A stretch of 64,000 nucleotides of DNA from an uncultured Chloroflexia bacterium (GTDB lineage Bacteria; Chloroflexota; Limnocylindria; Limnocylindrales; CSP1-4). Location of the stretch: positions 543,496-607,495 of the forward strand of contig CAWJBJ010000004.1 in assembly GCA_963841135.1 (NCBI GenBank), in the 5' to 3' direction. Under the pieces are notes generated by a model, which worked only from the letters and a program-made list of their open reading frames with translations, had not been told where the DNA came from and did not search any database. Made by a program: the position numbers and the translations under genes. How positions within the stretch are numbered: the first letter of the stretch is position 1; each line of letters opens with the position of its first letter. Shown one piece after another: positions 1-64,000 of the stretch.

Positions 1-30
1 TTTGGACCAGCGTTCGAGCCATGTTGGTTC

Positions 31-107
31 TGGCCCGCCCGGAGGGATTCGAACCCCCGACCTACTGATCCGAAGTCAGTCGCTCTGATCCACTGAGCTA
101 CGGGCGG
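31..107 (-). tRNA. tRNA-Arg (anticodon UCG), CCA encoded
   Basis: Reverse complement folds as a cloverleaf: acceptor CCGCCCG/CGGGCGG, D arm GCTC..GAGC, anticodon stem ACTGA/TCAGT with loop CTTCGGA (anticodon TCG), T arm GGGGG-TTCGAAT-CCCTC, then G-CCA. Confidence 0.9.
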
Positions 108-155
108 ACGCCCGCGGATGATAGCGCGTCGGCGATCGCAACCGAGTCGCAAGGG

Positions 156-184
156 TTGCAAAAGCCCGACTAATCCACTAGGGT
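156..184 (+). promoter_or_regulatory. candidate sigma-70-type promoter TTGCAA-N17-TAGGGT
   Basis: Hexamers 156-161 and 179-184 with a 17-nt spacer. The -10 fits TANNNT. The predicted start falls on the A of ATG 192. Confidence 0.3.
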
Positions 185-327
185 TTCGCGCATGATCGCT
201 CACCGCTGCTCCCGCGACATGTGTCCGTGCTGGCGACCCCGCCACGCGGAGGATGGGGTCCGGGATCGACGCGCTGAGCAGGTCCGACGCCTGAGCAACG
301 CCGTCGCCGGATCCACCGTTCACAGGG

Positions 328-363
328 GTCGCAGTCCACTAGGTGGCTGCGGCTCTTTTGTTT
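328..363 (+). terminator. intrinsic terminator-like hairpin plus U-tract in the rhodanese leader
   Basis: GTCGCAGTCCAC-TAG-GTGGCTGCGGC (11 bp, one bulge) followed by TCTTTTGTTT. It lies 32 nt upstream of ATG 395. T-runs are rare in this GC-rich sequence. Confidence 0.5.
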
Positions 364-394
364 CCCCTCACCGTCACCAGGGAGATCCCGAACG

Positions 395-1741
395 ATGTCT
401 GACACGAACGACGTGCAGTCGTTGACACCACGATCCATCTCGACGACCGAACTGCTCGAACGTCTCGGCGACCCGGGCGTGACGATCGTCGACGTCCGGC
501 CGATCGCCGCCTACAACGGCTGGCGCCTCCAGGGCGAAGCGCGAGGCGGCCACATCCCGGGCGCCGTCGGCCTTCCCGGCCGCCTGGCTGCGCAGCGTCG
601 ACGAGGCCGAGATCGAGCGCCTGCTCCACGAGAAGGGGATCACGCCGGATCGCACGATCGTGGTCTACGGCGACGGCGCCGAGGACGCGCGGCCGTCGCT
701 GACGCGCCTGACGTTGCACGGCCACGCCGGACGTCCTCCGCTACGACGCCGGGTTCGCCGGCGTGGGCGGCGGACGAGCGCCTGCCGATCGAGCGGCTGC
801 CGAACTACGAGCGACTCGTCCACGTCGAGTGGCTGCGCCAGCTCCTCGCCGGCGAGCGGCCCGGAGGCCTACGACAACGACAAGTTCCTGCTCTTCCACG
901 TCAACTTCGGCGTGCCCGAGGAGTACGAGGAGGGCCACCTGCCCGGCGCGCTCTACCTCGACACGAACCGCCTCGAGGACCCGGCCGACTGGAACCGCCG
1001 CTCGCCCGACGAGATCGAGGCGACCCTCCGGGCCCTCGGGATCACCCACGACACGACGGTCGTCGCTCTACGGCCGCGACACGGTGGGCGACGCCAACGA
1101 GAAGTGGCCGGGCCGTCGGGCCGGGCAGATCGCCGCGACCCGCGCCGCGCTCATCCTGCGCTACGCCGGCGTCGACGACGTCCGCCTGCTCGACGGCGGC
1201 TACGACTGGTGGGTCACCGACGGACACCCGCTCGAGACCGTGCATCCGCGAGCCGTCGCCGGTCGCGAGCTTCGGCGTCTCGATCCCGCAGCGCCCCGAC
1301 TACATCGTCGACATCGGCGAGGCCAAGGAGATCCTGGCCGACCAGGCCGGCGCCGCGCTCGTCAGCGTCCGCACCTGGCGCGAGCACATCGGCAACGTCA
1401 GCGGCTACAACTACATCGGCCCGGCCGGCCGGATCGCCGGCGACGTCTGGGGCAACTGCGGCACCGACGCGTACCACATGCAGCACTACCGCAACGTGGA
1501 CAACACGATGCGCGCCTACCCCGAGATCGCGGCCAACTGGGAAGAGGCCGGGATCACCCGCGACAAGTGGGTCGCGTTCTACTGCGGCACGGGCTGGCGC
1601 GCCGCCGAGACGTGGTTCTACGCCTTCCTGATGGACTGGCCGCGCATCGCGGTCTACGACGGCGGCTGGTTCGAGTGGAGCCAGGACCCGATCAACAACC
1701 CCATCGAGGTCGGCGAGCCCGAGGACGGCGTCGCCGCCTGA
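395..1741 (+). pseudogene. multi-rhodanese-domain thiosulfate sulfurtransferase, frame interrupted about 6 times
   Basis: Rhodanese-like segments are spread over three frames: 395.. (VTIVDVRP..GHIPGAV), the 660 frame (IVVYGDG; DKFLLFHVNFG..GHLPGALYLD), the 763 frame (LYGRDTVG..LLDGGYDWW), then back to the 395 frame. The C-terminal domain has the active-site loop FYCGTGWRAAE. GGGAG lies before ATG 395. Confidence 0.8.
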
Positions 1742-1947
1742 CCGATCCGTCGTGGGCAGGTTGGCGCGCCGCGAGGTCCGCTGGTACCGTTCGCGGCTTC
1801 CAGACGACGATCTCCGAAGGTCTAGTTCGCAAGCTCGCGGACCCTGAGCGGCTGCGATCGCCCTGCGGCTACCCGGACGACGATCCGTGACGACGTCTAC
1901 CCGATCGCTGGCGGCTGCCGCCAGGATTGACAGGCCTGCCGATCGCC

Positions 1948-2490
1948 ATGACCGACTGATCGCACTCGTACCCTCGAGACGCGAGAGCGTACGTCGCCGA
2001 GAAGCGCGGCCGCTACGTCGGCGACGTGATTGACCGGCCGGAGATCGGTCGATGATCCCGCCGGCCCGCAAGCTCGCCGTCCTCGCCTGCATGGATCGCG
2101 CCGGCTGACCGTCGAGGACGTCCTCGGCCTCGGAGCCAGGTGAGGCCCACATCTTCCGCAACGCCGGCGGCCTCGCGACCGACGACGCGATCCGGCTCGC
2201 TCGTCATGAGCCAGCGAGACTGCTCCGGTCGGCACTCGAGGAGTGTCATCGTGATCGAGCACACCGGCTACGGCATGCTGCCCTTCGAGGACGGCCCGCG
2301 TCGCGAGACTCCGATCGCCGAGGCGATCCGGGACCCGCGTCGGACCTAGCCGTTCCACGCCTTCCCGGACCTCGAGTCGAACCTGGCCGCCCAGGTCGAG
2401 AAGATCCGGTCCCACCCCTGGATCAAGGACGTGCCGGTCACGGGCGTCGTCTACGAGGTCGAGACCGGGCGCCTGCGCCAGGTCGCCTGA
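1948..2490 (+). pseudogene. beta-class carbonic anhydrase (Rv1284/CanA-like), frameshifted with an in-frame TAG
   Basis: Fragments KLAVLACMD / LTVEDVLGL / EPGEAHIFRNAGGLATDDAIR / SLVMSQR..VIVIEHTGYGM / FPDLESNLAAQVEKIRSHPW..VYEVETGRLRQVA lie in different frames. TAG at 2347-2349 interrupts the last stretch. Confidence 0.7.
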
Positions 2491-2574
2491 CCCCGCCTAC
2501 CTTCGTCGCGGAGGGCGGCCGTCACCCCGGCGTTCGTCCCTCCGTGAGTCGATCGCTGCCGGCTCCGGTCCGAG

Positions 2575-3955
2575 TCAGTCCCAGGCGGGGAGGAGCTGGC
2601 GGTCCAGCCACTCCCCGGGTTCCTGCCGCGGCCGGATGAGGGCCGCTTGTCCGCCCTGGACCGCCACCTCGGCCGGGATCGGGTGGGAGAGGAACAGCGG
2701 CATCGACTCCGTGTAGCCGTACGCGCCGACGTCCAGGACCGCGACGAGCTCGCCGACCTCCGGGGTGGCGAGGATCGCGTGCTGGGTGAAGACGTCGAGC
2801 CCTGAGCACAGCGGCCCGGCGACCGTCACGGGGCCCAGCCGGCCAATCGAGGCGGACTCCGGACGAGCCGACAGGACGCGGATCCGGTGCTCCTGGCCGA
2901 CCAGGGCCGGCCGCAGCAGGTGATGGACGCCGCCGTCGAGCACGACGACCGTCGAGCCGTCCACGGTCTTGCGGTCGACCACGCGCGAGAGGTACGCGCC
3001 GGCCGCGCCGACGAGGAAACGGCCCGGCTCGAGCAGCAGCCGCGCCTCGGACAGGAGCGGGTCGTCCGGCCAGGCGGCCACGATCCCGTCGAGGCCGCGG
3101 CCGAAGCGGGCGAGGTCAAGCGACTCCTCGTGGGACTTCGTACGGGATCCCGAGGCCGCCTCCGGCGTCGACAGGCGGACGGTCGTGCCGGCAAGCTCGG
3201 CGAGCTGGCGGGCGGCCCGGACGGTGGACGCGACATGGTCGACGAGCGCCGACGCGTCGAGGACGTTCGACGCCCCGAAGCAGTGCAGGCCCAGCAGCTC
3301 CAGGTGCGGTGACCGGGCGGCCTGTCGCGCCGAGCGCGACGAGGTCCGCCGCGTCCATCCCGAACTTGCCCGCGCCGTCGTCGCCGACGAGTCGGACGCG
3401 CTCGAGTCGGGCGCCCTCGCTCATCGCCGCGCGCAGCATCACCGGCACGCGACGGCCGGACGTGGCCGCGATCGCCTCGAGCCGTGCCGAGCTCACCCGG
3501 CGACTCGACGGTGATCGCCCGGATCCCGGCGGCCACCGCGGCCCGCAGCTCGTCGTCGCGCTTGCCCGGACCGGTCATGACGATGCGCGATGGGTCGATG
3601 CCCGCCCGCAGGGCCGTCGCCAGCTCACCGGCCGAGGCAACGTCGGCACCCGTTCCGAGCCGGCCGAGGTGCGCGACCACGGCCAGTGCCGGGTTCGCCT
3701 TCACGGCATACGCCAGATCGACCACCGCGCGGCAGCACGGCACGAAGTGCGGCGACCTGGCCGTCGATGACGTCGAGGTCGTACACGTAGAGCGGGGTCC
3801 CGAAGCGGGTCGCCAGCTCCTCGGGCGCCAGGCCGCCGAGACGACCCGCCCGGAGGATCTCGTTGCGTGCCGGCGGCCGGCCACGCCGCGGGCGCTCGAG
3901 AGCGTCCGCGCCGGGTGTCGTCGCCGATCGACGGCGGCGTGCGGGTCAGGCTCAT
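2575..3955 (-). pseudogene. lysA: diaminopimelate decarboxylase, at least 6 frame changes
   Basis: Fragments: N-terminal FGTPLYVYDLDVIDGQVAALR; VDLAYAVKANPAL..IVMTGPGK; GKFGMDAADLVAL; HLELLGLHCFGASNV; VDAGGGLGIPYE. The C-terminal 168 aa (2575-3081: LLLEPGRFLVG..LDVGAYGY) is intact. The ATG overlaps the dapD stop (ATGA 3952-3955). Confidence 0.8.
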
Positions 3956-4785
3956 CGAAGGGCGTCCTCGAGCGCGACCCGCGCGGCCGTGCCGGCGTCA
4001 CGGTCCTTGACGAGCAACGCCACGGACACCGAGAGGCCGTGCTCCTCGGCGAACCCGCCGGGCATGGACCGGGCGCCCGGCACGACCACGGCCCCGGCCG
4101 GGACGACGAGCGGCGCGTCCGCCGTGCCTGTGAGGACGCGTCCGCGGACGAGGTCGTAGAGCCGCGACGACCCGGTGAGGGTCACCCCGGCCCCGATGAC
4201 CGCGCCACGCTGGACCAGCACGCCCTCGAGGAGCGCGCTGCCCGCGCCGACGAACGCCTCGTCCTCGACGATGACGGGCCGGGCACCGGCGGGCTCGAGC
4301 ACGCCACCGATCGTCACCCCGGCCGACAGGTGGACCCGGGAGCCGATCTGGGCACACGAGCCGACCAGGACGTGGGAATCGACCATCGTGCCCTCGCCGA
4401 CCCACGCCCCGATGTTCACGTACGACGGCGGCATCACGACGACGCCGTCGGCCAGGTGCGCGCCGCGCCGGACCGCGGTGCCGCCCGGCACGATCCTCCA
4501 CGGCCCATCGGCGAGGTCGTCACGCGGGGGGACCGCCGCCCGGTCGCGGAAGGTCAGCGGGCCGACCGTCCAGGACTGCGTGGTCCGGTCGCCGAAGCAC
4601 GCGAGGATCGCGGACTTCACCTCGGGCCGGACCCGCCAGCCGTCCGGCGAGTCCGCGTCGGGCTCGGCGGCCCGGATCCTCCCCGACTCGAGGTCGGCGA
4701 GGATCGTCCGTGGATCGGTCGTGGCGGCCTCGGCCGTCGGTGACTCGGCGGTCGGCCGTGCCGACAGCTCGGTCTGGGCCGTCAT
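3952..4785 (-). CDS. dapD: 2,3,4,5-tetrahydropyridine-2,6-dicarboxylate N-succinyltransferase
   Basis: Uninterrupted 277 aa. Left-handed beta-helix hexapeptide repeats (VNIGAWVGEGTMVDSHVLVGSCAQIGSRVHLSAGVTIGG) follow a DapD-type N-terminal domain. ATGA overlap with dapA. Confidence 0.8.
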   Translation of the reverse strand: MTAQTELSARPTAESPTAEAATTDPRTILADLESGRIRAAEPDADSPDGWRVRPEVKSAILACFGDRTTQSWTVGPLTFRDRAAVPPRDDLADGPWRIVPGGTAVRRGAHLADGVVVMPPSYVNIGAWVGEGTMVDSHVLVGSCAQIGSRVHLSAGVTIGGVLEPAGARPVIVEDEAFVGAGSALLEGVLVQRGAVIGAGVTLTGSSRLYDLVRGRVLTGTADAPLVVPAGAVVVPGARSMPGGFAEEHGLSVSVALLVKDRDAGTAARVALEDALR

Positions 4786-5819
4786 GCCACGGCCTCGCGG
4801 GTCGTGGCCGGCGCGGCCATCGTCGGGGAGGCCATCCGGCCACCGGTCGACTCGAGCAGTCCGAGCGTGCGGAGCGTGCCGGCCATGGCGGCCCGAGCGT
4901 CCGCCTCGAGCGGCAGGAGCGGCGCGCGGACCGCATCGCTGTCGAGCAGGCCCATCAGCATGAGCGCGGCCTTCGCCGGGACCGGGTTCGGGCCGCCCCG
5001 GAAGTTGCCGAGGAACAGCGGCAGCCAGCGCTCGTGCGTCCGACGGGCCGTCTCCCAGTCGCCCGCGCGTGCCGCGGCACAGAGCGTGACGAGCTCGCCG
5101 GGGATCTCGTTCGACGCGACCGAGACCACGCCATCGCCGCCCATCGCGAGGACCGGCAGGGTCCAGGCGTCGTCGCCAGCAAGGACCGCCACGTCGCGCG
5201 GCCGCTCCCGGCAGATCCGGGCGATCTGCTCGAGGTTGCCGCTCGCTTCCTTGACCGCCACGACCCGCGGGTGCTCGGCGAGCCGCAGGAACGTGTCGGC
5301 GTCGACGTTCGTGCCGGTTCGGCCGGGCACGTTGTAGACGACGATCGGCAGGCCGCCCTCATCGGCGACCGCGCGATAGTGGGCATCGAGCATCCGGCCG
5401 TCGGGCCGGTTGTAGTACGGGGCGACGACAAGCGCCGCATCCGCGCCGAGCTCGGCTGCCCGGCGCGTCGCGCGGATCGTGGCGGCCGTGTCGTTCGTGC
5501 CGGTGCCGGCAACGACCCGCACGCGGGCACGTGACGAGCGCTCGCTCGCGACCTCGACGGTCGCCGCGATCAGCCGCTCGCGTTCCGATTCGCTCAGAGT
5601 GGGGGACTCGCCGGTCGTGCCGCACGGCACGAGGCCGTCGATCCCGGCGAGGATCTGCCAGCGGACGAGCCGTCGGAAGGCGCTCTCGTCGAGCGTGCCG
5701 TCGGGCGCGAATGGCGTGACCAGGGCGGTGAAGGCGCCGCGCAGCATCGGGCGGGTCGGGCGCGGCGTGGTCGTTGCGGTCGTGTCGATCGTCGGCGTGG
5801 TGGAGGTCGTCGGGGTCAT
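4782..5819 (-). CDS. dapA: 4-hydroxy-tetrahydrodipicolinate synthase with a Thr-rich N-terminal extension
   Basis: 345 aa. Contains FTALVTPF..VPCGTTGESPTLS..VVAGTGTNDT..YNVPGRTG. AAGGAG lies 5 nt before ATG 5819. Confidence 0.9.
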   Translation of the reverse strand: MTPTTSTTPTIDTTATTTPRPTRPMLRGAFTALVTPFAPDGTLDESAFRRLVRWQILAGIDGLVPCGTTGESPTLSESERERLIAATVEVASERSSRARVRVVAGTGTNDTAATIRATRRAAELGADAALVVAPYYNRPDGRMLDAHYRAVADEGGLPIVVYNVPGRTGTNVDADTFLRLAEHPRVVAVKEASGNLEQIARICRERPRDVAVLAGDDAWTLPVLAMGGDGVVSVASNEIPGELVTLCAAARAGDWETARRTHERWLPLFLGNFRGGPNPVPAKAALMLMGLLDSDAVRAPLLPLEADARAAMAGTLRTLGLLESTGGRMASPTMAAPATTREAVA

Positions 5820-5831
5820 CGGGTGCTCCTT

Positions 5832-6587
5832 TCAGGTCGTGTCGTGTCGGGTCGTCAGGCGGCGATCGGGGTCGCGAGCCAGGAGCTCGTCGACGATCGG
5901 ATCGAAGGAGTGGATGCCGGCCGGCCGCGGTTCGCGTGCCAGCCAGTCACCGGAGGCGAGGATCCCGGCCGCGTACGCGGTCCGGTCGCGGGCGGTCAGT
6001 CGAAGCTCGACGGTCTCGCCGGGCGCATCGAAGCCGACGAGGTGCATGCCCGGTGATGAGCCTGCCCGGATCGAGACGACCTCGAGGTCGTCGGGCTGGC
6101 TCAGGCCGGGGTGGCCGTCGACGATCCGCCCGGCCAGGTCACGCGCGGTGCCGGACGGACGGTCGAGCTTGGCGCGCCGGTGCCACTCGACGAGGTACGG
6201 GTCGAAGTCGTCGAGACGCCCGAAGAGCGCAACTGCCGAATCGATGAGCCGGCCGAAGAGTGCCACGCCGAGGCTGAAGTTCGAGGCGGCGACGGCCGCG
6301 GCATCGTGTCCGGTCAGCAGCCCTTCGACGAGCGCCCGGTCGGCGGTCCAGCCCGTGGTCGCGATCACGATCCGGCGGTTCCCGGCGTCGAGCGCACTCG
6401 AGAGGTTGGTGGCGACGGCGTCGGGCCGGGACGCCTCGACGACGAGATCGGCGCCGGTCAGCGTCGACGGATCATGCCGTCCGCGGGTCGGCCGCCCGAC
6501 GAGCCGGACCTCGTCGCCCCGCCGGCGCGCGGTCTCCGCAACGGCCGTCCCGAGGCCGCCATCGCCGAGGATGAGGATGGTCTGCAT
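5832..6587 (-). CDS. dapB: 4-hydroxy-tetrahydrodipicolinate reductase
   Basis: 251 aa. N-terminal ILILGDGGLGTAV NAD(P) fold and C-terminal DapB motifs (EWHRRAKLDRPSGTA). Confidence 0.9.
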   Translation of the reverse strand: MQTILILGDGGLGTAVAETARRRGDEVRLVGRPTRGRHDPSTLTGADLVVEASRPDAVATNLSSALDAGNRRIVIATTGWTADRALVEGLLTGHDAAAVAASNFSLGVALFGRLIDSAVALFGRLDDFDPYLVEWHRRAKLDRPSGTARDLAGRIVDGHPGLSQPDDLEVVSIRAGSSPGMHLVGFDAPGETVELRLTARDRTAYAAGILASGDWLAREPRPAGIHSFDPIVDELLARDPDRRLTTRHDTT

Positions 6588-6596
6588 GTCCGTGAT

Positions 6597-6619
6597 CCCT
6601 CACTTCGATTGGTGAGGGG
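6597..6619 (-). promoter_or_regulatory. hairpin sequestering the dapB Shine-Dalgarno
   Basis: Minus strand CCCTCAC-caatcgaa-GTGAGGG. The 3' arm contains GAGGG, 9 nt before dapB ATG 6587. Confidence 0.3.
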
Positions 6620-6640
6620 CCGCCGGGGGAGGTTCCAGAC

Positions 6641-6676
6641 AACGAAAAGCCGCGGTCACCGTCGTGGTGCCGCGGC
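6641..6676 (-). terminator. intrinsic terminator inside the dapB leader (attenuator candidate)
   Basis: Minus strand GCCGCGGCACC-ACGAC-GGTGACCGCGGC (7+4 bp) followed by TTTTCGTT. It lies between a candidate promoter/sORF and dapB. Confidence 0.55.
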
Positions 6677-6725
6677 CCCTGGAGCCTCCGTTCCCTGGAG
6701 GCCCCGGTTCGTCGTCGACGCGCCG

Positions 6726-6806
6726 TCAGAGCCCCAGGGCCCGTGCCTCCCGGCAGGGCCGCCAGAGCTTCTTCTTCGACTCCTCGGAGAAGGTGCGGCG
6801 GTTCAT
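6726..6806 (-). CDS. candidate leaderless leader peptide MNRRTFSEESKKKLWRPCREARALGL
   Basis: 26 codons with three consecutive AAG Lys codons (6768-6776). The ATG coincides with the predicted transcription start of the promoter at 6814-6842. No Shine-Dalgarno. Confidence 0.35.
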   Translation of the reverse strand: MNRRTFSEESKKKLWRPCREARALGL

Positions 6807-6813
6807 ATGCGGA

Positions 6814-6842
6814 ACCATACGCATAAAGCGAATCTCATGCAA
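6814..6842 (-). promoter_or_regulatory. candidate promoter TTGCAT-N17-TATGGT for the dap operon leader
   Basis: The hexamers sit in the only AT-enriched stretch of the dapB/M23 divergent region. The spacer is exactly 17 nt and the -10 ends 7 nt before ATG 6806. Confidence 0.35.
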
Positions 6843-7030
6843 CCATTTCCTGCAGGGCTTGCGGGCAGCCCACTGCTCCGGTGGTACACATCGGTCGGTG
6901 CCCCGCCCGTCTCCCGACCGGTTCCCCGGTCCCCTCGACAACCTGCCGCGCCCGCTGTCCGAGCGCGACCGCGGGGGTTCGGGGCGCCGACGACTGCTGG
7001 CACTGACGACGGTCGCGGTCGTGGTGGCCG

Positions 7031-7873
7031 GTGTCGTCGGAGCGAGCGCAGATGGCCGGCTCGGTGCGGCTGCCGGACATCGGCGCGGTCGCCGGGGCGA
7101 TCGGGACGCCGGCACACACCGATCCACCCGCCGCTGGCCGCACCGGGAACGGCGTCACCGGCGCGGACTCCGACGCGGCCATCCCCTTCGCAGCGCCCGA
7201 TGATCGCCTGGATCTCTCTCGCGTCCGCGCCAAGGTCGCCCCGCCGCCGTCGCGGCTGAGCGGCTACCAGTGGCCGCTTGCCCACGGACGCCTGACGCTC
7301 CCGTTCGGTCCGACTCCCTGGGGCTCGCGCATCGTCGACGGCGCGAACTTCCACGACGGCATCGACCTCGCGACGTTCTGTGGCGACCGCGTCCTCGCCG
7401 CCCACGACGGCGTCGTCCTGGCGGCCGGCCGGCACTACGACAAGCTCATGGGCTGGGTCGGCGACCTCGGGCCGTACCTGCGCCGCCTCGAGAAGAAGCA
7501 CCTGTGGGCAACGCTGCCGATCGTCGTCGTCATCGATGACGGCAACGGCTATCGCAGCATCTACGCCCACTTCGGCAAGATCACGGTCAAGAAGGGCGAT
7601 CGCGTGCGTGCCGGGAAGCTGATCGGCTACGAGGGCGCGACCGGCCGGGCGTCGGGCTGCCATCTCCACTACGGGCTCTTCAGCCCGCTCGAGCGCGCCC
7701 GGTTCAAGATCGACGCCGACGTCGCGAAGCGGATGAAGCTGCCCCGCTACGAGATCGCCCGGATCGACCCGCTGCTCGTCCTGCCGGAGCGGACGAAGGC
7801 ACCGAAGCCGACGCCGACGACGGATCCCGGCGCGGAGCCGACGCCCACGCCCTCGCCCGAAACGGTGGGCTGA
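7031..7873 (+). CDS. M23 family metallopeptidase (possibly frameshifted after its signal peptide)
   Basis: Contains HDGIDLA, GNGYRSIYAH and GCHLHYG motifs. A signal peptide, RRRLLALTTVAVVVAGVVGASA/DG, is encoded from GTG 6899 in the -1 neighbouring frame and meets this frame near 7045. Confidence 0.8.
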   Translation: MSSERAQMAGSVRLPDIGAVAGAIGTPAHTDPPAAGRTGNGVTGADSDAAIPFAAPDDRLDLSRVRAKVAPPPSRLSGYQWPLAHGRLTLPFGPTPWGSRIVDGANFHDGIDLATFCGDRVLAAHDGVVLAAGRHYDKLMGWVGDLGPYLRRLEKKHLWATLPIVVVIDDGNGYRSIYAHFGKITVKKGDRVRAGKLIGYEGATGRASGCHLHYGLFSPLERARFKIDADVAKRMKLPRYEIARIDPLLVLPERTKAPKPTPTTDPGAEPTPTPSPETVG

Positions 7874-7890
7874 GCACGCGACGCCGCGGG

Positions 7891-9301
7891 TCAGCGAGGG
7901 GCGGCGACCCGGCGGTAGCGGCGGGCGATCAGCCAGTACGCCGGGATCGACGCCAGCGCCTCCGACACCGACAGGACCCGTCCGTCGCGGCTCTCGAGCG
8001 AGAGCAGCGCGTCGGCCGATGACGCGTCGGCCGGCCGGGCATCCACCTCGGCGAGGTCGATCGCCACGCGTCCTGCCTCCTCGGGCCCGAGCGACGCGAT
8101 CAACGCGTCGGGTCGGGCGCCGGCTTCGTATTCGGCGCGGATCTCCAGGTCGGAACGCCACGTCGGCTGGCGCAGGAGCACCGCCCGCCAGCCGTCGGCG
8201 ACGGCGGACGCCACGGTGCCGTCGCCCGGTACGGCATGGGCCGACACCGCCTCGCCACGCGCCCAGCGCGCGGCCTGGTGGAGCAGCGCGTACTCGTCGA
8301 GATCGGCGTACGCGCTGAGGCGGTCGGCCGGCGACCCGTCGCCGAAGATCGCCCGGATCGACGGCGCGAAGAGCTCGGCGAGGTCGAGGTCGATGGCGCG
8401 GACCGTCCGGTGGAAGTAGACCTGCTGGTACATGAACCGGCGGGCCGTGAGGAACATCTCCAGCGCACCGAGACCCGGCTCGTAGAGCGTCAGCCCGCGC
8501 TCCGAGATGAACGTGTACCGCCGGAGCCTCTCCACGTCGACCGGGCCGACGGACACGCCGGTCACGTAGGCGTCGCGGCGCACGTAGTCCAGGTTGTCGA
8601 CGGTGAACACGCCCGACAGCAGCGGCTGGAGCCAGCGGACCCAGCGCGGCATCGCCCCGTCGACGAGTGCCGGCTTCGAGATCAGGAACGAGACCCAGGC
8701 CGGGTCGATCGCCTCGTCGTCACCGAAGGCGTCGCGCTCCGCGACGTCACCTGGCGCCCGGCGCAGGCCGCGCAGGAGCGCGCCGAGCTCGTCCTCGATG
8801 ATCCGCCCCGACAGATCCTCGTGGGTCAGGCGCTTGCCATCGGGTCGCCGCGGGTCGACGGGGGCCGGGAAGGCGACGAGGACCTGGTCGTCGAAGAAGT
8901 GGGCGAACGGCCCGTGGCCGACGTCGTGGAGGAGGCCGGCCATCCGCAGGGTCTCGACGACGAGGCCCTCCGACGGGACGGGCTCGGCCGCCACGGACCA
9001 GCTCGCCGCGCAGGCTCGGGTAGAGCGCCCGGGCCCAGACCCCGGCCTCGTGCATGACGCCGAGGCCGTGCGTGAAGCGCGAGTGCTCCGCTGTCGGGAA
9101 GACCCAGCGCGCGCTCTGGAGCTGGCTGATCCGCCGCAGCCGCTGCATCCAGGTGGTGTCGAGGACGTCCTGCTCGGCCACGTCCTCGTCCGGCAGCCCG
9201 GTCGCCGCCGATTCCTCGCGAGTGAGGCGCTTGGTCAGCTCCACGTACCCGTGGATCGGGTCGCTGATGAGGTTGACCGCCGCGAACTGGTGGCGCTTCA
9301 C
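7891..9301 (-). pseudogene. SAMHD1-like HD-domain dNTP triphosphohydrolase family protein, one +1 frameshift near 8995
   Basis: The N-terminal fragment (8747-9301) has DPIHGYVEL..QRLRRISQL..VFPTAEHSRFTHGLGV. The downstream fragment (7891-8994) has LHDVGHGPFAHFFD and DNLDYVRRD. GTGA overlap with the WYL gene. Confidence 0.8.
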
Positions 9302-10308
9302 GGTCCTGTCCCGTAGCGCGCAGCAGCCCGGGCATGCGTGGCGGCGACATCGTCGCGCAACGCGACGGGCTCGAGCACCTCGACGTCATCGCCCCACGAG
9401 AGGACCCAGAGCCGGATCTCGATCGGTCCCGCGACGGTCGCTCGCCAGACCACCGAGCCGTCCGGCTCCGGCTCCGCCGTCTGGGTCGGGTGCCAGCGCG
9501 TCTCCATGACCCGGGCCGCGACGGCCGGGGTGAACCGCAACACGACCGTCGTCGGCTCCTGGTCCGCGATGATGTCCCAGGCCCGGCGGAGTTCCTCGGT
9601 CGTGCCCGCCGGGTCGGGCGGATCGAACGTCCGCGGCGTGAGTGCCGCCTCCGCGATCCGCTCGATCTTGAAGGTCCGGATCGCGCCACGTTCCTCGTCG
9701 AAGCCCATCAGGTACAGCGCGTGGGTCTGCAGCGATGGCTCGATCAGGTACGGCCGGACGGTCGCGCGCCGGGGCGAGGCGCCGCCGTCGTAGCGCGCGG
9801 GCCGGTAGTCGATGGTCACGACCCGGCGCTCGGCCCAGGCCTTGGTCAGGAGCCGGACGTGCTCGTTGAACGCCGCGTCCCGCGGAGCGGTCGACATGAT
9901 GTCGAGGGTCCGCTCCACGTGCTCCGCCAGGGCCGGCGGGAGGCCCACCGCGAGCTTCTCGAACGCGGCCGCGAGGTCCGGGTCGTACTTGTCGGCGTAG
10001 CGGACCATCAACCGCGCGGACAGCACGACGGCCATCGCCTCGGACTGGGTCAGCTTGAGCGGCGGCAGGAACGCCTTGTCCGATTCGACGCCCCACCGCC
10101 CGCCCTCGGCCCAGACGGGGACGCCGATCTCCTCGTCGATGGCGCGCAGGTCGCGGTACACGGTCCGCACCGACATCCCGACCCGTTCCGCCAGGTCGCC
10201 CGTGCGGATGCCGTCGGGGTGCGCCTGCAGGATGGCCAGGAGCCGCGTCATCCGCGCCAACCGGTCGCGCTTGGCGCCGTACCGACCCGGTTCCGCCTCG
10301 ACGGTCAT
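9298..10308 (-). CDS. HTH-WYL domain transcriptional regulator (YafY/PafBC-like)
   Basis: 336 aa. N-terminal HTH (LAERVGMSVRTVYRDLRAIDE), central WYL-type domain (VTIDYRPARY..VRPYLI..LYLMGFD..IRTFKIERI) and a C-terminal extension. Confidence 0.85.
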   Translation of the reverse strand: MTVEAEPGRYGAKRDRLARMTRLLAILQAHPDGIRTGDLAERVGMSVRTVYRDLRAIDEEIGVPVWAEGGRWGVESDKAFLPPLKLTQSEAMAVVLSARLMVRYADKYDPDLAAAFEKLAVGLPPALAEHVERTLDIMSTAPRDAAFNEHVRLLTKAWAERRVVTIDYRPARYDGGASPRRATVRPYLIEPSLQTHALYLMGFDEERGAIRTFKIERIAEAALTPRTFDPPDPAGTTEELRRAWDIIADQEPTTVVLRFTPAVAARVMETRWHPTQTAEPEPDGSVVWRATVAGPIEIRLWVLSWGDDVEVLEPVALRDDVAATHARAAARYGTGP

Positions 10309-11489
10309 CGCGGCGGAGGATAGATGACGTGGTCGCGGTCGCGTTCCGTGGCGGTCATGTGGACCGCGACATCGCCGACGAGGGCCCCGGCGACGAGCCC
10401 CGCCCCGTCGCCGCCGGCATCGCCCACGACCTGGCCGAGCTGCCCGTCGAGGAAGACCCAGTAGTCAAGCTGCCCTCGCCATCGATGCAGGTCGGCGTCG
10501 CCGACGAGCCAGCGGATCTGCGGGAACGCCGCCTCGAAGGTGGCGCCATCGACCGCGACCCGGCAGCGGCGTGCCCGCGCGCCCTCGATGACCTCGACCC
10601 CGCGGTCCTCGGCGGTGGCCCGATTGTCGTACGTCAGCGCGGTGGCGAGCACCTGGAGGTCGATGGTCTGGCCGGCGACATCGGACGGCGGGACCGCCAC
10701 CCAACCCTCCCCTGGCACGCGCGTCCAGGCAGCGTCTGCAACACGGGCCGTGCCGACCTGCCCGAGCGTGCGATCGGTGGCGACGTAGCCGGTCCAGCGG
10801 TACTCGCCTCGGTCCCGCGTCCCGAGGATCTCCACGGACCCGATCGGGCGCAGGTCCGCGGTCGCGGTCAGGTCGGCCGACAAGCGGGCCTCCCGGCCGG
10901 CATCGAGTGGCGCATTGCACAACTGCGGCTCCGCCTCGGTGCCCGTCGGGCCGAAGCGCGACGAGGTCGGGACCGTGTCGCGGACGGCGATCTCGTTGGC
11001 GACCGCGGCGCCCGCGAACAACGACGACGACAGCAGCGTCAGCACGGCAGCGACGACGGCCCCGTCGACGAACCGGAGGCGGCGCAGGGCCGTCGCGCCC
11101 CGTCGCCGGCGGGCGATCCCGAGACCGCTGAACAGGCTGGTCGCGCCGAGCGCCAGCAGCCAGGGATACGCGGCTTCGAGCGAGGGCAGGAGCGTCTGCG
11201 ACCCGAGCGCCTGGATCTGCTCGATGACCCCCGCGATCGAGGGCACCAGGCAGAGCAGGGCGGCGATTCCCAGCCACACCATGCCTGCGAACGCTCCGTC
11301 GCCACGGCTGACCGGCGGCCAGACGAACCCGGCGACCGCGATGAGGATCGGCACGGTCATCGTCAGCCCCACGAGGACGTCCAGCGGCCCGCCGGGTCGG
11401 TAGGCGATGAGCACCAGCCCGGCTGCCACCACCCAGCCCGCCACGAGGGCGGCACCAACCAGTCGGAGCTCGAACTTGCGGACCCGCAT
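10305..11489 (-). CDS. polytopic membrane protein with a C-terminal extracytoplasmic domain, unknown function
   Basis: Start chosen at MRVRKFEL. 5-6 hydrophobic helices are followed by a roughly 230-aa soluble domain. ATGA overlap with the WYL regulator. Confidence 0.55.
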   Translation of the reverse strand: MRVRKFELRLVGAALVAGWVVAAGLVLIAYRPGGPLDVLVGLTMTVPILIAVAGFVWPPVSRGDGAFAGMVWLGIAALLCLVPSIAGVIEQIQALGSQTLLPSLEAAYPWLLALGATSLFSGLGIARRRRGATALRRLRFVDGAVVAAVLTLLSSSLFAGAAVANEIAVRDTVPTSSRFGPTGTEAEPQLCNAPLDAGREARLSADLTATADLRPIGSVEILGTRDRGEYRWTGYVATDRTLGQVGTARVADAAWTRVPGEGWVAVPPSDVAGQTIDLQVLATALTYDNRATAEDRGVEVIEGARARRCRVAVDGATFEAAFPQIRWLVGDADLHRWRGQLDYWVFLDGQLGQVVGDAGGDGAGLVAGALVGDVAVHMTATERDRDHVIYPPPR

Positions 11490-11567
11490 CGTGGCCGAGT
11501 CTAGCGGTCCGCACTCCGCAAGTACCGGGCTCGCCATGACCTCCGGTCCATCGCGTCGGGCGGCGCG

Positions 11568-12014
11568 TTGCCGTGGACTAACCGCACCGCAGCGGACCAG
11601 CCGTCGCGGGGACGAACCACCCAAGGGAATCGAGGAACGTGGGACATGGCAGGCCAGGCGCCACGAGGGTCACGGGGACGCGGGGAACCGTCTCGCCGCG
11701 CCTCGTCGTTGGCAGTCCCCGCGGTCCCTTCCGCGGCCGCCCCTGGTCCCAGGGCCACCTCGACCCGGCGATCGGCACGGGCCCGGACCCGCGAGCGGGT
11801 CGCGACCCTGCCGCCGCGCCAGACGTACCGAAAGCTGACGGGTCTGGGCCTGTCACCTGACGAAGCCGCCAACCTGACCGCGTTCATGAACGGCATCCCA
11901 CTCGACGGGGCCCATTGGTCGCTCCGTCAGGTCAACCAGTTGCTCTTCCTGCGCGAACTTCGCCGGACCGGCCGTTTCGGTCCGAAAGACGGGCGGATCA
12001 CCCGCCCCGCGTAA
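11568..12014 (+). CDS. hypothetical protein (only the C-terminal ~65 aa looks protein-like)
   Basis: ORF-track entry. The tail TYRKLTGLGLSPDEAANLTAFMNGIPLDGAHWSLRQVNQLLFLRELRRTGRFG uses atypical A/T-ending codons and a TAA stop. The N-terminus is Arg/Pro-rich and the start is uncertain. Confidence 0.3.
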   Translation: MPWTNRTAADQPSRGRTTQGNRGTWDMAGQAPRGSRGRGEPSRRASSLAVPAVPSAAAPGPRATSTRRSARARTRERVATLPPRQTYRKLTGLGLSPDEAANLTAFMNGIPLDGAHWSLRQVNQLLFLRELRRTGRFGPKDGRITRPA

Positions 12015-12064
12015 CCTGATTTATCCGGCAGCGACGGCGAATCCCTCCTCCCGCCGTCAATGCC

Positions 12065-12112
12065 ACCGCCCGAAGTGGTGCCGAGCCTCCTCCCGGCGCC
12101 ACTTCGGGCGGT
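12065..12112 (+). promoter_or_regulatory. 14-bp hairpin in the leader of the DUF62/ECF operon
   Basis: ACCGCCCGAAGTGG (12065-12078) pairs with CCACTTCGGGCGGT (12099-12112). The 20-nt loop carries CCTCCTCCCG, and the hairpin is followed by CTTCATGTT. Confidence 0.3.
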
Positions 12113-12176
12113 CTTCATGTTCGGCCCGGTGCGCCGGGTCGCCGCGCAGGGCCGGCGCCCCGGTACCATCGGGCCC

Positions 12177-13004
12177 ATGAGCCGACCCATCATCACGTTC
12201 CTGACGGACTTCGGGCCTTCGGCCCCGGCCGTGTGTCGCGGCGTCATGCTCGGGATCTGCCCCGACGCGACGATCATCGACATCAGCCACCAGGTCCCGC
12301 GTTACTCGATCCGGGAGGGAGCGGGCACCCTCGTCTTCGCCCTGCCGTACATGCCGATCGGCACCCACGTCGCGGTCGTGGACCCGGGGGTCGGCACCGA
12401 GCGGCTGCCGCTGGCGATCCGCGTCGAGCGCGGCGACGTCCTGATCGGGCCGGACAACGGGCTGCTCCTCGACGCCGCGGATGCGCTCGGGGGAGTCACG
12501 GAGGCCCGGACGCTCGAGAACCGCGACCTCATGCTCCCGGTGATCTCGTCGAGCTTCCACGGGCGGGACATCTTCTCGCCGATCGCCGCGCACCTGGCGT
12601 CCGGCGCGGACTTCGCCTCGGTCGGACCCACGGTGCCGATCGACGCGCTCGTCCGCCTCCCGGCGATCAGGCCGACGATCGGCGACGGGGTTCTGGAATC
12701 GACGATCGTCCACGTCCTGATCTACGGCAACGTCACGTTTGCCGGCACGCCGGCCGACCTCGAAACCGCGATCGGACCGCTGTCGTTCGGGCGGCCGCTG
12801 CTCCTGGAGTTCCCCGCGCACGGTGGCGCGGGCTCGGCCGAGGAGCGAACGGTCTGGCAGCAGACGTTCGGCCGGGTGCCGCTGGGAGCCTCGCTGCTCT
12901 ACGCGGACTCGGAGGGCCATCTCTCGCTGGCCGACAACCAGGGCAACGCCGCGGAACGGCTGGGTCTCGCGCTTGATCGCCCCGTCCGCATCCGCTCGGC
13001 CTGA
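12177..13004 (+). CDS. DUF62 family SAM hydrolase (S-adenosyl-L-methionine hydroxide adenosyltransferase-like)
   Basis: Contains ITFLTDFG, VAVVDPGVGT, GPDNGLL and FHGRDIFSP motifs. Start taken at ATG 12177 (MSRPIITF). Confidence 0.8.
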   Translation: MSRPIITFLTDFGPSAPAVCRGVMLGICPDATIIDISHQVPRYSIREGAGTLVFALPYMPIGTHVAVVDPGVGTERLPLAIRVERGDVLIGPDNGLLLDAADALGGVTEARTLENRDLMLPVISSSFHGRDIFSPIAAHLASGADFASVGPTVPIDALVRLPAIRPTIGDGVLESTIVHVLIYGNVTFAGTPADLETAIGPLSFGRPLLLEFPAHGGAGSAEERTVWQQTFGRVPLGASLLYADSEGHLSLADNQGNAAERLGLALDRPVRIRSA

Positions 13005-13008
13005 CGGC

Positions 13009-14751
13009 ATGACGGCCGTCGCGCCGCTGGTCGAGGTCGACGGACTGACCTACCGCTACCGCCGAGCGACCGTGCCCGCGATCACGGACCTGACGCTCAC
13101 GGTCTCGCCCGGCCAGGTGATCCTCGTGGCCGGGCCATCGGGGTGCGGCAAGAGCACGCTCATCCGGGCCATCAACGGGCTCATCCCGCACTCGTACCCG
13201 GGCGAGCTCACGGGCGTCGTCCGCGTCGATGGCCAGCCGACGACCGAGCTGAAGCTGCGCGACATCGCGAGGACCGTGGGCACGGTGCTCCAGGACCCGG
13301 CCAAGCAGATCGTCGGGGCGACCGTGGAATCCGAGCTCGCGTTCGGCCCGGAGAACATGGGTACCCCGCGCTCGGAGATCCGCGACCGGATTCGCGACGT
13401 CGCCGTCCGGGCCGGGATCGAGCCGATCCTGGGTCGCGAGACGGCCGCCCTCTCGGGCGGCGAGCGCCAGCTCCTGGCGATGGCCGGGATCTTGATGATG
13501 CAGCCACGCCTGTACGTGGTCGACGAGCCGCTGGCGAATCTCGACCCGGCGACCGCGGAGCGGCTCCTCGACGTGCTCCGCGACCTGGCGGACCGCGGCG
13601 ATGCGATCGTCATCGTGGAGCATCGAGTCGAAGAGGCCCTCAAGCTGCGGCCCGACCTGGTCCTGTACCTCGAGGACGGCCGACAGCGCTACCTCGGCCC
13701 CGTCGACGGGTTCCTCGCCATCGCGGATCCCGACGCGGTGAAGCTGCCGTTCGACGTCGTGCTCGAGCGGGTTCGCGCAATGACGGACGCGAGCGGCGCA
13801 TCCGCCGCGGCGCCGGGGGACGGGGACCTGTCAGCGCCCGAACGCGCTCCGCTCGATCTCGCCGACGCCACGTCCGGGACCCCGCCCCGCCTGGAGTTCC
13901 GGGGCGTTCGCGCGGCCATCGGCGACCACGAGATCCTGCATGGGGTCGATGCCCGGCTCGGGCCCGACGAGATCGTTGCGGTCCTCGGGCCGAACGGCTC
14001 GGGCAAGACGACCCTGTTCCGGACCGCGATGCACCTGCTTGGGATCACCGAGGGGACGGTCCTCGTCGATGGCACGTCGATCGCCGATCGGACCACGGCG
14101 GAGCTCGCGACCGAGTTCGGCTACGTCTTCCAGAGCCCCAGCCAGATGCTCTTCTCGCGGACCGTCGAGGACGAGATCCTGTTCGGGCCGCGGAATCTCG
14201 GCCGGGATCCGGCGGGCTTCGAAGCCCTGCTCGACGATTGCCTCCAGCGCACGGCCCTCGAGGGGCTGGAGGACATCCGGACACGGCCCCCGCTCGCGCT
14301 GTCGTTCGGACAGCAGAAACGACTCGCGCTCGCGATCGCGCTGGCCCTCCGACCCTCGACGCTGGTGCTCGACGAGCCGTCGGCCGGCCAGGACCACCGG
14401 ACGGCCGCGGCGTTCATGCGCGAGGTCCTCGCGATCCCCGGGCTGCGCAGCCTGTACCTCGTCACGCACGACGTGGACCTTGCATTGACGCATGCAGACC
14501 GTATCCTGTTGTTCAGGGAAGGCCGGGTCGTGGCCGACGGCGCCCCGATCGAGGTCATTGCGGACGCTGCGCGCTGGAGGGCGTGCAACCTGCGCGTGAC
14601 GTCGTTGATGCAGGCCAATATCCATCGAGGGACGGCGGGGGAAGGTTTCCTCGATGCCGAGACGCTCGCGCGCCGGGTGATCGTCACCGACCGGCGAGGC
14701 GAGGGGGCGGCGGAAGGAGGCCGAGGTGGTGAGCTGTTGACCGAGTCCTGA
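13009..14751 (+). CDS. ecfA: ECF transporter ATPase, fused double ABC domain (EcfA1-EcfA2 type)
   Basis: Two Walker A sites (GPSGCGKST, GPNGSGKTT), two signature motifs (LSGGERQ, LSFGQQKR) and two Walker B sites (LYVVDEP, TLVLDEP). Confidence 0.9.
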   Translation: MTAVAPLVEVDGLTYRYRRATVPAITDLTLTVSPGQVILVAGPSGCGKSTLIRAINGLIPHSYPGELTGVVRVDGQPTTELKLRDIARTVGTVLQDPAKQIVGATVESELAFGPENMGTPRSEIRDRIRDVAVRAGIEPILGRETAALSGGERQLLAMAGILMMQPRLYVVDEPLANLDPATAERLLDVLRDLADRGDAIVIVEHRVEEALKLRPDLVLYLEDGRQRYLGPVDGFLAIADPDAVKLPFDVVLERVRAMTDASGASAAAPGDGDLSAPERAPLDLADATSGTPPRLEFRGVRAAIGDHEILHGVDARLGPDEIVAVLGPNGSGKTTLFRTAMHLLGITEGTVLVDGTSIADRTTAELATEFGYVFQSPSQMLFSRTVEDEILFGPRNLGRDPAGFEALLDDCLQRTALEGLEDIRTRPPLALSFGQQKRLALAIALALRPSTLVLDEPSAGQDHRTAAAFMREVLAIPGLRSLYLVTHDVDLALTHADRILLFREGRVVADGAPIEVIADAARWRACNLRVTSLMQANIHRGTAGEGFLDAETLARRVIVTDRRGEGAAEGGRGGELLTES

Positions 14752-14797
14752 CTCGACACGCGCCCACGTGCATCGAACCTTCTGGAGGGAAGATCAG

Positions 14798-15367
14798 ATG
14801 ACCGCACTTTCCGCCCCGCAGAGCAACCGCCTGTGGGAAGTGACTTCACGGACCATCGTCTATGCCGCGATCGGCGCGGCGCTCTACGGGATCCTGCTCG
14901 TCGCACAGGTCCCGGTCCCTGGCACCACGGTGTCGGTCCGGCCGGCCTTTGCGCTCGTTCCGTTCTTCGGCTACGCGTTCGGCCCGATCGTTGGCCTCTT
15001 CGTCGGTCTTGTCGGCAACGGCATCGGTGACCAGCTTTCGGGGTGGGGCGCCCTCACCTCGTGGAACTGGAGCATCGCCAACGGTCTCGTCGGTCTCCTC
15101 GCCGGTCTTGCTCCGCTCTACCTCGGACGCTGGACGAACGGGAGTCTGCGTGACCGCGCCATCGGCGGAGCCGTCGCCGGCGTGATCGCCACCATCATCG
15201 GCTTCCTGTTCACGTTCACAGACCTCATCATTCAGGCCGGCAACACGGTCGGCGGCGTCACGTCGTTCTACATCACGGTCATCGTCGCGGACGTGATCGC
15301 GACAGTGATCCTCGTGCCGATCCTCGTGTACGCATGGGAGCCGGTCAAAGCCCAGCTCGGCCGGTAG
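14798..15367 (+). CDS. ECF transporter substrate-specific (S) component, specificity unknown
   Basis: About 190 aa with 5-6 TM helices, placed between the ECF ATPase and the T component. Confidence 0.65.
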   Translation: MTALSAPQSNRLWEVTSRTIVYAAIGAALYGILLVAQVPVPGTTVSVRPAFALVPFFGYAFGPIVGLFVGLVGNGIGDQLSGWGALTSWNWSIANGLVGLLAGLAPLYLGRWTNGSLRDRAIGGAVAGVIATIIGFLFTFTDLIIQAGNTVGGVTSFYITVIVADVIATVILVPILVYAWEPVKAQLGR

Positions 15368-15389
15368 GTTTCGGCTCCGGGGTACAGCC

Positions 15390-16247
15390 TTGAACGTTGC
15401 CCCACGGTATCTGGGACGGGGATCGTGGCTCGCACGCCGCGATCCCCGTGTCCTTATCGTCGTCGTCGCGCTCTTCATCTTCACGGTCCTGCAGGTGTGG
15501 GACCTCCGGATCGTCCTGCTGCTGCTGCTGATCGCTGTCGGCTACTACCGCACAGCGAGCATCCCGTGGCGTGACATCCGCCGGAACTGGAGGGTCGCCT
15601 TCGTGTTCATCGGGACATTGGTCCTGGTGAACGCGATCCTGGGCGGCGGCCAGACATCCGAGGTCTCGCTTGACGAGGCGCACGTGCTCTTCTATCTCCC
15701 GCTCCTCGGGACGCCCATGTCCGCGGAGTCGATCACGCTCGCGATCACGCTCTTCTTTCGCTACCTGGCGATGGCAACGATCGGCTTTCCCGTTGCCTTC
15801 GCCATCGCCCCGAACGACTTTGGCGCAGCGTTCCATCGCCTCGGCGTGCCCGAGAAGTTCGCCTTCGGGATCGACCTGACGTTCCGGTTCCTGCCGTCGC
15901 TCGCGGCCGATCTGCAGACGACGGTCGATGCGCAGCGGATCCGCGGCTTCGACTGGGCGGGCGGGAAGGCCGGGTTCCTCTCGCGCGTCCGGCGCTCGAC
16001 GCCGGTCGTCGTGCCGACCATGGTCAACGCGATCGCCGGCGCGGAGGACACGATCGATGCCATGGACCTGCGCGGGTTCGGGACCGGCAAGCGATCGTGG
16101 CTGCGTGAGCTCGCCTACGACCGGAGGGACTGGCTCGTGATCGGGTTCTTCGGACTCCTGCTGATCGCCGCGACGATCGGCGGCTTCGCCGGGGTGACCT
16201 CGCACCTCTGGACGCCGCAGTTCCTCATCGATCTCGCCGGCGGCTGA
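15390..16247 (+). CDS. ecfT: ECF transporter transmembrane (T) component
   Basis: 285 aa, CbiQ/EcfT-like, with the conserved coupling region AQRIRGFD. Confidence 0.8.
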   Translation: MNVAPRYLGRGSWLARRDPRVLIVVVALFIFTVLQVWDLRIVLLLLLIAVGYYRTASIPWRDIRRNWRVAFVFIGTLVLVNAILGGGQTSEVSLDEAHVLFYLPLLGTPMSAESITLAITLFFRYLAMATIGFPVAFAIAPNDFGAAFHRLGVPEKFAFGIDLTFRFLPSLAADLQTTVDAQRIRGFDWAGGKAGFLSRVRRSTPVVVPTMVNAIAGAEDTIDAMDLRGFGTGKRSWLRELAYDRRDWLVIGFFGLLLIAATIGGFAGVTSHLWTPQFLIDLAGG

Positions 16248-16279
16248 CGGCCGGGCGTCAGGGTTCCCCGATCGGCGGA

Positions 16280-17041
16280 TCAGCGGCGGGACGCCGGCCC
16301 TCGCGCCGCATCGACGAAGACCGAGAACAGCCGGGCGAACGCCGCCGGCGTCGACTCCGTCCGCTCCGGGTGGCACTGGACGCCGATCAGGAACCGGCCG
16401 TCCGCGGCCTCGAGACCCTCGACGAGGTCGCCCTCGGAGCTGCTCGCGAACGCGTTCGCGACGAGACCCGGTGCCACGTCCGCCGCCCGGATGCCCTGAT
16501 GGTGGTACGTGTTGACGGTCAGGACGCCGCCGCGGGCATTGGTCGGGAACAGGATCCGGGTCAGCCGGCTGCCCGGGGCGAGGCGGAGCGGGTGGGTCGC
16601 GGCGGTGCCCAGTCCCCAGCCCGGGCCGCCGTGTCCCCCGACGTGCTGGACCAGCGTCCCCCCGGAGAAGACGTTGATGGCCTGCATCCCGCGGCAGATC
16701 CCGACGATCGGGACGCCTCGCTCGGTCGCGGCGATCCAGGCCTGGTGCTCGAGCTCATCGCGCTCAGGCTCCGTGGCGACCGAGCCGCTCGTCGCGCGGC
16801 CGTAGCGCGCCGGGTCGACGTCGGCGCCGCCGCTCAGCAGGAGCCCGTCCATCGAGGCGAGGGCCGCCGCACGGTCCGCACTGCCGGTCTCGGTCGAGAG
16901 GAGCGACGGCGCGCCGCCGGCATTCGCGATCGCGGTGCCGTAGAGCGCGTTCTTCCGAGCCACGAGGTCGGGATCGGTCGTCCTCGACGGATCGGTGACC
17001 GTCACGACGATCCGTGGGCTCGAGGCGACACGTGGGTCCAC
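16280..17041 (-). CDS. class I glutamine amidotransferase, gamma-glutamyl-GABA hydrolase (peptidase C26) family
   Basis: Nucleophile elbow GICRGMQ, YHHQG and a late HPE motif. Confidence 0.85.
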   Translation of the reverse strand: MDPRVASSPRIVVTVTDPSRTTDPDLVARKNALYGTAIANAGGAPSLLSTETGSADRAAALASMDGLLLSGGADVDPARYGRATSGSVATEPERDELEHQAWIAATERGVPIVGICRGMQAINVFSGGTLVQHVGGHGGPGWGLGTAATHPLRLAPGSRLTRILFPTNARGGVLTVNTYHHQGIRAADVAPGLVANAFASSSEGDLVEGLEAADGRFLIGVQCHPERTESTPAAFARLFSVFVDAARGPASRR

Positions 17042-17107
17042 CTAGGGAGGATAGCGGCCGGGCGGCGCGCTCTCCCGAGGAGCCGAACGTCGCCGAGCAG
17101 CGACAGA

Positions 17108-17587
17108 TCAGCTCTCGGGGCTCGCGCCCTCCGATGGCGGTGCGGGCGTGGGCCGGGGAGTCGGCACAGGCGAGACGCTCGGCAGCGCCTCGGGGTCGAC
17201 CTCCTCGTTCGGGAGGATCATGAGCACCCAGCCGACCTCGAGCCGGTCCGGTCGGTACTTGTCCGAGTCAGGATCGAGCGACGGGTAGGTCACCCGGTTC
17301 CAGTACGCGATGCTCCGGCCGCTGGTCCCGAAGCGCTTCGCGATGCCGACCAGCGTGTCGCCGGGCTTGACCGTGTAGAGGGCGAACGTCGGGCCCGGCG
17401 TGGGGGTCGGCCGAACGAACGACGGCGTCGGGGTCGGCCCTGCGGGCGTCAGGATCGGCGTCGGGCCGCTGCCGCTCTCCGCGGGCGTCGGACTGAGGCG
17501 GTTGGCGGGCGTCGGGACGCACGCGGCAACCAGGACCAGGAACAGGATCGCTCCCGGGAGCCGGGGGACGCGGGCCGTCGGATCCAT
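17108..17587 (-). CDS. LysM domain lipoprotein
   Basis: Signal peptide with lipobox LVAAC, a Pro/Thr linker and a LysM motif YTVKPGDTLVGIAKRFG. Confidence 0.8.
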   Translation of the reverse strand: MDPTARVPRLPGAILFLVLVAACVPTPANRLSPTPAESGSGPTPILTPAGPTPTPSFVRPTPTPGPTFALYTVKPGDTLVGIAKRFGTSGRSIAYWNRVTYPSLDPDSDKYRPDRLEVGWVLMILPNEEVDPEALPSVSPVPTPRPTPAPPSEGASPES

Positions 17588-17624
17588 GTCGGACGCATCT
17601 TGCGCCCGACCCGATTTTCCTGCG

Positions 17625-20558
17625 TCAGTCGATCAGGTGGCTCGGCGGGTCCACCGGCGTCGGGGCCTGCAGCGAGAACTCGGCGGCGAGGGCGAGGCCT
17701 TCCGCGGCGGTGGCGATCTTGTCGCGGCCGCCGCGCTTGGCGACGAAGCAGGCGCGGTCGGCGGCCAGCAGCACCGAGGCGGCGGTGTCCCCGTCGTCCG
17801 GGAACGTGGCGATCCCGATCGAGGCCGTCACGCTGCGACCCGTGGCCCGGACCGCCTGGCCCGCCCGCTCCGCGACCAGGCGCGCGCCGGCGGCATCGGT
17901 GCCGGGCAGCAGGAAGGAGAACTCGTCGCCGCCGTAGCGGAAGATCTGGTCGGAGTCGCGCCCGGCGCGCACGAGCTCGGTGGCGATCTCGCGCAGGAGC
18001 TGGTCGCCGGCCTGGTGTCCCAGCGAGTTGTTGACGTCGCGGAAGTCGTCTAGGTCGAGCATGATCAGGCTGAACGGGCTGCCCGCATGGACGCTGAGCT
18101 CCAGCCGGTTCTCGAACGTCCCGTGGTTGAGCAGGCCGGTCAGGTCGTCGGTCTGCGCGCGGAGCTCCACGGCCTCGAAGACCTCGGCGTTCTGCAGCGC
18201 GATGGAGACCTGGGCCGCGAACAGCTGGACCAGCTCGAACTCGTCGTCCGAGAACGCGTTGCCGAGGCCGAGGCGCTCGATCGTCAGGACCCCGATCGCG
18301 CCCTCGCGGCCCCGGAGCGGGACGACGATCAGGCTGCCGTCCTGGACGCTGACATCCTGGTCGCGGAAGTGGTTGACGCGCGGGTCGTTGCGCGAGTCGG
18401 GGATGTAGGTCGGCTCGTTGTGGTCGACGACCCAGGTCGCGATCCCTGTCTCGCCGGGCTCCCACGGTTCGAGGTAGCTGTCGGCGTGGACGCCACGGGC
18501 CGTCAGGGGCGTCAGCAGGCGGGTGTGCGGGTCGACGACCTCGATGGCGATGTTGTCGCACTCGATCAGGCGGAGCAGCCGCTCGGTGATGCTGTCGAGG
18601 ACGGCGCGGCCGTCGAGCGTGGTCAGGATCGATTCGGTGATCTGGAGGAGCTCGCGCTGGCTCTGGACCTGCCGCTCGAGCGCGGCACTCTGCTCGCGCA
18701 GCCGCGCGGTCGTGTCGGCGGTGGCCATCGCCTGGGCGGCAAAGCTCCCGTAGATGACCAGGAGGCGCAGGTCGTCGTCCGTGAACTGGTCGAGCCCGAG
18801 CTTGGAGAGGACGAGGACGCCGAGGACGCGGTCGTCGAAGATCATCGGGGCCAGGAGCATGGACTCGTCGAGGTCCTCCTCCGTGCCCGGGATCGTGTCC
18901 GCGCGCGGGTCCTTCGCTGCGTCGCCGAGGTTCTGGGCGACCCCGTGCTCGGCGACCCAGCCGGTGATGCCCTCGCCGACCGAGACGCGCAGCATGTCCA
19001 TGGTCTCATCGACGTATTCGCCGACCTGGCCCTTCATCGCGACGGGGATGAGGTCGTTCCCCATGAGCCGGTACACGCGGACGTTGTGGTAGTCGATGAT
19101 CTGGCGCAGCTCGGTGGCGATGGCCATCCCGATGTCGTGGACGCTCGAGAGCCGGTTCAGCCGCGTGCCGAGCTGCTGGATCGATCCGAGCTGGGCCGCC
19201 CACGTGGCCATGCGCTCGAAGTCCTGCGCGGCCCGGATCGCGACGCTGGCCTGGGTCGCGAGCGCGGCCATCGTCTCGAGGTCGTCCTCGGACCAGGCGT
19301 GCGCGCGGTCGTGATAGACGTTCAACAGCCCGAGCAGCTCCGCCCCGTCGAAGAGCGGCGCCGTGCAGATGGTGTCGAACCCTTCCTGGATGGCGGCCGC
19401 GCGGACATCCAGCCCACGCGGATCGTTGGCGTAGTCGACGGCGAACATCGGACGCCGCTCCGCCACCGCGAGCGTCGGCAGCGAGCGCCTCGGGAAGTCC
19501 CGCACGCTCCCCAGGTAGCTCGCTGACAGGTTCCGGCTCACCTCCGCGACGGCCGTCCCACCCGGTCGTTGCAGGAAGACCGCGGCGCGATCTGCCTCGA
19601 ACAGCACCATCGCGTGATCGACCAGGCCGGACAGGATCCGATCGAGATCGAGCCGGCTCCCGATGTCACCCGCGACGCGGTGGAGCGCTTCTGCGCGATG
19701 GAGCTGGTGGGCGACCTCGTCGCGTCGGCGCGCCACCGAGACGAGCGTGCCGATGGCGTTGGCGACGACGGAGGCCACCTCGCCGTCTCGCTCGCTGATG
19801 GTGCCGGTGGCCTCGCCGACGACGTGCAGGACGCCCCACGCCCCGCCGAGCGACGGGATGACCGCGGCCAGCTCGGGGCGCTCGCCCGACAGGATCGCGA
19901 GCGGTGCGCCCAGCTCATCGATGCCGGTCGAGGCGCGTCCGTGACCTAGTTCGGACGGGTCGTCCGGGAGGGCTGCGGCAGCGAGGGCCGCGCCCAGCAC
20001 GCCGAAGCCGCGAGGGCGTTCACCGAGCCGCGCGACCTGGCCTGTCGGATCATGCGCGACCGCGCGGGGGACGAGCCGATCGTCGCGCAATTCCCAGATC
20101 GCGACGAGGTGGTGGTCGTAGGCGTCGCGAAGCAGCCGGACGGCGCTGGCGAGGTCGTCGTCGAGCTCGTCGGGCTCCGCGGTCAGTCGGGTGATCGCGT
20201 CGATGAGCGACAGGTCGATGGCATACCGCTCGCCCCGGTGCGGCTCGGCCGACTGACGGCCACCGTCCGCGCGGCGATCCAGGGACGACGGGAGCGCGTG
20301 GAGCATCCGCCGCCCGCCGAGACCCGCGGCCGTGGGCGGACCGGCCGGCTCGGCAGGGCCGAACTCGGCCGCCGCGAGGAAGCGCTGGAGATCGCCCATG
20401 CGGTACCGCCGATCGCCGCGCGGATTGATCCGGTAATAGCGCAGCCGGCCGGCATCGCTCCACGCGCGAACGGTGTTCGGGTGCACGCCGAGCAGGCGGG
20501 CCGCCTTCGTGACGGTCAGCGTGGCATCGATCGGGCGGGACGGAAGGGTCGTACTCAC
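17625..20558 (-). CDS. HTH (MerR/excisionase-type)-GAF-GAF-GAF-GGDEF diguanylate cyclase
   Basis: 977 aa, uninterrupted. N-terminal LTVTKAARLLGVHPNTVRAWSDAGRL, repeated GAF-like segments, and C-terminal RYGGDEF with RDSD (RxxD I-site) 5 residues upstream. Confidence 0.9.
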   Translation of the reverse strand: MSTTLPSRPIDATLTVTKAARLLGVHPNTVRAWSDAGRLRYYRINPRGDRRYRMGDLQRFLAAAEFGPAEPAGPPTAAGLGGRRMLHALPSSLDRRADGGRQSAEPHRGERYAIDLSLIDAITRLTAEPDELDDDLASAVRLLRDAYDHHLVAIWELRDDRLVPRAVAHDPTGQVARLGERPRGFGVLGAALAAAALPDDPSELGHGRASTGIDELGAPLAILSGERPELAAVIPSLGGAWGVLHVVGEATGTISERDGEVASVVANAIGTLVSVARRRDEVAHQLHRAEALHRVAGDIGSRLDLDRILSGLVDHAMVLFEADRAAVFLQRPGGTAVAEVSRNLSASYLGSVRDFPRRSLPTLAVAERRPMFAVDYANDPRGLDVRAAAIQEGFDTICTAPLFDGAELLGLLNVYHDRAHAWSEDDLETMAALATQASVAIRAAQDFERMATWAAQLGSIQQLGTRLNRLSSVHDIGMAIATELRQIIDYHNVRVYRLMGNDLIPVAMKGQVGEYVDETMDMLRVSVGEGITGWVAEHGVAQNLGDAAKDPRADTIPGTEEDLDESMLLAPMIFDDRVLGVLVLSKLGLDQFTDDDLRLLVIYGSFAAQAMATADTTARLREQSAALERQVQSQRELLQITESILTTLDGRAVLDSITERLLRLIECDNIAIEVVDPHTRLLTPLTARGVHADSYLEPWEPGETGIATWVVDHNEPTYIPDSRNDPRVNHFRDQDVSVQDGSLIVVPLRGREGAIGVLTIERLGLGNAFSDDEFELVQLFAAQVSIALQNAEVFEAVELRAQTDDLTGLLNHGTFENRLELSVHAGSPFSLIMLDLDDFRDVNNSLGHQAGDQLLREIATELVRAGRDSDQIFRYGGDEFSFLLPGTDAAGARLVAERAGQAVRATGRSVTASIGIATFPDDGDTAASVLLAADRACFVAKRGGRDKIATAAEGLALAAEFSLQAPTPVDPPSHLID

Positions 20559-20684
20559 GGCTCGTCTGGGAGGAAATGTGAACTCGAAGGTCAGAGCCTA
20601 CCAATCTCACAGTTCTTGCCAATAGTCCGATGGTCCCGGGGCGGCATGGAGGCACCAGCCCGAGGACGCAAGGCCTCGAGCGCG

Positions 20685-20951
20685 TCAGGCCCGGCGTCCG
20701 CCGGTGAACCGGATGTACACGAGCGTGATCACGAGCGTCGCGATCCCGATGGCCAGCACGGCGAGGATCGCGAACGCCGGGTCGCCGACGAGCCCGGGGC
20801 CTTGACCGGAGCTGCGCGGGTCGCCGCCGGGTCCGGGTGTCGGCGAGGCGCCGAGCACCGGCCCGGCCGCCATCGACCAGGCGAGCAGCCAGAGCCCCGC
20901 CACAAGCGCTCGCGCAGCAGCGAGCCGGACGCCCGCGGTCCGACGCGGCAT
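20685..20951 (-). CDS. small secreted/membrane-anchored protein
   Basis: Start at MPRRTAG (TGATG overlap with the upstream gene). Signal-like N-terminus, Gly/Pro linker and a C-terminal TM helix. Confidence 0.4.
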   Translation of the reverse strand: MPRRTAGVRLAAARALVAGLWLLAWSMAAGPVLGASPTPGPGGDPRSSGQGPGLVGDPAFAILAVLAIGIATLVITLVYIRFTGGRRA

Positions 20952-21688
20952 CAGGCGATCGCCCCGACCAGCGTCCACGCCAGCGCCAGGGTGATCAGGA
21001 TGAGTCCGCCGGCCAGGCAGACGGCCGCGACGAGTGGACGACGCGAGCCCGAACCGGCCAGGACACGCATCGCCTCGTCGCGCTCGAGCGTGGTCAGGAC
21101 GAGCGGCCGGCCCATGCCCGCGGTCATGCGCGGACCTCCGTCGGGTCCGACGGTCGGGACACCGAGGACCATGGCGTGCTCGACCGTCGAGACCTGCTCG
21201 ACGAGCAGGCGCATCGGCCTGGTGGGCAACGTCCCTACGGGCACGCGGTCCGCGGCGTCTGCCGCGGTCCCGATCGACTCACGCGGGATGACGACCAGGC
21301 CGGCATCGAGCGCGTTGGCGTCCACGGCGATCGCATCGAGGCCGTCGCGGATCGAGAACGGGACGGCCTCGCGACGATCTTCGAACGCGCGCCAGCCGCG
21401 TCCGTCGCGCAGCTGCAGGCGGGTCCGGCGCAGGACCAGCGGGCGATGGGCGTCGTCCTCGAACTCGTCTTCGGCGTCGAGGCGGCCGGCGATCCGCACG
21501 TAGCGCGCCTGCCCCGCGCTCAACGCCACGGCATCCGCGACGGTCACCGACGGCGTGCTCGCGAGCAGGCGACCGATCCGGAAGTTGGGACCGAAGGAGC
21601 TGAGCACGATCCACCCGGCGACAAGCGCGACGAGGCCGGCGGCCAGGAGGAGCAGGGGGGTCACGGCGGCGATGATAGCGCCGCGCAC
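20951..21688 (-). CDS. two-TM membrane protein (GIDE-like architecture), unknown function
   Basis: 245 aa with N- and C-terminal TM helices flanking a soluble domain. No motif assignable. Confidence 0.5.
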   Translation of the reverse strand: MRGAIIAAVTPLLLLAAGLVALVAGWIVLSSFGPNFRIGRLLASTPSVTVADAVALSAGQARYVRIAGRLDAEDEFEDDAHRPLVLRRTRLQLRDGRGWRAFEDRREAVPFSIRDGLDAIAVDANALDAGLVVIPRESIGTAADAADRVPVGTLPTRPMRLLVEQVSTVEHAMVLGVPTVGPDGGPRMTAGMGRPLVLTTLERDEAMRVLAGSGSRRPLVAAVCLAGGLILITLALAWTLVGAIA

Positions 21689-21867
21689 GAAATGGCCCGA
21701 AGGAACCTACCCGACACGTGGGCGTTGATGCGATCGCCGCCGTTAGTGTCGCTCGACCCCTCCGGGCTGGGTCGAACGGTACGGCCGCCGCGGGCAGGCG
21801 CGCAATGGGTCCTGTCCACCGTTTCGACGCTGATCCGGGAGGTTATCCACCGGTCGTCCACATCGGC

Positions 21868-22440
21868 TCAAGCAGCGGACCGGCCCGTCGATGGATCCAA
21901 CGAGTTGAGCTGTCCCGCATATCCGGTCAGCATCAGGCGCCCGCCGACCAGCTCCGCCCCGACGACGACGTCGGAGTGCGCCACGCGCCAGGCGACGGTG
22001 CCGTCGGGCTCGATCGCGAAGGTCTCCAGCTCCGCCTGCACGATCACATGAGCCAAACGGGACGATCCGAGCAGCGCCACGATCGGCGTCCCCGAGCGGT
22101 GATCCCAGCGGGCGTCGCCCGTGGCGACGTCGAGCCCGAAGGTGTGGAAGCCGTAGGTGACGACGAGCAGCCCCTCGGAGTCGAGGTGCACGGCGCGCGG
22201 CTCGTCGCTGATCGTCGAGGCGAATCGCGCGGTCCACGCGCCACGCGGCCCTTCGAGCCGCAGCTCGGCGCGACACAGGGGTTCCGGATCCTCGGCGACG
22301 CGTGTCCCGAGCTCGACCAGCCGGCCGCCGACCTCGGAGAGGGCGAAGACCGCCGCCCCTTCACCGCTGCCCGCCCACCGCCAGCGTGCGCGCAGGCCGC
22401 CCGGGTACGTGACGGTCGCGTTGCGCGGTTCGGCGCTCAC
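21868..22440 (-). CDS. hypothetical protein, beta-propeller/PQQ-like repeat character
   Basis: 190 aa, uninterrupted, with a repeated G..W beta-strand pattern (DARWDHR, GTVAWRV). Weak assignment. Confidence 0.45.
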   Translation of the reverse strand: MSAEPRNATVTYPGGLRARWRWAGSGEGAAVFALSEVGGRLVELGTRVAEDPEPLCRAELRLEGPRGAWTARFASTISDEPRAVHLDSEGLLVVTYGFHTFGLDVATGDARWDHRSGTPIVALLGSSRLAHVIVQAELETFAIEPDGTVAWRVAHSDVVVGAELVGGRLMLTGYAGQLNSLDPSTGRSAA

Positions 22441-23036
22441 GCGCTCGGGGCAGCCTCGGCCTCGACGTCGACCGCCGCGCGCTCCTCGGCGATCGGGGCG
22501 ACCGTCGCGTTGGCGAGGTTCCGCAGGGTGCCGGGCGGGACCGGGAAGACCGCGGTCGGCAGACCGGCGGCGGCCCAGACCACGGGATACCGGCCGAGCG
22601 CCGGGTCCATGACCACGCGGAGGGATCGGGCGTGACCGATCGGCGGGATGCCGCCGATCACGAACCCGGTCAACTCGTTCGCCTCGCGCGCCGTGGCGCG
22701 GCGGATGTCGCCTTCGCCCGTGACGGCGGCGAGCCGGGCAACGTCCACCCGGTCCGGGCCCGAGACGAGGGCGAGGATCGGCTCCAGCCCGTCATCACCG
22801 GGCGCCACGAAGACGAGCGACTTGACGATCTGGCCGAGCTCCGCGCCGACGGCCGCCGCGGCTTCCTGGGCCGTGTGGGTCGACTCGTCGAAGATCGTGA
22901 CCTCCAGCTCGACGCCCTTGCGCACGGCCGCGTCGATGACGCGCCGGATCGCTGGGTGGTCGACGGGGTCGGGCACGGCGCGGAGTCTAGCATCGGCGAC
23001 GAGCGTGGTCGGCGGGTCGCGTAGCATCGGGACCAT
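22437..23036 (-). CDS. YbaK/EbsC-type aminoacyl-tRNA deacylase domain protein
   Basis: Contains IVKSLVF, LALVSGPDRVD and FVIGGIPPIGH. Start at ATG 23036 or 23027; the upstream part of the ORF is antisense to the TPK gene. Confidence 0.75.
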   Translation of the reverse strand: MVPMLRDPPTTLVADARLRAVPDPVDHPAIRRVIDAAVRKGVELEVTIFDESTHTAQEAAAAVGAELGQIVKSLVFVAPGDDGLEPILALVSGPDRVDVARLAAVTGEGDIRRATAREANELTGFVIGGIPPIGHARSLRVVMDPALGRYPVVWAAAGLPTAVFPVPPGTLRNLANATVAPIAEERAAVDVEAEAAPSA

Positions 23037-23721
23037 GCAGGCGATCGTGTTGGCCGATGGCGACGTCGCGCCTCGCGCGCGGATCGACGCGGCATGGCCG
23101 GGCTGGGCCGACCCGGCCGCCCTCGTCATCGCCGCTGACGGCGGAGCCCGGCACGCCGCGCCGCTCGGTCTGCGACCCGCGATCTGGGTCGGCGACGGCG
23201 ACTCGGTCGACCCGGCGGAGCTCGAGCGACTAGCCGCCGGTGGCACGGAGATCCGCCGCGTGGCGACGGCCAAGGACGAATCGGACACGGAGCTGGCACT
23301 CCTCGCCGCCATCGATGGCGGGGCGGACGACCTCGTCCTCCTCGGCGCGCTGGGCGGCTCACGCGTCGATCACGCCCTGGCCAACGTCGGCCTGCTCGCC
23401 CATCCCGGGCTCGCCGGTCGCCGGGCGGTCCTGCTCGATGCCGGGGCGCGGGTGTCGTTCCTGCGGGCGCCGACCGCCGACGGATCTCCCGTCCATCGCG
23501 ACCTCTCGGGCCGGATCGGCGACCTGGTCAGCCTCCTGGCGCTCGGCGATGGCGTCGAGGGGGTCACGACGAGCGGGCTCGTCTACCCGCTGGCCGACGA
23601 GCCGTTGCCGATCGGTCCCGCGCGCGGGCTCTCGAACGTTCGCGAGCGGATCGACGCGGCGGTGACGGTGCGGCGCGGGACGCTGCTCATCGTCGAGTCG
23701 CCTGCTACGCTCCCGCCATGA
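23035..23721 (+). CDS. thiamine pyrophosphokinase
   Basis: Contains GDGDS, KDESDTELAL and GALGGRVDH-like motifs plus a C-terminal thiamin-binding beta domain. 228 aa. Confidence 0.8.
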   Translation: MQAIVLADGDVAPRARIDAAWPGWADPAALVIAADGGARHAAPLGLRPAIWVGDGDSVDPAELERLAAGGTEIRRVATAKDESDTELALLAAIDGGADDLVLLGALGGSRVDHALANVGLLAHPGLAGRRAVLLDAGARVSFLRAPTADGSPVHRDLSGRIGDLVSLLALGDGVEGVTTSGLVYPLADEPLPIGPARGLSNVRERIDAAVTVRRGTLLIVESPATLPP

Positions 23722-24203
23722 GCATCCCCGAGCCTGGCGACCTCGCGCCCGAGATCGCCCTCCCCGATGAGACGGGCGCCGTGCATCGGCTCGCAGACCA
23801 GCGCGGTCGGTGGACGATCCTCTACTTCTACCCGACCGACGACACGCCCGGCTGCACCGTCGAGGCATGCGAGTTCCGCGACGCCAACGAGACGATCCAC
23901 GAGCGTGGTGCCGACGTCTGGGGCGTGAGCCCGCAGAGCGCCCCCAGCAAGAAGGCGTTCCGCGAGAAGTTCGACCTGCCCTTCACGCTCCTCGCCGACG
24001 AGGCCCACGCCGCCGCCGAGGCGTACGGGTCGTGGGTGGAGAAGAAGAACTACGGCAAGACATACATGGGCACCGCCCGCCGGACGTTCCTCGTCGACCC
24101 GGACGGTCGGGTCGCGAAGACCTGGGAGAAGGTGAAGCCCGAGGGGCACGCCGCCGACGTGCTCGCGTCGCTCGACACGCTCCAGGCGGCGCGGGCCGGG
24201 TGA
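23718..24203 (+). CDS. bcp: thioredoxin-dependent thiol peroxidase (peroxiredoxin Bcp)
   Basis: FYPTDDTPGCTVEAC peroxidatic Cys motif. 161 aa. ATGA overlap with the upstream gene. Confidence 0.9.
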   Translation: MSIPEPGDLAPEIALPDETGAVHRLADQRGRWTILYFYPTDDTPGCTVEACEFRDANETIHERGADVWGVSPQSAPSKKAFREKFDLPFTLLADEAHAAAEAYGSWVEKKNYGKTYMGTARRTFLVDPDGRVAKTWEKVKPEGHAADVLASLDTLQAARAG

Positions 24204-25081
24204 GCGAGCCGGGCGCACAAGAGGCTTCGCTCGTGGGGGGAGACGAGCGAAGCCTCGGCCGGAAGGGTACTGCCGGGCAGGAACCCGTGCAAGACGATGG
24301 TGCAGGGTCCGCGACCGCGACGACGGCCGGGTCGACCGCCGCTCCGACTCCGCACGACTGGCGACCGTCGCGGTTCATGCTGATCGCGGCGCACCCCGAC
24401 GACGCCGAGTTCGGGCCGGCGGGGACGGCGGCGCGCTGGATCGCCGAGGGTTCAGAGGGTTGGCTGGTGTGCTGCACCAGCGGCGACCAGGGCGGCGAGG
24501 ACCCCGACGCGGATCCGCTGGTCCTCTCGGCCCTGCGCGAGACCGAGCAACGTGCCGCGGCGACGATCATCGGGTACGCCGGCGTCTCGTTCCTGCACCA
24601 ACCCGACGGCGCCCTCGCCAATGACCTCGCCCTCCGCGAGCTCCTCGTCCGCGAGATCCGGACGTTCCGGCCCGACGCCGTCCTGGCGACGGATCCCGAG
24701 GCCCTCTTCTACCGCGATGGCGGCGTCAACCACACCGACCATCGCGCGGCCGGCTTCGCTGCCGTGGACGCCGTGTATCCGGCGGCCCGGAATCCGATGG
24801 CGTTCCCGTGGCTCGCGAGGAACGGGCTGGCTGCCCACCGGGTGCGGCGCCTGTACCTCTTCTGGTCCAACCAGCCGACGGTCTGGGTCGACGTGTCGTC
24901 GACCATCGAACGCAAGCTCACCGCCCTCGCGGCCCATGCCAGCCAGATCAGCGATCCCGAGGGCCTCGGGACGCGCATCCGCGAGTGGGCGGCCGAGGAG
25001 GGCCTGCCGATCGGCGCGGCGGCCGCGGAGGCTCTCCGCGTCGTGGTGATCGACGACGACGAGGACGAAGGGCCGAGCTGA
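24200..25081 (+). CDS. PIG-L/LmbE family deacetylase
   Basis: Contains AHPDDAEFG and HTDH motifs. Start is either the GTG overlapping the bcp stop (GTGA) or ATG 24377. Confidence 0.8.
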   Translation: MSEPGAQEASLVGGDERSLGRKGTAGQEPVQDDGAGSATATTAGSTAAPTPHDWRPSRFMLIAAHPDDAEFGPAGTAARWIAEGSEGWLVCCTSGDQGGEDPDADPLVLSALRETEQRAAATIIGYAGVSFLHQPDGALANDLALRELLVREIRTFRPDAVLATDPEALFYRDGGVNHTDHRAAGFAAVDAVYPAARNPMAFPWLARNGLAAHRVRRLYLFWSNQPTVWVDVSSTIERKLTALAAHASQISDPEGLGTRIREWAAEEGLPIGAAAAEALRVVVIDDDEDEGPS

Positions 25082-25102
25082 CGCGATCGCGCCGACGAGC
25101 GG

Positions 25103-26881
25103 TCAGGCGCCCTCGAGCAGCAGCGGCCGGAGGGTTCCCCAGTCGTTCCACAGCTCGGCCAGGCCATCGGCCCGACGGCCGAGGAGCGCGATCAGGTCGG
25201 AGAGGCTGAGGTCCCCGGCCGTCCCGGCGAGGTGCTCGTCGGCGGCGACGGTCAGCTCGCTGTAGAGCGCGGCCATCTCCGGCTCGGTCGGCCATTGACG
25301 GATCCGCATCGGATCGAGTCCGGCGTAGCCCATCGCCATCGAGAGCTCGCGTTGCGTGGGGACGCGTTCGTCGACGAAGCCGCCGAGCCCGTCGAACCGA
25401 TGGCCCAGCGACGCAAGCGCCTGTGCGATCTCCCGATCCTGGACCAGGGTGAAGAGGCCCCAGAACGGATGGTTGGCTGGGAACTCGAGCGAGCCAGACT
25501 CGATGCTGACGGAGACGATCGCGTCGACCAGCTGCGTGAGGTTCGCCTGCCAGCGCCGGGCCGCGGCGGGGTCGTCGCGGGACAGTCGCGCCACGAGCGC
25601 GGTCAACGTTTCTCGATCACCACGCAGGAGGCGGAAGATCGTCGGCGTGCCACCCGCGGACAGCGCCGCGGCCAGGGGCTCGTCCTCGTCGATCGAACCG
25701 GTCGGGCGTTCGGTCCAGGGCGCCTGCTGCGCCGGTTCGGCGATGTCCGCGGCGGCGCCCTCGTCGCATTCCGCGAGGGCCTGGCGGGCGACGAGGCACG
25801 CGGCCTCAGCGGCCTCCGCGGCGATCCTCGCGGCGTCGGCCTCGCGAGTCAGGTGGTCGAGCCCGGCCCCGATGGCCGTGGCCGCGGCCCGTTCTCGTTT
25901 CGCGGTGATCGCCGCGTTTCGCGCCGTGTTGTTGACCTCGTTGATGTCGACGAGCCAGTCCCGGGCCGCGGCTTCGGCCTCCTCGGTCGACTTCGACCCG
26001 TTGTAGGCGCTCCGGAACCGGGCCTGGGCGGCCTCCTTTTCGCGGCGGACCGCGCGTTGGTCCGCGACCGCTGCCGCGGCGTCGGCCGCGGTCATGTGGT
26101 TGTCGTAGGTCCGCTGGGCCGCCCGCAGCGCATCGGCTGACTCGGTCGCGCGGCGGCGTGCCCCGACCGCGAACCCGCAGCGCTCGGCCGCGACCCGTCG
26201 CTCGGCAGCACACCGGTCGGTCGCGTCCGGCGCCGTCCCGACGGCTCCGCCCGAGCCCGATCCGCCCGACCCGCCGCCACCCGACCCGCCGCCACCGGAG
26301 GCGCCACCACCGCGGCCCCCGGCCCCGCTGGCGCCGCCGACGAAGAGGCCGGCGTCGTTCCTCGGACCGCGATCCGGATCCCCCGAGGCCACCACCGAGG
26401 CCACGGTCGTCGGGACCAGGATCCGCCCGTTCGCGCGCAGTGCAAGAAGCATCGGATCGTCGCCGCCGTCGATGGAGATGCCGACCATCGTGCCCGGGCC
26501 GGCGTCGCCGCGCGGATCGGTCAGGCGGAACGCAGGCTCCATCGTCCGCCCGAGCCGCGGCCAGCTCGCGTCGCCCGCGTCACCGTCATCGAGAGGGCGG
26601 CGGGACCGAACGGCCGTTCGATGATCCAAGCTTCCGCCGGCCGTCGGCGGCTCGTCCGCGGCGTGATCGCCGGGACCGACGCGGGCCGAGTCTGGGCCGG
26701 TCGCGACGAACGCATCGTCCGACAAGGTCACCGAGCGGCGCGGGATGGCGTCCTGGGCAACGACGACTCGGACCTCTCTGCGAGCGGGCGGGCGGGCCCG
26801 CAGGACCACGATCAGGGCGGCGCCGGCCGCGACGCCAAGGGCCAGGCCAAGGGCCAGGAAGGCGAACTCTGTGGCACTCAC
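25103..26881 (-). CDS. membrane-anchored hypothetical protein with a Gly/Ser tract and an Ala/Arg/Glu-rich helical region
   Basis: 592 aa, uninterrupted. N-terminal TM helix, GGASGAGGRGGGASGGGGSGGGGSGGSGSGG (26246-26338), a coiled-coil-like middle and a globular C-terminus. No recognisable motif. Confidence 0.6.
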   Translation of the reverse strand: MSATEFAFLALGLALGVAAGAALIVVLRARPPARREVRVVVAQDAIPRRSVTLSDDAFVATGPDSARVGPGDHAADEPPTAGGSLDHRTAVRSRRPLDDGDAGDASWPRLGRTMEPAFRLTDPRGDAGPGTMVGISIDGGDDPMLLALRANGRILVPTTVASVVASGDPDRGPRNDAGLFVGGASGAGGRGGGASGGGGSGGGGSGGSGSGGAVGTAPDATDRCAAERRVAAERCGFAVGARRRATESADALRAAQRTYDNHMTAADAAAAVADQRAVRREKEAAQARFRSAYNGSKSTEEAEAAARDWLVDINEVNNTARNAAITAKRERAAATAIGAGLDHLTREADAARIAAEAAEAACLVARQALAECDEGAAADIAEPAQQAPWTERPTGSIDEDEPLAAALSAGGTPTIFRLLRGDRETLTALVARLSRDDPAAARRWQANLTQLVDAIVSVSIESGSLEFPANHPFWGLFTLVQDREIAQALASLGHRFDGLGGFVDERVPTQRELSMAMGYAGLDPMRIRQWPTEPEMAALYSELTVAADEHLAGTAGDLSLSDLIALLGRRADGLAELWNDWGTLRPLLLEGA

Positions 26882-27012
26882 GCTGTCCGCATCGGTCGCA
26901 GTCGGACCCCTTCGGATCGACGGATACCCCGTCGCAGCGTAGCTGCGAGCGCTGCGAGCGTCAAATCCGCGGAACGCGGCGCCGATGGCCCTCGGCCCGC
27001 CCGCCGCGGGTT

Positions 27013-27042
27013 TTGCAGGTCCCGAGACCCGGATGGTAGATT
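27013..27042 (+). promoter_or_regulatory. candidate promoter TTGCAG-N18-(TGg)TAGATT for the Rieske/b6 operon
   Basis: The only TANNNT element with an upstream TTGCA in the 150-bp divergent region. If it is used, the first gene starts downstream of it (TTG 27126). Confidence 0.3.
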
Positions 27043-28961
27043 CGGTCCACCGGCAGCCGGCCGGTTCAGCCTGCTCCCGACACTCCCATCAAGCCGTACC
27101 CAGACCAGGGAAAGGCACGACCCGCTTGGTCATCGAGCCGCCCCAGGAATTCCTCGTCCAGCCCGTCGACGCCTCCTGGCTCCAATGCAACATCGAGTGC
27201 CAGGAAGCGTGCCCGGTCGGGACGAACTGCCGTGGCTACCTCAACCTGGCCGCCGAGGGCCGGTTCGAGGAGGGCTACATCCTGTCGCGCGAGCCGAACC
27301 CGGTCGCGGCGATGTGCTCCTACGTCTGCTCCGCGCCCTGCGAGCGCGCCTGCCGGCGCGGCGACATCGATCGGCCGCTGGCGATCCGTGCGATGAAGCG
27401 GTTCCTGGTCGAGTGGCACGAGGCCTCGGGCATCCCCGACGTCATGCCCGAGATCACGGCACGGGCCGAGCGGGTCGCCGTGGTCGGCGCCGGGCCGGCG
27501 GGTCTCTCGGTCGCGCGCGAGCTGGCCACCAAGGGCTACCAGGTCACGGTCTTCGACAGCCTGCCGTACGGCGGCGGCACGATGCTCATCGGCGTCCCGG
27601 CGTTCCGCCTGCCGCGCGAGGCGATCGAGATGGACGTGCGGCTCGTCGAGCGCCTCGGCGTGCGCTTCGTGTTCGACACGGAGATCGGCAAGGACATCAC
27701 CTTCGACCAGCTCCAGCGCGACTTCGACTCGATCGCCATCACCGCCGGCGCGATGGACGCGGTCGCGCTCGACATCCCCGGCGCCGACCTCGACGGCGTC
27801 GACTACGGCGTCGACTTCATGAAGAAGGCCAACCTCGGGCAGCCCCTCGAGGTCGGCACCGACGTGGTCGTCATCGGCGGCGGCTACACGGCGATGGACT
27901 GCTCGCGGACGAGCCTGCGCCACGGCGCGGAACGCGTCTCGATCGTCTACCGGCGGACCCGCTCCGAGCTCGTGGTCGACGAGGAGGAGCTCGGCGAGAC
28001 CGAGCGCGAGGGCGTCCGCATGGAGTTCCTCGCGAGCCCCATCGAGATCCTCGGCGAGGACGGCAAGGTCAGTGGCGTCCGGTTCATCCGGAACCGCCTC
28101 GGCGAGCCGGACGCCTCCGGCCGGCGGTCGCCCGTGCCGATCGAGGGGTCCGAATTCGTGATCCCCGCGAAGACCGTCATCCCGGCCGTCTCGCAGGCCG
28201 CGGACCTCACGTTCCTGCCGGTCGAGGCGACGTTCGAGATCAACCGCGGCCGGGTCAAGGTCGACCCGGCCACGTACGCCTCCAACGTCAAGGGCGTCTT
28301 CGCCTGCGGCGACTTCGTCACCGGCCCCACGACGCTCATCGAGGCGGCCGGCCACGGGAAGAAGTGCGCGTATGCGATCGACCGGTACCTGTCGGGCCGG
28401 ACCGACGTCACGGTCGATGCGAACGTCAAGATCACCAGCTCGTGGCGCCACGACATGCCGGACTTCTACGACGTCCTGCCCCGCCAGCACATCCCGATGG
28501 TGCCGCTGACCGCGCGCATGCCGTCCACCGACCCGGTCGTCAACTTCAACACGCCGGTCGAGCTCGGCTACGACGCGACCGGCGCGGTGGCCGAGTCGAC
28601 GCGCTGCCTCATGTGCAACTACAACATCTGGTTCGACCCCTTCCGCTGCGTCTTGTGCGGGGCGTGTGCCGATGTCTGCCCGGAGGGCGTCATCCACATG
28701 ATCGACGTCAACCAGATGAAGTCCGAGGGCCTGCTGCCCGAGCTCGAGGAGGCCTACGGCTGGGACCAGGGCGCCGCCATGGTGCTCGATGAGGAGCGCT
28801 GCATCCGCTGCGCGCTCTGCGTCAAGCGGTGCCCGTTCGACGCCATTACGATGGAGCGGTTCGAGCTGCAGGAGGTTTCGACCGACGGCCGGCTCTACAA
28901 GGAGTCGTACCGCGACGCGCAACTCGCCGGGACGCCCGGCGTGGCAGGAGGAGCCCGGTGA
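27033..28961 (+). CDS. GltD-like NAD(P)H-dependent FAD oxidoreductase fused to a 2x[4Fe-4S] ferredoxin domain
   Basis: N-terminal Fe-S region (CNIECQEACP..CSAPCERAC); VAVVGAGPAG and VVVIGGGYTAMD dinucleotide folds; FACGD; C-terminal CVLCGACADVCP and CIRCALCVKRCP. Start uncertain (26985, 27033 or TTG 27126). Confidence 0.85.
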   Translation: MVDSVHRQPAGSACSRHSHQAVPRPGKGTTRLVIEPPQEFLVQPVDASWLQCNIECQEACPVGTNCRGYLNLAAEGRFEEGYILSREPNPVAAMCSYVCSAPCERACRRGDIDRPLAIRAMKRFLVEWHEASGIPDVMPEITARAERVAVVGAGPAGLSVARELATKGYQVTVFDSLPYGGGTMLIGVPAFRLPREAIEMDVRLVERLGVRFVFDTEIGKDITFDQLQRDFDSIAITAGAMDAVALDIPGADLDGVDYGVDFMKKANLGQPLEVGTDVVVIGGGYTAMDCSRTSLRHGAERVSIVYRRTRSELVVDEEELGETEREGVRMEFLASPIEILGEDGKVSGVRFIRNRLGEPDASGRRSPVPIEGSEFVIPAKTVIPAVSQAADLTFLPVEATFEINRGRVKVDPATYASNVKGVFACGDFVTGPTTLIEAAGHGKKCAYAIDRYLSGRTDVTVDANVKITSSWRHDMPDFYDVLPRQHIPMVPLTARMPSTDPVVNFNTPVELGYDATGAVAESTRCLMCNYNIWFDPFRCVLCGACADVCPEGVIHMIDVNQMKSEGLLPELEEAYGWDQGAAMVLDEERCIRCALCVKRCPFDAITMERFELQEVSTDGRLYKESYRDAQLAGTPGVAGGAR

Positions 28962-29686
28962 GTTTCCTCGAGCGGGTGGACAACGCCATCCGCCGAAGCC
29001 CCGTCTGGCGATCGCTCTTCCGCCAGCCGTACCCGAACGACGAACGCTCGCGGGCGTACGCCGTGATGAACAATGTCTTCCTGCACATCCACCCGGTCCG
29101 CGTGCGCCAGCACGCGGTGAAGTTCGCGTACACGTTCTGCCTGGGCGGGCTGAGCTTCTTCCTGTTCCTCGTCCTGACCGTGACCGGCGTCTACCTGATG
29201 TTCTTCTACGTGCCCTCGGCGACCCTCGCCTACACGAACATCCTCGAGATCCAGGCCGAGGTCACGTTCGGGCTCCTGACGCGGAACATCCACCGCTGGG
29301 CCGCGCACCTCATGGTCTTCTTCGTCTTCCTGCACATGATGCGGGTCTTCTACCACGGGGCCTACAAGCCGCCGCGCGAGTTCAACTGGGTCGTCGGGGT
29401 CGTGCTCCTGTTCCTGACGATCATGCTGAGCTTCACGGGCTACCTGCTGCCGTGGGACCAGATCGCGTTCTGGGCGATCACGATCGGCACGAACATGGGC
29501 GGCTACGCGCCGGTGCTGAACTTCCCGGTCTCGCGGATCCTGCTCGGCGGCCTCGAGGTCGGCCAGAACACGCTCCTGCGGTTCTACGTCGGCCACGTCG
29601 TGTTCCTGCCGCTCATCGCCGCCGTCTTCCTGGCCGTCCACTTCTGGCGCATCCGCAAGGACGGCGGGATCTCGGGGCCGCTATGA
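28958..29686 (+). CDS. cytochrome b6-type (split) cytochrome b, N-terminal four-helix subunit
   Basis: The GTG overlaps the upstream TGA. Heme-ligand His pairs in HRWAAHLMVFFVFLHMM and GHVVFLPLIAAVFLAVH. The C-terminus IRKDGGISGPL is typical of b6. Confidence 0.9.
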   Translation: MSFLERVDNAIRRSPVWRSLFRQPYPNDERSRAYAVMNNVFLHIHPVRVRQHAVKFAYTFCLGGLSFFLFLVLTVTGVYLMFFYVPSATLAYTNILEIQAEVTFGLLTRNIHRWAAHLMVFFVFLHMMRVFYHGAYKPPREFNWVVGVVLLFLTIMLSFTGYLLPWDQIAFWAITIGTNMGGYAPVLNFPVSRILLGGLEVGQNTLLRFYVGHVVFLPLIAAVFLAVHFWRIRKDGGISGPL

Positions 29687-29804
29687 CGACCCATCGCGGC
29701 GTTGTCGGCTGCGCCCGCTCACTCACGCACCTTGGGGTGCGCTCGATCGCGTGCTCACCTCCGCCTTGCGCTGAGCCGTCCTATCGGCCCCTCGGGTACA
29801 TGCG

Positions 29805-30407
29805 ATGAGTGACGTCAAGCAGCCGCCCGAGCGGCGGGAGGTGCTGCCGGTCGACCCGACGCGGCGTACCGAGATCGACAAGCAGCGCGTGCCGATGTCG
29901 GCGCGGCCCTACCGGCTGCTCGCGCTCGTCAAGCAGGATGCCGTCGTCCGCGTCCAGAAGGAACCGGACGACACGGTCATGACCTGGCCGCACCTGTTGA
30001 CGATCGAGTTCCTGGCCGGCGGCGTCATGAGCATCTTCCTGCTGATGATGGGCCTGTTCATCAACGCGCCACTCGAGGAGCTGGCCAACGGCAACGTCAC
30101 GCCGGCGGTGGCCAAGGCACCGTGGTACTTCCTCGGCCTCCAGGAGTTGCTGGCCTATTTCCACCCGACGGTGGCCGGCGTCCTCGTGCCGACGTTCGTC
30201 CTGGTCGGCGCGGCGCTGATCCCGTACATCGATCGGGGCAACATCCTCTCGATCCGGCCGTCGGAGCGCAAGACCGCGGTGATGCTCTTCACGATCTTCT
30301 GCTGCCTCGGTCTCATCCTGACCTTCGTCGGCATCTTCTTCCGCGGACCCGGCTACACGTTCGTCGTCCCGTTCGTGACGGCGCCCGGCGTCTACTTCTC
30401 CCTGTGA
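29805..30407 (+). CDS. cytochrome b C-terminal subunit (subunit IV/PetD-like)
   Basis: Three TM helices with the Qo-site motif in APWYFLGLQELL. Confidence 0.85.
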   Translation: MSDVKQPPERREVLPVDPTRRTEIDKQRVPMSARPYRLLALVKQDAVVRVQKEPDDTVMTWPHLLTIEFLAGGVMSIFLLMMGLFINAPLEELANGNVTPAVAKAPWYFLGLQELLAYFHPTVAGVLVPTFVLVGAALIPYIDRGNILSIRPSERKTAVMLFTIFCCLGLILTFVGIFFRGPGYTFVVPFVTAPGVYFSL

Positions 30408-30426
30408 CCAGAGGAACCCGCGCGCG

Positions 30427-31101
30427 ATGAGCAACTACCAGGTCGAACCGATCGACAAGCCCGCCGCCCTCACGAAGGAGGCGATCAAGGCGCTTCGCCG
30501 CGAGCAGGTCCAGGGCCTGTCCCGCCGGCAGCTGATCCGCAACGCCCTCGGCGCCGGCATCGGGTTGTGGCTCCTCGAGGTGACCGCGGGGACGATCGGC
30601 TTCGCGTGGCCGAACCTGACCGGCGGCTTCGGTGCGCCGATCGAGATGGGCGACCTCGAGACGATCAAGCTCCAGAACTCGTCGCTGCCGATCGACGAGG
30701 GCTTCCCCGCCTACTACCCGGAGGCGCGGGCGTTCGTCATCCTCGTGGACCCCGGGCAGCAGCGCTTCCTGGCCGGCGAGGACGAGAGCGGCGACGGGAC
30801 GGCGCTGAACGTGCGGGCGCTGTACCAGCGCTGTCCGCACCTCGGTTGCAAGCCCAACCCCTGCCTCAAGAACTTCTGGTTCGAGTGTCCCTGCCACGGG
30901 TCGCGCTACGACCGGCTGGGCATCAAGGCCGATGGCGCCCAGTACGGACCCGCGCCGCGCGGCATGGACCGCTTCTCCATCACGGTGGACGGCGCGGGCA
31001 AGCTGACCATCAACACCGGCAAGATCACGCTCGGCCCCCTTCCGATCGCGCTCGGCCAGCCGGGCCTGATCCCGCCCCGCACCCCCACCGGCTGCATCTG
31101 A
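30427..31101 (+). CDS. Rieske [2Fe-2S] subunit
   Basis: Tat-like SRRQLIRNALGAGIG followed by a TM helix, and cluster boxes CPHLGC and CPCHGS. Confidence 0.9.
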   Translation: MSNYQVEPIDKPAALTKEAIKALRREQVQGLSRRQLIRNALGAGIGLWLLEVTAGTIGFAWPNLTGGFGAPIEMGDLETIKLQNSSLPIDEGFPAYYPEARAFVILVDPGQQRFLAGEDESGDGTALNVRALYQRCPHLGCKPNPCLKNFWFECPCHGSRYDRLGIKADGAQYGPAPRGMDRFSITVDGAGKLTINTGKITLGPLPIALGQPGLIPPRTPTGCI

Positions 31102-31132
31102 CCGTGACCCGACCCGACCCCCGAGGAGATCG

Positions 31133-32245
31133 ATGACCGACACGCCCGAAGGCGAGCCCGAGCAGCGTCTGCCCGCGACCCGTCCGTCGGCCGAGCCGGC
31201 CCCGGTCGAGCGGTTCAGCGCCCCGCCCGCCGCCCGAAGCCTGGAGCTGACGCCGGAGCGCGCCGCCCAGATCGTCCGCTCGTCGTCGAACGCGCGCTGG
31301 ATCGGCTTCCTCACGATCATCGTCGTGGTCCTGTTCATCTCGATCTACTGGTTCTACGAGCTCGGCGCGCCGCTCGGCATCACCGACGCCCGGCTCAACC
31401 AGGAGACCGACGCGCAGCAGGTCGTGGCCGTCGAGCGTGGCTACAACGTCTACGAGGCCAACTGCGCGCGCTGTCATGGCGAGAACGGGGAAGGCGGGGT
31501 CGGCCCGATCCTCAACCGCCAGGACAAGCTCTTCGCGCACCTCAACGAGAACTACCTGCGGACCGTGCTGACCGCCGGCGGTCGCTACGTCTGCGGCGAC
31601 CCGCTCTCGCTCATGCCCGTCTGGTCGAACGAGGCGAACCCGCCGGGCCCGCTCAACTATCGACAGATCGACGAGCTGATCGCGTTCCTGCGCGCGACGA
31701 ACGAGAAGTCGTACGTCGTCCGCGACCACGAGCTCGGGACGCCGCTGATCGATCCGTTGACCGGGAAGGTCAAGACGTTCAAGGGCTGGCGCGATCCGAA
31801 TTACAAGCCGGAGGCGGCAGCGACCCCGTACCCGGACTGCTGGAAGAAGGAGTTCGAGACGCCGTCCGCCGCGCCGTCGGGATCGGCCGGAGCCTCCGCC
31901 GCGCCCTCGGCCGCCCCGTCGGGCTCGGCTGCGCCCTCGGGCTCGGCCGCGCCCTCGGGCTCGGGCGGCTCGACGGTCAGCATCGCGGCCGCGGCCATCG
32001 CCTTCGCGCCAACGACCCTGACGGCGAGCGCCGGGGCGCCCTTCACCCTGGAGTTCGACAACCAGGACGCGGCCATCCCGCACAACGTGGCGATCAAGGA
32101 CGGCTCGGGCGCCCAGGTGTTCATCACCGACACCTTCCCGGGTCCCGAGAAGCGCACCTTCGAGGTGCCCGCCCTGACCGCGGGGAGCTACCCCTTCGTG
32201 TGCACCGTGCACCCCAACATGACCGGCACACTCACGGTCCAGTAG
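31133..32245 (+). CDS. membrane-anchored monoheme cytochrome c fused to a type-1 copper (cupredoxin) domain
   Basis: TM helix, CARCH heme site with distal LMPVW, an Ala/Pro/Ser/Gly repeat linker, and cupredoxin ligands IPHNV and CTVHPNM. Confidence 0.85.
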   Translation: MTDTPEGEPEQRLPATRPSAEPAPVERFSAPPAARSLELTPERAAQIVRSSSNARWIGFLTIIVVVLFISIYWFYELGAPLGITDARLNQETDAQQVVAVERGYNVYEANCARCHGENGEGGVGPILNRQDKLFAHLNENYLRTVLTAGGRYVCGDPLSLMPVWSNEANPPGPLNYRQIDELIAFLRATNEKSYVVRDHELGTPLIDPLTGKVKTFKGWRDPNYKPEAAATPYPDCWKKEFETPSAAPSGSAGASAAPSAAPSGSAAPSGSAAPSGSGGSTVSIAAAAIAFAPTTLTASAGAPFTLEFDNQDAAIPHNVAIKDGSGAQVFITDTFPGPEKRTFEVPALTAGSYPFVCTVHPNMTGTLTVQ

Positions 32246-32257
32246 GTCGAGGAGACG

Positions 32258-33709
32258 ATGGCCCAACGGGCGCTCACAGCCGGGATGACGGTGCCGCGGA
32301 AGCGGGCCCTGTTCGGCCTGCTCGACGCGGACGGATGGGCATGGGCGTCGGTCAAGGCCCTGATCTGGACGATCATCATCGTGATCCTGCTGGGCTATAT
32401 CCCGGACCGGGCGTACTACCTGACCGTCGCCCGGACGGTGGACCTCGGGGTCCTCGCCTGGTCGCCGGTCAACCTCTGCCCGCCGACGAACAAGACGTTG
32501 CCCTGTCCGGTCCCGGTCGGGGCCGTGGTCCCGTGGGATCCCTCGCCGGCCGAGCTGGCCCTGCCGCAGGCCCGGAGCGACGGAGCGGTCGTCCAGGTCG
32601 GGACGCGGCTGCTCTACATCGGCGGCACCGACGGCACGAAGGCGCAGTCCACGGTCTTCGTCGCGAATACCGTCGGGACCGGGAACTTCGACAAGTGGGC
32701 CGAGGGTCCGCCGCTGCCGGAGCCGCGCACCGAGGCGGGCGTCGCGTTCGTTGCCGGCAGCGTCTACGTGATGGGCGGACTCGATGCCGACGGCGCCCCG
32801 ACCACGACGACGTACGTCCTCGCGCCCGACGGCACGACCGGTGAGCTCGGCGAGTGGAAGGAGGCTCCCGAGGCCCTCGTCCTGCCCGAGGCCCGGTCGG
32901 GCGCCGGCGCTGTCGCGACGGCCGACGGCATGCTGCTGATCGGCGGCTCCAACGCCGATGGGCCGGTCAACACGACGTGGAAGTCGACGTTCGACCAGAG
33001 CGGGGTTCTCGGCAAGTGGGCCGCCGAGCAGCCCCTGGCGTCGGCGCAGACGGGCGTGACGGCCGGGGTCGTCGGCGATTTCGTCTGGGTCTTCGGCGGC
33101 CGGGACGCGAGCGGCCCGGTGGCGACGGTCCAGCGCGGCGATTTCGGACAACCCGCCGCCGCAGGGCTTCCCGCGAACCCCGACGAGGGCAAGGTCGTCG
33201 CCTGGGCCACCAACCCGAGCGCCAACCTGCCCGGACCTCGCGCCGATGCCGCCGCATGGGCCGTCAACGGCGCGCTCTACGTCGTGGGCGGCGACGACGG
33301 GACCGGCGCCCGCACGGAGCTGTACTGGGCGCTGCCGTCGAACGGCGGTGACATCGCCGAGTGGAAGCACCTCGATGTCAGCGACCTCCCGACCCCGATG
33401 ACCGGAGGCGCGCCCGTGGTCAGCGGACCGAACGCGATCATCGTCGGCGGCACGACGGCCGATGGCGTGGTCGGCACGAGCGAGCGCGCGAACATCGCCC
33501 CCCAGGCCCCGTTCTTCCAGCTGGGCCTCGTCGGCGCGGTCGTGCCGGGCCTGACGATCGGCGGCGAGATCGGCCAGCAGCTCGGCTACCTGAACGCGGC
33601 CGGTGCCGGCACGGTCGGGTTCGTCCTCCTGATCATCCTCGGCTGGGCGTGGGCCCACAAGGAGCAGTCGCGCGCCCTCGTCGGGCGGGTCTTGCGCCGC
33701 CGCCGCTGA
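32258..33709 (+). CDS. Kelch-repeat beta-propeller protein with N- and C-terminal TM helices
   Basis: Repeated ..YV.GG.D..G... blades (LLYIGGTDG, VYVMGGLDADG, MLLIGGSNADG, VWVFGGRDASG, LYVVGGDDG, AIIVGGTTADG). Starts 12 nt after the cytochrome c gene. Confidence 0.75.
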   Translation: MAQRALTAGMTVPRKRALFGLLDADGWAWASVKALIWTIIIVILLGYIPDRAYYLTVARTVDLGVLAWSPVNLCPPTNKTLPCPVPVGAVVPWDPSPAELALPQARSDGAVVQVGTRLLYIGGTDGTKAQSTVFVANTVGTGNFDKWAEGPPLPEPRTEAGVAFVAGSVYVMGGLDADGAPTTTTYVLAPDGTTGELGEWKEAPEALVLPEARSGAGAVATADGMLLIGGSNADGPVNTTWKSTFDQSGVLGKWAAEQPLASAQTGVTAGVVGDFVWVFGGRDASGPVATVQRGDFGQPAAAGLPANPDEGKVVAWATNPSANLPGPRADAAAWAVNGALYVVGGDDGTGARTELYWALPSNGGDIAEWKHLDVSDLPTPMTGGAPVVSGPNAIIVGGTTADGVVGTSERANIAPQAPFFQLGLVGAVVPGLTIGGEIGQQLGYLNAAGAGTVGFVLLIILGWAWAHKEQSRALVGRVLRRRR

Positions 33710-33713
33710 GCCC

Positions 33714-34082
33714 CTAGCCCGGGAGCTCGCCCTCGCCCGGGTCCGGCGTCCCGGATCGCGTCGGCAGGCCGGCGTTCGCCCAGGCCTCCATGCCGCCGGC
33801 CACGTTCACGACATCCGTCCGGCCGCTCCGTGCCAGGAAGCCGGTGACCGCCGCCGACCGGCCGCCCGTGTGACAGATGACGAGGATCGGCCGATCGGTC
33901 GGCACGTCGTCGACCCGCGCCTGGAACGTCGACATCGGGATCAGGAGCGCGCCGGGCGCTCGAACGGTCTCGAACTCGCTCACCTCGCGGACGTCCAGCA
34001 GGACCGGGCGATCCGGGTCGTCGCGAAGCCGTCGATCGGCCTCGGTCACGTCGATCGAGGGCACCGCGCCCGGCAGCGTCAT
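33714..34082 (-). CDS. single-domain rhodanese sulfurtransferase
   Basis: LLDVRE..E and the active-site loop ICHTGGRS. 122 aa. Confidence 0.85.
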   Translation of the reverse strand: MTLPGAVPSIDVTEADRRLRDDPDRPVLLDVREVSEFETVRAPGALLIPMSTFQARVDDVPTDRPILVICHTGGRSAAVTGFLARSGRTDVVNVAGGMEAWANAGLPTRSGTPDPGEGELPG

Positions 34083-34519
34083 GATCGGCTCCTCTCGAGC
34101 TCTGGCGGTCCAAGCGTGGGTCCGTCGGCATGGGCCGATAGATCCGCGAGCCGGCGATCGATCTCGCCGATGAGCCCGTCGAGGTCGATGCCGCCGCGCC
34201 GACCGTCGCCATCCGCCGAGGCCTCCACGAGCCAGGCCCGCGCCCCGGTCAGGTTCTTCGCGATCCCCGCCGGGTTGCCGCGCACGTCGTGGACGTACGC
34301 CGCGGCGAGCTTGATGAGCCCCTGGAGGAACGCGCGCTCGCCCGGATCGTCGGTGCCCATCCAGGCCGGTTCGAGCAGCTCGTGCGCCTCGAAGAAGTCG
34401 CCGCGATCGTACGCGTCCAGCCCGGCGGTGAGCGCGGACCCGCGCGTCTCGACATCCAGCGGCCGGAATGCCTTCGCGCGCCCGGCCGAGTCGACGACCC
34501 GCAGGCGCTCGGCGGTCAC
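34079..34519 (-). CDS. DUF309 domain protein
   Basis: Contains GDFFEAHELLEPAW..FLQGLIKLAAAYVH. The GTG start overlaps the upstream stop (GTGA). Confidence 0.7.
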   Translation of the reverse strand: MTAERLRVVDSAGRAKAFRPLDVETRGSALTAGLDAYDRGDFFEAHELLEPAWMGTDDPGERAFLQGLIKLAAAYVHDVRGNPAGIAKNLTGARAWLVEASADGDGRRGGIDLDGLIGEIDRRLADLSAHADGPTLGPPELERSRS

Positions 34520-34977
34520 GACAGCTCGCTCAGCGGCTGGCGACTGCTGAAGCCCGCATCGATCGGGTGCCAGAAGCCGACCTGCTCCTCGCCGCGCTGC
34601 CAGCACAGCCAGACCTGCCGGCCGTTGACGAGCGCCGGGAAGTCGACGAGGCCATCGCCGATGTCGCGCAACGTGATGCCCATCGCCTCGATCCGGGCGA
34701 CCCCGGCCGCCATCTGGTCCACGAGGCCCTGCATCCGGAGGCGCGTCAGGCGCAGCTCGTCCGCGGCGACCGCGGTCTCGGCCGGGCTGGTGGGCACAGG
34801 TCGCACGGCGGCGGGCTCCTCGGCGGCCTCGTCGCTCGCGGCGGCCGCCGAACGACGGGCGAGCACGTCGTCGCGAAGCCGGATCAGCTCCGCGCGCTGC
34901 GCGGCCAGCGTCGCCAGGATCTCATCGAGCTCCGGGACCGCCGCGTTCGCGTCATCGATATCGTAGAAGCGGGTCAC
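34516..34977 (-). CDS. DUF2203 domain protein
   Basis: MTRFYDIDDANAAVPEL at the N-terminus and LVDFPALVNGRQVWLCWQ..E..FWH at the C-terminus. Confidence 0.7.
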   Translation of the reverse strand: MTRFYDIDDANAAVPELDEILATLAAQRAELIRLRDDVLARRSAAAASDEAAEEPAAVRPVPTSPAETAVAADELRLTRLRMQGLVDQMAAGVARIEAMGITLRDIGDGLVDFPALVNGRQVWLCWQRGEEQVGFWHPIDAGFSSRQPLSELS

Positions 34978-35055
34978 AGGACGGCGATTCTAGCCCGAGT
35001 CGTCGCGTACCATCGGTCGCGAGTCATCGACCACCGACCGTGAAGAGGAGACAGC

Positions 35056-35973
35056 ATGCGTCGGGTCTTCCTGTGGGCCGCCCGGAATGGCTGGCTGAAG
35101 GACCACCTGCCTCGCCTCGGCTTCATGCGCCGAGCGGTCCGGCGCTTCATGCCGGGCGAGACGATCGACGACGCATTGACCGCCGCGGCGCCCCTCCAGG
35201 CGGCCGGGATCGGCACGCTGTACACGCGCCTCGGCGAGAACCTCGAGAGCCTCGCCGAGGCGGACGAGGTCGCGGACCACTACCGGATGGTCGTCGATCG
35301 CATCAAGGCGGCTGGCATCGACGGCGAGATCTCCGTCAAGCCCACCCAGCTCGGCCTCGACCACGACGCGGACGCGTGCCTGGCCCACCTCGAGCGACTG
35401 GCCGCCTACGCAGTCGCCAACGGCTCGTACCTGTGGATCGACATGGAGGGCAGCGCCTACACCGACGCGACGATCGATCTCTACGAGCGCCTGCGCGCGA
35501 CCCAGCCGAGCACGGGCATCTGCCTCCAGGCGTACCTGCGCCGGACCGCCGGCGACATCGACCGGCTGCTCCCGCTTGACCCGGCCATCCGCCTGGTCAA
35601 GGGGGCCTACGACGAGCCCGCGGCGATCGCCTATCGCGACAAGCGAGCAGTCGATTCGAACTATGCCGCGCTCGCCGTCCGGTTCCTGCTCGATGGCCGG
35701 GGGCGCTCGATCCGCCTCGGCCTCGGGACTCATGACGTCACGCTCGTCGAGCAGATCGCGGAGAGCGTCGCGCCCGCCGGCGTGGGACGGACGGACTTCG
35801 CGGTGCAGATGCTGTACGGGATCCGCACGGCCGAGCAGTACCGCCTGGCGAAGGCGGGCTATCGCGTCGAGGCGCTCATCGCGTACGGTGACGCCTGGTA
35901 TCCGTGGTACATGCGCCGGCTCGCCGAGCGACCGGCCAACGTGACCTTCGCGATCCGCTCGCTGCTGCCGTAG
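35056..35973 (+). CDS. proline dehydrogenase (monofunctional)
   Basis: Contains SVKPTQLGL, YLWIDMEGS, LQAYLRR, RLVKGAY and QMLYG motifs. GAGGAG lies before the ATG. Confidence 0.9.
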   Translation: MRRVFLWAARNGWLKDHLPRLGFMRRAVRRFMPGETIDDALTAAAPLQAAGIGTLYTRLGENLESLAEADEVADHYRMVVDRIKAAGIDGEISVKPTQLGLDHDADACLAHLERLAAYAVANGSYLWIDMEGSAYTDATIDLYERLRATQPSTGICLQAYLRRTAGDIDRLLPLDPAIRLVKGAYDEPAAIAYRDKRAVDSNYAALAVRFLLDGRGRSIRLGLGTHDVTLVEQIAESVAPAGVGRTDFAVQMLYGIRTAEQYRLAKAGYRVEALIAYGDAWYPWYMRRLAERPANVTFAIRSLLP

Positions 35974-35987
35974 GCAGGAGGCCGACC

Positions 35988-37182
35988 ATGACCATCGCGT
36001 CCACGCCCCGGGTCGCCGCCCGGATGCAGACCATCGGGACAGAGAGCGCCTTCGAGGTGGCTGCACGCGCCCGCGCGCTCGAGGCGGAAGGCCGCTCGAT
36101 CATCCACCTCCAGATCGGCGAGCCGGACTTCGACACGCCGGCCAACGTCCGCGCGGCCGCGAAGCGAGCGCTCGACGAAGGGGCGACGCACTACGCGCCC
36201 TATGCCGGGATCCCGCCGCTGCGGCAGGCGATCGCCGCGGATGTCACCGCCCGCAAGGGCTTCGCCGCCGACCCGTCGCAGGTGTTCGTGACCGTGGGCG
36301 GCAAGGGCGTGATGCTCTACGCGATCCTCGGCCTGGTCGACCCTGGCGACGAGGTGCTCGTGCCGGACCCCGGCTATCCGATCTACGAGTCGCTCGCACG
36401 CTTCGTCGGCGGGACGCCGGTGCCGATCCCGATCCGGATGGACCGCCAGTTCCGCCTCGACGTCGACGAGCTCGAGACCCTCGTCACGCCGAAGACCCGG
36501 ATGCTGGTCATCAACTCGCCGGCCAATCCGACCGGCGGCGTGCTCACGCGCGACGACCTTGAGCGGATCGCGGCTCTCGCCATCCGGCACGACCTGTGGG
36601 TCCTCGATGACGAGATCTATGCCCGGATCCTCTACGACGGCGCCGAGCACGTCTCGATCGCCTCGCTCCCCGGGATGGCCGAGCGGACGATCGTCCTCGA
36701 CGGCTTCTCGAAGACGTATGCGATGACCGGCTGGCGCCTCGGCTACGCGATCGTGCCGCCGTCCCTGATCAAGACCTACAGCCAGCTCGTCATCAACACG
36801 ATCAGCTGCGCCCCGACATTCGCGCAGATCGGCGCGGTCGAGGCGCTCACCGGGCCGCAGGACGACGTGGACGCCATGGTCGTCGAGTTCAAGGCCCGCC
36901 GGGACCTGATCGTCGCAGGACTGAACGCCATTCCCGGGATCCGCTGCGCCACGCCGGTCGGCGCGTTCTATGCCTTCCCCGAGGTCTCGGGCACCGGACT
37001 CGACGGCGCCACGATGGCCGAGCGGCTGCTCGTCGAGGCGGGCGTCTGCGTGCTGGCGGGGACCGCATTCGGGGGCGTCGGGCACGGACCATATCCGCGT
37101 CAGCTACGCGAACTCGCGCGAGAACCTGACCGAGGCCCTGTCGCGGATCGAGGGCTTCGTGTCCGGTCTCGGCCGTGCCTGA
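35988..37182 (+). pseudogene. class I/II (aspartate-type) aminotransferase with a +1 frameshift about 30 codons before the stop
   Basis: Contains NSPANPTG and SKTYAMTGWRLGY (PLP Lys). After AGTAFGGVGHG (about 37090, ggaCCat) the conserved tail HIRVSYANSRENLTEALSRIEGF continues in the next frame, ending at 37182. Confidence 0.8.
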
Positions 37183-38164
37183 GCGGGGCGCCCGGCCGCG
37201 CGTCTTCGTCTCGCGGCTCATCCCCGACGAGGGGCTCGCCCCGATCCGCGACGCGTGCGAGGCGGACGTCTGGACCGACGAACTGCCGCCGTCCCGCGCC
37301 GAGCTGCTGCGACACGTCCGCGGCCAGGAGGGCCTGCTGACGCTGCTGACCGACCGGGTCGACGACGAGGTCCTCGACGTGGCCGGGCCGAGCCTGAAGG
37401 TCGTGTCCAACTTCGCGGTGGGCTACGACAACATCGATGTCGCGGCCTGCGCGCGGCACGGCGTGCTCGTCGGCAACACGCCGGGCGTGCTGACCGAGAC
37501 GACCGCGGATCTCGCGTGGGCCCTGATGCTGGCCGCAATGCGCCGCCTCCCCGAGGGCGATCGCTATGTCCGCGCCGGGTCCTGGCGGACGTGGGGCCCG
37601 CAGCTCCTGATGGGCGGCGACATCCACGGGGCCACGCTCGGGATCGTCGGGTTCGGACGGATCGGCCAGGCCGTCGCGCGGCGGGCGGCCGGCTTCGGGA
37701 TGACGGTCGTGTACAGCACGCGGACCGCCGCGCCGGCCGCGGTCGAGGCGGCCCTCGGGGCGCGACGCGTGGAGCTCGACGAGCTGCTCGAGACCAGCGA
37801 CATCGTCTCGCTTCACTGTCCGCTGGTGCCGGAGACGCGCGGCCTCATCGACGCGCCGGCGTTGGCCCGCATGAAGCCGACGGCCGTGCTGGTCAACACG
37901 TCCCGTGGCCCCGTGATCGACCAGGCGGCGCTGGCCGAGGCGCTTCGCAGCGGGGCGATCGCGGCCGCTGCGCTCGACGTCACCGACCCGGAGCCGATCG
38001 CACCCGACGACCCGCTGCTCTCGCTCGACAACTGCCTCGTCGTCCCGCACATCGCGTCGGCGTCGCGCGCGACCCGCGGCAAGATGGCGTCGATGGCCGC
38101 CGCCAACCTGATCGCCGGCGTCCGCGGCGAGCCGCTGCCGAACCAGGTGCAGCCCCCGAGCTGA
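37175..38164 (+). CDS. D-isomer-specific 2-hydroxyacid dehydrogenase (glyoxylate/hydroxypyruvate reductase type)
   Basis: GIVGFGRIGQAVARRA NAD fold and the R..E..H catalytic pattern (NTSRG, DV...EP, PHIAS). Confidence 0.9.
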   Translation: MPERGARPRVFVSRLIPDEGLAPIRDACEADVWTDELPPSRAELLRHVRGQEGLLTLLTDRVDDEVLDVAGPSLKVVSNFAVGYDNIDVAACARHGVLVGNTPGVLTETTADLAWALMLAAMRRLPEGDRYVRAGSWRTWGPQLLMGGDIHGATLGIVGFGRIGQAVARRAAGFGMTVVYSTRTAAPAAVEAALGARRVELDELLETSDIVSLHCPLVPETRGLIDAPALARMKPTAVLVNTSRGPVIDQAALAEALRSGAIAAAALDVTDPEPIAPDDPLLSLDNCLVVPHIASASRATRGKMASMAAANLIAGVRGEPLPNQVQPPS

Positions 38165-38276
38165 GCCGCCGGCACTCGTTGCGTCCTGTGAGCCGGCCGT
38201 CAGGGATGTCGAGCCGGCGACCGCGACTTCGTTGCCGAACCGTAAACCGATCCCACCACCGAACAGGAGGACAGCG

Positions 38277-38826
38277 ATGGCGACCGTCGACGAGGCCATC
38301 CAGAAGCAGCAACGCAACATCGAGACGCGGACGGGCAAGCCATTCGACGAATGGGTCGCGGCTCGCCCGCGCCAGCGGCAAGGCCAAGCACGGCGAGATC
38401 CTCGCGTGGCTGAAGGCCGACCACGGGTTCGGGCACGGCGACGCGAACCTCGTCGCGCTGACCGCGCTCCGCGGGCCTGCGGCGCCCGAGGGCGACGACC
38501 TCGTCGACGCGATCTACTCGGGCGCGAAGGCCGGCCTGCGACCGTTCCACGATCGGGTGATCGAGGCGGCGCGGTCCTTCGGGGCCGATGTCGAGCTCGC
38601 CCCGAAGCAGGCTTATGTCAGCCTGCGCCGGAAGAAGCAGTTCGGGTCCGTCGGGCCGGCGACGGGTGGCCGCCTGGAGATCGGCTTCAACCTCAAGGGC
38701 GTCGAGCCGGCCGGTCGCCTGGAGCCGACCACCGGCATGTGCACCCACCGCGTCCGCCTGTCGGATCCGGGCGAGTTCGACGCCGAGGTCGTCGGCTGGC
38801 TGCGTGAGGCCTACGACCGCTCCTGA
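38277..38826 (+). pseudogene. DUF4287/DUF5655 family protein, +1 frameshift near 38355
   Basis: MATVDEAIQKQQRNIETRTGKPFDEWVA continues in the next frame as LARASGKAKHGEILAWLKADHGFGHGDAN. AGGAGG lies before the ATG. Confidence 0.7.
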
Positions 38827-38844
38827 GCGGGTACGCTGTCCGAC

Positions 38845-38917
38845 GGGCCGGTAGCTCAGTGGTCAGAGCAGGGGACTTTTAATCCCTGGGTCGTGGGTTC
38901 GAATCCCACCCGGCTCG
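38845..38917 (+). tRNA. tRNA-Lys (anticodon UUU), CCA not encoded
   Basis: Acceptor GGGCCGG/CCGGCTC, D arm GCTC-AGTGGTC-AGAGC, anticodon stem GGGGA/TCCCT with loop CTTTTAA, T arm GTGGG-TTCGAAT-CCCAC. Confidence 0.9.
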
Positions 38918-38923
38918 CCGAGG

Positions 38924-40060
38924 TCAGCCCGGAAGGACACGGACCTCGGCGCTTGGCAGCGTCTTCCACCAGTGGGCGTACCGGCGGTAGACGTTGGGAT
39001 CGCGATCCGCCAGGAACGCCACGAGCGCAGCGGCCTCCGCCGCAAGCCCATCCCACGTCTCGTCGCTCAGCTTGTGGAACGCCGTGGCCTCGATGCCTCC
39101 CTCGACGGGGCGCCACACGCCGGCCACGTAGCCGTCGACGAGAAGCGACGGCAGCACGTCGCCGTTCTGGTGGATGAGCGACCGGCGGTAGTCGGGCGGG
39201 ATCACCCGGCTGCGGTCCGCATAGGCGAGCAGGATGCTGTCCCACATCGGCAGCAGACGAGGTGGGGCGACGGTGTCCTCGGCCGGGATCGACGCCGCGG
39301 GCACGTCGAACAGCTCCGCGCCGTCCGGCCCCTCCAGCGTCACGACGTCCTCGCCGAGCTCCCGGATGGCGTCCCTGGTCACCCCCCGGCGGAGCAGCGT
39401 GAACTGGGCGAAGTCCTGCGCCGAAGCCGGCCCGAACGCCTCGAGGTAGCGCCGGAGCAGGTACTCCACGGACCCGGCGTCAGGCTCCCGTCCCGGCGAC
39501 CGCGCCCGCGCAGCGGCGACGAACGACGCCCGCAGCCCGAACGACCACGGCCCGCCGGTCGGCGCGTGGTGCAGCGGCGCGAACGTCCGGAGCGCCCACC
39601 ACGCACGCGGGTTAGCCGTTCCGAGGTGCCCCTCGATCATCCCCTCGATCTCGGCCTTCGAGTGCGGCTCCGCCAGGAAGTCGAGCAGGCGGGGGAGCAA
39701 GGCGTCGATGTCCGCGATCGACAGGCCTGCCTCCGTGAACCGGCCGTCGTACAGGCGCGAGGCGCGCAGGCTGCTCACCATCGCGTCGTGGAAGGCCGGG
39801 TAGTCCTCGGCGTGCACGGCGTGCAGCGTGATGCGGACCAGCGACGCCTTCACCACGGTCCGTTCGGCGAAGGCGGCGTCCAGGTCGGCAGGGTCGAAAT
39901 CCGCGAGCCGGTTCCACAGCCCGATGTAGGGCGAAGCGGCCTCCTGCGCCTGCAGTGCCGCGACTCGCCGGACGGCGTCGACCACATCCAGCCGCTTGCG
40001 GCCCAGGAGCAGCTGGCGGCTGAGCGTGGCCCGGTTGAGCTGCCGGGCGGTGAGTGCCAT
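38924..40060 (-). CDS. winged-helix DNA-binding protein, YcaQ/DUF1006 (interstrand crosslink glycosylase-like) family
   Basis: Start at MALTARQLNRATLSRQLL. Contains AVRRVAALQAQ and LLPMWDSILLAY..VDGYVAGVW. Confidence 0.75.
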   Translation of the reverse strand: MALTARQLNRATLSRQLLLGRKRLDVVDAVRRVAALQAQEAASPYIGLWNRLADFDPADLDAAFAERTVVKASLVRITLHAVHAEDYPAFHDAMVSSLRASRLYDGRFTEAGLSIADIDALLPRLLDFLAEPHSKAEIEGMIEGHLGTANPRAWWALRTFAPLHHAPTGGPWSFGLRASFVAAARARSPGREPDAGSVEYLLRRYLEAFGPASAQDFAQFTLLRRGVTRDAIRELGEDVVTLEGPDGAELFDVPAASIPAEDTVAPPRLLPMWDSILLAYADRSRVIPPDYRRSLIHQNGDVLPSLLVDGYVAGVWRPVEGGIEATAFHKLSDETWDGLAAEAAALVAFLADRDPNVYRRYAHWWKTLPSAEVRVLPG

Positions 40061-40154
40061 GCCGCGATTCTGCCCGAGCGCAGGATCAGCCATCCACGCC
40101 CACAATGCGAGTGATGCGGCGCGCCAGACCACCGATCGCCGCAAGGAGCACGCG

Positions 40155-40592
40155 ATGACCCATTCCTCGTTCGCCACCGGGATGCCCCGGACGCCGATCG
40201 CGCCGATCGCCGGCCTCGACGAGTACCGGCCCGGCGTCTGCAACATCGGACCCGAAGAGATCGCTCGGCGCAGGCGCAGCGGCCATGCCGCCCTCGCCGT
40301 CACCATCGGGCTCTTCGCGCTGCTCGTCGCGATCGGTGCTCCGCCGCTCGCCCGGCTCCTGCTCATCGTGCCCGCGGCCGCGGCGGCGTCCGGCTACCTC
40401 CAGGCGCGCCTGCGGTTCTGCGCCGGCTTCGGGTCGCGCGGCGTCTTCAACTTCGGGGAGATCGGCCCGATGCACGAGGTGCTCGACGCCGAAGACAAGG
40501 CGCGTGACCGGGCGAGGGCCCGACAGATCGGGTTCGCCGCCCTCGTCATCGGCGTCGTCGTCGCCGTCGTCGCGATCCTGCTGCCACTCTGA
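40155..40592 (+). CDS. hypothetical membrane protein
   Basis: 145 aa from ATG 40155. Two to three TM helices and conserved-looking C..C residues. No assignable family. Confidence 0.45.
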   Translation: MTHSSFATGMPRTPIAPIAGLDEYRPGVCNIGPEEIARRRRSGHAALAVTIGLFALLVAIGAPPLARLLLIVPAAAAASGYLQARLRFCAGFGSRGVFNFGEIGPMHEVLDAEDKARDRARARQIGFAALVIGVVVAVVAILLPL

Positions 40593-40610
40593 CCGGCGAC
40601 CGCGACGCGC

Positions 40611-41012
40611 CTAGGGCGCTTCCTCGAAGCGGACCGTGTAGTCGCAATCGCCCTTGCGATTGATCACGAACTGGCCGGCTGGCAGGTCCAGCGTGGATTC
40701 ACCCGATGGCAGCCGGACGTCGATCGAGGTGGTCTCGCCGCTGGGGCTGGCGACCTGAAGGCCGAGCATCGTGCAGCCCGGGGCGTGCCAGGCGATCCGG
40801 TACTTCCCGCCCTGGAGGTCGGCCGTCCCCGCGTCACCCTCCTTGATCGTGATGCCCGCGGCCCGAGCCTCGACGACCGTCGGGTCGCCAGCCGGCGTCG
40901 CCACTGCCGTGGCCGCAGGGGTGGAACTCGACGGGGCAGGCGAAGTCGTCGACGTTGCGCCGCAGGCGAGGACCAGCACCGCGATCAGCGCGCTTGAGAT
41001 CGGTCGCTTCAT
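40611..41012 (-). CDS. lipoprotein, unknown function
   Basis: MKRPISSALIAVLVLAC lipobox with GGAGG before the ATG. 133 aa. The rest of the 679-aa ORF is antisense noise. Confidence 0.65.
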   Translation of the reverse strand: MKRPISSALIAVLVLACGATSTTSPAPSSSTPAATAVATPAGDPTVVEARAAGITIKEGDAGTADLQGGKYRIAWHAPGCTMLGLQVASPSGETTSIDVRLPSGESTLDLPAGQFVINRKGDCDYTVRFEEAP

Positions 41013-41126
41013 CTCCGTCCTCCAGGGATCCGAGCGACACAGTATCGAGTCCGGGCCGATCCCGCGTGCCACACGGCTCAGACCGGATGTGACGCCTGGC
41101 ACGACAGCGGCTGGACGCGATGGGCG

Positions 41127-42089
41127 ATGATGACCACCATGCGGATCCGGCGAGGCCTCCTGTTCTCCGGCCTCTTCCTCATTCCCGTCGGCGGGTTGAC
41201 GCTCCTCGTGCGCGGCGGCTATCTCGACGCGGACGCGTTGCGCGACGCCTGGCGTCTCTGGCCGCTGGTGCTCGTGGGGCTCGGCCTCGCGATCCTGCTG
41301 GGCCGGACGCGCGGCGCGGCGGTCGGCACCGCCATCTCGGCGCTGGTCCTCGGGCTGATCGTCGGTGGCGGCTTCGCATCGGGCTCGTGGATCGGGTTCG
41401 GTGTCTGCAGCGATTCGAGCGCCGATCTGCAGCTCCTCGATCGGACTGGCGAGTTCGCCGGCCCGTCCACGGTCCGCCTCGACCTGCGGTGCGGTTCGGT
41501 CGACCTCGCCACCGAGGCCGGGACCGGCTGGCACCTCACTGCGAGCTACGCCGGGCCTGCCCCGATCGTGAACGCGACGGCGGACGAGCTCGACCTGAAG
41601 GTCCCCGAGGGCAACGACGTCCGCCGCCAGGAGTGGACCGTTCGCGTGGCGCCAGACCGGCTGCGAGAGGTCGAACTGGACATCAACGCCGCCAATGGCA
41701 CGCTGCGGTTCGACGGGGCGACGCTGTCGACCCTCGACGCCGAGGCCAACGCGAGCGACATCACGCTCGCCGCCGGGGGCGCGTCGGTCGGCCGCCTCGA
41801 TGTCTCGGTGAACGCCGGCCGCGCCCGGGTGACGCTCGGTCCCGGCTCGGTCGCCGGCGACCTCGAGGTCAACGCCGGGACCATCGACCTGTGCGTGCCG
41901 CCGGGGTCCGGCCTGCGAATCACCACCAACGACCAGCTGACGTTCGCAACGAACCTCGGCGACCGCGGCCTGACCCGCAGCGGGACGCTCTGGGAGCGGC
42001 CGGGATCCGGCTCCTCCGACGTCATCGACCTGACGGTCGAAGGGAATGCCGCCACGTTCAACCTCGATCCAAGCGGAGGGTGCGGATGA
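41127..42089 (+). CDS. membrane protein with a C-terminal toastrack/DUF4097-like beta-helix (LiaF-like)
   Basis: N-terminal TM helices followed by repeated beta-strand rungs (VDLATEAG.., LDINAANGTLRF, LDAEANASDITL, LDVSVNAGRARV, LEVNAGTIDL). Confidence 0.65.
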   Translation: MMTTMRIRRGLLFSGLFLIPVGGLTLLVRGGYLDADALRDAWRLWPLVLVGLGLAILLGRTRGAAVGTAISALVLGLIVGGGFASGSWIGFGVCSDSSADLQLLDRTGEFAGPSTVRLDLRCGSVDLATEAGTGWHLTASYAGPAPIVNATADELDLKVPEGNDVRRQEWTVRVAPDRLREVELDINAANGTLRFDGATLSTLDAEANASDITLAAGGASVGRLDVSVNAGRARVTLGPGSVAGDLEVNAGTIDLCVPPGSGLRITTNDQLTFATNLGDRGLTRSGTLWERPGSGSSDVIDLTVEGNAATFNLDPSGGCG

Positions 42090-42108
42090 ACCTCTGCACA
42101 TCGAACCC

Positions 42109-43077
42109 GTGACCCCAGAGCGCCGCGGACCGCTCGTCGGAGCGACCTGGCTGATCGGCGTCGGGGTCGTCTTCCTCGTCCAGCAGTCATCGGGCTGGTC
42201 GTGGAGCCAGGCGTGGCCGCTCTGGGTGATCCTCGTCGGGATCGCGAGCGTCATCTCGACGCTCCTGACGTGGCGACCGGGGCTAGCCGATATCTGGGCC
42301 TTCACGTGGCCGGCGGCCTGGATCGTCGTTGGGATCCTCCTGCTGCTCAGCACCACGGGCCAGCTGGGCCAGGGTCCGGGCGAGGTGATCTCGGAGTACT
42401 GGCCGTGGGCCGCGCTGCTCCTCGGCGCGTGGTTCCTGATCGGGGCGTTCCTGCCCTTCGGCCACCGGTCGACCGAGGCGCTCGTGCTGCCACTCGGCGG
42501 CGTGTCCCACGCCGACGTGCGGATCCGCTTCGGAGCGGGCGACCTGGTGACCCACGCCGCCGCCGCGGGCCAGCTGGTTGACGGGACGTTCGAGGGTGGC
42601 GTCATCCATCGGGCGACCGGCTCAGGCCGTGTCGAGCTCTCGCAGGACACGACCTACGGGCTGCCATGGCTCGATCGCCGATCGAACTGGGACGTGGGCC
42701 TGACCGCGGAGGTCCCGCTCGACCTGCGCGTGGAGGCCGGCGCCAGCCGCACGACGCTGGACCTCATCGACACGCGTCTCAGCAACCTGCAGATCCAGAC
42801 CGGGGCGAGCGAGACCCGCGTCCGGCTGCCGCGCGCCGCCGGGATGACGAACGTCAAGGCGGAGGCCGGGGCCGCGTCGGTCACGTTCGAGGTGCCGGCC
42901 GGCGTCGCCGTGCGGATCCGCAACCGGATGGCCCTCGGCAGCAGCCAGATCGACGAGTCCCGGTTCCCGCGCGTCGGCGACATCTACCAGTCGCTCGATT
43001 ACGCGACCGCCGAGAACCGCATCGACATGGACATCCAGGGTGGCGTCGGCTCCGTGAAGGTGGTCGGCGGACCCTAG
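42109..43077 (+). CDS. paralogous membrane protein with a toastrack/DUF4097-like domain
   Basis: Four TM helices followed by rungs (LRVEAGASRTTL, LQIQTGASETRV, VKAEAGAASVTF, MDIQGGVGSVKV). GTG 42109 chosen as the start. Confidence 0.65.
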   Translation: MTPERRGPLVGATWLIGVGVVFLVQQSSGWSWSQAWPLWVILVGIASVISTLLTWRPGLADIWAFTWPAAWIVVGILLLLSTTGQLGQGPGEVISEYWPWAALLLGAWFLIGAFLPFGHRSTEALVLPLGGVSHADVRIRFGAGDLVTHAAAAGQLVDGTFEGGVIHRATGSGRVELSQDTTYGLPWLDRRSNWDVGLTAEVPLDLRVEAGASRTTLDLIDTRLSNLQIQTGASETRVRLPRAAGMTNVKAEAGAASVTFEVPAGVAVRIRNRMALGSSQIDESRFPRVGDIYQSLDYATAENRIDMDIQGGVGSVKVVGGP

Positions 43078-43268
43078 GCGGCTCGAGCGCGCAACCTGCC
43101 GGGCGCCCTGCACGACCGACACCGGTTCGCAACCGAGTTGCCGGATGGAGCCGCACGTGTTCCCGAACCGCATCCGAAGCGGTCCCGCTCGGGGAACGAC
43201 CGTTCGAGCCCTGATTCGTAGTCTCCGATCAGGCCCAGACGTGCCATGGGCCCGACGCGGAGGTTCGA

Positions 43269-44489
43269 ATGAACAGTGGCGACACCGCGTGGATGCTGGC
43301 ATCCACGGCGTTGGTCATGATCATGTTGCCCGGCCTGGCCCTCTTCTACGGCGGCCTCGTGCGGCGCAAGAACGTCCTCTCGACGATCATGCACAGCTTC
43401 TTCGGGCTCGCCCTCGTCAGCGTCGTCTGGGTCGCCATCGGGTTCAGCCTCGCGTTCGGCTCCGACGTCGGCGGCCTGGGCCTCATCGGCGGCCTCGACT
43501 TCGTGGGCTTCGCGAACGTCGGCCTCGAGCCGAGCACGATCTACGGCGTCACGATCCCCTTCGTCCTCTTCGCCGGCTTCCAGCTGATGTTCGCGGCGAT
43601 CACCCCGGCGCTCATCACGGGCGCCTTCGCCGAGCGCAAGCGCTTCGGGGCCTTCGTGCTCTTCACGATCCTCTGGTCGATCCTTGTCTACTCGCCGATC
43701 GCCCACTGGGTCTGGTCGGTCGACGGCTGGCTCTTCACCCGAGGCGCGCTCGACTTCGCCGGCGGCACCGTCGTCCACATCAGCTCCGGCGTCTCGGCGC
43801 TGATCGTCGCGATCCTCATCGGCCGGCGAGCCGTCAACGGCGAGAGCATGGAGCCGCATGACGTCCCGATGACCGTTCTCGGCGCGGGTCTCCTGTGGTT
43901 CGGCTGGTTCGGCTTCAACGCCGGCTCCGCCCTGAGCGCCGGTGGCCTCGCGGCGAGCGCCTTCGTCGTGACGAACACGGCCGCGGCCGCAGCGACGATC
44001 ACCTGGGTCCTCGCGAGCTATCTCCACAAGGGCAAGGTCAGCGTGCTCGGCGCCGCCTGCGGTGCGGTGGCCGGACTGGTCGCCATCACCCCTGCGTCGG
44101 GCTTCGTGACCCCCGGCGGCGCACTGGTCGTCGGCTTCGCGGCCGGCGGCCTGTGCTACAGCGCCACGCTCCTTCGGGCCCGGATCAAGGTCGATGACGC
44201 GCTCGATGTCTTCGCGGTCCACGGCGTCGGCGGCGCGTTCGGCGCGGTCGCGACCGGCGTCCTCGCCACGAGCGCGGTCCAATCGACCTACAAGGGCCTC
44301 ATCGACGGCAACCCCGGCCAGCTCCTCACGCAGCTCCTCGCGGTCGGCGCGACCGTCGGCTACGCGGTCGTGGCCACCTTCGTGATCGTCAAGATCGTCG
44401 ACCTCGTCCTCGGGATCCGCGTCCCGTCGACGCAGGAAGAGGCCGGCCTCGACATGGCCGTGCACGGGGAGGCGGCCTATCAGCCGTAG
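43269..44489 (+). CDS. amt: ammonium transporter
   Basis: 406 aa, 11 TM helices. Contains DFAGGTVVHISSG and GVHGVGG Amt signatures. Confidence 0.95.
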   Translation: MNSGDTAWMLASTALVMIMLPGLALFYGGLVRRKNVLSTIMHSFFGLALVSVVWVAIGFSLAFGSDVGGLGLIGGLDFVGFANVGLEPSTIYGVTIPFVLFAGFQLMFAAITPALITGAFAERKRFGAFVLFTILWSILVYSPIAHWVWSVDGWLFTRGALDFAGGTVVHISSGVSALIVAILIGRRAVNGESMEPHDVPMTVLGAGLLWFGWFGFNAGSALSAGGLAASAFVVTNTAAAAATITWVLASYLHKGKVSVLGAACGAVAGLVAITPASGFVTPGGALVVGFAAGGLCYSATLLRARIKVDDALDVFAVHGVGGAFGAVATGVLATSAVQSTYKGLIDGNPGQLLTQLLAVGATVGYAVVATFVIVKIVDLVLGIRVPSTQEEAGLDMAVHGEAAYQP

Positions 44490-44625
44490 CCCCGGGCGGG
44501 CGCCGGCCGACCCAACCGCGGGGTCCGGCTAGCACCCTCCGTCCCAGGCGAACCCAAGCGACCGGTCATCGTCGGCTCCTCCCCGAACGACGGCCGGTCG
44601 CTCCACCCTCTCCGGAGACCAGCTC

Positions 44626-49237
<4,612 letters not shown>

Positions 49238-49241
<4 letters not shown>

Positions 49242-49837
49242 CGCAACCGCCCGATCCCGGGCACGAACCGACCGGTCCGCGCCGCGTATCGGCGATAGGC
49301 ATCGCCATGGACCTGCAGCAGATACGGCTCCTCGACGAGTCGGATCTGGATCTGCAGCGCGGTCAGGATCGCGAGCAGCATCCCGACGGCAAGGACGTTC
49401 GGCACCATGAGCGCCAGGCCGACCGCGGTCGTGGCGACGCCGGTGATGATCGGGTTCCTGACGACGCCGAACGGCCCGGCGGTGACGAGATCCGTCCTGG
49501 CTTCGGGATCGACGTCGCCCCGCCAGGAGGCGCCCATCGCGACCTGGGACGTCAGGCTGATCACGGCCCCGAGGACGACGAGCCCGACGCCGACCAGGCG
49601 CGCGTCCGTCCGGTCGAGGGGTGCCAGCGGGGCCAGGCCCGCGAGCTCGGCGACCGGTGCCGCGAGCGCGAACACGAAGCCGACGGTCGAGATCGCGCGA
49701 GCCCACCACGGCGCCGACCCGCGGCGGGGACGGGTGATCGTGCGGACGCCGCCACCCCGTCGGACCTGCAGGTAGGTCGGCACGCCCGCGACGAGCGCGA
49801 TCCAGGCGAAGGTCAGGATGAGTGCGAGCGTTGCCAT
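49238..49837 (-). CDS. isoprenylcysteine carboxyl methyltransferase (ICMT/PEMT) family membrane methyltransferase
   Basis: 199 aa, polytopic. C-terminal LVTAGPFGVVRNP and EE..L...G..Y..Y motifs. Confidence 0.75.
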
Positions 49838-49868
49838 GTCGCCCCAATCGTATCGACGGTCCGAGGGT

Positions 49869-50297
49869 CTACGGCGCGATCGGGTTCATCCAGCGGACCT
49901 CGTCGAAGCGCGCGAAGTCGGTATCGGCAGAACAGATCTCCAAGCCGTGCTCGATGGCGAGCGCCGCGAGATGCGCGTCCGGGACCAGGTTCCCTGTGAC
50001 CCGGTGCTTGCGTAGGAGGGACCCCAGGACTTCGCGGTGCCGGTCGGTCGGGGCCGGGATCCAGGCCGACGGCGCGGCGAGCCACTCGTCCACGAACGAC
50101 CACGCCTGGTCAGCGGAGAGCGGCCGGTCCGAGGCGCGCGGATGCGTCGCGATCCGGACGAACGCGGTCAGCGACTCCCACGGGATCCCGACGCGTCGGT
50201 CTCCGTTCAAGACCGCGGTCAGCCACGTCGACGACCGTGCGTGCCAGGGCGAGGCGGCATCGACCGCATAGAGCAGCAGGTTGGCGTCGACAAGCAT
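49869..50297 (-). CDS. vapC: type II toxin VapC (PIN domain ribonuclease)
   Basis: MLVDANLLLYA (first acidic residue), a late D..LAALA and SADTDF motifs. 142 aa. Confidence 0.85.
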   Translation of the reverse strand: MLVDANLLLYAVDAASPWHARSSTWLTAVLNGDRRVGIPWESLTAFVRIATHPRASDRPLSADQAWSFVDEWLAAPSAWIPAPTDRHREVLGSLLRKHRVTGNLVPDAHLAALAIEHGLEICSADTDFARFDEVRWMNPIAP

Positions 50298-50527
50298 CAG
50301 CGCCGGGCCGGCCCGGCGAGGGTTTCGAGCGCCTCGGCGACATTCGAGACGTCGAGCCGCAGCCCGAACCGGGCCGTGCGCTGGCGAAAGCGCCCCGATC
50401 GCGGGCGTGCGGTCAGTCCAGCGCGGGCCAGCTCGTTGACCGCCTCACTCAGCCCAAGGCCACGCTCAGCACGCAACCGCTTGATGGCGGCCGCGACATC
50501 GTCATCGAGATCAACGGTGGTTCGCAT
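50297..50527 (-). CDS. vapB: type II antitoxin VapB (ribbon-helix-helix)
   Basis: MRTTVDLDDDVAAAIKRL RHH start. 76 aa. 1-nt overlap with vapC. Confidence 0.8.
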   Translation of the reverse strand: MRTTVDLDDDVAAAIKRLRAERGLGLSEAVNELARAGLTARPRSGRFRQRTARFGLRLDVSNVAEALETLAGPARR

Positions 50528-50539
50528 TCGGGCATTGTA

Positions 50540-50572
50540 GCATCATGATGCGAATGTCTCCCGCTCATGATG
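50540..50572. promoter_or_regulatory. candidate VapB operator: palindrome GCATCATGATGC plus a second CATGATGC copy
   Basis: A perfect 12-bp palindrome at 50540-50551 lies 13 nt upstream of the vapB ATG. CATGATGC recurs at 50565-50572, 21 bp later. Confidence 0.4.
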
Positions 50573-50866
50573 CGGTCCGTCGACGACGCCGATGCCGGTG
50601 GCCAGTGTGGGGCGGATTGAGTCCGATCAGTCAGCTCATGTCAGCCGTGCAGCTCGGCTTGGCGATTTTTGGGATCTCGTACTTGGTGAGGCGGCCCAGA
50701 AGGACCTGATCCCGGCACGCCGCAACCCCACCGCAACCGCATCGTCGCCGTTCCGGTGCCGACGTCCGGGCAACGTCGCCCTAGGCTGGATCGACGATGG
50801 GGGAGTCTCCCCGCACCCCCATCCCGTCGGATCCACCAACCACCGCCCATCGGAGGCCCGCCCCAG

Positions 50867-51085
50867 ATGATCCATCCCTCCGAGCCTGAGCTTCGCCCGA
50901 TCGCCGTGCGCGATGGACGCACGGCGCCGGTGACGTGCTTCGCGTGTGGTTGCCGACTCGCCGAGCAGGGCGACGCCTGGTTCCACTTCAACCCGCTGGG
51001 CGGTCGCGATGCGCGCGGCTGCCGCGTCGGATGTGCGGATGCCGCGCACGACGCCGCGGGTCGCGCGATCGCCGTCGCCATCTGA
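50867..51085 (+). CDS. small Cys-containing hypothetical protein
   Basis: 72 aa from ATG 50867 with CFACGC and GCRVGC pairs (possible zinc-binding). Weak coding evidence. Confidence 0.3.
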   Translation: MIHPSEPELRPIAVRDGRTAPVTCFACGCRLAEQGDAWFHFNPLGGRDARGCRVGCADAAHDAAGRAIAVAI

Positions 51086-51090
51086 TCCGC

Positions 51091-51111
51091 CGACGCGCAG
51101 CTCGCGCGTCG
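51091..51111. terminator. hairpin between convergent genes
   Basis: CGACGCGC-agctc-GCGCGTCG, an 8-bp GC stem with no U-tract. Confidence 0.3.
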
Positions 51112-51128
51112 CACCGGGATCGGCCGAC

Positions 51129-51839
51129 CTAGCCCTCGACGACGATCCGATAGCCCACGCCGCGGACCGCCACGATATGCGGCCCCTCCGCGGCTTCGAC
51201 CTTGGAGCGGAGACGCGCGAGGTGTGGCTTCAGCCAGAGCAGGTCCGGATCGGTCTCGGCCGGCCAGCCGGCACGGGCCAGTTGCAGGTGCGGGACGATG
51301 TCGCCGCCCGCGCGCACGAGCGCCTCGAGCAGCCGGAACTCCGTCGGCGTCAGCGTCAAGGGCACGTCGCCGACACGCGCCTCGTGCCGTCCCGGCTCCA
51401 GGACGAGCGATCCCGCCTCCAGCGGCCCGCCCGCCGGTCCGCCGCCAGTCCCGGCGCGATCCACGCGGCGCATGATCGCCGCGATCCGTGCCAGCAGCTC
51501 GGCCTTGCCGAACGGCTTCGTCAGATAGTCGTCGGCGCCCAGGCCGAGTGCCCGGACCTTGGCGGCCTCGCCGCTCTCGCCCGACACGATCATGATCGGC
51601 GCCTGGCCCACGGCCCGCATCTGGCCCGCGACGCTGAACCCGTCCGGTCCGGGCATCGCGAGATCGAGCAACACCAGGTCGGGATGCTCCTCGCGGAAGC
51701 GCTTGACGGCCGTCAGGCCGTCGTAGGCCGTGATGACCTGGTGGCCCTCGGTCCCGACCAGCGCGGTCACCGCGCCGACCATCGCGGGGTCGTCATCGAC
51801 GACAAGGATCCGGAGCGGTCGGGTGCTCATCGTGATCAT
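51129..51839 (-). CDS. OmpR/PhoB-family response regulator
   Basis: Receiver domain (ILVVDDD, DLVLLDLAMPG, K at TKPF) and a winged-helix C-terminus (LTPTEFRLLE..VRGVGYR). Confidence 0.9.
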   Translation of the reverse strand: MITMSTRPLRILVVDDDPAMVGAVTALVGTEGHQVITAYDGLTAVKRFREEHPDLVLLDLAMPGPDGFSVAGQMRAVGQAPIMIVSGESGEAAKVRALGLGADDYLTKPFGKAELLARIAAIMRRVDRAGTGGGPAGGPLEAGSLVLEPGRHEARVGDVPLTLTPTEFRLLEALVRAGGDIVPHLQLARAGWPAETDPDLLWLKPHLARLRSKVEAAEGPHIVAVRGVGYRIVVEG

Positions 51840-51857
51840 GTTCCTCTCGATCCAGTC

Positions 51858-53174
51858 TCAGACGGCCACGGCGGCGGGAAGGGCGACGACGAAGCGCGCG
51901 CCGTGCGTTCGGGCGGGCTCGCACCACAGGCGGGCGCCCATGGACTCCCCGAGACGCTTGGCGGCGTACAGGCCGATCCCGGAGCCCCGCGCGGTGTGGG
52001 TGTCGCGGCGGGCGTAGGGCTCGAAGATCCGCTCGCGCCATTCCTCGGGGATGCCCGGACCCTCGTCGCTGACGCCCAGATGGACGACACCCTCGGCGAG
52101 GGCCCAATCGATAGTGATCGTCGTCTGCGGGGGCGCGTACTTCACCGCGTTCTCGACGAGGTGTTCGAGGATCTGGCGGAGGCGCGGCGGGTCGGCGAGG
52201 ACCTGCAGGCGCGGCGTTGGCCGGACGTCGACCTGGTGGTTCGCGATCAGCGGCCGGAGCGAGCCGACGACCTCGTCGACGACGGCCTGGACGTCGAACG
52301 GCGTGACGCTGGCAGGCCCCTCGGGCACGACCCGCACCGACGCCAGGATGGAGTCCACGAGCCGGTCGAGCCGTTCGACCTGCTCGAGCGTCGCGCGGTG
52401 CCAGGCGGCCCGGGTCTCGCGGCGCGAGATGTCGCGCGACTTGCGCCCGACGAGGGGCGGCTCCTCGGCGAGCAGGTCCGTGTAGGCGCGCACGACGGCC
52501 AGCGGGGTGCGCAGCTCGTGGGTGACGAGCGCGATCAGCTCGCTGCGCGCCTCGTCGATGGCCTTGAGCGCCTCGACCCGGGCCTCGGCCTCGGATTGCT
52601 GCCGGCCCTTCTCGACGATGCCCGCGAGCAGGTCGGCGACCGCACCGAGCTGGTCGACATCGGAGGGGCCGAAGTCGCGCGGCCGCTCGGTCTGGACGTT
52701 GAGCACGCCGACCGTCTGGCCGTGCCACGACAGCGGCACGGAGAGCATCGAGGCCACGAAGCGTCGCTGGTCGATGCCGCGCACCCACAGGAACCGCGGG
52801 TCGGCTTTCACATCGGCGATGACGAGCGGCTCCTGCGACGCGGCGACGCGGCCCGTGACGCCCTCGCCGAACGGGACCCGCGCCCGGCCGATCTGGTAGC
52901 GGTCGAGGCCGTTGGTCGCGGCCAGCGTCAGGTACGCTCCGTCCCGGTCCACCAGGTACAGGGAGGAGACGTCCGCGTGGAGCGCGTCCCGGGTCCCGTC
53001 GATGACCGTCTCGAGCAGCTCGTCCCAGGTCCGGGCGGTCGTGGCCAGGCGCAGGACCTGGTGCAGGAAGCGCAGCTGCTCGAGCTCGTATCGACCGCGC
53101 GGCGTCGGGCGCGGGCGGGAATCGAGCGGATCGGCGGCGCGCGCTACGCCGTGCCGGGTGGTCGACATGGCCAT
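51858..53174 (-). CDS. GAF-domain sensor histidine kinase
   Basis: Start at MAMSTTRHG. GAF segment, H-box LVTHELRTPL, N-box NAVKYAP and G-boxes DEGPGI and GSGIGL. Confidence 0.85.
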   Translation of the reverse strand: MAMSTTRHGVARAADPLDSRPRPTPRGRYELEQLRFLHQVLRLATTARTWDELLETVIDGTRDALHADVSSLYLVDRDGAYLTLAATNGLDRYQIGRARVPFGEGVTGRVAASQEPLVIADVKADPRFLWVRGIDQRRFVASMLSVPLSWHGQTVGVLNVQTERPRDFGPSDVDQLGAVADLLAGIVEKGRQQSEAEARVEALKAIDEARSELIALVTHELRTPLAVVRAYTDLLAEEPPLVGRKSRDISRRETRAAWHRATLEQVERLDRLVDSILASVRVVPEGPASVTPFDVQAVVDEVVGSLRPLIANHQVDVRPTPRLQVLADPPRLRQILEHLVENAVKYAPPQTTITIDWALAEGVVHLGVSDEGPGIPEEWRERIFEPYARRDTHTARGSGIGLYAAKRLGESMGARLWCEPARTHGARFVVALPAAVAV

Positions 53175-53206
53175 CACCTTACAAGCGTACGGAAGCGTCG
53201 TCGCTC

Positions 53207-53234
53207 GAAAGGTTGCGGTCCGGGAAAGGTTGCG
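53207..53234. repeat. direct repeat GAAAGGTTGCG x2 (17-bp period) in the kinase/ppc divergent region
   Basis: Identical 11-mers at 53207-53217 and 53224-53234. GGTCCG occurs three times (53217, 53244, 53253). Confidence 0.6.
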
Positions 53235-53263
53235 AAGCGGTACGGTCCGCAAGGTCCGCTCTC

Positions 53264-56101
53264 GTGAGCGCCTCGCCGCGACGCGGACCCTCGGCCGCGG
53301 TCCGTGCCGAACCGGCCGGCATCGGCACGTCCGGCGCGCCGGACACGCTGTCCGCCGAGGTCCGGCTGATGGGCGCGCTCCTCGGCCAGATCGTCACCGA
53401 GCAGGCCGGCCCCGAGCTGTTCGAGCTCGTCGAGCGCGTCCGCCGGCGCACGATCGCGCTGCGCCACGACGACGATCCCGAGGAGCGCCGCCGGCTCGAC
53501 GAGGACCTCGCGGGTCTCGACCTCGGGTCCGCGGAGGCGGTCATCGGGGCGTTCGCGCTGTACTTCCAGCTGGTCAACCTGGTGGAGGCGCGCGGGCGGG
53601 TGCGGGCGCTCCGGCGCCGTGAACGAGCTGCCCGGGACGGCGTCCTCGACGACTCGGTGGCGGAGGCGATCGGCGAGCTCCGCCGGACCGGCCGGACGGA
53701 CGCCGAGCTCGACGCGTTGCTGGGTCGCCTCTCGATCACGCTCGTGCTGACCGCGCACCCCACAGAGGCCCGGCGGCGGACCGCGCTCGTCGCCCTGCGT
53801 CGCTGCGCGACGCTCCTCGAGCGGCTCGACGACCCGCGCCTGACCCCATCCGAGGACCGTGACGTCCGCCGCCGGCTGCGCGAGGAGATCACGCTCCTGT
53901 GGCGCACGTCGGACCTACGAGCCGTGTCGCCGTCGCCGCTCGACGAGGCCCGCACCGCGATGGCGTTCTTCGACGCGACGCTGTTCACGGTCGTGACCAG
54001 GCTGTACCGGGCGCTCGACGCCGCCGTGGATCCGCCGGCGTCGCGACGGGGCGCCGGGCGCCGCGACCGACTCGGGGCGGACCGGCACGCGCCCACCGCG
54101 CGTCGCCCCGTTCCTGCGCTGGGGCAGCTGGATCGGTGGCGATCGGGACGGCAACCCGGGCGTCACCGCCGACATCAGCGAGCGGACGCTGCGGATCCAG
54201 GCCGAACACGTCCTCCACGGGTACGAGGCCGTCGCGACCCGGCTCATGCAGACGACGGCCGCGGCCGCCTCGAGCGAGCGGGTCTCGCGGCACCTGGCGT
54301 CACGCCTCGCGCGCGATGCCGAGATGCTCCCCGAGGTGGACCGGCAGGTCCGGCGCCGCTTCCCCGACGAGCCGTACCGGCAGCGCTTCGGGTTCATGGC
54401 CGAGCGACTGCGCCGGACGCGGGCCTCGCTGATCGGCGAGGCGGCGCCGCTGACCGGCCGGTACGTCTCGCCCGAGGAGCTCGACGCCGAGCTCGACGAG
54501 CTGCAGGAGGCGCTTCTCGCGGACGGCCTCGATCGGGTCGCGTGGGGCGACGTCGCCGACCTTCGCTGGCAGCTCGGCACGTTCGGGTTCCATCTGGCGT
54601 CGCTCGAGATCCGCCAGCACGCCAGCGTCCACCGCGCCGCGTTGGAGGCGCTGCGGGCGGGCGCGGGCGGCGCGGCCGCGGGAACGGACGGCGGCGAGGC
54701 GGCGGACACCGCGGGCTCGCGCGAGGTCTCGCCGGGCGTCTCGCTCGACGAGGTGACCGGCACGTTCCGGTCGATCGCCGCGATCCAGGCGCGCTACGGC
54801 GTCGAGGCCTGTCGCCGGTTCGTCGTGAGCTTCACGTCCTCGGCGAGCGACGTCACCGACGTCCTCGAGCTCGCGCGCATCGCCACCGATGGCGTGCCAC
54901 CCGTTCTCGATGTCGTGCCCCTGTTCGAGACGACCGAGGCGCTCGCCGGAGCGGGCGGGATCCTCGACGCGATGCTTCGCGACCCGGTCTATCGGGCCCA
55001 TCTGGCCGAACGCGGCGACCGCCAGGAGGCGATGCTCGGCTACTCGGATTCGAACAAGGAATTCGGGGTTCCTGTCCGCCGCCTGGATGCTCCATCGGGC
55101 CCAGGAAGGGCTCGTCGAGGTCGCCGCCGCGACACGGTCTCGAGCTGACCCTGTTCCACGGCCGTGGTGGCGCGATCGGCCGCGGCGGTGGCCCGACGAA
55201 TCGCGCGATCCTGGGCCAGGCGCCGGGCTCGGTGGACGGGCGGCTGAAGCTGACCGAGCAGGGCGAGGTGATCGCCGCGAACTACTCGGACCCGGGCATC
55301 GCCCGGCGGCACCTCGAGCAGGTCACCGCGGCCGTGCTGCTGGCCTCGACGCCGGAACACGACGCCACGCTGGCGGCGGCGCTTTCCACGGGCCGGCCGA
55401 TCATCGACGAACTGGCCGCCACGTCCCGCGAGGCGTACCGGGCGCTCGTCCACGACGACCCGGGGTTCGCCTCGTTCTTCCGGGACATCACCCCGATCGC
55501 GGAGCTGTCGGCGCTCCGGCTCGGGTCCCGACCGGCGGCCCGCGGCCGGTCCGAGGGCGCGCCGTCGATCGACAGCCTGCGGGCGATCCCGTGGACGTTC
55601 GCGTGGTCGCAGTCCCGCATCAACCTGCCCGGCTGGTACGGGCTCGGGACGGCCCTCGAGCGGTACCGCGCCGTCCACGGCGAGGCCGGGCTCGACGCGG
55701 TCGCCCGGCTCGCGCGCGACTGGCCGTTCCTGCGGAGCCTCGTCGACAACGCCGAGATGAGCCTGGCCAAGGCCGACATGGGCGTCGCCCGCCTGTACGC
55801 GGCGCTCGCGAACGGGGATGGCGACGGCAGCCGCTGGGCGACCATCGAGACCGAGTTCCACCGCACGGTCGCGATGCTGCGGCGGATCACGGGGCGCGAG
55901 CGGCTGCTCGACGACGCGCCGGTGCTCCAGCGCTCGATCGCCCTCCGGAACCCGTACGTCGATTCGCTGTCCGAGCTCCAGGTCCGCCTGCTGGCGCGAC
56001 TTCGCGCGCTGCCGGCCGGCGACCCCGAGCGCGATCGCGTGCTGCGCCTGGTCCAGCTCACCGTCAACGGCGTCGCGGCCGGCCTCCAGAACACGGGGTA
56101 G
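53264..56101 (+). pseudogene. ppc: phosphoenolpyruvate carboxylase, three +1 frameshifts (about 54050, 55061, 55132)
   Basis: VLTAHPTE in frame 2; FLRWGSWIGGDRDGNP through MLGYSDSNKE in frame 3; SGFLSAAWMLHRAQ in frame 1; LFHGRGGAIGRGGGP through the C-terminal GLQNTG back in frame 2. Confidence 0.9.
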
Positions 56102-56111
56102 CGGCGGGCGC

Positions 56112-56685
56112 ATGGACCACGCGGACCACGTCGGCCTGCTGAGGGGCGGCGTCATCGAACCGGGCGGCACGTGGGCGGACATCGGTGCGGGTGCAGGGGC
56201 GTTCACGCTCGCGCTCGCGGATCTCCTCGGGCCCGGGGCCCGGATCATCGCCGTCGATCGCGATGCCCGCGCGCTGGCGACGAATGCGGAGACGGTTCGC
56301 GCACGCTTTCCGGGCGTCGAGATCGAGGCCCGCCAGGCCGACTTCGAGGGTGCGCTGGTCCTGCCGGCCCTCGACGGGCTGGTCGGCCGCCAACAGCCTG
56401 CACTTCGTCCGGCGCGATCGGCAGGCCGACGTCGTCCGCCGGCTCGTGGCCAGCCTCCGCCCGGGCGGCACGTTCATCGTGGTCGAGTACGACGCGGACC
56501 GGGGCAATCCATGGGTGCCGCACCCGTTCGGGTCTGCGTCGTGGAAAGGGCTGGCGGCGGACGCCGGGCTGGTCGACACGATCGAGATCGGCCGCGTGCC
56601 GAGCCGGTTCCTGGGCGCCATCTACGCGGCGGTGGGCCGGCGGACGGCGGTCGAGGCGGAGCGCGACCGGAGGCTAGCCGGCTAG
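56112..56685 (+). pseudogene. class I SAM-dependent methyltransferase, +1 frameshift near 56385
   Basis: Motif I DIGAGAGAFTLALA and IAVDRD in one frame. AANSLHFV and LRPGGTFIVVEYD follow in the next frame. Confidence 0.7.
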
Positions 56686-56831
56686 GTCGGCGCCCCCGGA
56701 TCGGTCGTCCTCACGACGCTCTCATGGGCGCCCGCGACGATCCGTCCAGGTTCGTTCGAGGGAGAACCACCCGAGGCGCGTATGCACCGACCGGATTGAC
56801 CACGCCCGACCACGCACACCAAGGAGATCAC

Positions 56832-57199
56832 ATGGACCACATCAACCAGCCATTCGTGCCGGCGCCGCCGGCCGCCGCCGGCGACGACGACACCGACCGG
56901 CGGCGTGCGTCGCACGGTCATCACCGCCGCGATCGCAGGTCTGCTGCTCGTCGGCGGTGGCGTTGCCGCCGTCTCGGCGGCCACGCCGGATCCGTCGTCG
57001 GCCCCGAGCACGACGGCGCCCGACACGACTCCATCCACCGGCCGGGACGCCGCGCACCCACACGCGCGCCGATGGCGACTGCCCGAAGCGGCTGACGGCG
57101 GCGCGGGCGGCTCGGGTGGCTCGTCGGAGGCACCGTCCACGACGCCCGACACGACGCCGGACGACCGCGCCGAGCACGGCGCCGACGCCGCTGACCTAG
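56832..57199 (+). pseudogene. small membrane-anchored Thr/Pro/Ser-rich protein, frame-disrupted
   Basis: AAGGAG lies 6 nt before ATG 56832 (MDHINQPF..). The TM segment VITAAIAGLLLVGGGVAAV is in the +1 frame from about 56900. Only the frames other than the TM frame stop before the hairpin at 57212. Confidence 0.3.
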
Positions 57200-57211
57200 C
57201 CTCCCACTCCT

Positions 57212-57235
57212 GGCGGCCCGCTTCGGCGGGCCGTC
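57212..57235. terminator. bidirectional GC hairpin with a TTCG loop between convergent genes
   Basis: GGCGGCCCGC-TTCG-GCGGGCCGTC (10 bp). No U-tract on either strand. Confidence 0.45.
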
Positions 57236-57241
57236 AGCTCG

Positions 57242-58450
57242 TCAGCCCGAGCCCGATCGATCGAGCAGCCGCGCGAGAGTCGCGCCGAGCGCGTCGTAGT
57301 CGGCGGGCTCGTTGTAGGGTGCGGCCGAGATCCGGACGGTGACGACCCGCGGCTCATCTTCTGCGCGTGCCCGGGCGGCCCGGACCGGCCACGTCGGCAG
57401 CGGGACCTCGAAGCCGCTGGCAAACAGACGCTGGTCGAGCTCGACCGCGGCAGCCTCGGTCCACGTCCCCGGGAGTGGGATCGCGGCCATCGCGCCGAGC
57501 ATGTCGTCCGGCGCCGCGACCGCCTCGATCCCGAGCGCTCGACGGATCCGATCGCGCCCGTCGATCGCCAGCGCGTGGTCGGCGGCCATCACGCCGGCCC
57601 AGCCGCCCGGCAGGTGATCGGCGACCCAGTCCAGGGCGATCGGGAGCGCAAGTGAGCCGGTCGGATCGGGCGTCCCGATCCAATCGAACTCCCATCGATA
57701 GCGGCTCCGTCCGGCCAGCGGCTCGTTCGCGCCGTGCGAGACCACGAGCGGATGCATCGCGGCCCGGCGGTCGGTACGGACCCACAGCACGCCGGTCCCC
57801 TTCGGCCCGCACATCCACTTGTGCCCGTTGCCCGCCCAGTACGCGGCGCCGAGCGCGTCGACGTCGACCGGCACCATCCCGGGCGCATGGGCGGCGTCGA
57901 CGAGCGTGTCGATGCCCAGGTCCGCGAACTCGCGGACGATCCGCTCGATCGGGAAGATCAGCGCTGTCGGGCTCGTCACGTGGCTGACGACCAGCAGGCG
58001 TGTCCGCGGCGTGACCGCGACGAGGAGCCCATCGACCACGACGTCGGGTCCGGCGATCGGGAAGGGGATCGGCGCCACCACGACTCGGGCGCCCTGCCGC
58101 TCGGCGACCGCGCGCATCGCGTTGATCGTGGCGTTGTACTCGTGATCGCCGGTGAGGAGCTCGTCGCCCGGCTCGAACCGGAGGCTGGCGAGGACCGTGT
58201 TGATCGCGGCCGTCGCGTTCGGGACGAACGCCAGCCCGTCCGGATCGGCTTGGAGGAACGCGGCCACGGACTCACGGGCGCCATCCAGCCGTGCCGGGAG
58301 CTGGCGGGTCAGGAAGCGGACCGGCTCCGACTCCATCTCCTCGCGCAGTGCCTGCTGCGCCTCGAGGACGTCCGTCGGACACGCACCGGCATTGCCGTGG
58401 TTGAGGAATGTGACGGCCGGGTCGAGGCGCCAGCCGAGGTCGGTCCGCAT
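57242..58450 (-). CDS. class V aminotransferase (isopenicillin-N epimerase/cysteine desulfurase-like)
   Basis: Start at MRTDLGW. Contains FLNHG, DAAHAPG and GNGHKW (PLP Lys). 402 aa. Confidence 0.8.
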   Translation of the reverse strand: MRTDLGWRLDPAVTFLNHGNAGACPTDVLEAQQALREEMESEPVRFLTRQLPARLDGARESVAAFLQADPDGLAFVPNATAAINTVLASLRFEPGDELLTGDHEYNATINAMRAVAERQGARVVVAPIPFPIAGPDVVVDGLLVAVTPRTRLLVVSHVTSPTALIFPIERIVREFADLGIDTLVDAAHAPGMVPVDVDALGAAYWAGNGHKWMCGPKGTGVLWVRTDRRAAMHPLVVSHGANEPLAGRSRYRWEFDWIGTPDPTGSLALPIALDWVADHLPGGWAGVMAADHALAIDGRDRIRRALGIEAVAAPDDMLGAMAAIPLPGTWTEAAAVELDQRLFASGFEVPLPTWPVRAARARAEDEPRVVTVRISAAPYNEPADYDALGATLARLLDRSGSG

Positions 58451-58511
58451 CGGCCCGAGTATGCGGCGCGCATCGGTCGGGCGGCGGACGCCCGAACGCG
58501 GTGCCCGGGGC

Positions 58512-59270
58512 TCAGGTCGCGGGCGCGAGCCTGGGGCCGTCGATGCGATCGCCGGACCGCGCGACGATCGGCTGGGGCGCGCCCGGCGCGAGCCAGTGGA
58601 CCACACCCTCGCCGACCACCCGCCACGGCGCGTCGGGCGTGATGACCACGCCGGTCCGTTCCGCAAGACCGAGCAGGCCGAGGTCCGGCGGGAGCAGGTC
58701 GCCGTACCGAGTCAGGACCCGCGTCCAGGCGGCCGGGTCGGCGTGTGGCGCGACGACGAGGCCAGCGACAACGCCCAGACCCGCGACGACGCCATCGGGC
58801 GTCCAGGTGATCGGCGCCATGGCCATCGCCCCCGCGCTCGCGCCGGCCAGCACGGCCCCGGCGTCGTGCGCCGATCCGATCGCAGCCCAGGCGGCCGAAC
58901 CGGCCATCACGTGCGGGATCAGGTCGGGGTCGCCACCCGGGAAGTGGATGAGGTGCGCCGCCCGCAGGCGTTCCGCCAACTCCCGATCCGCGGCCGACTC
59001 CGCATCGATGACCAGGACCGGCTCGGCCTGGACCGTCCGACCCGTCTCACGAGCGACGCGGTCGAACGCGGCCACGCCGTTCGCTGCGGCGATGCCCGGC
59101 CGGCCACGAGCGGCTGCCGTCGAGACGACGGCGATACGGATCGGGTCGGTGGCCCCGGCAAGCGACGCCGCCGCGTCCAGGAGCGTCTCGAGGAACGGCT
59201 CGTCGCCGGGCTCGAACTCGCCACCGCCATGGAGCGCGACGGGTCCGGGCCGTCTCGTGGTGTCAGCCAC
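58512..59270 (-). CDS. peptidase S51 / type 1 glutamine amidotransferase-like protein
   Basis: Contains HGGGEF, IHFPGGDP and GASAGAMAM (nucleophile Ser context). Confidence 0.6.
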   Translation of the reverse strand: MADTTRRPGPVALHGGGEFEPGDEPFLETLLDAAASLAGATDPIRIAVVSTAAARGRPGIAAANGVAAFDRVARETGRTVQAEPVLVIDAESAADRELAERLRAAHLIHFPGGDPDLIPHVMAGSAAWAAIGSAHDAGAVLAGASAGAMAMAPITWTPDGVVAGLGVVAGLVVAPHADPAAWTRVLTRYGDLLPPDLGLLGLAERTGVVITPDAPWRVVGEGVVHWLAPGAPQPIVARSGDRIDGPRLAPAT

Positions 59271-59649
59271 CGGTCGCGCCGTCGTCGGGCGGCGTCACGT
59301 CCTTCATCGGTGGGCGCGGCCCGAGCGGGTCGCCGCCATCGGGCCCGCCGCGTCCACGACGCAGGATCCGGCCGACCGCGTCCGGCGCCGTGACGAATGG
59401 CGCGAGGTAGGCCAGCAGCAGGATCGGGACGAGGAAGCGGATCGCTCCCGGGCGGACCGCAAGGAGCATCGCGACCGCCCACAGGCCGAGGGCGTAGAGG
59501 CCGATCGTGCGTGGCGCCAGGCCGGCCAGCTGCAGCCGGCGCGCTGGGATGAGGATGATCAGGGCGAGGATCAGCCCGATGGCGAGGATCCAGGGAGGCG
59601 GCACGACTCGATCATACGTGCCGGTCCGTCCGCCGGCTCGGACCGACAC
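59263..59649 (-). CDS. small membrane protein
   Basis: Three hydrophobic helices. Overlaps the downstream gene by 8 nt. Start uncertain. Confidence 0.4.
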   Translation of the reverse strand: MSVRAGGRTGTYDRVVPPPWILAIGLILALIILIPARRLQLAGLAPRTIGLYALGLWAVAMLLAVRPGAIRFLVPILLLAYLAPFVTAPDAVGRILRRGRGGPDGGDPLGPRPPMKDVTPPDDGATGG

Positions 59650-59656
59650 TCGCGGG

Positions 59657-60502
59657 TCAGCGGTTCAGGTTCCGATAGCGCCGGACGCCGAGCGGGCCGA
59701 AGACGCCGATGATGACCACCACCCAGGCAAGGGTCACGAGGATCGGGTTCTGTCCGGGAAAGCTGTCCGGGATGATGGGGTTCGGGTTCCCCCAGAGCTG
59801 CCGCAGCGAGGCGGTGAGCGTGCTGGTCGGGTTCCACTCGGCGACCGGTTGGAGCCACGTCGGCAGCGTCGAGGTTGCCACGAACACGTTCGAGATGAAG
59901 GTGATCGGGAAGAGGACGGTGAACCCCACCTGCTGAGCAACCTCGACGGTCGGGACCGACAGGCCCAGCCAGACGCCGAGCCACGACATCGCGAACGCGA
60001 ACAGCAGCAGGAGTCCGACGCCGGCGAGCAACTCGGGAAGGCCCGTGCGCACGGTCCAGCCGACGGCGAGACCCGAGAGCATGAGCACGATCAGGATGCC
60101 GCCGTTGTAGACGACGTCCGCGAGCGTCCGTCCGGTGAGCACCGCCGAACGGGCCATCGGCAGGGACCGGAACCGGTCGATGAGGCCCTTGTTGATGTCG
60201 TCGGCCATGCCGATCGCGGTGGTCGCCGCAGCGAACACGATCGTCTGGCCGAAGATCCCCGGCATCAGGTACTCGCGGAAGGCGTTCGGATCCGGGTACC
60301 CCGGCAGCGCGATCGCGCCGCCGAAGACGAACGCGAAGAGCAGCACGAACATGATCGACTGGAGGATCGCGAAGATCGCGAGCTCGGGGATCCTCGGGAT
60401 GCGCTTCAGGTTCCGCCACATGACGACGAGGCCGTCGACGGCCGATTGGCGGACGCCGCCGTTGGGGGCGGGCAAGCGGCGGGTCTGGCTGGTGGCGCTC
60501 AT
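59657..60502 (-). CDS. ABC-2 type exporter permease (DrrB-like)
   Basis: 281 aa with six TM helices. ATGA overlap with the upstream ATPase gene. Confidence 0.85.
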   Translation of the reverse strand: MSATSQTRRLPAPNGGVRQSAVDGLVVMWRNLKRIPRIPELAIFAILQSIMFVLLFAFVFGGAIALPGYPDPNAFREYLMPGIFGQTIVFAAATTAIGMADDINKGLIDRFRSLPMARSAVLTGRTLADVVYNGGILIVLMLSGLAVGWTVRTGLPELLAGVGLLLLFAFAMSWLGVWLGLSVPTVEVAQQVGFTVLFPITFISNVFVATSTLPTWLQPVAEWNPTSTLTASLRQLWGNPNPIIPDSFPGQNPILVTLAWVVVIIGVFGPLGVRRYRNLNR

Positions 60503-61473
60503 GCCGCGGTCTCCGAGTCCTCGACGAGCGAGGCGTGTCCGGTCAGGCTCAGGAAGACGTCGTCGAGGGTCGGCCGACGCAGGCCGATGTCGTCGATCCC
60601 GATCCCGGCCTCGTCGAAGTCCCGCACGACCTGCACGAGGCGCGCGGCCCCGCCGTGCGCGGCCACGGTCAGTCGTCGCGTGTGCTCGTCGACGAGCGGC
60701 TGCTCGCCGGCCAAGCGGGCCAGGATCTCGATGGCCTTCGGGACGACGTCACGAGCGTGGACGACCACCTCGATGCGCTCGCCGCCGACCTGCGCCTTGA
60801 GCTCGTCCGCCGTGCCGCGCGCGATGATCCGGCCGTGGTCGACGACGGCGATCGTGTCGGCGAGCTCGTCGGCCTCCTCGAGGTACTGCGTCGTCAGGAG
60901 CAGCGTGGTGCCCTCGCGGACCAGGCCCCGGATCACGTCCCACATCCCGAGTCGGCTGCGCGGGTCGAGGCCGGTCGTGGGCTCGTCGAGGAAGAGCAGG
61001 CTCGGCCGCCCGATGAGGGCGCTCCCGAGGTCGAGCCGGCGTCGCATGCCGCCCGAGTAGGTCTTGACGGTCCGATCGGCCGCGTCGTTCAGCTCGAACT
61101 GCTCGAGGAGCTCGCCGGCCCGCTTTCGTGCTTCTGCGCTCGAGAGCTGGTAGAGCCGTCCGAACATCCACAGGTTCTCGCGACCGGTCAGGTTCTCGTC
61201 GATCGCCGCGTACTGCCCGGAGAGCCCGATCACCGAGCGCAGCTGCTGGGCCTGCTTGACGACATCGAAGCCGGCCACCGTCGCCCGGCCCGCGTCGGGA
61301 CGAAGCAGCGTGGTCAGGATGCGGACCGCGGTGGTCTTGCCGGCGCCGTTGGGCCCGAGCAGGCCAAGCACGGTCCCTTCCTCGACGGTGAGGTCGAGTC
61401 CGTCGAGTGCGCGGACCTCGTTCTTTCGGCTTTTGTAGACCTTGACCAGGCCTTCAGCGGTGATGGCAGGCAT
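60499..61473 (-). CDS. ABC transporter ATP-binding protein (DrrA-like)
   Basis: Start at MPAITAEGL. Walker A GPNGAGKTT, signature YSGGMRRR, Walker B LLFLDEPTTGLD. Confidence 0.9.
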   Translation of the reverse strand: MPAITAEGLVKVYKSRKNEVRALDGLDLTVEEGTVLGLLGPNGAGKTTAVRILTTLLRPDAGRATVAGFDVVKQAQQLRSVIGLSGQYAAIDENLTGRENLWMFGRLYQLSSAEARKRAGELLEQFELNDAADRTVKTYSGGMRRRLDLGSALIGRPSLLFLDEPTTGLDPRSRLGMWDVIRGLVREGTTLLLTTQYLEEADELADTIAVVDHGRIIARGTADELKAQVGGERIEVVVHARDVVPKAIEILARLAGEQPLVDEHTRRLTVAAHGGAARLVQVVRDFDEAGIGIDDIGLRRPTLDDVFLSLTGHASLVEDSETAA

Positions 61474-61635
61474 GGCGTGACCTTTCGCGGCGCGGGGGGC
61501 GACCCGACGGGGCGTTCGGGCAGGGTCGGCCAGTATACGACCCTCGCGTCCTGCGGTTCGCATCGGCCGGACGGGGAGCGGAGCCGGCGCGATAGGCTCG
61601 GCGTTTCGTCACCGATCGGACTCCGTGATTCGCCC

Positions 61636-62955
61636 ATGACCCGCACCCTCCGACCCCCACGCCTGACCGCCTGGCTCGACCAATGGGGCGGCATCCTGCC
61701 GCTCCTCGCCGCCGAGTTCGTCGTGTGGCTCGGCTTCGGCGGGCTCCTGCCGGTCCTGCCGCTCTACTTCACAGAGCAGGGCGTCGACCTCTCGACACTG
61801 GGCCTGGTGATCGCGGCGTGGCCGGCCGCCCGTCTCGTCAGCGAGCCGATCTTCGGCTGGCTCGCCGACCGCACCGCTCGCGTGCCGCTCATGGTCGTCG
61901 GCCTCCTCGCGACAGGGATCTTCGGGGCGCTGCCCCTGGTCCTCACCGGCCCGCTGGCCTTCCTCGTCCTGCGCGCCCTCGCCGGCCTGAGTGCGGCCAT
62001 CTACGATCCCGCCGCGCGCGGGTACCTGACCGATGCCACGCCGCCCGGCAAGCGAGGCGAGGCGTTCGGCCTCTACGGGGCGGCGCAGATGGGCGGCCTG
62101 CTGCTGGGACCGGCGATCGCCGCGTTCGGTGCGGCGAACTTCGGGGGCATCGGGTTCGTGTTCGTGTTCAGCGCGGTGGCGGCCGTGCTCTCGTCGCTCG
62201 CGATCGCCCTGCGCGTCCGGGAGACGCCGGTCCGGACCCACCCGGCGCCCTCGTCCGATTCCATCGAGTTCCCGCAGGGCACGTCCTCGCTGGCGGGCCG
62301 GGCGGCCACCGATGTCGATGCCGACCGGACGCGGCACGCCGGTCCGGGCATCCCAACGAGCCTGTGGAACCGGGGCCTGATCGCGGTCATCGTGCTCAAC
62401 GCCGGCGGCTACTACGCGGGCGGCACCTACGAGGTCATCTGGAGCCTGTTCCTGCAGGGCCTCGGCGCCGACCTCGCGCTGATCGGGCTGACGTTCGCGA
62501 TGTTCGGGCTGCCGGTGCTCCTGCTCTCGCCGATCGCCGGCCGGATCGTCGACAAGCGTGGGTCGTTCACGTTCATCGTGATCGGCTCGATCCTGCCGGC
62601 CGTCGTCGGCCTCCTCTATACGCTGATCAGGGACCCGGTGCTCGCGGTGCCGCTGATCCTGATCGAGGCGACCGGGTTCGCGTTCCTGAACCCCGCGCTG
62701 TATGCGGTCGTCGCCGCGAGCTCGCCATCGGGCCGCTCCTCGACCGCCCAGGGTCTGTTCGGCGCGGCCGGGACGCTCGGCTTCATCGCCGCGTCGCTTG
62801 GTGCGGGTGTCCTCGCGGAACGCAACATCCTGCTGCCGTTCTACGTGTTCTCGACCGTGCTGGCGGCCTCGCTGGGCGTCGGGCTCCTGATCGGGGGGTC
62901 GAGGCTGCGCGCCCGTCCGGCGCCGGTCGCCGCGGACGTGCCGGGCGGGTCGTGA
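61636..62955 (+). CDS. MFS transporter
   Basis: 439 aa, 12 TM helices, with the loop 2-3 motif GWLADRTARVP. Confidence 0.85.
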   Translation: MTRTLRPPRLTAWLDQWGGILPLLAAEFVVWLGFGGLLPVLPLYFTEQGVDLSTLGLVIAAWPAARLVSEPIFGWLADRTARVPLMVVGLLATGIFGALPLVLTGPLAFLVLRALAGLSAAIYDPAARGYLTDATPPGKRGEAFGLYGAAQMGGLLLGPAIAAFGAANFGGIGFVFVFSAVAAVLSSLAIALRVRETPVRTHPAPSSDSIEFPQGTSSLAGRAATDVDADRTRHAGPGIPTSLWNRGLIAVIVLNAGGYYAGGTYEVIWSLFLQGLGADLALIGLTFAMFGLPVLLLSPIAGRIVDKRGSFTFIVIGSILPAVVGLLYTLIRDPVLAVPLILIEATGFAFLNPALYAVVAASSPSGRSSTAQGLFGAAGTLGFIAASLGAGVLAERNILLPFYVFSTVLAASLGVGLLIGGSRLRARPAPVAADVPGGS

Positions 62956-62965
62956 CCGCGGAGCG

Positions 62966-64000
62966 TCAGGCCCGCTTCGGCCGCCACGATCCGGGGGCCG
63001 GATGCCGCGGGCGCAGGCGCGCCAGGATCCGCTTCGTCTCGTAGACGAGGCGCACCGGGACGCGGGTCTTGCGCCAGCGCACGGCCGACAGCGCCGTGTC
63101 GAAGGAGAGCACGGCCTGCTCGATCGAGCGATGCCCGCGGAACATGTCGCGCGCGGCGGACGCCCGCCTGGATCGCAACGGGTCGTCGGCCTCCAGCGCA
63201 TCGATCCGCTCGATGAGCCCCTCGGTCTCGGGGTGCCAGCGGTACGTCCACGGGTACTCGACCGCAAGGCGGGCGTCGGTCTTGCCGATCGCGGCGAGGC
63301 TCGCCCAGGCCGGCATGATCGTCGGCTTCTCGGTGAACAGGAACTCCGCGGTCACGCCCGAGATGTCGCTGATCATCAGGTCGGCCGCGGCGAAGTCGTC
63401 GGCCTTGCGGCCGCCGCGACGGACCCCGGCCGCATATAGGGCGTCGCGCAGCTCGACGAGCTCCGTCCGCCGCCGCCCAGTGGTGGGGTGCGGCCGCATG
63501 ATCACCGAGATCCCGCGCTCCGTGAGGGCGGGTAGGGCCTCGAGGAGAGCCGGACCGACCAGAGGCAACGACGTGTAGTCCGCCTTCACGGAGCCGCCCT
63601 CCCAGGTGGGGGCGTACAGGATCGTGCGGATCGGCCGCGGGCGGTCCCACGGGTCCTTGACGAGGCCGTCCACGATCGGCGTCCCGATGGCGCACGCGCC
63701 AGCGGCGACCCAGCGCCGCACAGCCCGCGGGTAGCGCTTCACGACGCCGTATCGCGCGACGAACATCGAGTCGTACAGCGAGGCGGTCCGGAACGCGTTG
63801 TAGATCTTGTCGCTCTCGCCGTGGCCCAGCCAGATGTGGAGCTTCCCGCCGAAGCTGTTGACCATGCGGAAGTTCTCCTGCTTGGTCCCGATGTACAGGA
63901 AGCCCTTGAAGTTCGGAGCCGCCTTCAGCCACGTCCTGGCCTCCTCGAACGGCTCGACGATCCGGACATTGGGCAGCGCCGCCACGCGCTCCCGGACGCC
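62966..64000 (-). CDS. CDP-glycerol glycerophosphotransferase (TagF-like) family protein, 5' end probably beyond the window
   Basis: Contains LYAPTWEG, the RPHP stretch and ADLMISDISGV..EFL motifs. The frame stays open to the window edge. Confidence 0.7.
   Translation of the reverse strand, partial: GVRERVAALPNVRIVEPFEEARTWLKAAPNFKGFLYIGTKQENFRMVNSFGGKLHIWLGHGESDKIYNAFRTASLYDSMFVARYGVVKRYPRAVRRWVAAGACAIGTPIVDGLVKDPWDRPRPIRTILYAPTWEGGSVKADYTSLPLVGPALLEALPALTERGISVIMRPHPTTGRRRTELVELRDALYAAGVRRGGRKADDFAAADLMISDISGVTAEFLFTEKPTIMPAWASLAAIGKTDARLAVEYPWTYRWHPETEGLIERIDALEADDPLRSRRASAARDMFRGHRSIEQAVLSFDTALSAVRWRKTRVPVRLVYETKRILARLRPRHPAPGSWRPKRA

Follow-up and report, generated by a model that had tools for sequence, protein, structure and literature searches.

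Genes and frame breaks in the window

The window, a 64,000-nucleotide stretch of a contig from an uncultured Chloroflexota bacterium, contains 11 genes with broken reading frames. Breaks were placed using a custom protein-to-DNA aligner that allows frameshifts, together with DNA alignments to relatives. In these DNA alignments, most single-base events appear as a single additional base in the window, absent in every aligned relative (2 to 7 relatives per site, the rhodanese sites and position 3918 being compared with L161 alone).

The SseA-like rhodanese-domain sulfurtransferase gene (PF00581; 395–1741, plus strand) carries six single-base insertions, placed by DNA context against L161 at ~567, 729, 757, 858–861, 1065 and 1242–1244. 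All six coincide with +1 shifts proposed in the first-pass annotation (~570–1242), a reading of the sequence alone that preceded this analysis. Aligned to P0001 and a further five homologues, the gene was covered over 446 of 446 residues at 90% identity, with six +1 frameshifts, no stops and no further indels, and the gene measures 446 codons plus exactly 6 nt. The region containing the six frameshifts is also where similarity to L161 is highest (88% at the nucleotide level).

The beta-carbonic anhydrase gene, a Pro_CA homologue, lies on the plus strand (1948–2490), which corrects its earlier strand assignment. Its damaged patch (1955–2350) holds 14–19 insertion events of 1–7 nt each, some of them multi-base and stutter-like, for a net gain of 33 nt, whilst the stretch 2350–2620 is clean. 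Approximately 7% of the bases in the patch are inserted and ~0% deleted, and a −1 event previously called at ~2097 is actually a 2-nt insertion. With the extra bases skipped, the gene is colinear with its L161 counterpart along the full 169 residues and, despite the net 33 extra bases, decodes to a protein ~80–85% identical to its homologue, with a Cys-to-Tyr change within the HTGCG zinc-ligand motif. In lysA (diaminopimelate decarboxylase; 2575–3955, minus strand), alignment to homologues placed single-base insertions at 3918, 3725, 3486, 3335 and 3135, together with one genuine deletion of 1 nt at 3173 (CC to C), reproducing the earlier tally of five +1 events and one −1 event (~3170). The gene measures 459 codons plus 4 nt, and the corrected protein covers positions 4–246 of the 247 in Pfam Orn_Arg_deC_N.

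The M23 peptidase gene (6976–7873, plus strand; start codon uncertain) has its signal anchor in frame 1 (6976 to ~7045) and its catalytic part in frame 2, which contains a stop codon at 7004–7006. The single-base insertion proposed near 7045 is retained as probable, on the resemblance of the frame 1 segment to the N-terminus of the L081 homologue (RRSRLL followed by a transmembrane segment). Within the gene for an HD-domain phosphohydrolase (7891–9301, minus strand; Pfam HD and HD_assoc_2), an extra G relative to L161 and L081 was placed at 8986, close to the earlier estimate of ~8995. An apparent −1 event in this gene near 8.2 kb was rejected, as that frameshift belongs to the references L161 and L081. 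No Rfam identity was found for a conserved non-coding element at 6.65–6.8 kb.

Further along the plus strand, +1 events were placed in a class I/II aminotransferase gene (35988–37179) at 37081 (GG to GGG, the base being missing in seven relatives) and, by alignment and Pfam, in a DUF4287/DUF5655 protein gene (38277–38826) at 38362. The aminotransferase matches Pfam Aminotran_1_2 over positions 3–361 of 361. A Viterbi path also broke an AlkZ-like gene near 40.09 kb, but this candidate was discarded because Pfam spans the whole domain in one frame. The gltB gene (glutamate synthase large subunit; 44626–49241) has extra bases at 44987, missing in both alignable relatives (L002 and L057), and at 45636, missing in seven of seven. 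Three insertions lie in ppc (phosphoenolpyruvate carboxylase; 53213–56101, exact start codon uncertain), at 54057, 55063 and 55133; its alignment covered 934 of 934 homologue residues at 89% identity with no stops. An SAM-dependent methyltransferase gene (56112–56685) has one insertion at 56386 (G to GG; alignment and Pfam). Each of these sites lies within about 10 bases of its first-pass position (~37090, ~38355, ~44989, ~45645, ~54050, ~55061, ~55132 and ~56385, respectively). Lastly, a small membrane-anchored Pro/Thr/Ser-rich protein (56832–57199, plus strand) shifts from frame 3 to frame 1 at ~56870–56900: its frame 3 N-terminus, MDHINQPFVPAP, matches MEPTFQPLVPAP of L050, and its frame 1 transmembrane segment matches L050 and L002, so that the shift suggested at ~56900 is now backed by the N-termini of two relatives. 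Further shifts near 57041, 57097 and 57155, in a low-complexity region, are weak possibilities.

Spectrum, distribution and context of the insertions

Frameshift-aware alignment against intact homologues yielded ~37–45 frame-breaking events. The earlier figure of 11 affected genes stands, whilst its count of 25–30 breaks is superseded because damage to the carbonic anhydrase gene is much heavier than first described. The alignments bore out both the breaks and their +1 bias: all events except one are extra bases, with ~36 or more insertions against one deletion across all genes, and 22 against one outside the carbonic anhydrase gene (two-sided binomial p ~6e-6).

The strong clustering noted previously also held. 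Events fall into five clusters (0.4–3.9, 7.0–9.0, 37.1–38.4, 44.9–45.7 and 54.0–57.2 kb), and 37 uniformly placed events would leave a 27.7-kb stretch empty with a probability of ~8e-10. Alignments and codon-usage Viterbi segmentation detected no breaks at 3.96–7.0 or 9.3–37 kb, consistent with the break-free intervals first reported (3.95–7.0 and 9.3–37 kb), and across the whole window the segmentation found none beyond those in the 11 genes. The proposal that gene-specific cluster boundaries fit decay did not survive, as clusters cross genes and spacers. The first covers three neighbouring genes and the intervening spacer, appearing superficially gene-bounded where it ends within ~40 nt of the lysA/dapB boundary, and the last takes in two-thirds of ppc, at its 3' end, together with the next two genes. 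At 1–4 kb, clusters are on the scale of read length rather than of genes.

Insertion sites in the window lie in runs of 1–3 bases, and 10 of the 25 well-placed sites duplicate a neighbouring base. Long homopolymers are thereby ruled out as the explanation, and the classical association with them was absent. Tests of 3-mer and 4-mer enrichment around the 25 well-placed sites gave no motif that was significant after multiple testing. GATC had looked frequent near the carbonic anhydrase insertions, but its enrichment test was null, and a methylation or sequence-motif explanation was set aside. As +1 sites in the Nanopore relatives likewise lie in runs of 2–3 bases, these events are not errors of the homopolymer class. 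In Nanopore assemblies the classical errors favour deletions and occur at homopolymers (PMC12007338); the profile in the window is unlike these, and the only documentation of it given here is empirical and comes from the MFD relatives.

Condition of the broken genes

With extra bases skipped, all 11 genes are full length, match homologues from one end to the other and contain no in-frame stops. Private changes at invariant columns, assessed in the genes with enough relatives (rhodanese, ppc, gltB and aminotransferase), numbered zero in rhodanese, gltB (334 columns) and the aminotransferase, and two in ppc, equal to the median of its relatives. The dN/dS values of these same four broken genes (0.11–0.23, ppc having 0.11) are within those of intact neighbours (0.04–0.31). 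Bacterial pseudogenes have a deletion-biased indel spectrum, as Mira, Ochman and Moran (in 2001) and Kuo and Ochman (in 2009) reportedly described. Genuine decay thus predicts deletion bias, stops and relaxed selection, none of which was seen, and this supports assembly artefact as the source of the breaks. Substitution-type lesions in the carbonic anhydrase gene had been put forward as a sign of decay, but its lesions are overwhelmingly insertions, and its mismatch density against L161 is ordinary.

Long-read and short-read relatives

MFD MAGs are Nanopore-only assemblies given one round of Medaka polishing (PMC12313526). Across homologous genes, loci from these MAGs contained 55 frame changes (43 +1 and 12 −1, a ratio of roughly 4:1 for insertions) per 99,069 aligned residues, compared to two per 93,600 in short-read MAG loci of the same clade. 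For ppc and gltB, a precise aligner showed that 10 Nanopore loci together carried 29 simple +1 events, whereas 10 short-read loci carried none. Breaks in each relative strike different genes at different positions (in L161, PNTB, lysA, dapA and dapB), such that the same type of lesion recurs at other sites in long-read relatives and scarcely in short-read ones. No conspecific sequence was found in the collections searched: exact look-ups of three intact window proteins gave no match, an exact 50-mer was absent from genome_contigs, and in the protein collection the closest matches to rhodanese and ppc reached only 88–90% amino-acid identity. A search of sequencing runs returned only soil runs, none of them holding more than 13% of the sampled words.

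Origin of the frame breaks

The lesions are almost all insertions, lie in genes without signs of decay and are of a type specific to the long-read assemblies of this clade. Judged from these alignments, the frame breaks are very probably single-base insertion errors, arising in base-calling or consensus, of a noisy long-read metagenome assembly rather than decaying genes, a verdict that is comparative, not direct. The initial suggestion that insertion bias favours consensus errors, whether from an insertion-prone read technology or from patches of low coverage or lacking polish, agrees with every test that could be run, and gene-fragmenting indels are documented in long-read assemblies (PMC12007338, PMC8103633). 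The assembly would be long-read-only, most likely a Nanopore MAG of the Flye/Medaka type like its closest public relatives, in which poor local read depth or quality over stretches of ~1–4 kb could have left spurious extra bases in the consensus. The ~400-bp carbonic anhydrase patch would then be close to raw-read quality, for which a single Cys-to-Tyr change at a zinc ligand would be expected, and the real genes of the organism would be intact. As to the local cause, low depth and strain mixture are both candidates. We regard as tentative, and on balance unlikely, the version in which the consensus collapsed co-occurring strains and kept bases of both where reads disagreed, placing insertions in micro-diverse rather than low-depth regions. 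A bias to insertions alone that is linked to neither homopolymers nor motifs, the stutter-like insertions of the carbonic anhydrase patch and the high micro-diversity of soil metagenomes (PMC12313526) would suit this version, but the clusters do not show raised mismatch density against relatives, and low depth alone fits the pattern equally well.

If the rhodanese, can, lysA, gltB, ppc and other genes were instead recent pseudogenes being lost through real single-base insertions, repeated hits would pile up once a gene was dead, in keeping with several lesions per gene, strong clustering, the zinc-ligand change and a first cluster ending near a gene boundary. We consider such loss improbable: the insertion-to-deletion ratio of ~36:1 is the opposite of the bacterial pseudogene bias, nonsense codons and excess private substitutions are lacking, dN/dS is normal, and such lesions are, among relatives, confined to long-read assemblies. 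Six indels in rhodanese or ~19 in the carbonic anhydrase gene without matching substitution damage are implausible, because substitutions are several-fold commoner than indels in bacteria. Such loss would also strike core biosynthetic functions: lysA, gltB, ppc and an aminotransferase belong to core metabolism, and the lineage is a free-living soil one with 72% GC. Very improbable, too, is that the extra bases are real and reflect an insertion-biased mutational process or very recent burst in a soil Limnocylindria-like lineage; were this true, core metabolic genes would be inactivated faster than substitutions accumulate, perhaps owing to a defective polymerase or repair system. Programmed +1 recoding or transcript-level correction, by which the genes would be functional as written, draws only on the uniform +1 direction and has a vanishingly small probability, given that the shift sites are conserved in no orthologue, all aligned relatives lack the extra base, there is no common motif or slippery sequence, up to 6–19 shifts would be needed per gene, and short-read genomes of the clade are free of such lesions.

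With consensus errors of a long-read assembly as the almost certain cause, this finding is a data-quality problem rather than biology and has no biological significance, since the organism itself almost certainly carries intact genes. Insertion-biased breaks, reaching ~0.5–0.9 per kb in patches, occur in the window and also in many of the clade's public Nanopore-only MAGs, and they break up core genes, among them gltB, ppc, lysA and dapA. Pseudogene counts are raised as a result, pathways look less complete, and gene callers are led to output antisense shadow ORFs instead of the true gene. Metabolic inference and pseudogene statistics from such MAGs therefore need frameshift-aware annotation or re-polishing.

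Comparison with known systems

Genuine pseudogenes, such as those of Mycobacterium leprae and recent host-restricted pathogens, resemble the window in that frames are broken repeatedly within a gene and several such genes share a region. Unlike these, the window shows neither deletion bias nor stop codons nor relaxed selection, retains full-length colinearity, and is hit in the core metabolism of a free-living lineage. A programmed +1 frameshift of the prfB type would be expected to show a conserved site and a recognizable motif, neither of which was found here. The closest likeness is to long-read indel errors (Kastor, PMC12007338; PMC8103633), in which single-base indels split intact conserved genes, comparison with homologues reveals the breaks, short-read relatives are without them, and clustering occurs where the consensus is weak. 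The classical R9-era profile consists of deletions in homopolymers of four or more bases, whereas insertions make up nearly all errors in the window and fall in runs of 1–3 bases at 72% GC, a profile shared by the R10.4.1/Flye/Medaka MFD relatives. In raw PacBio CLR reads, insertions are much commoner than deletions and mismatches, and the carbonic anhydrase patch, with its insertions, near absence of deletions and ordinary mismatches, resembles such a profile, although the relatives that share the bias of the window are Nanopore assemblies.

Placement and extent of the frame breaks

Frame changes were first re-identified by GC3 frame plot and by blastx of the window (72% GC) against GC3-filtered ORFs of relatives. 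We then aligned intact homologues to each gene using a purpose-written local protein-to-DNA aligner with frameshift states, and verified break sites in multiple DNA alignments, where at 8 of 8 sites one window base was absent from every aligned relative (2-7 relatives per site). When the entire window was segmented by a Viterbi model of codon usage, all listed breaks were recovered and, beyond ordinary gene boundaries, none further; 9.3-37 kb was clean, as described in the first-pass annotation, and includes its unbroken 2.9-kb ORF, a 977-aa protein (17625-20558, minus strand) with a MerR-type HTH, three GAF domains and a GGDEF domain. In sum, approximately 37-45 events, at least 36 insertions and one deletion, affect 11 genes; that annotation had named the same 11 genes but undercounted the events at 25-30.

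In the rhodanese gene, the six +1 shifts already noted were placed identically with six different references (approximately 567, 729, 757, 860, 1065 and 1243); the length of the gene exceeds 446 codons by exactly 6 nt, and all of its residues (446/446) align, with 90% identity and without a stop or other gap. On the minus strand, lysA contains, as originally read, five single-base insertions (3918, 3725, 3486, 3335 and 3135) and one true single-base deletion (CC to C, 3173). Frameshift-aware alignment also located the expected +1 shifts in the HD-domain gene (8986, minus strand), aminotransferase (37081), DUF4287/DUF5655 gene (38362), gltB (44987 and 45636), ppc (54057, 55063 and 55133) and methyltransferase (56386). 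At 54690, ppc additionally carries an in-frame 12-codon insertion relative to the related contig L057; this probably reflects genuine length variation of a variable loop rather than an error. The proposed break in the small membrane protein is real because its N-terminus MDHINQPFVPAP (frame 3) and TM segment (frame 1) both match one and the same frame of L050 and of L002, two Nanopore-only relatives; up to three more weak breaks lie downstream in low-complexity sequence. Short of proof, the suggested change from frame 1 to frame 2 near 7045 in the M23 peptidase gene is probable, as frame 1 RRRLL plus a TM segment resembles the N-terminus of the homologue in L081 (a contig syntenic with the window over 2.6-19.5 kb) and frame 2 is interrupted by a stop codon (7004-7006).

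The carbonic anhydrase gene lies on the plus strand (1948-2490), and the -1 event reported near 2097 is actually a 2-nt insertion. Within 1955-2350 there are 14-19 small insertions (net +33 nt), and the gene is clean from 2350 onward. This 400-bp patch, with approximately 7% inserted bases and no deleted bases, looks like sequence of near raw-read quality; mismatch density is ordinary and insertions dominate, contrary to the earlier reading of substitution-type lesions as a sign of decay.

Signatures of gene decay

With the extra bases skipped, no in-frame stops were found in any broken gene, and Pfam domains were covered end to end (e.g. Aminotran_1_2 3-361/361, Orn_Arg_deC_N 4-246/247). Many-relative alignments revealed no window-private changes at otherwise invariant columns in rhodanese, aminotransferase or gltB (334 invariant columns in the last), and two in ppc (relatives' median, two). 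Similarity of rhodanese to outgroups was 80.0%, compared to 78.6-79.8% for intact relatives, and dN/dS against the nearest relative was 0.19 (rhodanese), 0.11 (ppc), 0.17 (aminotransferase) and 0.23 (gltB), compared to 0.04-0.31 for intact neighbour genes. Between 6 and 19 real indels in one gene should be accompanied by several-fold more substitutions; carbonic anhydrase, despite approximately 19 events, decodes colinearly and is approximately 80-85% identical to the L161 protein.

Comparison with long-read and short-read relatives

The nearest relatives in a genome collection search were Chloroflexota MAGs of the Limnocylindria/Limnocylindrales group, the majority 'MFDxxxxx.bin' MAGs with contigs of 0.2-3 Mb named contig_N. 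L057 shares approximately 85% nucleotide identity with the window across 41-62 kb, and the ENA metagenome contig L161 shows synteny across 31-11,867 at 83-88% identity. No conspecific accurate sequence was found in the protein collection, where top matches were 88-90% identical. Two tRNA genes of the window, 34-107 (minus) and 38845-38917 (plus), are intact, the latter being a conserved synteny point with 90-97% identity in all relatives.

Twenty-four window proteins, those of broken genes having been stitched, served as queries against the relatives' loci, and HSPs were chained by frame; short-read loci were recognized by k141_, NODE_ and scaffold names. The 30 Nanopore-type loci yielded 55 frame changes (43 +1, 12 -1) per 99,069 aligned residues, against 2 per 93,600 in 39 short-read loci. 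With the precise aligner, applied to ppc and gltB only, 29 simple +1 events were found in 10 Nanopore loci and 0 in 10 short-read loci; like those of the window, these sites fall in runs of 2-3 bases. The genes and positions affected differ between assemblies: L161 has intact rhodanese and carbonic anhydrase genes and broken PNTB, lysA, dapA and dapB, and gltB of L057 carries four breaks. Overall break density in the window (approximately 0.4-0.6 per kb) falls in the range of the worse relatives (0.5-0.9 per kb in L002, L006 and L161). The earlier proposal that insertion bias indicates consensus errors is supported by intactness, dN/dS, direction and this comparison, and technology specificity is the most telling of four read-free tests.

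Insertion-biased core-gene breaks in Nanopore-only MAGs include L161 1291-2748 and 12038-15476, L057 10348-13047, and ppc, gltB and aminotransferase in L002, L006, L050 and L063. PNTB is split in three in such relatives, and lysA, dapA, dapB, gltB and ppc are broken as well; the clade's short-read MAGs are without such breaks. At L161 17581-18801 (plus strand), and its L081 equivalent, a public gene call (406 aa, without a Pfam match) corresponds to a shadow ORF running antisense to the HD-domain gene; the genuine gene, on the minus strand, is itself frameshifted in the L161 assembly. In high-GC MAGs, gene callers can thus be led astray by such errors.

Clustering and sequence context

Clusters were regional and not gene-bounded, contrary to the first impression of gene-specific boundaries. 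One (0.4-3.9 kb) covers three genes and the rhodanese/carbonic anhydrase spacer, another (54.0-57.2 kb) the final two-thirds of ppc together with the following two genes, and the 37.08 and 38.36 kb events lie either side of an intact gene. The spacer (1740-1947) is approximately 100 nt longer than that of L161 and unalignable to it; it probably belongs to the same low-quality patch, although it may be a real insertion. An extent of 1-4 kb is consistent with local drops in long-read depth. No motif, GATC included, was enriched at break sites, which lie outside long homopolymers; these are therefore not the homopolymer deletions that are the classical error of older Nanopore assemblies (PMC12007338).

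A conserved element upstream of the M23 peptidase gene

Between the minus-strand gene 5832-6587 and the M23 peptidase gene, non-coding positions 6650-6800 are 80-90% conserved at the nucleotide level in five relatives, above flanking coding DNA. The element has three conserved hairpins with almost no covariation and no match to an Rfam family. It may serve the M23 gene as a leader or in the manner of a riboswitch, or may be a small RNA, on either strand.

Origin of the breaks and comparison with known systems

The frame breaks represent no real biological feature and, on comparative grounds, are very probably consensus errors, in which the extra bases would stem from low read depth or strain collapse in the polisher. 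Genuine recent pseudogenization, which clustering had initially seemed to fit, is improbable: bacterial pseudogenes are deletion-biased, the opposite direction to the window (insertion:deletion ratio approximately 36:1), and the broken genes are without relaxed selection or stop codons. Bridging of the breaks by any recoding mechanism is extremely implausible since, unlike programmed frameshifting, they have neither a conserved site nor a shift motif. The chief use of the finding is caution when annotating Nanopore-only MAGs. Gene-fragmenting indels are a known class of error in long-read assemblies, which the window pattern matches (PMC12007338, PMC8103633), differing from the textbook profile only by homopolymer independence and an insertion bias that is documented empirically in the MFD relatives.

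Follow-up and report, generated by a model that had tools for sequence, protein, structure and literature searches.

A probable ribosome-read lysine attenuator upstream of dapB in an uncultured Chloroflexota bacterium, and related leaders carrying methionine and cysteine codons

Lysine operons are controlled by L-box riboswitches or by proteins, and lysine biosynthesis is a standard example of these two kinds of control. A literature search found no earlier description of a lysine leader-peptide attenuator, and to our knowledge no attenuation has been described in the phylum Chloroflexota. Previous work on mycobacteria described polycysteine leaderless short ORFs, which form the first cistron and in which consecutive codons sense charged tRNA (Canestrari et al. 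2020, bioRxiv 10.1101/834739). This cysteine design is common to several operons (the 'ribulon' idea of its authors), and the characterised mycobacterial case frees a sequestered ribosome-binding site without a terminator (bioRxiv 10.1101/834739). Here we analysed a 64-kb stretch of DNA (the window) whose host is a high-GC Chloroflexota of Candidatus Limnocylindria type, from uncultured soil bacteria; the host is not an actinobacterium. In our reading, the leader of the dapB-dapA-dapD-lysA operon is probably a ribosome-mediated transcription attenuator which reads the supply of lysyl-tRNA. Such an attenuator had been proposed in the preliminary description and is supported by the comparisons reported here, which are comparisons of sequences; it remains inferred, since no experimental data exist (no mapped start, no ribosome profiling, no measured lysine response) and the lineage is uncultured.

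The promoter-like TTGCAT-N17-TATGGT, 7 nt from the A of the ATG at 6806, the short ORF MNRRTFSEESKKKLWRPCREARALGL with its stop, and the AAG AAG AAG run were all found where the preliminary description had placed them (Table 1), and its remark that lysine codons are scarce also stood: of 2695 codons counted in eight genes of the window, 1.15% encode lysine, every one of them AAG, and in the operon's own enzymes the share is 0.4-0.7%. With a background of 1.15%, a KKK in a 26-codon ORF is expected at a frequency of ~4e-5. In the alignment of related loci the -35 keeps a constant spacing and the form TTGCAT, TTGACA or TTGCAA, and TTG stands at this position in 83/94 scored leaders. Of the 94 leaders with a recognised -10, 93 have their start codon 6-9 nt beyond the end of this box and one has it at 5 nt. 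A start predicted 6-9 nt past the -10 box would lie on the start codon or within about 3 nt of it; from this conserved -35/-10 geometry, without transcription-start data, we infer that transcription starts at A 6806 and that initiation is leaderless. A simple consensus promoter scan and a terminator scan flagged neither the promoter nor the terminator of the dapB leader, because TTGCAT matches TTGACA at only 3/6 positions, weak against the E. coli consensus, and because the bulged A interrupts the terminator stem. This miss was not counted as absence, and the reality of both elements rests on their conservation in >130 loci. An in-frame upstream extension of the ORF to 133 codons (6726..7127) was rejected, as it is not conserved and is interrupted in several relatives by a stop codon shortly before the ATG.

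Past the ORF, the terminator-like hairpin GCCGCGGCACC-ACGAC-GGTGACCGCGGC (6676-6649), which lies 49 nt beyond the stop and is followed by TTTTCGTT (6648-6641), and the CCCTCAC-N8-GTGAGGG hairpin covering the dapB Shine-Dalgarno (ATG 6587) were likewise confirmed. The terminator hairpin consists of 11 pairs and one bulged A, then the U-run UUUUCGUU, and the leader folds far better than shuffled sequences (z = -4.5). Only nine T-runs of at least four occur on both strands of the window; of the three with the strongest preceding hairpins, two follow the dapB leader and a second, related leader, and the remaining T-runs of the window are not leaders. The dapB leader sits in a 440-bp divergent intergenic region shared with an M23 peptidase gene.

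Table 1. Positions of the leader elements, operon genes and second leader in the window
Feature	Position	Strand	Basis
-35-like hexamer TTGCAT	6842-6837	minus	direct sequence reading; conserved position in relatives
-10-like hexamer TATGGT	6819-6814	minus	17-nt spacer from -35, 7 nt before ATG 6806
Leaderless-type short ORF MNRRTFSEESKKKLWRPCREARALGL + TGA, 26 codons	6806-6726	minus	direct reading; homologous leaders
Regulatory Lys codons AAG AAG AAG, leader nt 31-39	6776-6768	minus	codon conservation in relatives
Hairpin P1 inside ORF, leader nt 38-77; 5' arm = segment A, 3' arm = segment B	6769-6730	minus	MFE fold
Segment A core GCGGCCCU, leader nt 45-52; partner P1 or terminator foot	6762-6755	minus	duplex energies, prefix folds
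Small hairpin P2 (CGUC-GAC-GACG)	6720-6710	minus	fold; loop length and sequence vary in relatives
Hairpin H2, GGGGCCUCC-AGGGAAC-GGAGGCUCC, segments C and D	6705-6681	minus	fold and pairing counts
Segment E' AGGGGCCGC, linker and first five bases of terminator 5' arm	6680-6672	minus	duplex and prefix folds
Intrinsic-terminator-like hairpin GCCGCGGCACC/GGUGACCGCGGC, bulged A, and U-run UUUUCGUU	6676-6641	minus	sequence and fold
CCUCCC, anti-Shine-Dalgarno-like, just past terminator	6632-6627	minus	conserved
Hairpin CCCUCAC-N8-GUGAGGG over dapB Shine-Dalgarno	6618-6597	minus	sequence and fold
Regulated operon dapB-dapA-dapD-lysA (regulation inferred)	6587-2575	minus	Pfam and NCBIfam scans
dapB	6587-5832	minus	best NCBIfam match TIGR00036, below its cut-off
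dapA	5819-4782	minus	above equivalog cut-off
dapD	4785-3952	minus	above equivalog cut-off
lysA	about 3800-2575	minus	split over two reading frames in this assembly
Second, related leader	155-359	plus	homologous to metY and rhodanese leaders of relatives
Second leader, promoter and ORF: TTGCAA-N17-TAGGGT-7 nt-ATG(192), ORF MIAHRCSRDMCPCWRPRHAEDGV...		plus	
Second leader, GC hairpin and UCUUUUGUUU	324-359	plus	
Second leader, anti-SD/SD hairpin before rhodanese-domain gene 395-1741		plus	

A covariance-model search, with a model built without the first two Lys codons, found the leader upstream of dapB in 80/80 related genomes (64-143 bits), and about 55 metagenome contigs, retrieved by a pattern containing no Lys codons, carry it as well. 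Matches of 17-31 bits were noise from the palindromic terminator; one locus taken for an element before another gene (L097) proved to be decayed, retaining no more of dapB than a remnant and having lost both the ORF frame and the U-run, and an apparent tandem element (L030) is a scaffold-gap artefact, a run of N. Among the 128 distinct leader copies used for the ORF statistics, the start (ATG or GTG), the frame and an in-frame stop are kept in 128/128; the stop is TGA in 82, TAG in 32, TAA in 14 and TGG in none, whereas independent variation of the two positions should have produced ~20 TGG variants. Every copy has two to four AAG codons just 5' of the GC-rich hairpin, as KKK in 103/128 copies and in nearly all others as KQK, KAK, KSK or KPKSK (K-x-K in 19/81 genome loci). 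A Lys-run short ORF before dapB was thus present in every relative examined, but strict KKK was not conserved, the middle Lys being replaced in about 15-20% of copies.

Length changes in the N-terminal part of the ORF are whole codons. Third positions vary most in codons 2-10, where the amino acids are also free (56 synonymous and 127 non-synonymous changes), and codons 14-26 have 0 synonymous versus 33 non-synonymous changes; therefore the constraint on the latter acts on the RNA and not on the peptide. By this comparison, conservation in the 3' half of the ORF is at the RNA level, and the encoded peptide is otherwise unconserved. The same 0 and 33 changes, together with a W that varies to L, R, G, M and V, led us to reject nascent-peptide arrest (TnaC or SpeFL type), which was considered since KKKLWRPCREARALGL looks conserved. 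Taken as a whole, the conserved ORF signature supports an ORF that is translated and whose product is unimportant, translation itself being inferred.

When the leader was compared with known RNA families, Rfam at E <= 10 over 5500-8500 gave no L-box (RF00168), T-box (RF00230) or other family on the leader; the L-box, which the preliminary description had asked to exclude, was thus absent even at this threshold. At gathering score neither the whole window nor any of 19 related loci contained an L-box, and in gathering mode, with the metY and rhodanese leaders included, only tRNAs and one unrelated SAM riboswitch were returned. One stretch of the terminator 3' arm, GGUGACCGCGG, is similar to part of the T-box motif but wrongly positioned.

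The helices differ in their support. Across 66 diverse sequences, 95.6% of cells are paired in P1, which shows compensatory changes of U-A to A-U in 7 of the 66; H2 has 94.6% of cells paired and one compensatory C-G to U-A change (L007), and P2, with 55% paired, is weakly supported in a poorly aligned region. The terminator hairpin and U-run are present in 80/80 genome loci, and the upper stem covaries from CACC/GGUG to CUCC/GGAG or CCC/GGG. At the position of the SD-sequestering hairpin, relatives keep a hairpin with different sequences (e.g. CCUCC..GGAGG), and an ACCUCC-like sequence past the terminator recurs in Lys and Met leaders. From a MAFFT alignment, RNAalifold returned no helices other than the terminator and the upper part of P1; the remaining helices were imposed by hand and their pairs counted, and the strong conservation of the sequence leaves only modest covariation. 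A 48-nt block (AAGAAGAAG to GGGGCUC) is nucleotide-invariant in genomes that share only 55-90% identity in DapB, with wobble positions and the GGGA loop included in the closest clade. Such invariance, even in loops, exceeds the usual conservation of classical attenuators and counts against the attenuator reading.

The invariant block, the multi-hairpin architecture with a terminator and the very favourable fold would all agree with a new metabolite-binding riboswitch for lysine or an intermediate of the diaminopimelate pathway, in which the ORF would be incidental or serve for ribosome loading only. We consider this improbable, as the stop changes its identity and never becomes a sense codon, the start codon keeps a fixed position at the promoter, upstream length changes are whole codons, and the P1 loop is variable in more distant relatives (GGGA, GGAA, GAUU, GAAC); moreover, no known aptamer family matches, and the related leaders described below swap exactly three codons in step with the downstream pathway. 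Extreme invariance with the loops included would also suit a regulatory-protein site, bound by an RNA-binding attenuation protein or by a DNA-binding factor in the divergent promoter region; the element lies within the intergenic region shared with the M23 peptidase gene, and LEU-type elements of Actinobacteria have been proposed as protein sites (PMC1262725). A protein site would nevertheless have to extend from the promoter through 170 nt of transcript, accept hairpin-compatible substitutions next to a strand-specific U-run, and recur with identical architecture before metY and rhodanese genes in unrelated neighbourhoods, while the ORF signature and the codon change would be left unexplained, and we give it very little credence.

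Leaders of the same layout carry ATG-TGT-ATG (Met-Cys-Met) before metY-metX in five loci (L087, L201-L204), and Cys-rich runs precede rhodanese genes in the window leader starting at 192 and in L205, L207 and L208. The shared layout comprises a promoter-proximal start, the codon run, a GC hairpin opening with CGN-CCC, further hairpins, a GC hairpin with U-run, and CCUCC, and both groups stand in unrelated genomic neighbourhoods. Codons that track the downstream pathway are predicted by a codon-reading sensor and not by a metabolite-binding RNA, and this codon swap is, at the level of sequence, the strongest evidence for such a sensor. Sequence comparison demonstrates the leader anatomy, the conservation of frame, start, stop and Lys codons, the RNA-level constraint on the 3' part of the ORF and the codon change in relatives.

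Under the attenuator reading, the leader should hold alternative pairings. The mutually complementary segments pointed out in the preliminary description do join alternative pairings, but the pairing which reaches the terminator and tolerates insertions is another one, GCGGCCCU:AGGGGCCGC. This pairing (A:E', 6762-6755 with 6680-6672) is the only one that both reaches the terminator and survives the natural insertions, with a duplex energy of -20.4 kcal/mol; the B:C duplex (-23.0 kcal/mol) forms in masked folds when P1 is opened. An antiterminator B:D' (P1 3' arm with the H2 3' arm and the first terminator bases, -25.5 kcal/mol) was rejected as a general mechanism because natural linker insertions of 6-8 nt (L023, L028, L038, L058, L060, L075, L140) separate it from the terminator and because in Met leaders it falls short of the terminator. 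Pairing of the 5'-end GCCGC (nt 8-12) with the terminator arm was seen in folds and was also set aside, having no counterpart in Met leaders or in the L055 clade. The A:E' pairing position is G-C, G-U or A-U across Lys, Met and Cys-type leaders; these variants lend support only when the three classes of leader are set against one another, and A:E' cannot be tested by covariation within the Lys family because it is almost invariant there.

In prefix folds, which end before the terminator 3' arm and treat the ribosome footprint as a hard constraint, the mean probability of A:E' over 62 Lys leaders was 0.29 without a ribosome, 0.56 with a ribosome stalled at the first Lys in the A site, and 0.74 with a ribosome at the stop; at a third-Lys stall the ribosome covers segment A and the probability was 0.02. 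The pattern was sharper in the four Met leaders (0-0.17 without ribosome, 0.72-1.0 at a stall on the first regulatory codon, 0.79-0.98 at the stop). These models suggest that P1 acts as an anti-antiterminator, hiding segment A from the terminator foot. When the complete leader was folded with masking (MFE), the terminator persisted in every state, without any thermodynamic antiterminator; the terminator is never lost at equilibrium once its 3' arm is present, and the switch must therefore be a kinetic one, like that of trp. Segment A also becomes free under a ribosome at the stop codon, and the direction of the model is therefore right only if release is fast. Accordingly, which pairing serves as antiterminator and the direction and kinetics of switching are modelled inferences.

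The modelled stop-codon ribosome, which frees segment A better than the stalled one (0.74 vs 0.56, and 0.79-0.98 in Met leaders), would also agree with an ORF that is translated and important and has a non-classical output. This could be a general sensor of translation capacity, in which translation through to the stop codon opens P1 and permits read-through, or mainly translational control through the dapB SD hairpin; the SD-sequestering hairpin and the CCUCC motif are both conserved downstream of the terminator, and the characterised leaderless Cys short ORF of mycobacteria works by governing access to the ribosome-binding site (bioRxiv 10.1101/834739). A general translation sensor has, however, no need for Lys codons before a lysine operon or Met/Cys codons before metY-metX, and read-through dependent on translation would shut off a biosynthetic operon under starvation, which makes no physiological sense. 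As to translational control, ~150 nt and a strong terminator separate the SD hairpin from the stall site, so that a stalled ribosome would not be expected to block it directly. We regard an output of this kind as unlikely, yet as one that retains some weight.

For the lysine attenuator we propose the following course. Transcription would start on the ATG or only a few bases from it, and a 70S ribosome, it is inferred, would load directly on the 5' end and translate the 26-codon ORF, whose peptide would be irrelevant and whose three AAG codons are placed immediately 5' of the strong hairpin P1. With plentiful lysine, the ribosome would reach the stop at the P1 3' foot and depart, P1 would re-form and lock segment A (GCGGCCCU), H2 and the GC-rich terminator would fold, and RNA polymerase would halt at the U-run, short of dapB. 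Under a shortage of lysyl-tRNA, the ribosome would stall with the first AAG in the A site and its leading edge would melt the base of P1; the freed P1 3' arm (segment B) would re-pair with the H2 5' arm, and the freed segment A would pair with AGGGGCCGC, the terminator foot, so that the terminator could not seat against the U-run and transcription would proceed into dapB-dapA-dapD-lysA. Control at the level of translation, through the hairpin over the dapB Shine-Dalgarno, may come on top of this.

Further, Candidatus Limnocylindria could possess a modular family of leaderless leader-peptide attenuators, re-targeted by exchanging three codons, a proposal for and against which we see about equal chances. 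Its architecture may consist of a start codon at the promoter, three regulatory codons, a CGN-CCC GC hairpin, the stop, relay hairpins and a terminator. If true, the family would include, beside cysteine versions, the first leader peptides that sense lysine and the first that sense methionine, and would be a regulon in which ribosomes read the supply of amino acids. Among the amino acids sensed by leader peptides lysine has long been missing, a gap that a ribosome-read lysine attenuator would close, and the Met-Cys-Met and Cys-rich leaders, in which the design would be re-used by way of three codons, would represent a natural experiment in attenuator evolution. The three-codon design would also be a compact template for synthetic amino-acid sensors. 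In addition, leaderless short-ORF sensing would be extended from mycobacteria to Chloroflexota and tied to intrinsic termination, and annotators would be offered a rule for unannotated regulatory short ORFs in high-GC uncultured soil bacteria.

Among the known systems, the enterobacterial attenuators (trpL, hisL, thrL, leuL, pheL, ilvL) have in common with the dapB leader a short ORF with codons for the pathway amino acid, a terminator before the first structural gene and, as predicted here, overlapping alternative hairpins, and they use the ribosome as sensor with an otherwise unconstrained peptide, as we propose here. The dapB leader differs from them in its amino acid (lysine), in its host (an uncultured Chloroflexota class), and in an ORF that apparently begins at the 5' end of the transcript without a Shine-Dalgarno; its stop codon lies at the P1 3' foot, whereas that of enterobacterial attenuators lies between segments 1 and 2, and the proposed switch has six segments (A:B, C:D, E:F vs B:C and A:E') in place of four. 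The task of the L-box (RF00168) is like that proposed for the dapB leader, feedback on lysine genes by premature termination in the 5' leader, but the L-box binds free lysine independently of translation, while the dapB leader carries a conserved ORF and matches it in neither sequence nor structure. In Salmonella, mgtL/mgtP (proline codons) and speF orf34 (arginine codons) also select an mRNA structure through codon-dependent translation speed (PMC6386406); they differ in amino acid, host and downstream mechanism (some Rho-dependent) and have no sequence relationship with the dapB leader. With the mycobacterial Cys attenuators the dapB leader appears to share a leaderless short ORF as first cistron and a row of codons for one amino acid that would sense charged tRNA, in a design that recurs before several operons. 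As in the mycobacterial Cys attenuators, Cys-rich versions exist in Limnocylindria, including the second leader of the window with its Cys codons, and the dapB leader itself has a single non-consecutive Cys without a consecutive run of the mycobacterial type. The codons are Lys in the dapB leader and Met-Cys-Met in the metY leader, compared with polycysteine in mycobacteria, and the ORF of the dapB leader, unlike that of the characterised mycobacterial case, is followed by a conserved GC hairpin and U-run.

The dapB leader sits in the roughly 440-bp intergenic region between dapB and the divergently transcribed M23 peptidase gene. We found all features of the preliminary description at their reported positions: promoter-like TTGCAT-N17-TATGGT followed after 7 nt by ATG 6806; a 26-codon ORF whose AAG AAG AAG run occupies 6776-6768; a GC hairpin (6676-6649) with UUUUCGUU; and a CCCUCAC/GUGAGGG hairpin covering the dapB Shine-Dalgarno. 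G+C content of the window is 72%. Runs of at least four T occur extremely seldom, with nine on the two strands of the 64 kb combined, so that intrinsic-terminator-like sites are conspicuous in this genome. In lysA, the N-terminal PLP domain and the C-terminal sheet domain lie in different frames, and the rhodanese gene shows 85-88% identity to close relatives across just 37% of its length; single-base assembly errors in the window, or real frameshifts, are probable.

Features of the window and segments of the dapB leader (leader nt are numbered from the A of ATG 6806)
Feature	Position	Strand	Remarks
tRNA-Arg	31-107	minus	anticodon UCG
Second leader	155-359	plus	TTGCAA-N17-TAGGGT-7 nt-ATG(192); leaderless-type
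Rhodanese-domain gene	395-1741	plus	
lysA (diaminopimelate decarboxylase)	about 3800-2575	minus	split across two reading frames within 2575-4001
dapD	4785-3952	minus	passes NCBIfam equivalog cut-off
dapA	5819-4782	minus	passes NCBIfam equivalog cut-off
dapB	6587-5832	minus	divergent DapB; NCBIfam score under cut-off (Pfam/NCBIfam scans)
M23 peptidase gene	7031-7873	plus	GC3 frame analysis and Pfam
tRNA-Lys	38845-38919	plus	anticodon UUU
P1, ORF-internal hairpin	leader nt 38-77	minus	
Segment A	core, leader nt 45-52	minus	P1 5' arm; core GCGGCCCU
Segment B	leader nt 60-77	minus	P1 3' arm
ORF stop codon	leader nt 79-81	minus	
P2	leader nt 87-97	minus	small variable hairpin
Segments C, D	leader nt 102-110, 118-126	minus	arms of hairpin H2
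Segment E'	leader nt 127-135	minus	AGGGGCCGC; linker and foot of terminator 5' arm
Segments E, F	leader nt 131-141, 147-158	minus	terminator arms
U-run	leader nt 159-166	minus	

A DapB protein scan with one genome per species yielded 80 loci, all in metagenome-assembled genomes, with DapB identities of 51% to 92%. They were labelled Chloroflexota, Candidatus Limnocylindria or Limnocylindrales, apart from a few under other labels (Anaerolineaceae, Saccharimonadales, Acidimicrobiaceae); the implicit actinobacterial framing of the preliminary description was therefore wrong, although its mycobacterial comparison is still useful. The leader was immediately upstream of dapB in all 80, and a covariance model of 66 diverse copies, which begins at the last regulatory codon and so excludes the first two Lys codons, scored 64-143 bits in each (window copy 133.9 bits). 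A metagenome scan whose pattern combined the P1 core with GGCCGCG, and contained no Lys codons, returned 120 stretches, about half of them true elements followed by dapB and the remainder mostly random GC-rich coding sequence. The leader RNA folds at -120.8 kcal/mol (z = -4.5 against shuffled controls). An apparent tandem element in one relative (L030:2638-2944) was a scaffolding artefact spanning a run of N. Another relative carries a SAM riboswitch (L029:67-175; RF00162, 74 bits) some 2.8 kb ahead of its dapB, so the lineage also employs classical riboswitches. A third locus (L097:100-700) is decayed, with a dapB remnant of about 25 homologous codons, a leader ORF one base out of frame and a U-run degraded to CCTTCTCG.

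Across 128 distinct copies, the frame was maintained from the start codon to the stop codon at the 3' foot of P1, and the few frame-breaking exceptions were each a single-base difference (L060, a locus in a long-read assembly, and the decaying locus L097). Among 94 copies assigned automatically, the start codon was ATG in 78, GTG in 15 and TTG in 1. It lies 6-9 nt past a recognisable -10 box, with a TTG-type -35 a further 17-18 nt upstream, and N-terminal length differences are whole codons (6, 9, 10 or 11 codons ahead of the first Lys). A long in-frame extension upstream of the window ATG was rejected: it is unconserved, and several relatives have a stop just before the ATG. The linker near the stop is variable in sequence and length, yet a stop codon is kept in all 128 copies (TGA 82, TAG 32, TAA 14, TGG 0); with independence of the two variable stop positions, the expected number of TGG is about 20, an estimate that ignores the kinship of the sequences and is an indication without a P value. 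In codons 2-10, the third position is the most variable (entropy 0.61, 0.68 and 0.88 at positions 1, 2 and 3), yet amino acids are exchanged freely there too, with 56 synonymous and 127 non-synonymous differences from the consensus. Codons 14-26 had 0 synonymous and 33 non-synonymous changes, and in the closest clade the 48 nt from AAGAAGAAG through GGGGCUC are invariant, the rare codon GCA included, which indicates that the 3' half of the ORF is constrained as RNA. P1 was 95.6% paired over 66 sequences, with U-A to A-U exchanges in 7. Judged from the sequences alone, the peptide itself is not preserved by selection. As one would expect of a leader peptide, constraint at the coding level falls on the reading frame, its start and stop codons, and the codons for Lys.

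The lysine run reads KKK in 103 of the 128 copies and KQK, KAK, KSK or KPKSK in the rest, with at least two Lys codons in every complete copy. Lys accounts for 1.15% of codons in eight window genes, where 31 AAG and no AAA were counted; the AAG-only Lys codons of the leader thus need no special explanation. The presence of a UUU-anticodon tRNA-Lys in an apparently AAG-only genome is relevant to which tRNA the leader would sense. Lys codons make up only 0.4-0.7% in the four lysine-pathway enzymes (2826-6587, minus strand) against 4.6% in the neighbouring M23 peptidase, which fits the idea that biosynthetic enzymes avoid their own product amino acid.

Leaders of the same architecture also precede other genes. 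A match from the metagenome scan (L087, 4830-5023) is a diverged leader before metY (O-acetylhomoserine sulfhydrylase) and metX, with an ORF reading MTTNHSDMCMRLRPSREARD, and four further Limnocylindria metY loci obtained via protein homologues (L201-L204, leaders at 330-600) all have the ORF pattern V-[NT]-x-x-x-x-S-x-x-M-C-M-R-W-R-P-R-R-A-E-D-G-V-stop. In these leaders, ATG TGT ATG stands at the exact position of AAG AAG AAG; next come the same UGG CGG CCC opening the GC hairpin, the stop at the hairpin foot, relay hairpins, a GC hairpin with U-run, and CCUCC. An ACCUCC/CCUCCC motif resembling the 16S rRNA 3' end (6627-6632, minus strand), just past the terminator, is conserved at the same place in Lys and Met leaders and might base-pair either with the Shine-Dalgarno or with the GGAGG in H2. 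We know of no described methionine-codon leader peptide. The second leader of the window has an ORF reading MIAHRCSRDMCPCWRP... / MIAHRCSRDMCPCWRPRHAEDGV..., a GC hairpin with UCUUUUGUUU at 324-359 and a CCCCUCAC..GGGAG anti-SD hairpin before the rhodanese-domain gene. Its ORF is without a nearby stop; in the relative L207 the stop comes after 33 codons, and at that place the window copy has one extra base. Relatives of the rhodanese gene have either the same M-C-x-C leader or a C-A-C-I-C-R-P leader with terminator, and in another rhodanese clade (L205 and L208, about 290-500) a distinct Cys-rich leaderless-type ORF, MSPFSFACACICRPSAEQGRWCS, is followed in L205 by terminator-like CCCCUGCCAGGCAGGGGCCUUUUUAUUUG and in L208 by a shorter version, CCCCUGCCACGCAGGGGUUUUUGUUUG. 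The three codon classes are in step with three pathways, as a codon-reading sensor would predict. A metabolite-binding aptamer as the explanation of these leaders is hard to reconcile with such tracking by Lys, Met and Cys-type codons. None of the three types matched any Rfam family, and the Rfam scan found no SAM riboswitch at the metY-metX leaders.

As to how a codon-reading leader might switch, the duplexes A:B, B:D, E:F, B:C, C:D and A:E' had energies of -30.1, -25.5, -23.8, -23.0, -22.3 and -20.4 kcal/mol, respectively. The terminator remained intact in every full-leader fold, whatever the ribosome mask; therefore the switch must be kinetic, and the choice in the trp attenuator is kinetic. 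We propose that P1 would act as anti-antiterminator, A:E' as antiterminator and E:F as terminator, and that ribosome stalling on the first Lys codon would melt the base of P1 and tip the fold to B:C plus A:E'. Prefix folds were cut just before segment F emerges, under the hard constraint of a ribosome footprint reaching from 12 nt before to 15 nt after the first P-site nucleotide, and the probability of E' pairing with A was read out as the mean of 62 Lys leaders and the range of 4 Met leaders. It was 0.29 (Met 0-0.17) without a ribosome, 0.56, plus 0.10 for E' with B (Met 0.72-1.0), with the first regulatory codon in the A site, 0.02 (Met 0-0.17) with the third, and 0.74 (Met 0.79-0.98) with the stop codon. 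In the stalled state, B exchanges A for C as its partner. A weakness of these models is that a ribosome resting on the stop codon tips the fold the same way, so termination with sufficient lysine would need release before E' is made; about 50 nt and two hairpins separate the stop codon from E'. The class-variable A:E' position is G-C in Lys leaders and in the majority of Met leaders; two Met leaders and L207 have G-U, and the window's second leader has A-U. Natural linker insertions of 6-8 nt cut A:E' to 6 bp with pairing retained; the rival pairing B:D, which they disconnect from the terminator, was rejected as the general mechanism. The specific A:E' switch remains a tentative proposal from modelling, to which we give somewhat less than even odds, and the direction of regulation is an undemonstrated inference, drawn from folding models and biosynthetic logic.

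The reading put forward in the preliminary description, a Lys leader-peptide attenuator, gains support from the comparative evidence (ORF signature, kept Lys codons, codon classes tracking pathway). Of the features by which such an attenuator can be recognised in sequence, the leader shows the short ORF, the codons cognate to the pathway, the terminator and, in related leaders, codons that track the pathway; an antiterminator is predicted from folding models only. We therefore regard a ribosome-mediated attenuator reading Lys codons as a likely, though purely sequence-based, interpretation. Further, the dapB leader appears to belong to a family re-targeted by codon exchange (Lys, Met/Cys, Cys), which is of added interest in an uncultured, abundant soil lineage. 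Full-text literature searches returned no lysine or Chloroflexi leader-peptide attenuator, with subscription journals thinly covered and absence unproven. In a 2005 survey of Actinobacteria (PMC1262725), no RNA element was found ahead of lysine operons, and the L-box, the lysine riboswitch, is listed as the RNA-based control known for this amino acid. On this reading the dapB leader is of the same functional class as textbook leader-peptide attenuators and differs from them in four respects: its amino acid is lysine, its ORF appears to be leaderless, the stop codon sits at the first hairpin's foot, and the proposed relay runs through six segments. Of the systems described with a leaderless sensing ORF, the polycysteine class of mycobacteria comes closest; in its characterised case the ribosome-binding site is freed and there is no terminator (bioRxiv 10.1101/834739).

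Follow-up and report, generated by a model that had tools for sequence, protein, structure and literature searches.

An NfnB/GltD-like flavoprotein gene heads a Rieske/cytochrome b cluster in uncultured Limnocylindria (Chloroflexota)

Background

Rieske/cytochrome b complexes of the anammox bacterium Kuenenia stuttgartiensis were reportedly described by Kartal et al. in 2013 and by de Almeida et al. in 2016. The complexes Kuste4569-4574 and Kustd1480-1485 are also the subject of Hauser et al. 2025 (PMC12954380), according to whom the subunits of the complex migrate together, titration gives potentials of +303 and +335 mV for the two Rieske proteins, and AlphaFold3 models lay out a path from haem through Fe-S clusters to FAD. 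A complex with an NADP(H)-binding Fe-S flavoprotein apparently attached is, it seems, so far known from anammox bacteria only.

An APWY clade of cytochrome b was delineated by Kao and Hunte 2014 (PMC4122944), and a subfamily G, neighboured by NAD(P)-binding Fe-S oxidoreductases, by Dibrova et al. 2013, 2017 (PMC5600118). These works pair the APWY clade with mid- to high-potential Rieske proteins and already record from genomes that a large Fe-S protein with an NAD(P) site co-occurs with this cytochrome b group. They contain neither a function nor the Limnocylindria gene set, nor do they cover two points described below, the variant with ferredoxin alone and the inverse relation of flavoprotein linkage to the haem cn cysteine. 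The locus reported here shares with that group the APWY Qo motif, the high-potential Rieske signature and a patchy spread across phyla.

Results

The window, a stretch of 64,000 nucleotides from an uncultured Limnocylindria bacterium, carries six genes, g1-g6, all on the plus strand and together spanning 27126-33709 (Table 1). Recomputing the open reading frames returned the gaps of -4, 118, 19, 31 and 12 nt that a first-pass annotation had given, and its coordinates for the six genes likewise stood, except for the start of g1. That start had been placed at ATG 26985, to which the open frame does reach (658 aa); given that the relatives are 610-611 aa long and begin MAIEP.QEFLVQ, TTG 27126 is most likely the start, giving 611 aa. 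GC at third codon positions is 0.89-0.94 in each of g1-g6 (the genome is 72% GC), and we therefore take all six to be real genes. The upstream neighbour (25103-26881) is divergent and the downstream one (33714-34082) convergent, both on the minus strand; hence g1-g6 constitute a single co-directional block. A consensus scan of the operon region found no promoter-like site of the sigma-70 type, and terminator-like sites occur at chance rate only.

The g1 stop and the GTG start of g2 overlap by 4 nt in GTGA (28958-28961), exactly where this had been reported, behind a GGAGGA Shine-Dalgarno sequence (28947-28952). The overlap of flavoprotein and cytochrome b genes is identical in L001, L002 and L082. 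This arrangement bears out the proposed signature of translational coupling.

Table 1. Features of the g1-g6 locus, in window coordinates.
Feature	Position	Strand	Basis
Intergenic region 5' of g1, presumed promoter region	26882-27125	.	Between minus-strand gene 25103-26881 and TTG 27126
g1, 611 aa, NfnB/GltD-like NADP(H) flavoprotein, soluble, ending in a 2x[4Fe-4S] ferredoxin domain	27126-28961	+	Pfam, solved relatives, AF2
g1 N-terminal cysteine clusters CNIECQEACPVGTNC ... MCSYVCSAPCERAC, Fer4_20 region, two Fe-S clusters beside FAD	27186-27353	+	Pfam, motif search
g1 two dinucleotide folds, whole region	27474-27968	+	Motif search
g1 FAD fold VAVVGAGPAG	27474-27503	+	Motif search
g1 NADP(H)-type fold VVVIGGGYTAMD	27864-27899	+	Motif search
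g1 IVYRRTRSE after the VVVIGGGYTAMD fold, NADP(H)-type	27942-27968	+	Motif search
g1 C-terminal ferredoxin motifs CVLCGACADVCP and CIRCALCVKRCP	28647-28835	+	Pfam, motif search
GGAGGA ribosome-binding site, then GTGA stop/start overlap of g1/g2	28947-28961	+	Sequence; overlap recurs in relatives
g2, four-helix cytochrome b6, 242 aa	28958-29686	+	Pfam Cytochrome_B, E 1e-45
g2 FLHIHP, within the N-terminal extension	29078-29095	+	
g2 haem cn cysteine, in FCLGG	29135-29149	+	
g3, subunit IV with three transmembrane helices, 200 aa	29805-30407	+	Pfam Cytochrom_B_C
g3 Qo motif APWY, in KAPWYF	30114-30131	+	
g4, Rieske [2Fe-2S] protein, 224 aa	30427-31101	+	Pfam Rieske
g4 twin-arginine motif SRRQLI	30520-30537	+	
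g4 cluster boxes CPHLGC and CPCHGSRY	30832-30909	+	
g5, membrane-anchored monohaem cytochrome c with amicyanin-like type 1 copper domain	31133-32245	+	Pfam Cytochrom_C, Cupredoxin_1
g5 haem motif CARCH	31463-31477	+	
g5 Ala/Pro/Ser-rich linker joining cytochrome c to copper domain	31871-31972	+	
g5 copper motifs: His in IPHNV, then C-x2-H-x2-M	32075-32221	+	
g6, Kelch-repeat beta-propeller with N- and C-terminal transmembrane helices, putative accessory	32258-33709	+	Pfam Kelch families

HMM searches (Pfam/NCBIfam) recovered the family claimed for each product, and all motifs quoted in support were found (VAVVGAGPAG, VVVIGGGYTAMD, CVLCGACADVCP, CIRCALCVKRCP, IRKDGGISGPL, PWYFLGLQELL, CPHLGC and CPCHGS). 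Pfam resolves g1 into Fer4_20, Pyr_redox_2 and two Fer4 domains, and no transmembrane segment is predicted in it. Its best solved relatives are NfnABC (9n5u, 9bov), Stn (8oh5), NfnB (4ylf) and GltD; the AF2 model (pLDDT 86, pTM 0.86) has the same top matches by fold, so that sequence and fold together lead to 9n5u, 9bov, 8oh5, 4ylf, 5jca and 2vdc. As in these proteins, the FAD and NADP(H) folds and the N-terminal cluster cysteines are conserved, with C25, C29, C68, C72 and C76 invariant across 22 homologs. Since the NfnB-like domains of 9n5u, 9bov and 4ylf, which bind NADP(H), align with the dinucleotide folds, YRR(T/S) included, we infer a preference for NADP. Unlike NfnB/GltD systems, however, the Limnocylindria cluster is without an NfnA or GltB partner, the partner genes encode membrane cytochromes, and g1 ends in an added two-cluster ferredoxin domain, which we propose to serve g1 as dock and electron wire to cytochrome b.

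The g2 protein is 48% identical to spinach b6, and its four b-haem histidines are conserved. Together with the haem cn cysteine, the Qo motif of g3 and the Rieske protein, all elements of a Q cycle are intact. Box II of g4 contains both residues that go with a high potential, Ser and Tyr, and the best solved relatives of g4 are 9rk4 (Kuste4569, E 1.3e-11) and 9rk3 (Kustd1480, E 2.3e-10). The high-potential Rieske signature and the APWY motif count as energetic support for a bifurcating quinol oxidation. On the p side, g5 has a single predicted N-terminal transmembrane helix and a weak NCBIfam match to amicyanin, and helices are predicted at residues 30-48 and 447-465 of g6. The g6 gene is conserved 3' of g5 in L001, L002, L082 and L156 (49-77% identity); tblastn finds no homolog of it in the distant Limnocylindria loci L004 and L005, nor in other phyla.

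A link to Kuenenia-type clusters with an NAD(P) oxidoreductase, suggested in the first-pass annotation, holds by the Rieske relatives above and by the identities to an anammox-type cluster (L083): 39% over 580 aa, end to end, for the flavoprotein, 51% for cytochrome b and 44% for subunit IV, in which the stretch AKAPWYFLGLQE is identical. From sequence, the four core subunits match the Kuste4569-4574-type complex. Both have a cytochrome b of the split b6 type that contains the haem cn cysteine, a subunit IV with APWY, a Rieske protein in which the Ser/Tyr box is present, and, encoded immediately 5' of cytochrome b, a FAD/NAD(P) flavoprotein that is NfnB-like and has four Fe-S sites. The structural relatives NfnABC 9bov/9bp5 and FwdF 5t5i of g1 are those that Hauser et al. 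give for Kuste4570. In contrast to the anaerobic anammox planctomycete, the host here is an uncultured soil/freshwater Chloroflexota. Its cluster differs from the Kuenenia type in having a tethered monohaem cytochrome c::blue-copper exit and a Kelch membrane protein, where Kuenenia has hexa-/octahaem cytochromes and an HAO-like enzyme, and a subunit IV of three helices instead of five. The Rieske gene follows subunit IV, whereas in Kuenenia it precedes the flavoprotein, and the two flavoproteins take separate positions in the tree.

Conservation of the gltD-like gene beside bc genes in relatives had been suggested as a check, and the adjacency is indeed conserved. Limnocylindria relatives keep the cluster with the flavoprotein gene directly 5' of cytochrome b; all six genes recur in L001, L002 and L082, and partial forms in L003-L005, L003 being a Candidatus Limnocylindrus MAG contig. 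A flavoprotein of the same architecture adjoins Rieske/cytochrome b genes in Eisenbacteria, Acidobacteriota, Planctomycetaceae (Planctomycetota) and the anammox-type contig, and in other phyla the module keeps very different p-side partners (NosZ, a molybdoenzyme, multihaem cytochromes). Among 36 metagenome loci that are assessable because 3 kb or more of sequence is available upstream, the flavoprotein gene is next to cytochrome b in 25. In 7 further loci, a stand-alone 2x[4Fe-4S] ferredoxin (137 aa), homologous to the C-terminal domain of g1 (31% identity, E 1e-13), lies alone directly 5' of cytochrome b. That such homologs occupy the same position points to the ferredoxin domain of g1 as the likely partner of cytochrome b. 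Thousands of near-identical proteins for the cluster are present in soil and freshwater metagenomes.

The haem cn cysteine is kept in 4/25 loci with the flavoprotein upstream and in 11/11 without it, an inverse relation between linkage and cysteine; the Limnocylindria cytochrome b retains the residue that most other flavoprotein-linked ones have lost. The N-terminal histidine of cytochrome b is present in all loci of both groups (25/25 and 11/11), and is thus not specific to flavoprotein-linked clusters. Cytochrome b-linked flavoproteins are not a single clade (0/100 bootstraps), so that a function common to them may have arisen by convergence, or the functions may differ. The same architecture also adjoins 2-oxoacid:ferredoxin oxidoreductase genes, and the flavoprotein is hence a general NADPH/low-potential module.

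Discussion

What can be read directly from the locus and its relatives is the gene content, the conservation of adjacency and the homology to anammox-type subunits. Beyond this, the g1-g6 products are predicted to form one membrane complex, to which physical attachment of the flavoprotein is probable; the reading as a whole, including the reaction given below, has slightly less than even confidence. The core would be a dimeric cytochrome b6/subunit IV/Rieske assembly of the APWY type. Its outer (p) side would carry the membrane-anchored monohaem cytochrome c with the tethered blue-copper domain, plus the Kelch propeller, and on the cytoplasmic (n) side the soluble flavoprotein would dock on cytochrome b via its C-terminal ferredoxin domain. 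Given the NfnB/GltD homology and the published Kuenenia models, the electron wire would comprise NADP(H), FAD, the two N-terminal Fe-S clusters, the two ferredoxin-domain [4Fe-4S] clusters and the n-side haems bN/cn, possibly with one more haem at the conserved histidine in the N-terminal part of cytochrome b. Quinol would be oxidised at Qo, one electron passing downhill through the high-potential Rieske cluster, cytochrome c and copper to a terminal oxidase and the other being driven via the b haems to reduce NADP+. The outcome would be NADPH from quinol without expenditure of proton-motive force, the reaction proposed for the anammox complexes.

Such a bifurcation of quinol oxidation to a copper/cytochrome branch and NADP+ is the most likely function, though not quite an even bet, and the direction of flow from quinol to NADP+ is held with similar reserve or a little more. 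NADPH is an anabolic reductant and not a respiratory fuel, which counts for NADP+ reduction; an aerobic heterotroph has no obvious need of reverse electron flow, which counts against bifurcation. The earlier proposal of a quinol:NAD(P)+ module rather than a standard quinol:cytochrome c reductase fares well on gene content, coupling and the Kuenenia link, but its non-standard nature is something we infer, and the Q-cycle elements are intact. Since the Limnocylindria cytochrome b keeps every b-haem ligand as well as the haem cn cysteine, a normal Q cycle with n-side quinone reduction could compete with NADP+ reduction, and ordinary turnover could proceed.

Electrons might also run the opposite way, from NADPH through the flavoprotein and ferredoxin domain to the n-side haems and quinone at Qn/haem cn, followed by a normal Q cycle, the unit as a whole acting as an NADPH:cytochrome c (copper) oxidoreductase. 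We consider this unlikely, although the intact Q-cycle elements and the retained haem cn cysteine suit it, GltD-type relatives oxidise NADPH physiologically, and for ferredoxin:NADP reductase bound to chloroplast b6f such a role has long been discussed in cyclic electron flow. This direction has no need for the pairing of a high-potential-type Rieske protein with APWY, and NADPH is an unusual respiratory donor; Hauser et al. (PMC12954380) regard it as possible in principle but argue that the drop from NADPH to menaquinone would go to waste. Less likely still, the core works as an ordinary oxidoreductase from (mena)quinol to cytochrome c/copper and may be the main complex III, with the flavoprotein as an auxiliary branch of little flux, for example a redox-poising safety valve or a sensor of an over-reduced b-haem chain. 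The canonical b6, subunit IV and Rieske elements agree with it, as do retention in a Candidatus Limnocylindrus MAG contig and abundance in metagenomes from soil and freshwater, a pattern usual for a core enzyme of respiration; however, the flavoprotein heads the operon and is translationally coupled, which suggests stoichiometric production, and the persistence of the module with differing p-side partners argues for a central role.

Finally, g1 might stand outside the complex, merely co-transcribed, as a soluble NADPH:ferredoxin-type oxidoreductase or as the small subunit (GltD) for the glutamate synthase large subunit of a downstream gltB (44626-49241), which has no adjoining gltD in the window. 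The same architecture serves other partners elsewhere, and a search for proteins that fuse the flavoprotein to cytochrome b or to Rieske found none. Nevertheless, this is improbable: g1 falls under every NCBIfam GltD cut-off (203.9 vs 447.7 and 267.3 vs 483), solved GltD chains (456-482 aa) match only its residues 20-430 and leave the ferredoxin domain uncovered, and gltB lies 16.7 kb off behind genes on both strands, whereas the place beside cytochrome b is kept in several phyla. Stand-alone ferredoxin homologs, moreover, take the same place 5' of cytochrome b, and the Kuenenia counterparts co-migrate with their complex (PMC12954380).

Cyanobacterial/chloroplast b6f resembles the Limnocylindria set in its b6, which shares the haem cn cysteine and a GISGPL C-terminus, in the split subunit IV and in letting electrons leave through a plastocyanin-like copper protein; an n-side NADP(H) flavoprotein is a functional analogy to the ferredoxin:NADP reductase reported in association with b6f. 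Unlike b6f, the operon has neither cytochrome f nor small Pet subunits, its Qo motif is APWY instead of PEWY, its copper domain is covalently tethered to cytochrome c, and its flavoprotein is operon-encoded and of the NfnB/GltD type with four Fe-S clusters rather than a plant-type FNR. Geobacter ExtOPQ (Cbc5-like; extHIJKLMNOPQS cluster) has other companions: the multihaem ExtKLMNS, the porin ExtI and the rhodanese ExtH have no place in the Limnocylindria operon, and the ext cluster is without a flavoprotein. The g2 protein barely meets the NCBIfam ExtP cut-off (290.7 vs 290 bits) and g3 resembles ExtQ weakly (53.9 vs a cut-off of 150); g2/g3 and ExtP/ExtQ fall within one broad group of cytochromes b.

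Gene calls and boundaries of the six-gene block

The window has a GC content of ~72%, and third-codon-position GC lies between 0.89 and 0.94 in all six plus-strand ORFs at 26985-33709. Since this matches the signature of genes here, the six ORFs are taken as real genes, and the six-gene arrangement proposed by the first-pass annotation is real. The intergenic distances recomputed from the ORF coordinates (-4, 118, 19, 31 and 12 nt) agree with those it gave, the TGA of the flavoprotein gene (28959-28961) does overlap the GTG start of the cytochrome b6 gene (28958-28960), and every peptide motif that it quoted is found in the translations. Searches with Pfam and NCBIfam recovered the expected families for all six products. 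The flavoprotein start, which had been placed at ATG 26985, needs revision: close relatives are 610-611 aa long and begin MAIEP.QEFLVQ, so TTG 27126 is the most likely start.

The block is bounded upstream by a divergent gene and downstream by a convergent rhodanese gene. A consensus scan returned no promoter-like sites, and terminator-like sites at chance rate only. The 118-nt gap between the cytochrome b6 and subunit IV genes was considered as a regulatory RNA and rejected, as its predicted fold is no better than that of shuffled sequences (z = -0.01) and its conservation is poor.

Features of the window and of related loci (handles beginning with L)
Sequence	Position	Strand	Feature	Matches or basis
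Window	34-107	-	tRNA gene	Rfam
Window	17625-20558	-	977-aa candidate regulator	MerR-type HTH, three GAF, GGDEF
Window	25103-26881	-	592-aa Gly/Ala/Arg-rich protein, N-terminal hydrophobic segment, divergent from the flavoprotein gene	
Window	27126-28961	+	Flavoprotein (most likely start)	Fer4_20, Pyr_redox_2, two Fer4 (Pfam/NCBIfam)
Window	28947-28952	+	GGAGGA site ahead of the cytochrome b6 GTG start	
Window	28958-29686	+	Cytochrome b6	Cytochrome_B, E 1e-45 (Pfam)
Window		+	Subunit IV	Cytochrom_B_C (Pfam)
Window		+	Rieske protein	Rieske (Pfam/NCBIfam)
Window		+	Cytochrome c::cupredoxin fusion	Cytochrom_C, Cupredoxin_1 (Pfam/NCBIfam)
Window	31871-31972	+	Interdomain linker of the fusion	Low-complexity Ala/Pro/Ser/Gly
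Window	to 33709	+	Kelch membrane protein	Kelch repeats (Pfam/NCBIfam)
Window	33714-34082	-	Rhodanese gene, convergent	
Window	38845-38917	+	tRNA gene	Rfam
Window	43269-44489		Ammonium transporter gene	
Window	44626-45420		gltB, first part	NF008730, profile 4-106
Window	45636-49241		gltB, second part, other frame	NF008730, profile 333-1473
L012	7525-14892		Acidobacteriota MAG: flavoprotein, Rieske, fused cytochrome b, multihaem cytochrome c, NosZ	NosZ by nos_propeller and cupredoxin
L022	9851-16944		Acidobacteriota MAG: same genes as L012	NosZ by sequence similarity alone
L051	9995-19391		Planctomycetaceae MAG: flavoprotein, Rieske, fused cytochrome b, ~900-aa multihaem cytochrome c, Tat-signal molybdopterin oxidoreductase	
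L015	9923-15527		Alphaproteobacteria MAG: flavoprotein, candidate 2-oxoacid:ferredoxin oxidoreductase alpha/beta genes	Length and motifs only
L040	9917-14708		Alphaproteobacteria MAG: same genes as L015	Length and motifs only
L163	5525-9447		Ferredoxin, cytochrome b6, subunit IV, Rieske, cytochrome c	

Linkage of the flavoprotein to cytochrome b in related loci

The nearest proteins, at 84-94% identity, belong to MAGs with the names Candidatus Limnocylindrales, Limnocylindria or Chloroflexi. The six-gene cluster, with its 4-nt overlap, is common to three of the related loci (L001, L002 and L082), and a Candidatus Limnocylindrus locus (L003) carries the first five genes up to the end of its contig. 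Two more distant Limnocylindria loci (L004 and L005, 52-54% identity) retain the flavoprotein, cytochrome b6, subunit IV, the Rieske protein and a cytochrome c; no Kelch gene is detectable in either.

The expectation that the gltD-like gene would be syntenic with bc genes in relatives was borne out by scans of genomes and metagenomes. A scan of one genome per species, with a seven-sequence flavoprotein alignment as query, returned 80 loci, and in eight of these a cytochrome b6 gene follows within ~1 kb of the end of the homolog (four Limnocylindria, one Eisenbacteria, two Acidobacteriota and one Planctomycetaceae). With L001 added, nine loci encode a protein of 600-700 aa that ends in two CxxCxxCxxxCP motifs beside cytochrome b; a flavoprotein with this ending but without the linkage occurs in L040 only. 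Outside Limnocylindria, the gene order in these genomes is flavoprotein, Rieske, cytochrome b and multihaem cytochrome c. Cytochrome b and subunit IV are fused in both Acidobacteriota loci and in the Planctomycetaceae locus, and a further gene lies downstream, encoding NosZ in the former and a molybdopterin oxidoreductase in the latter. The Acidobacteriota clusters tie the cytoplasmic (n-side) flavoprotein module to nitrous oxide reductase. In the two alphaproteobacterial loci, a flavoprotein of the same architecture precedes the candidate 2-oxoacid:ferredoxin oxidoreductase genes; if that reading is correct, the module may also serve soluble low-potential partners.

In a second scan, a cytochrome b alignment was used to query metagenomes, and 80 loci (L084-L163) were returned, 36 of them with at least 3 kb of upstream sequence. 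A flavoprotein gene lies upstream of cytochrome b in 25 of the 36 and a stand-alone 137-aa 2x[4Fe-4S] ferredoxin directly upstream in seven, while the remaining four have neither. This ferredoxin is 31% identical to the C-terminal domain of the window's flavoprotein (E 1e-13), with about equal spacing of the cluster motifs. The recurring neighbour of this cytochrome b group is thus a ferredoxin module, and this recurrence is the best genomic argument that the flavoprotein contacts cytochrome b via its ferredoxin domain. Downstream of its ferredoxin, the lineage without a flavoprotein (L163, and also L130, L145, L148, L153, L159 and L160) has cytochrome b6, subunit IV, Rieske and a cytochrome c that matches the cytochrome c domain twice; in L163, a NuoC-like gene of complex I follows after a further 1.4 kb. 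Among long flavoprotein representatives, none is fused to cytochrome b or to the Rieske protein; their extensions match a response-regulator domain, a [2Fe-2S] domain or a second flavoprotein unit, or else match no family.

Identity of the flavoprotein

By sequence and by fold (AF2 model, pLDDT 86), the relatives of the flavoprotein are NfnABC (9bov and 9n5u), StnC (8oh5), NfnB and GltD, with FwdF (5t5i) matching its ferredoxin part; the same structural relatives have been reported for Kuenenia Kuste4570. In the YRRT stretch, the protein aligns with relatives that depend on NADP(H). By analogy, the protein would bind FAD and NADP(H) and pass single electrons along four Fe-S clusters, with its ferredoxin domain presumably facing the n-side of cytochrome b6. 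Given the gene overlap, the conserved adjacency and the ferredoxin-only variants, we consider it probable that the flavoprotein is a real subunit of the membrane complex.

The opposing reading, in which a soluble enzyme or GltD is merely co-transcribed with the cytochrome genes, we regard as very improbable. A GltD role is unlikely: the protein falls well below the GltD family cut-offs (TIGR01317, 203.9 against 447.7; TIGR01318, 267.3 against 483), it has an additional ferredoxin domain, and its gene is separated from gltB by 16.7 kb holding unrelated genes. No gltD adjoins this gltB (44626-49241), which is preceded by an ammonium transporter gene. The gltB profile matches fall in two frames, suggesting that the part encoding the amidotransferase domain contains frameshifts or assembly errors.

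In a neighbour-joining tree of the NfnB-like core (100 bootstraps), the Limnocylindria flavoproteins form one clade (100/100), as do those of Planctomycetaceae, Eisenbacteria and Acidobacteriota together (100/100). A single clade of all cytochrome b-linked flavoproteins is recovered in 0/100 bootstraps, and so is a clade that joins the Limnocylindria proteins to the anammox type. This may reflect the weak resolution of the deep nodes, in which case a common origin would still be compatible with the tree, or recruitment of the module on more than one occasion.

Core subunits and outer-side proteins

Cytochrome b6 carries the haem cn cysteine (FCLGG, aligned to YCLGG of b6). The cysteine is retained in Limnocylindria, anammox-type and flavoprotein-less cytochromes b; among the metagenome loci, it is kept in 4/25 cytochromes b with a flavoprotein versus 11/11 without, which we treat as a pattern and not a statistic because the loci are related to one another. 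Where it is lost, in most flavoprotein-linked loci with the flavoprotein-Rieske-cytochrome b order (among L084-L163), the replacement is Y, G, F, A or R. A histidine of each Kuenenia cytochrome b has been proposed to hold a new b haem at the dimer interface (PMC12954380). In the window's protein, H43 (FLHIHP) aligns to WLHLHP of the anammox-type contig L083. The equivalent histidine is invariant in 80/80 related cytochrome b loci, with or without a flavoprotein or ferredoxin gene, so we rejected it as a marker of flavoprotein docking.

Subunit IV (200 aa) has three hydrophobic helices and the Qo motif APWY (KAPWYF, residues 104-109). The top two PDB matches of the Rieske protein are the Kuenenia proteins 9rk4 (Kuste4569, E 1e-11) and 9rk3 (Kustd1480, E 2e-10), the next match being at 4e-6, and its box II (CPCHGSRY) has both Ser and Tyr.

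On the outer (p-) side, the fusion protein joins a class I monohaem domain with a single CxxCH site (CARCH) to an amicyanin-like type 1 copper domain (His, then C-x2-H-x2-M), through a linker containing APSGSAGASAAPSAAPSGSAAPSGSAAPSGSGGS. Its identity among relatives is 52-79%, below the conservation of the core subunits. It matches no cytochrome f family and is the only c-type cytochrome in the cluster among ORFs of at least 80 aa. The Kelch protein is a propeller protein anchored twice in the membrane; a count by eye of its translation gives only two histidines, and by tblastn it is detected in closer relatives only.

An assignment to the ext operons of Geobacter was rejected. Cytochrome b6 scores 290.7 bits against ExtP (NCBIfam NF040969), just above the cut-off of 290, and automatic annotation may consequently label it 'selenite/tellurite reduction operon b-type cytochrome'; the genomic context does not fit, since none of the multihaem, porin and rhodanese genes of an ext cluster is in the operon and a flavoprotein is missing from the Geobacter cluster. 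Subunit IV scores 53.9 against ExtQ (NF040970; cut-off 150).

Comparison with the Kuenenia complexes

Two Rieske/cytochrome b complexes are known from Kuenenia stuttgartiensis (Kuste4569-4574 and Kustd1480-1485), each with a putative NAD(P) oxidoreductase subunit, and both have been proposed to reduce NAD(P)+ through bifurcation at the Qo site (PMC12954380). Their subunits co-migrate, their Rieske proteins titrate at +303 and +335 mV, and in AlphaFold3 models a path appears to lead from haems bN/cN via the new b haem and four Fe-S clusters to FAD (PMC12954380). Contig L083, recovered with a 9rk4 segment as bait, has the gene order of Kuste4569-4574. Its flavoprotein is 39% identical to the window's end to end over 580 aa, its cytochrome b 51% (N-terminal extension included) and its subunit IV 44%, with the AKAPWYFLGLQE stretch identical. 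The anammox precedent named by the first-pass annotation was correct.

Both types share a split b6-type cytochrome b that keeps the haem cn cysteine (CxGG), a subunit IV homolog and, next to the cytochrome b gene, a gene for an FAD/NAD(P) flavoprotein with four Fe-S sites. In both, the Rieske protein is of the Kuste4569/Kustd1480 type, and its box II has Ser (and Tyr). However, subunit IV has five helices in the Kuenenia type and three in the window (the L083 protein is 240 aa long), and the p-side of the Kuenenia type holds a multihaem cytochrome c and an HAO-like enzyme in place of one haem and one cupredoxin; L083 carries Cytochrome_C554 and Multi-haem_cyto genes. Relative to canonical b6f, the complex has APWY in place of PEWY and the fusion protein in place of cytochrome f, and the cluster lacks small Pet subunits among ORFs of at least 80 aa. 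APWY, as opposed to PEWY or PDWY, is the Qo motif of a clade whose cytochromes b are paired with mid- to high-potential Rieske proteins (Kao and Hunte 2014, PMC4122944). According to Dibrova et al., this cytochrome b subfamily co-occurs with NAD(P)-binding Fe-S proteins 'in many other cases' (PMC5600118). The available excerpt of the Nitrospina description gives its bc-like operon an octahaem cytochrome, not a flavoprotein.

Direction of electron flow

Following the Kartal/Hauser scheme, quinol would be oxidised at the APWY Qo site. One electron would then pass to the high-potential Rieske centre, to cytochrome c and, by way of its tethered copper domain, to an oxidase, and the other would pass through the b haems and the flavoprotein to NADP+. 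Net flow towards NADP+ is the most likely direction, a choice that we make tentatively and at a little under even chances, on the grounds of the Ser/Tyr Rieske box, the APWY motif and the role of NADP(H) as an anabolic carrier.

The flavoprotein could also work in reverse, with NADPH feeding electrons in at the n-side as in the proposed FNR-b6f route; the features that favour NADP+ reduction count against such an input, and we think it unlikely. The intact haem cn/Qn elements would allow ordinary Q cycling. That the complex is mainly an ordinary quinol:cytochrome c/copper reductase, with the flavoprotein as an auxiliary branch, appears improbable. A broader reading can be put forward, which as a whole we consider doubtful: that flavoprotein- or ferredoxin-capped Rieske/cytochrome b complexes are a widespread, modular, pmf-independent family, in which Qo bifurcation lifts a quinol electron to NADP+ (or ferredoxin). 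The cost may be paid by the strong oxidant that the p-side module serves: in Limnocylindria this may be O2, reached through the tethered blue-copper carrier, in Acidobacteriota N2O, reached through NosZ, and in anammox bacteria nitrite.

Novelty and significance

The question of an NAD(P)H-making Rieske/cytochrome b complex dates from the reading of anammox genomes, and we know of no such complex yet demonstrated to export the low-potential electron for NAD(P)H rather than recycle it to quinone. The association of flavoprotein and cytochrome b is not categorically new, because both the gene association and the bifurcation hypothesis have been published. New in the Limnocylindria locus are the host, the simple haem-copper exit, the Kelch partner and the three-helix subunit IV; a literature search on Limnocylindria respiration found nothing relevant. 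Apparently new in the related loci, relative to the literature compared, are the ferredoxin-only versions and those linked to NosZ or to a molybdoenzyme, as is the finding that the haem cn cysteine and linkage to a flavoprotein are inversely related.

A very abundant lineage outside the anammox bacteria has the same subunit set, with one haem and one copper on a much simpler p-side, and the related loci make the n-side ferredoxin module the recurring partner of this cytochrome b clade. For structural modelling, heterologous expression and enzymology, the Limnocylindria complex offers a simpler system. If bifurcation is real, models of carbon and nitrogen cycling in soil and freshwater would gain a new source of reducing power, and the NosZ-linked Acidobacteriota version would be included in it; if the pmf-independent reading is true, the complex would be a main NADPH route from quinol-level donors in abundant aerobic soil and freshwater Chloroflexota.

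Neighbouring genes

Apart from the two tRNA genes, Rfam matches nothing in the window. The 592-aa product of the divergent gene has no Pfam or NCBIfam match, and an unannotated gene occupies the equivalent position in L001 (372 aa) and L082 (533 aa). The candidate MerR/GAF/GGDEF regulator is kept a few kb upstream of the cluster in both of these loci.
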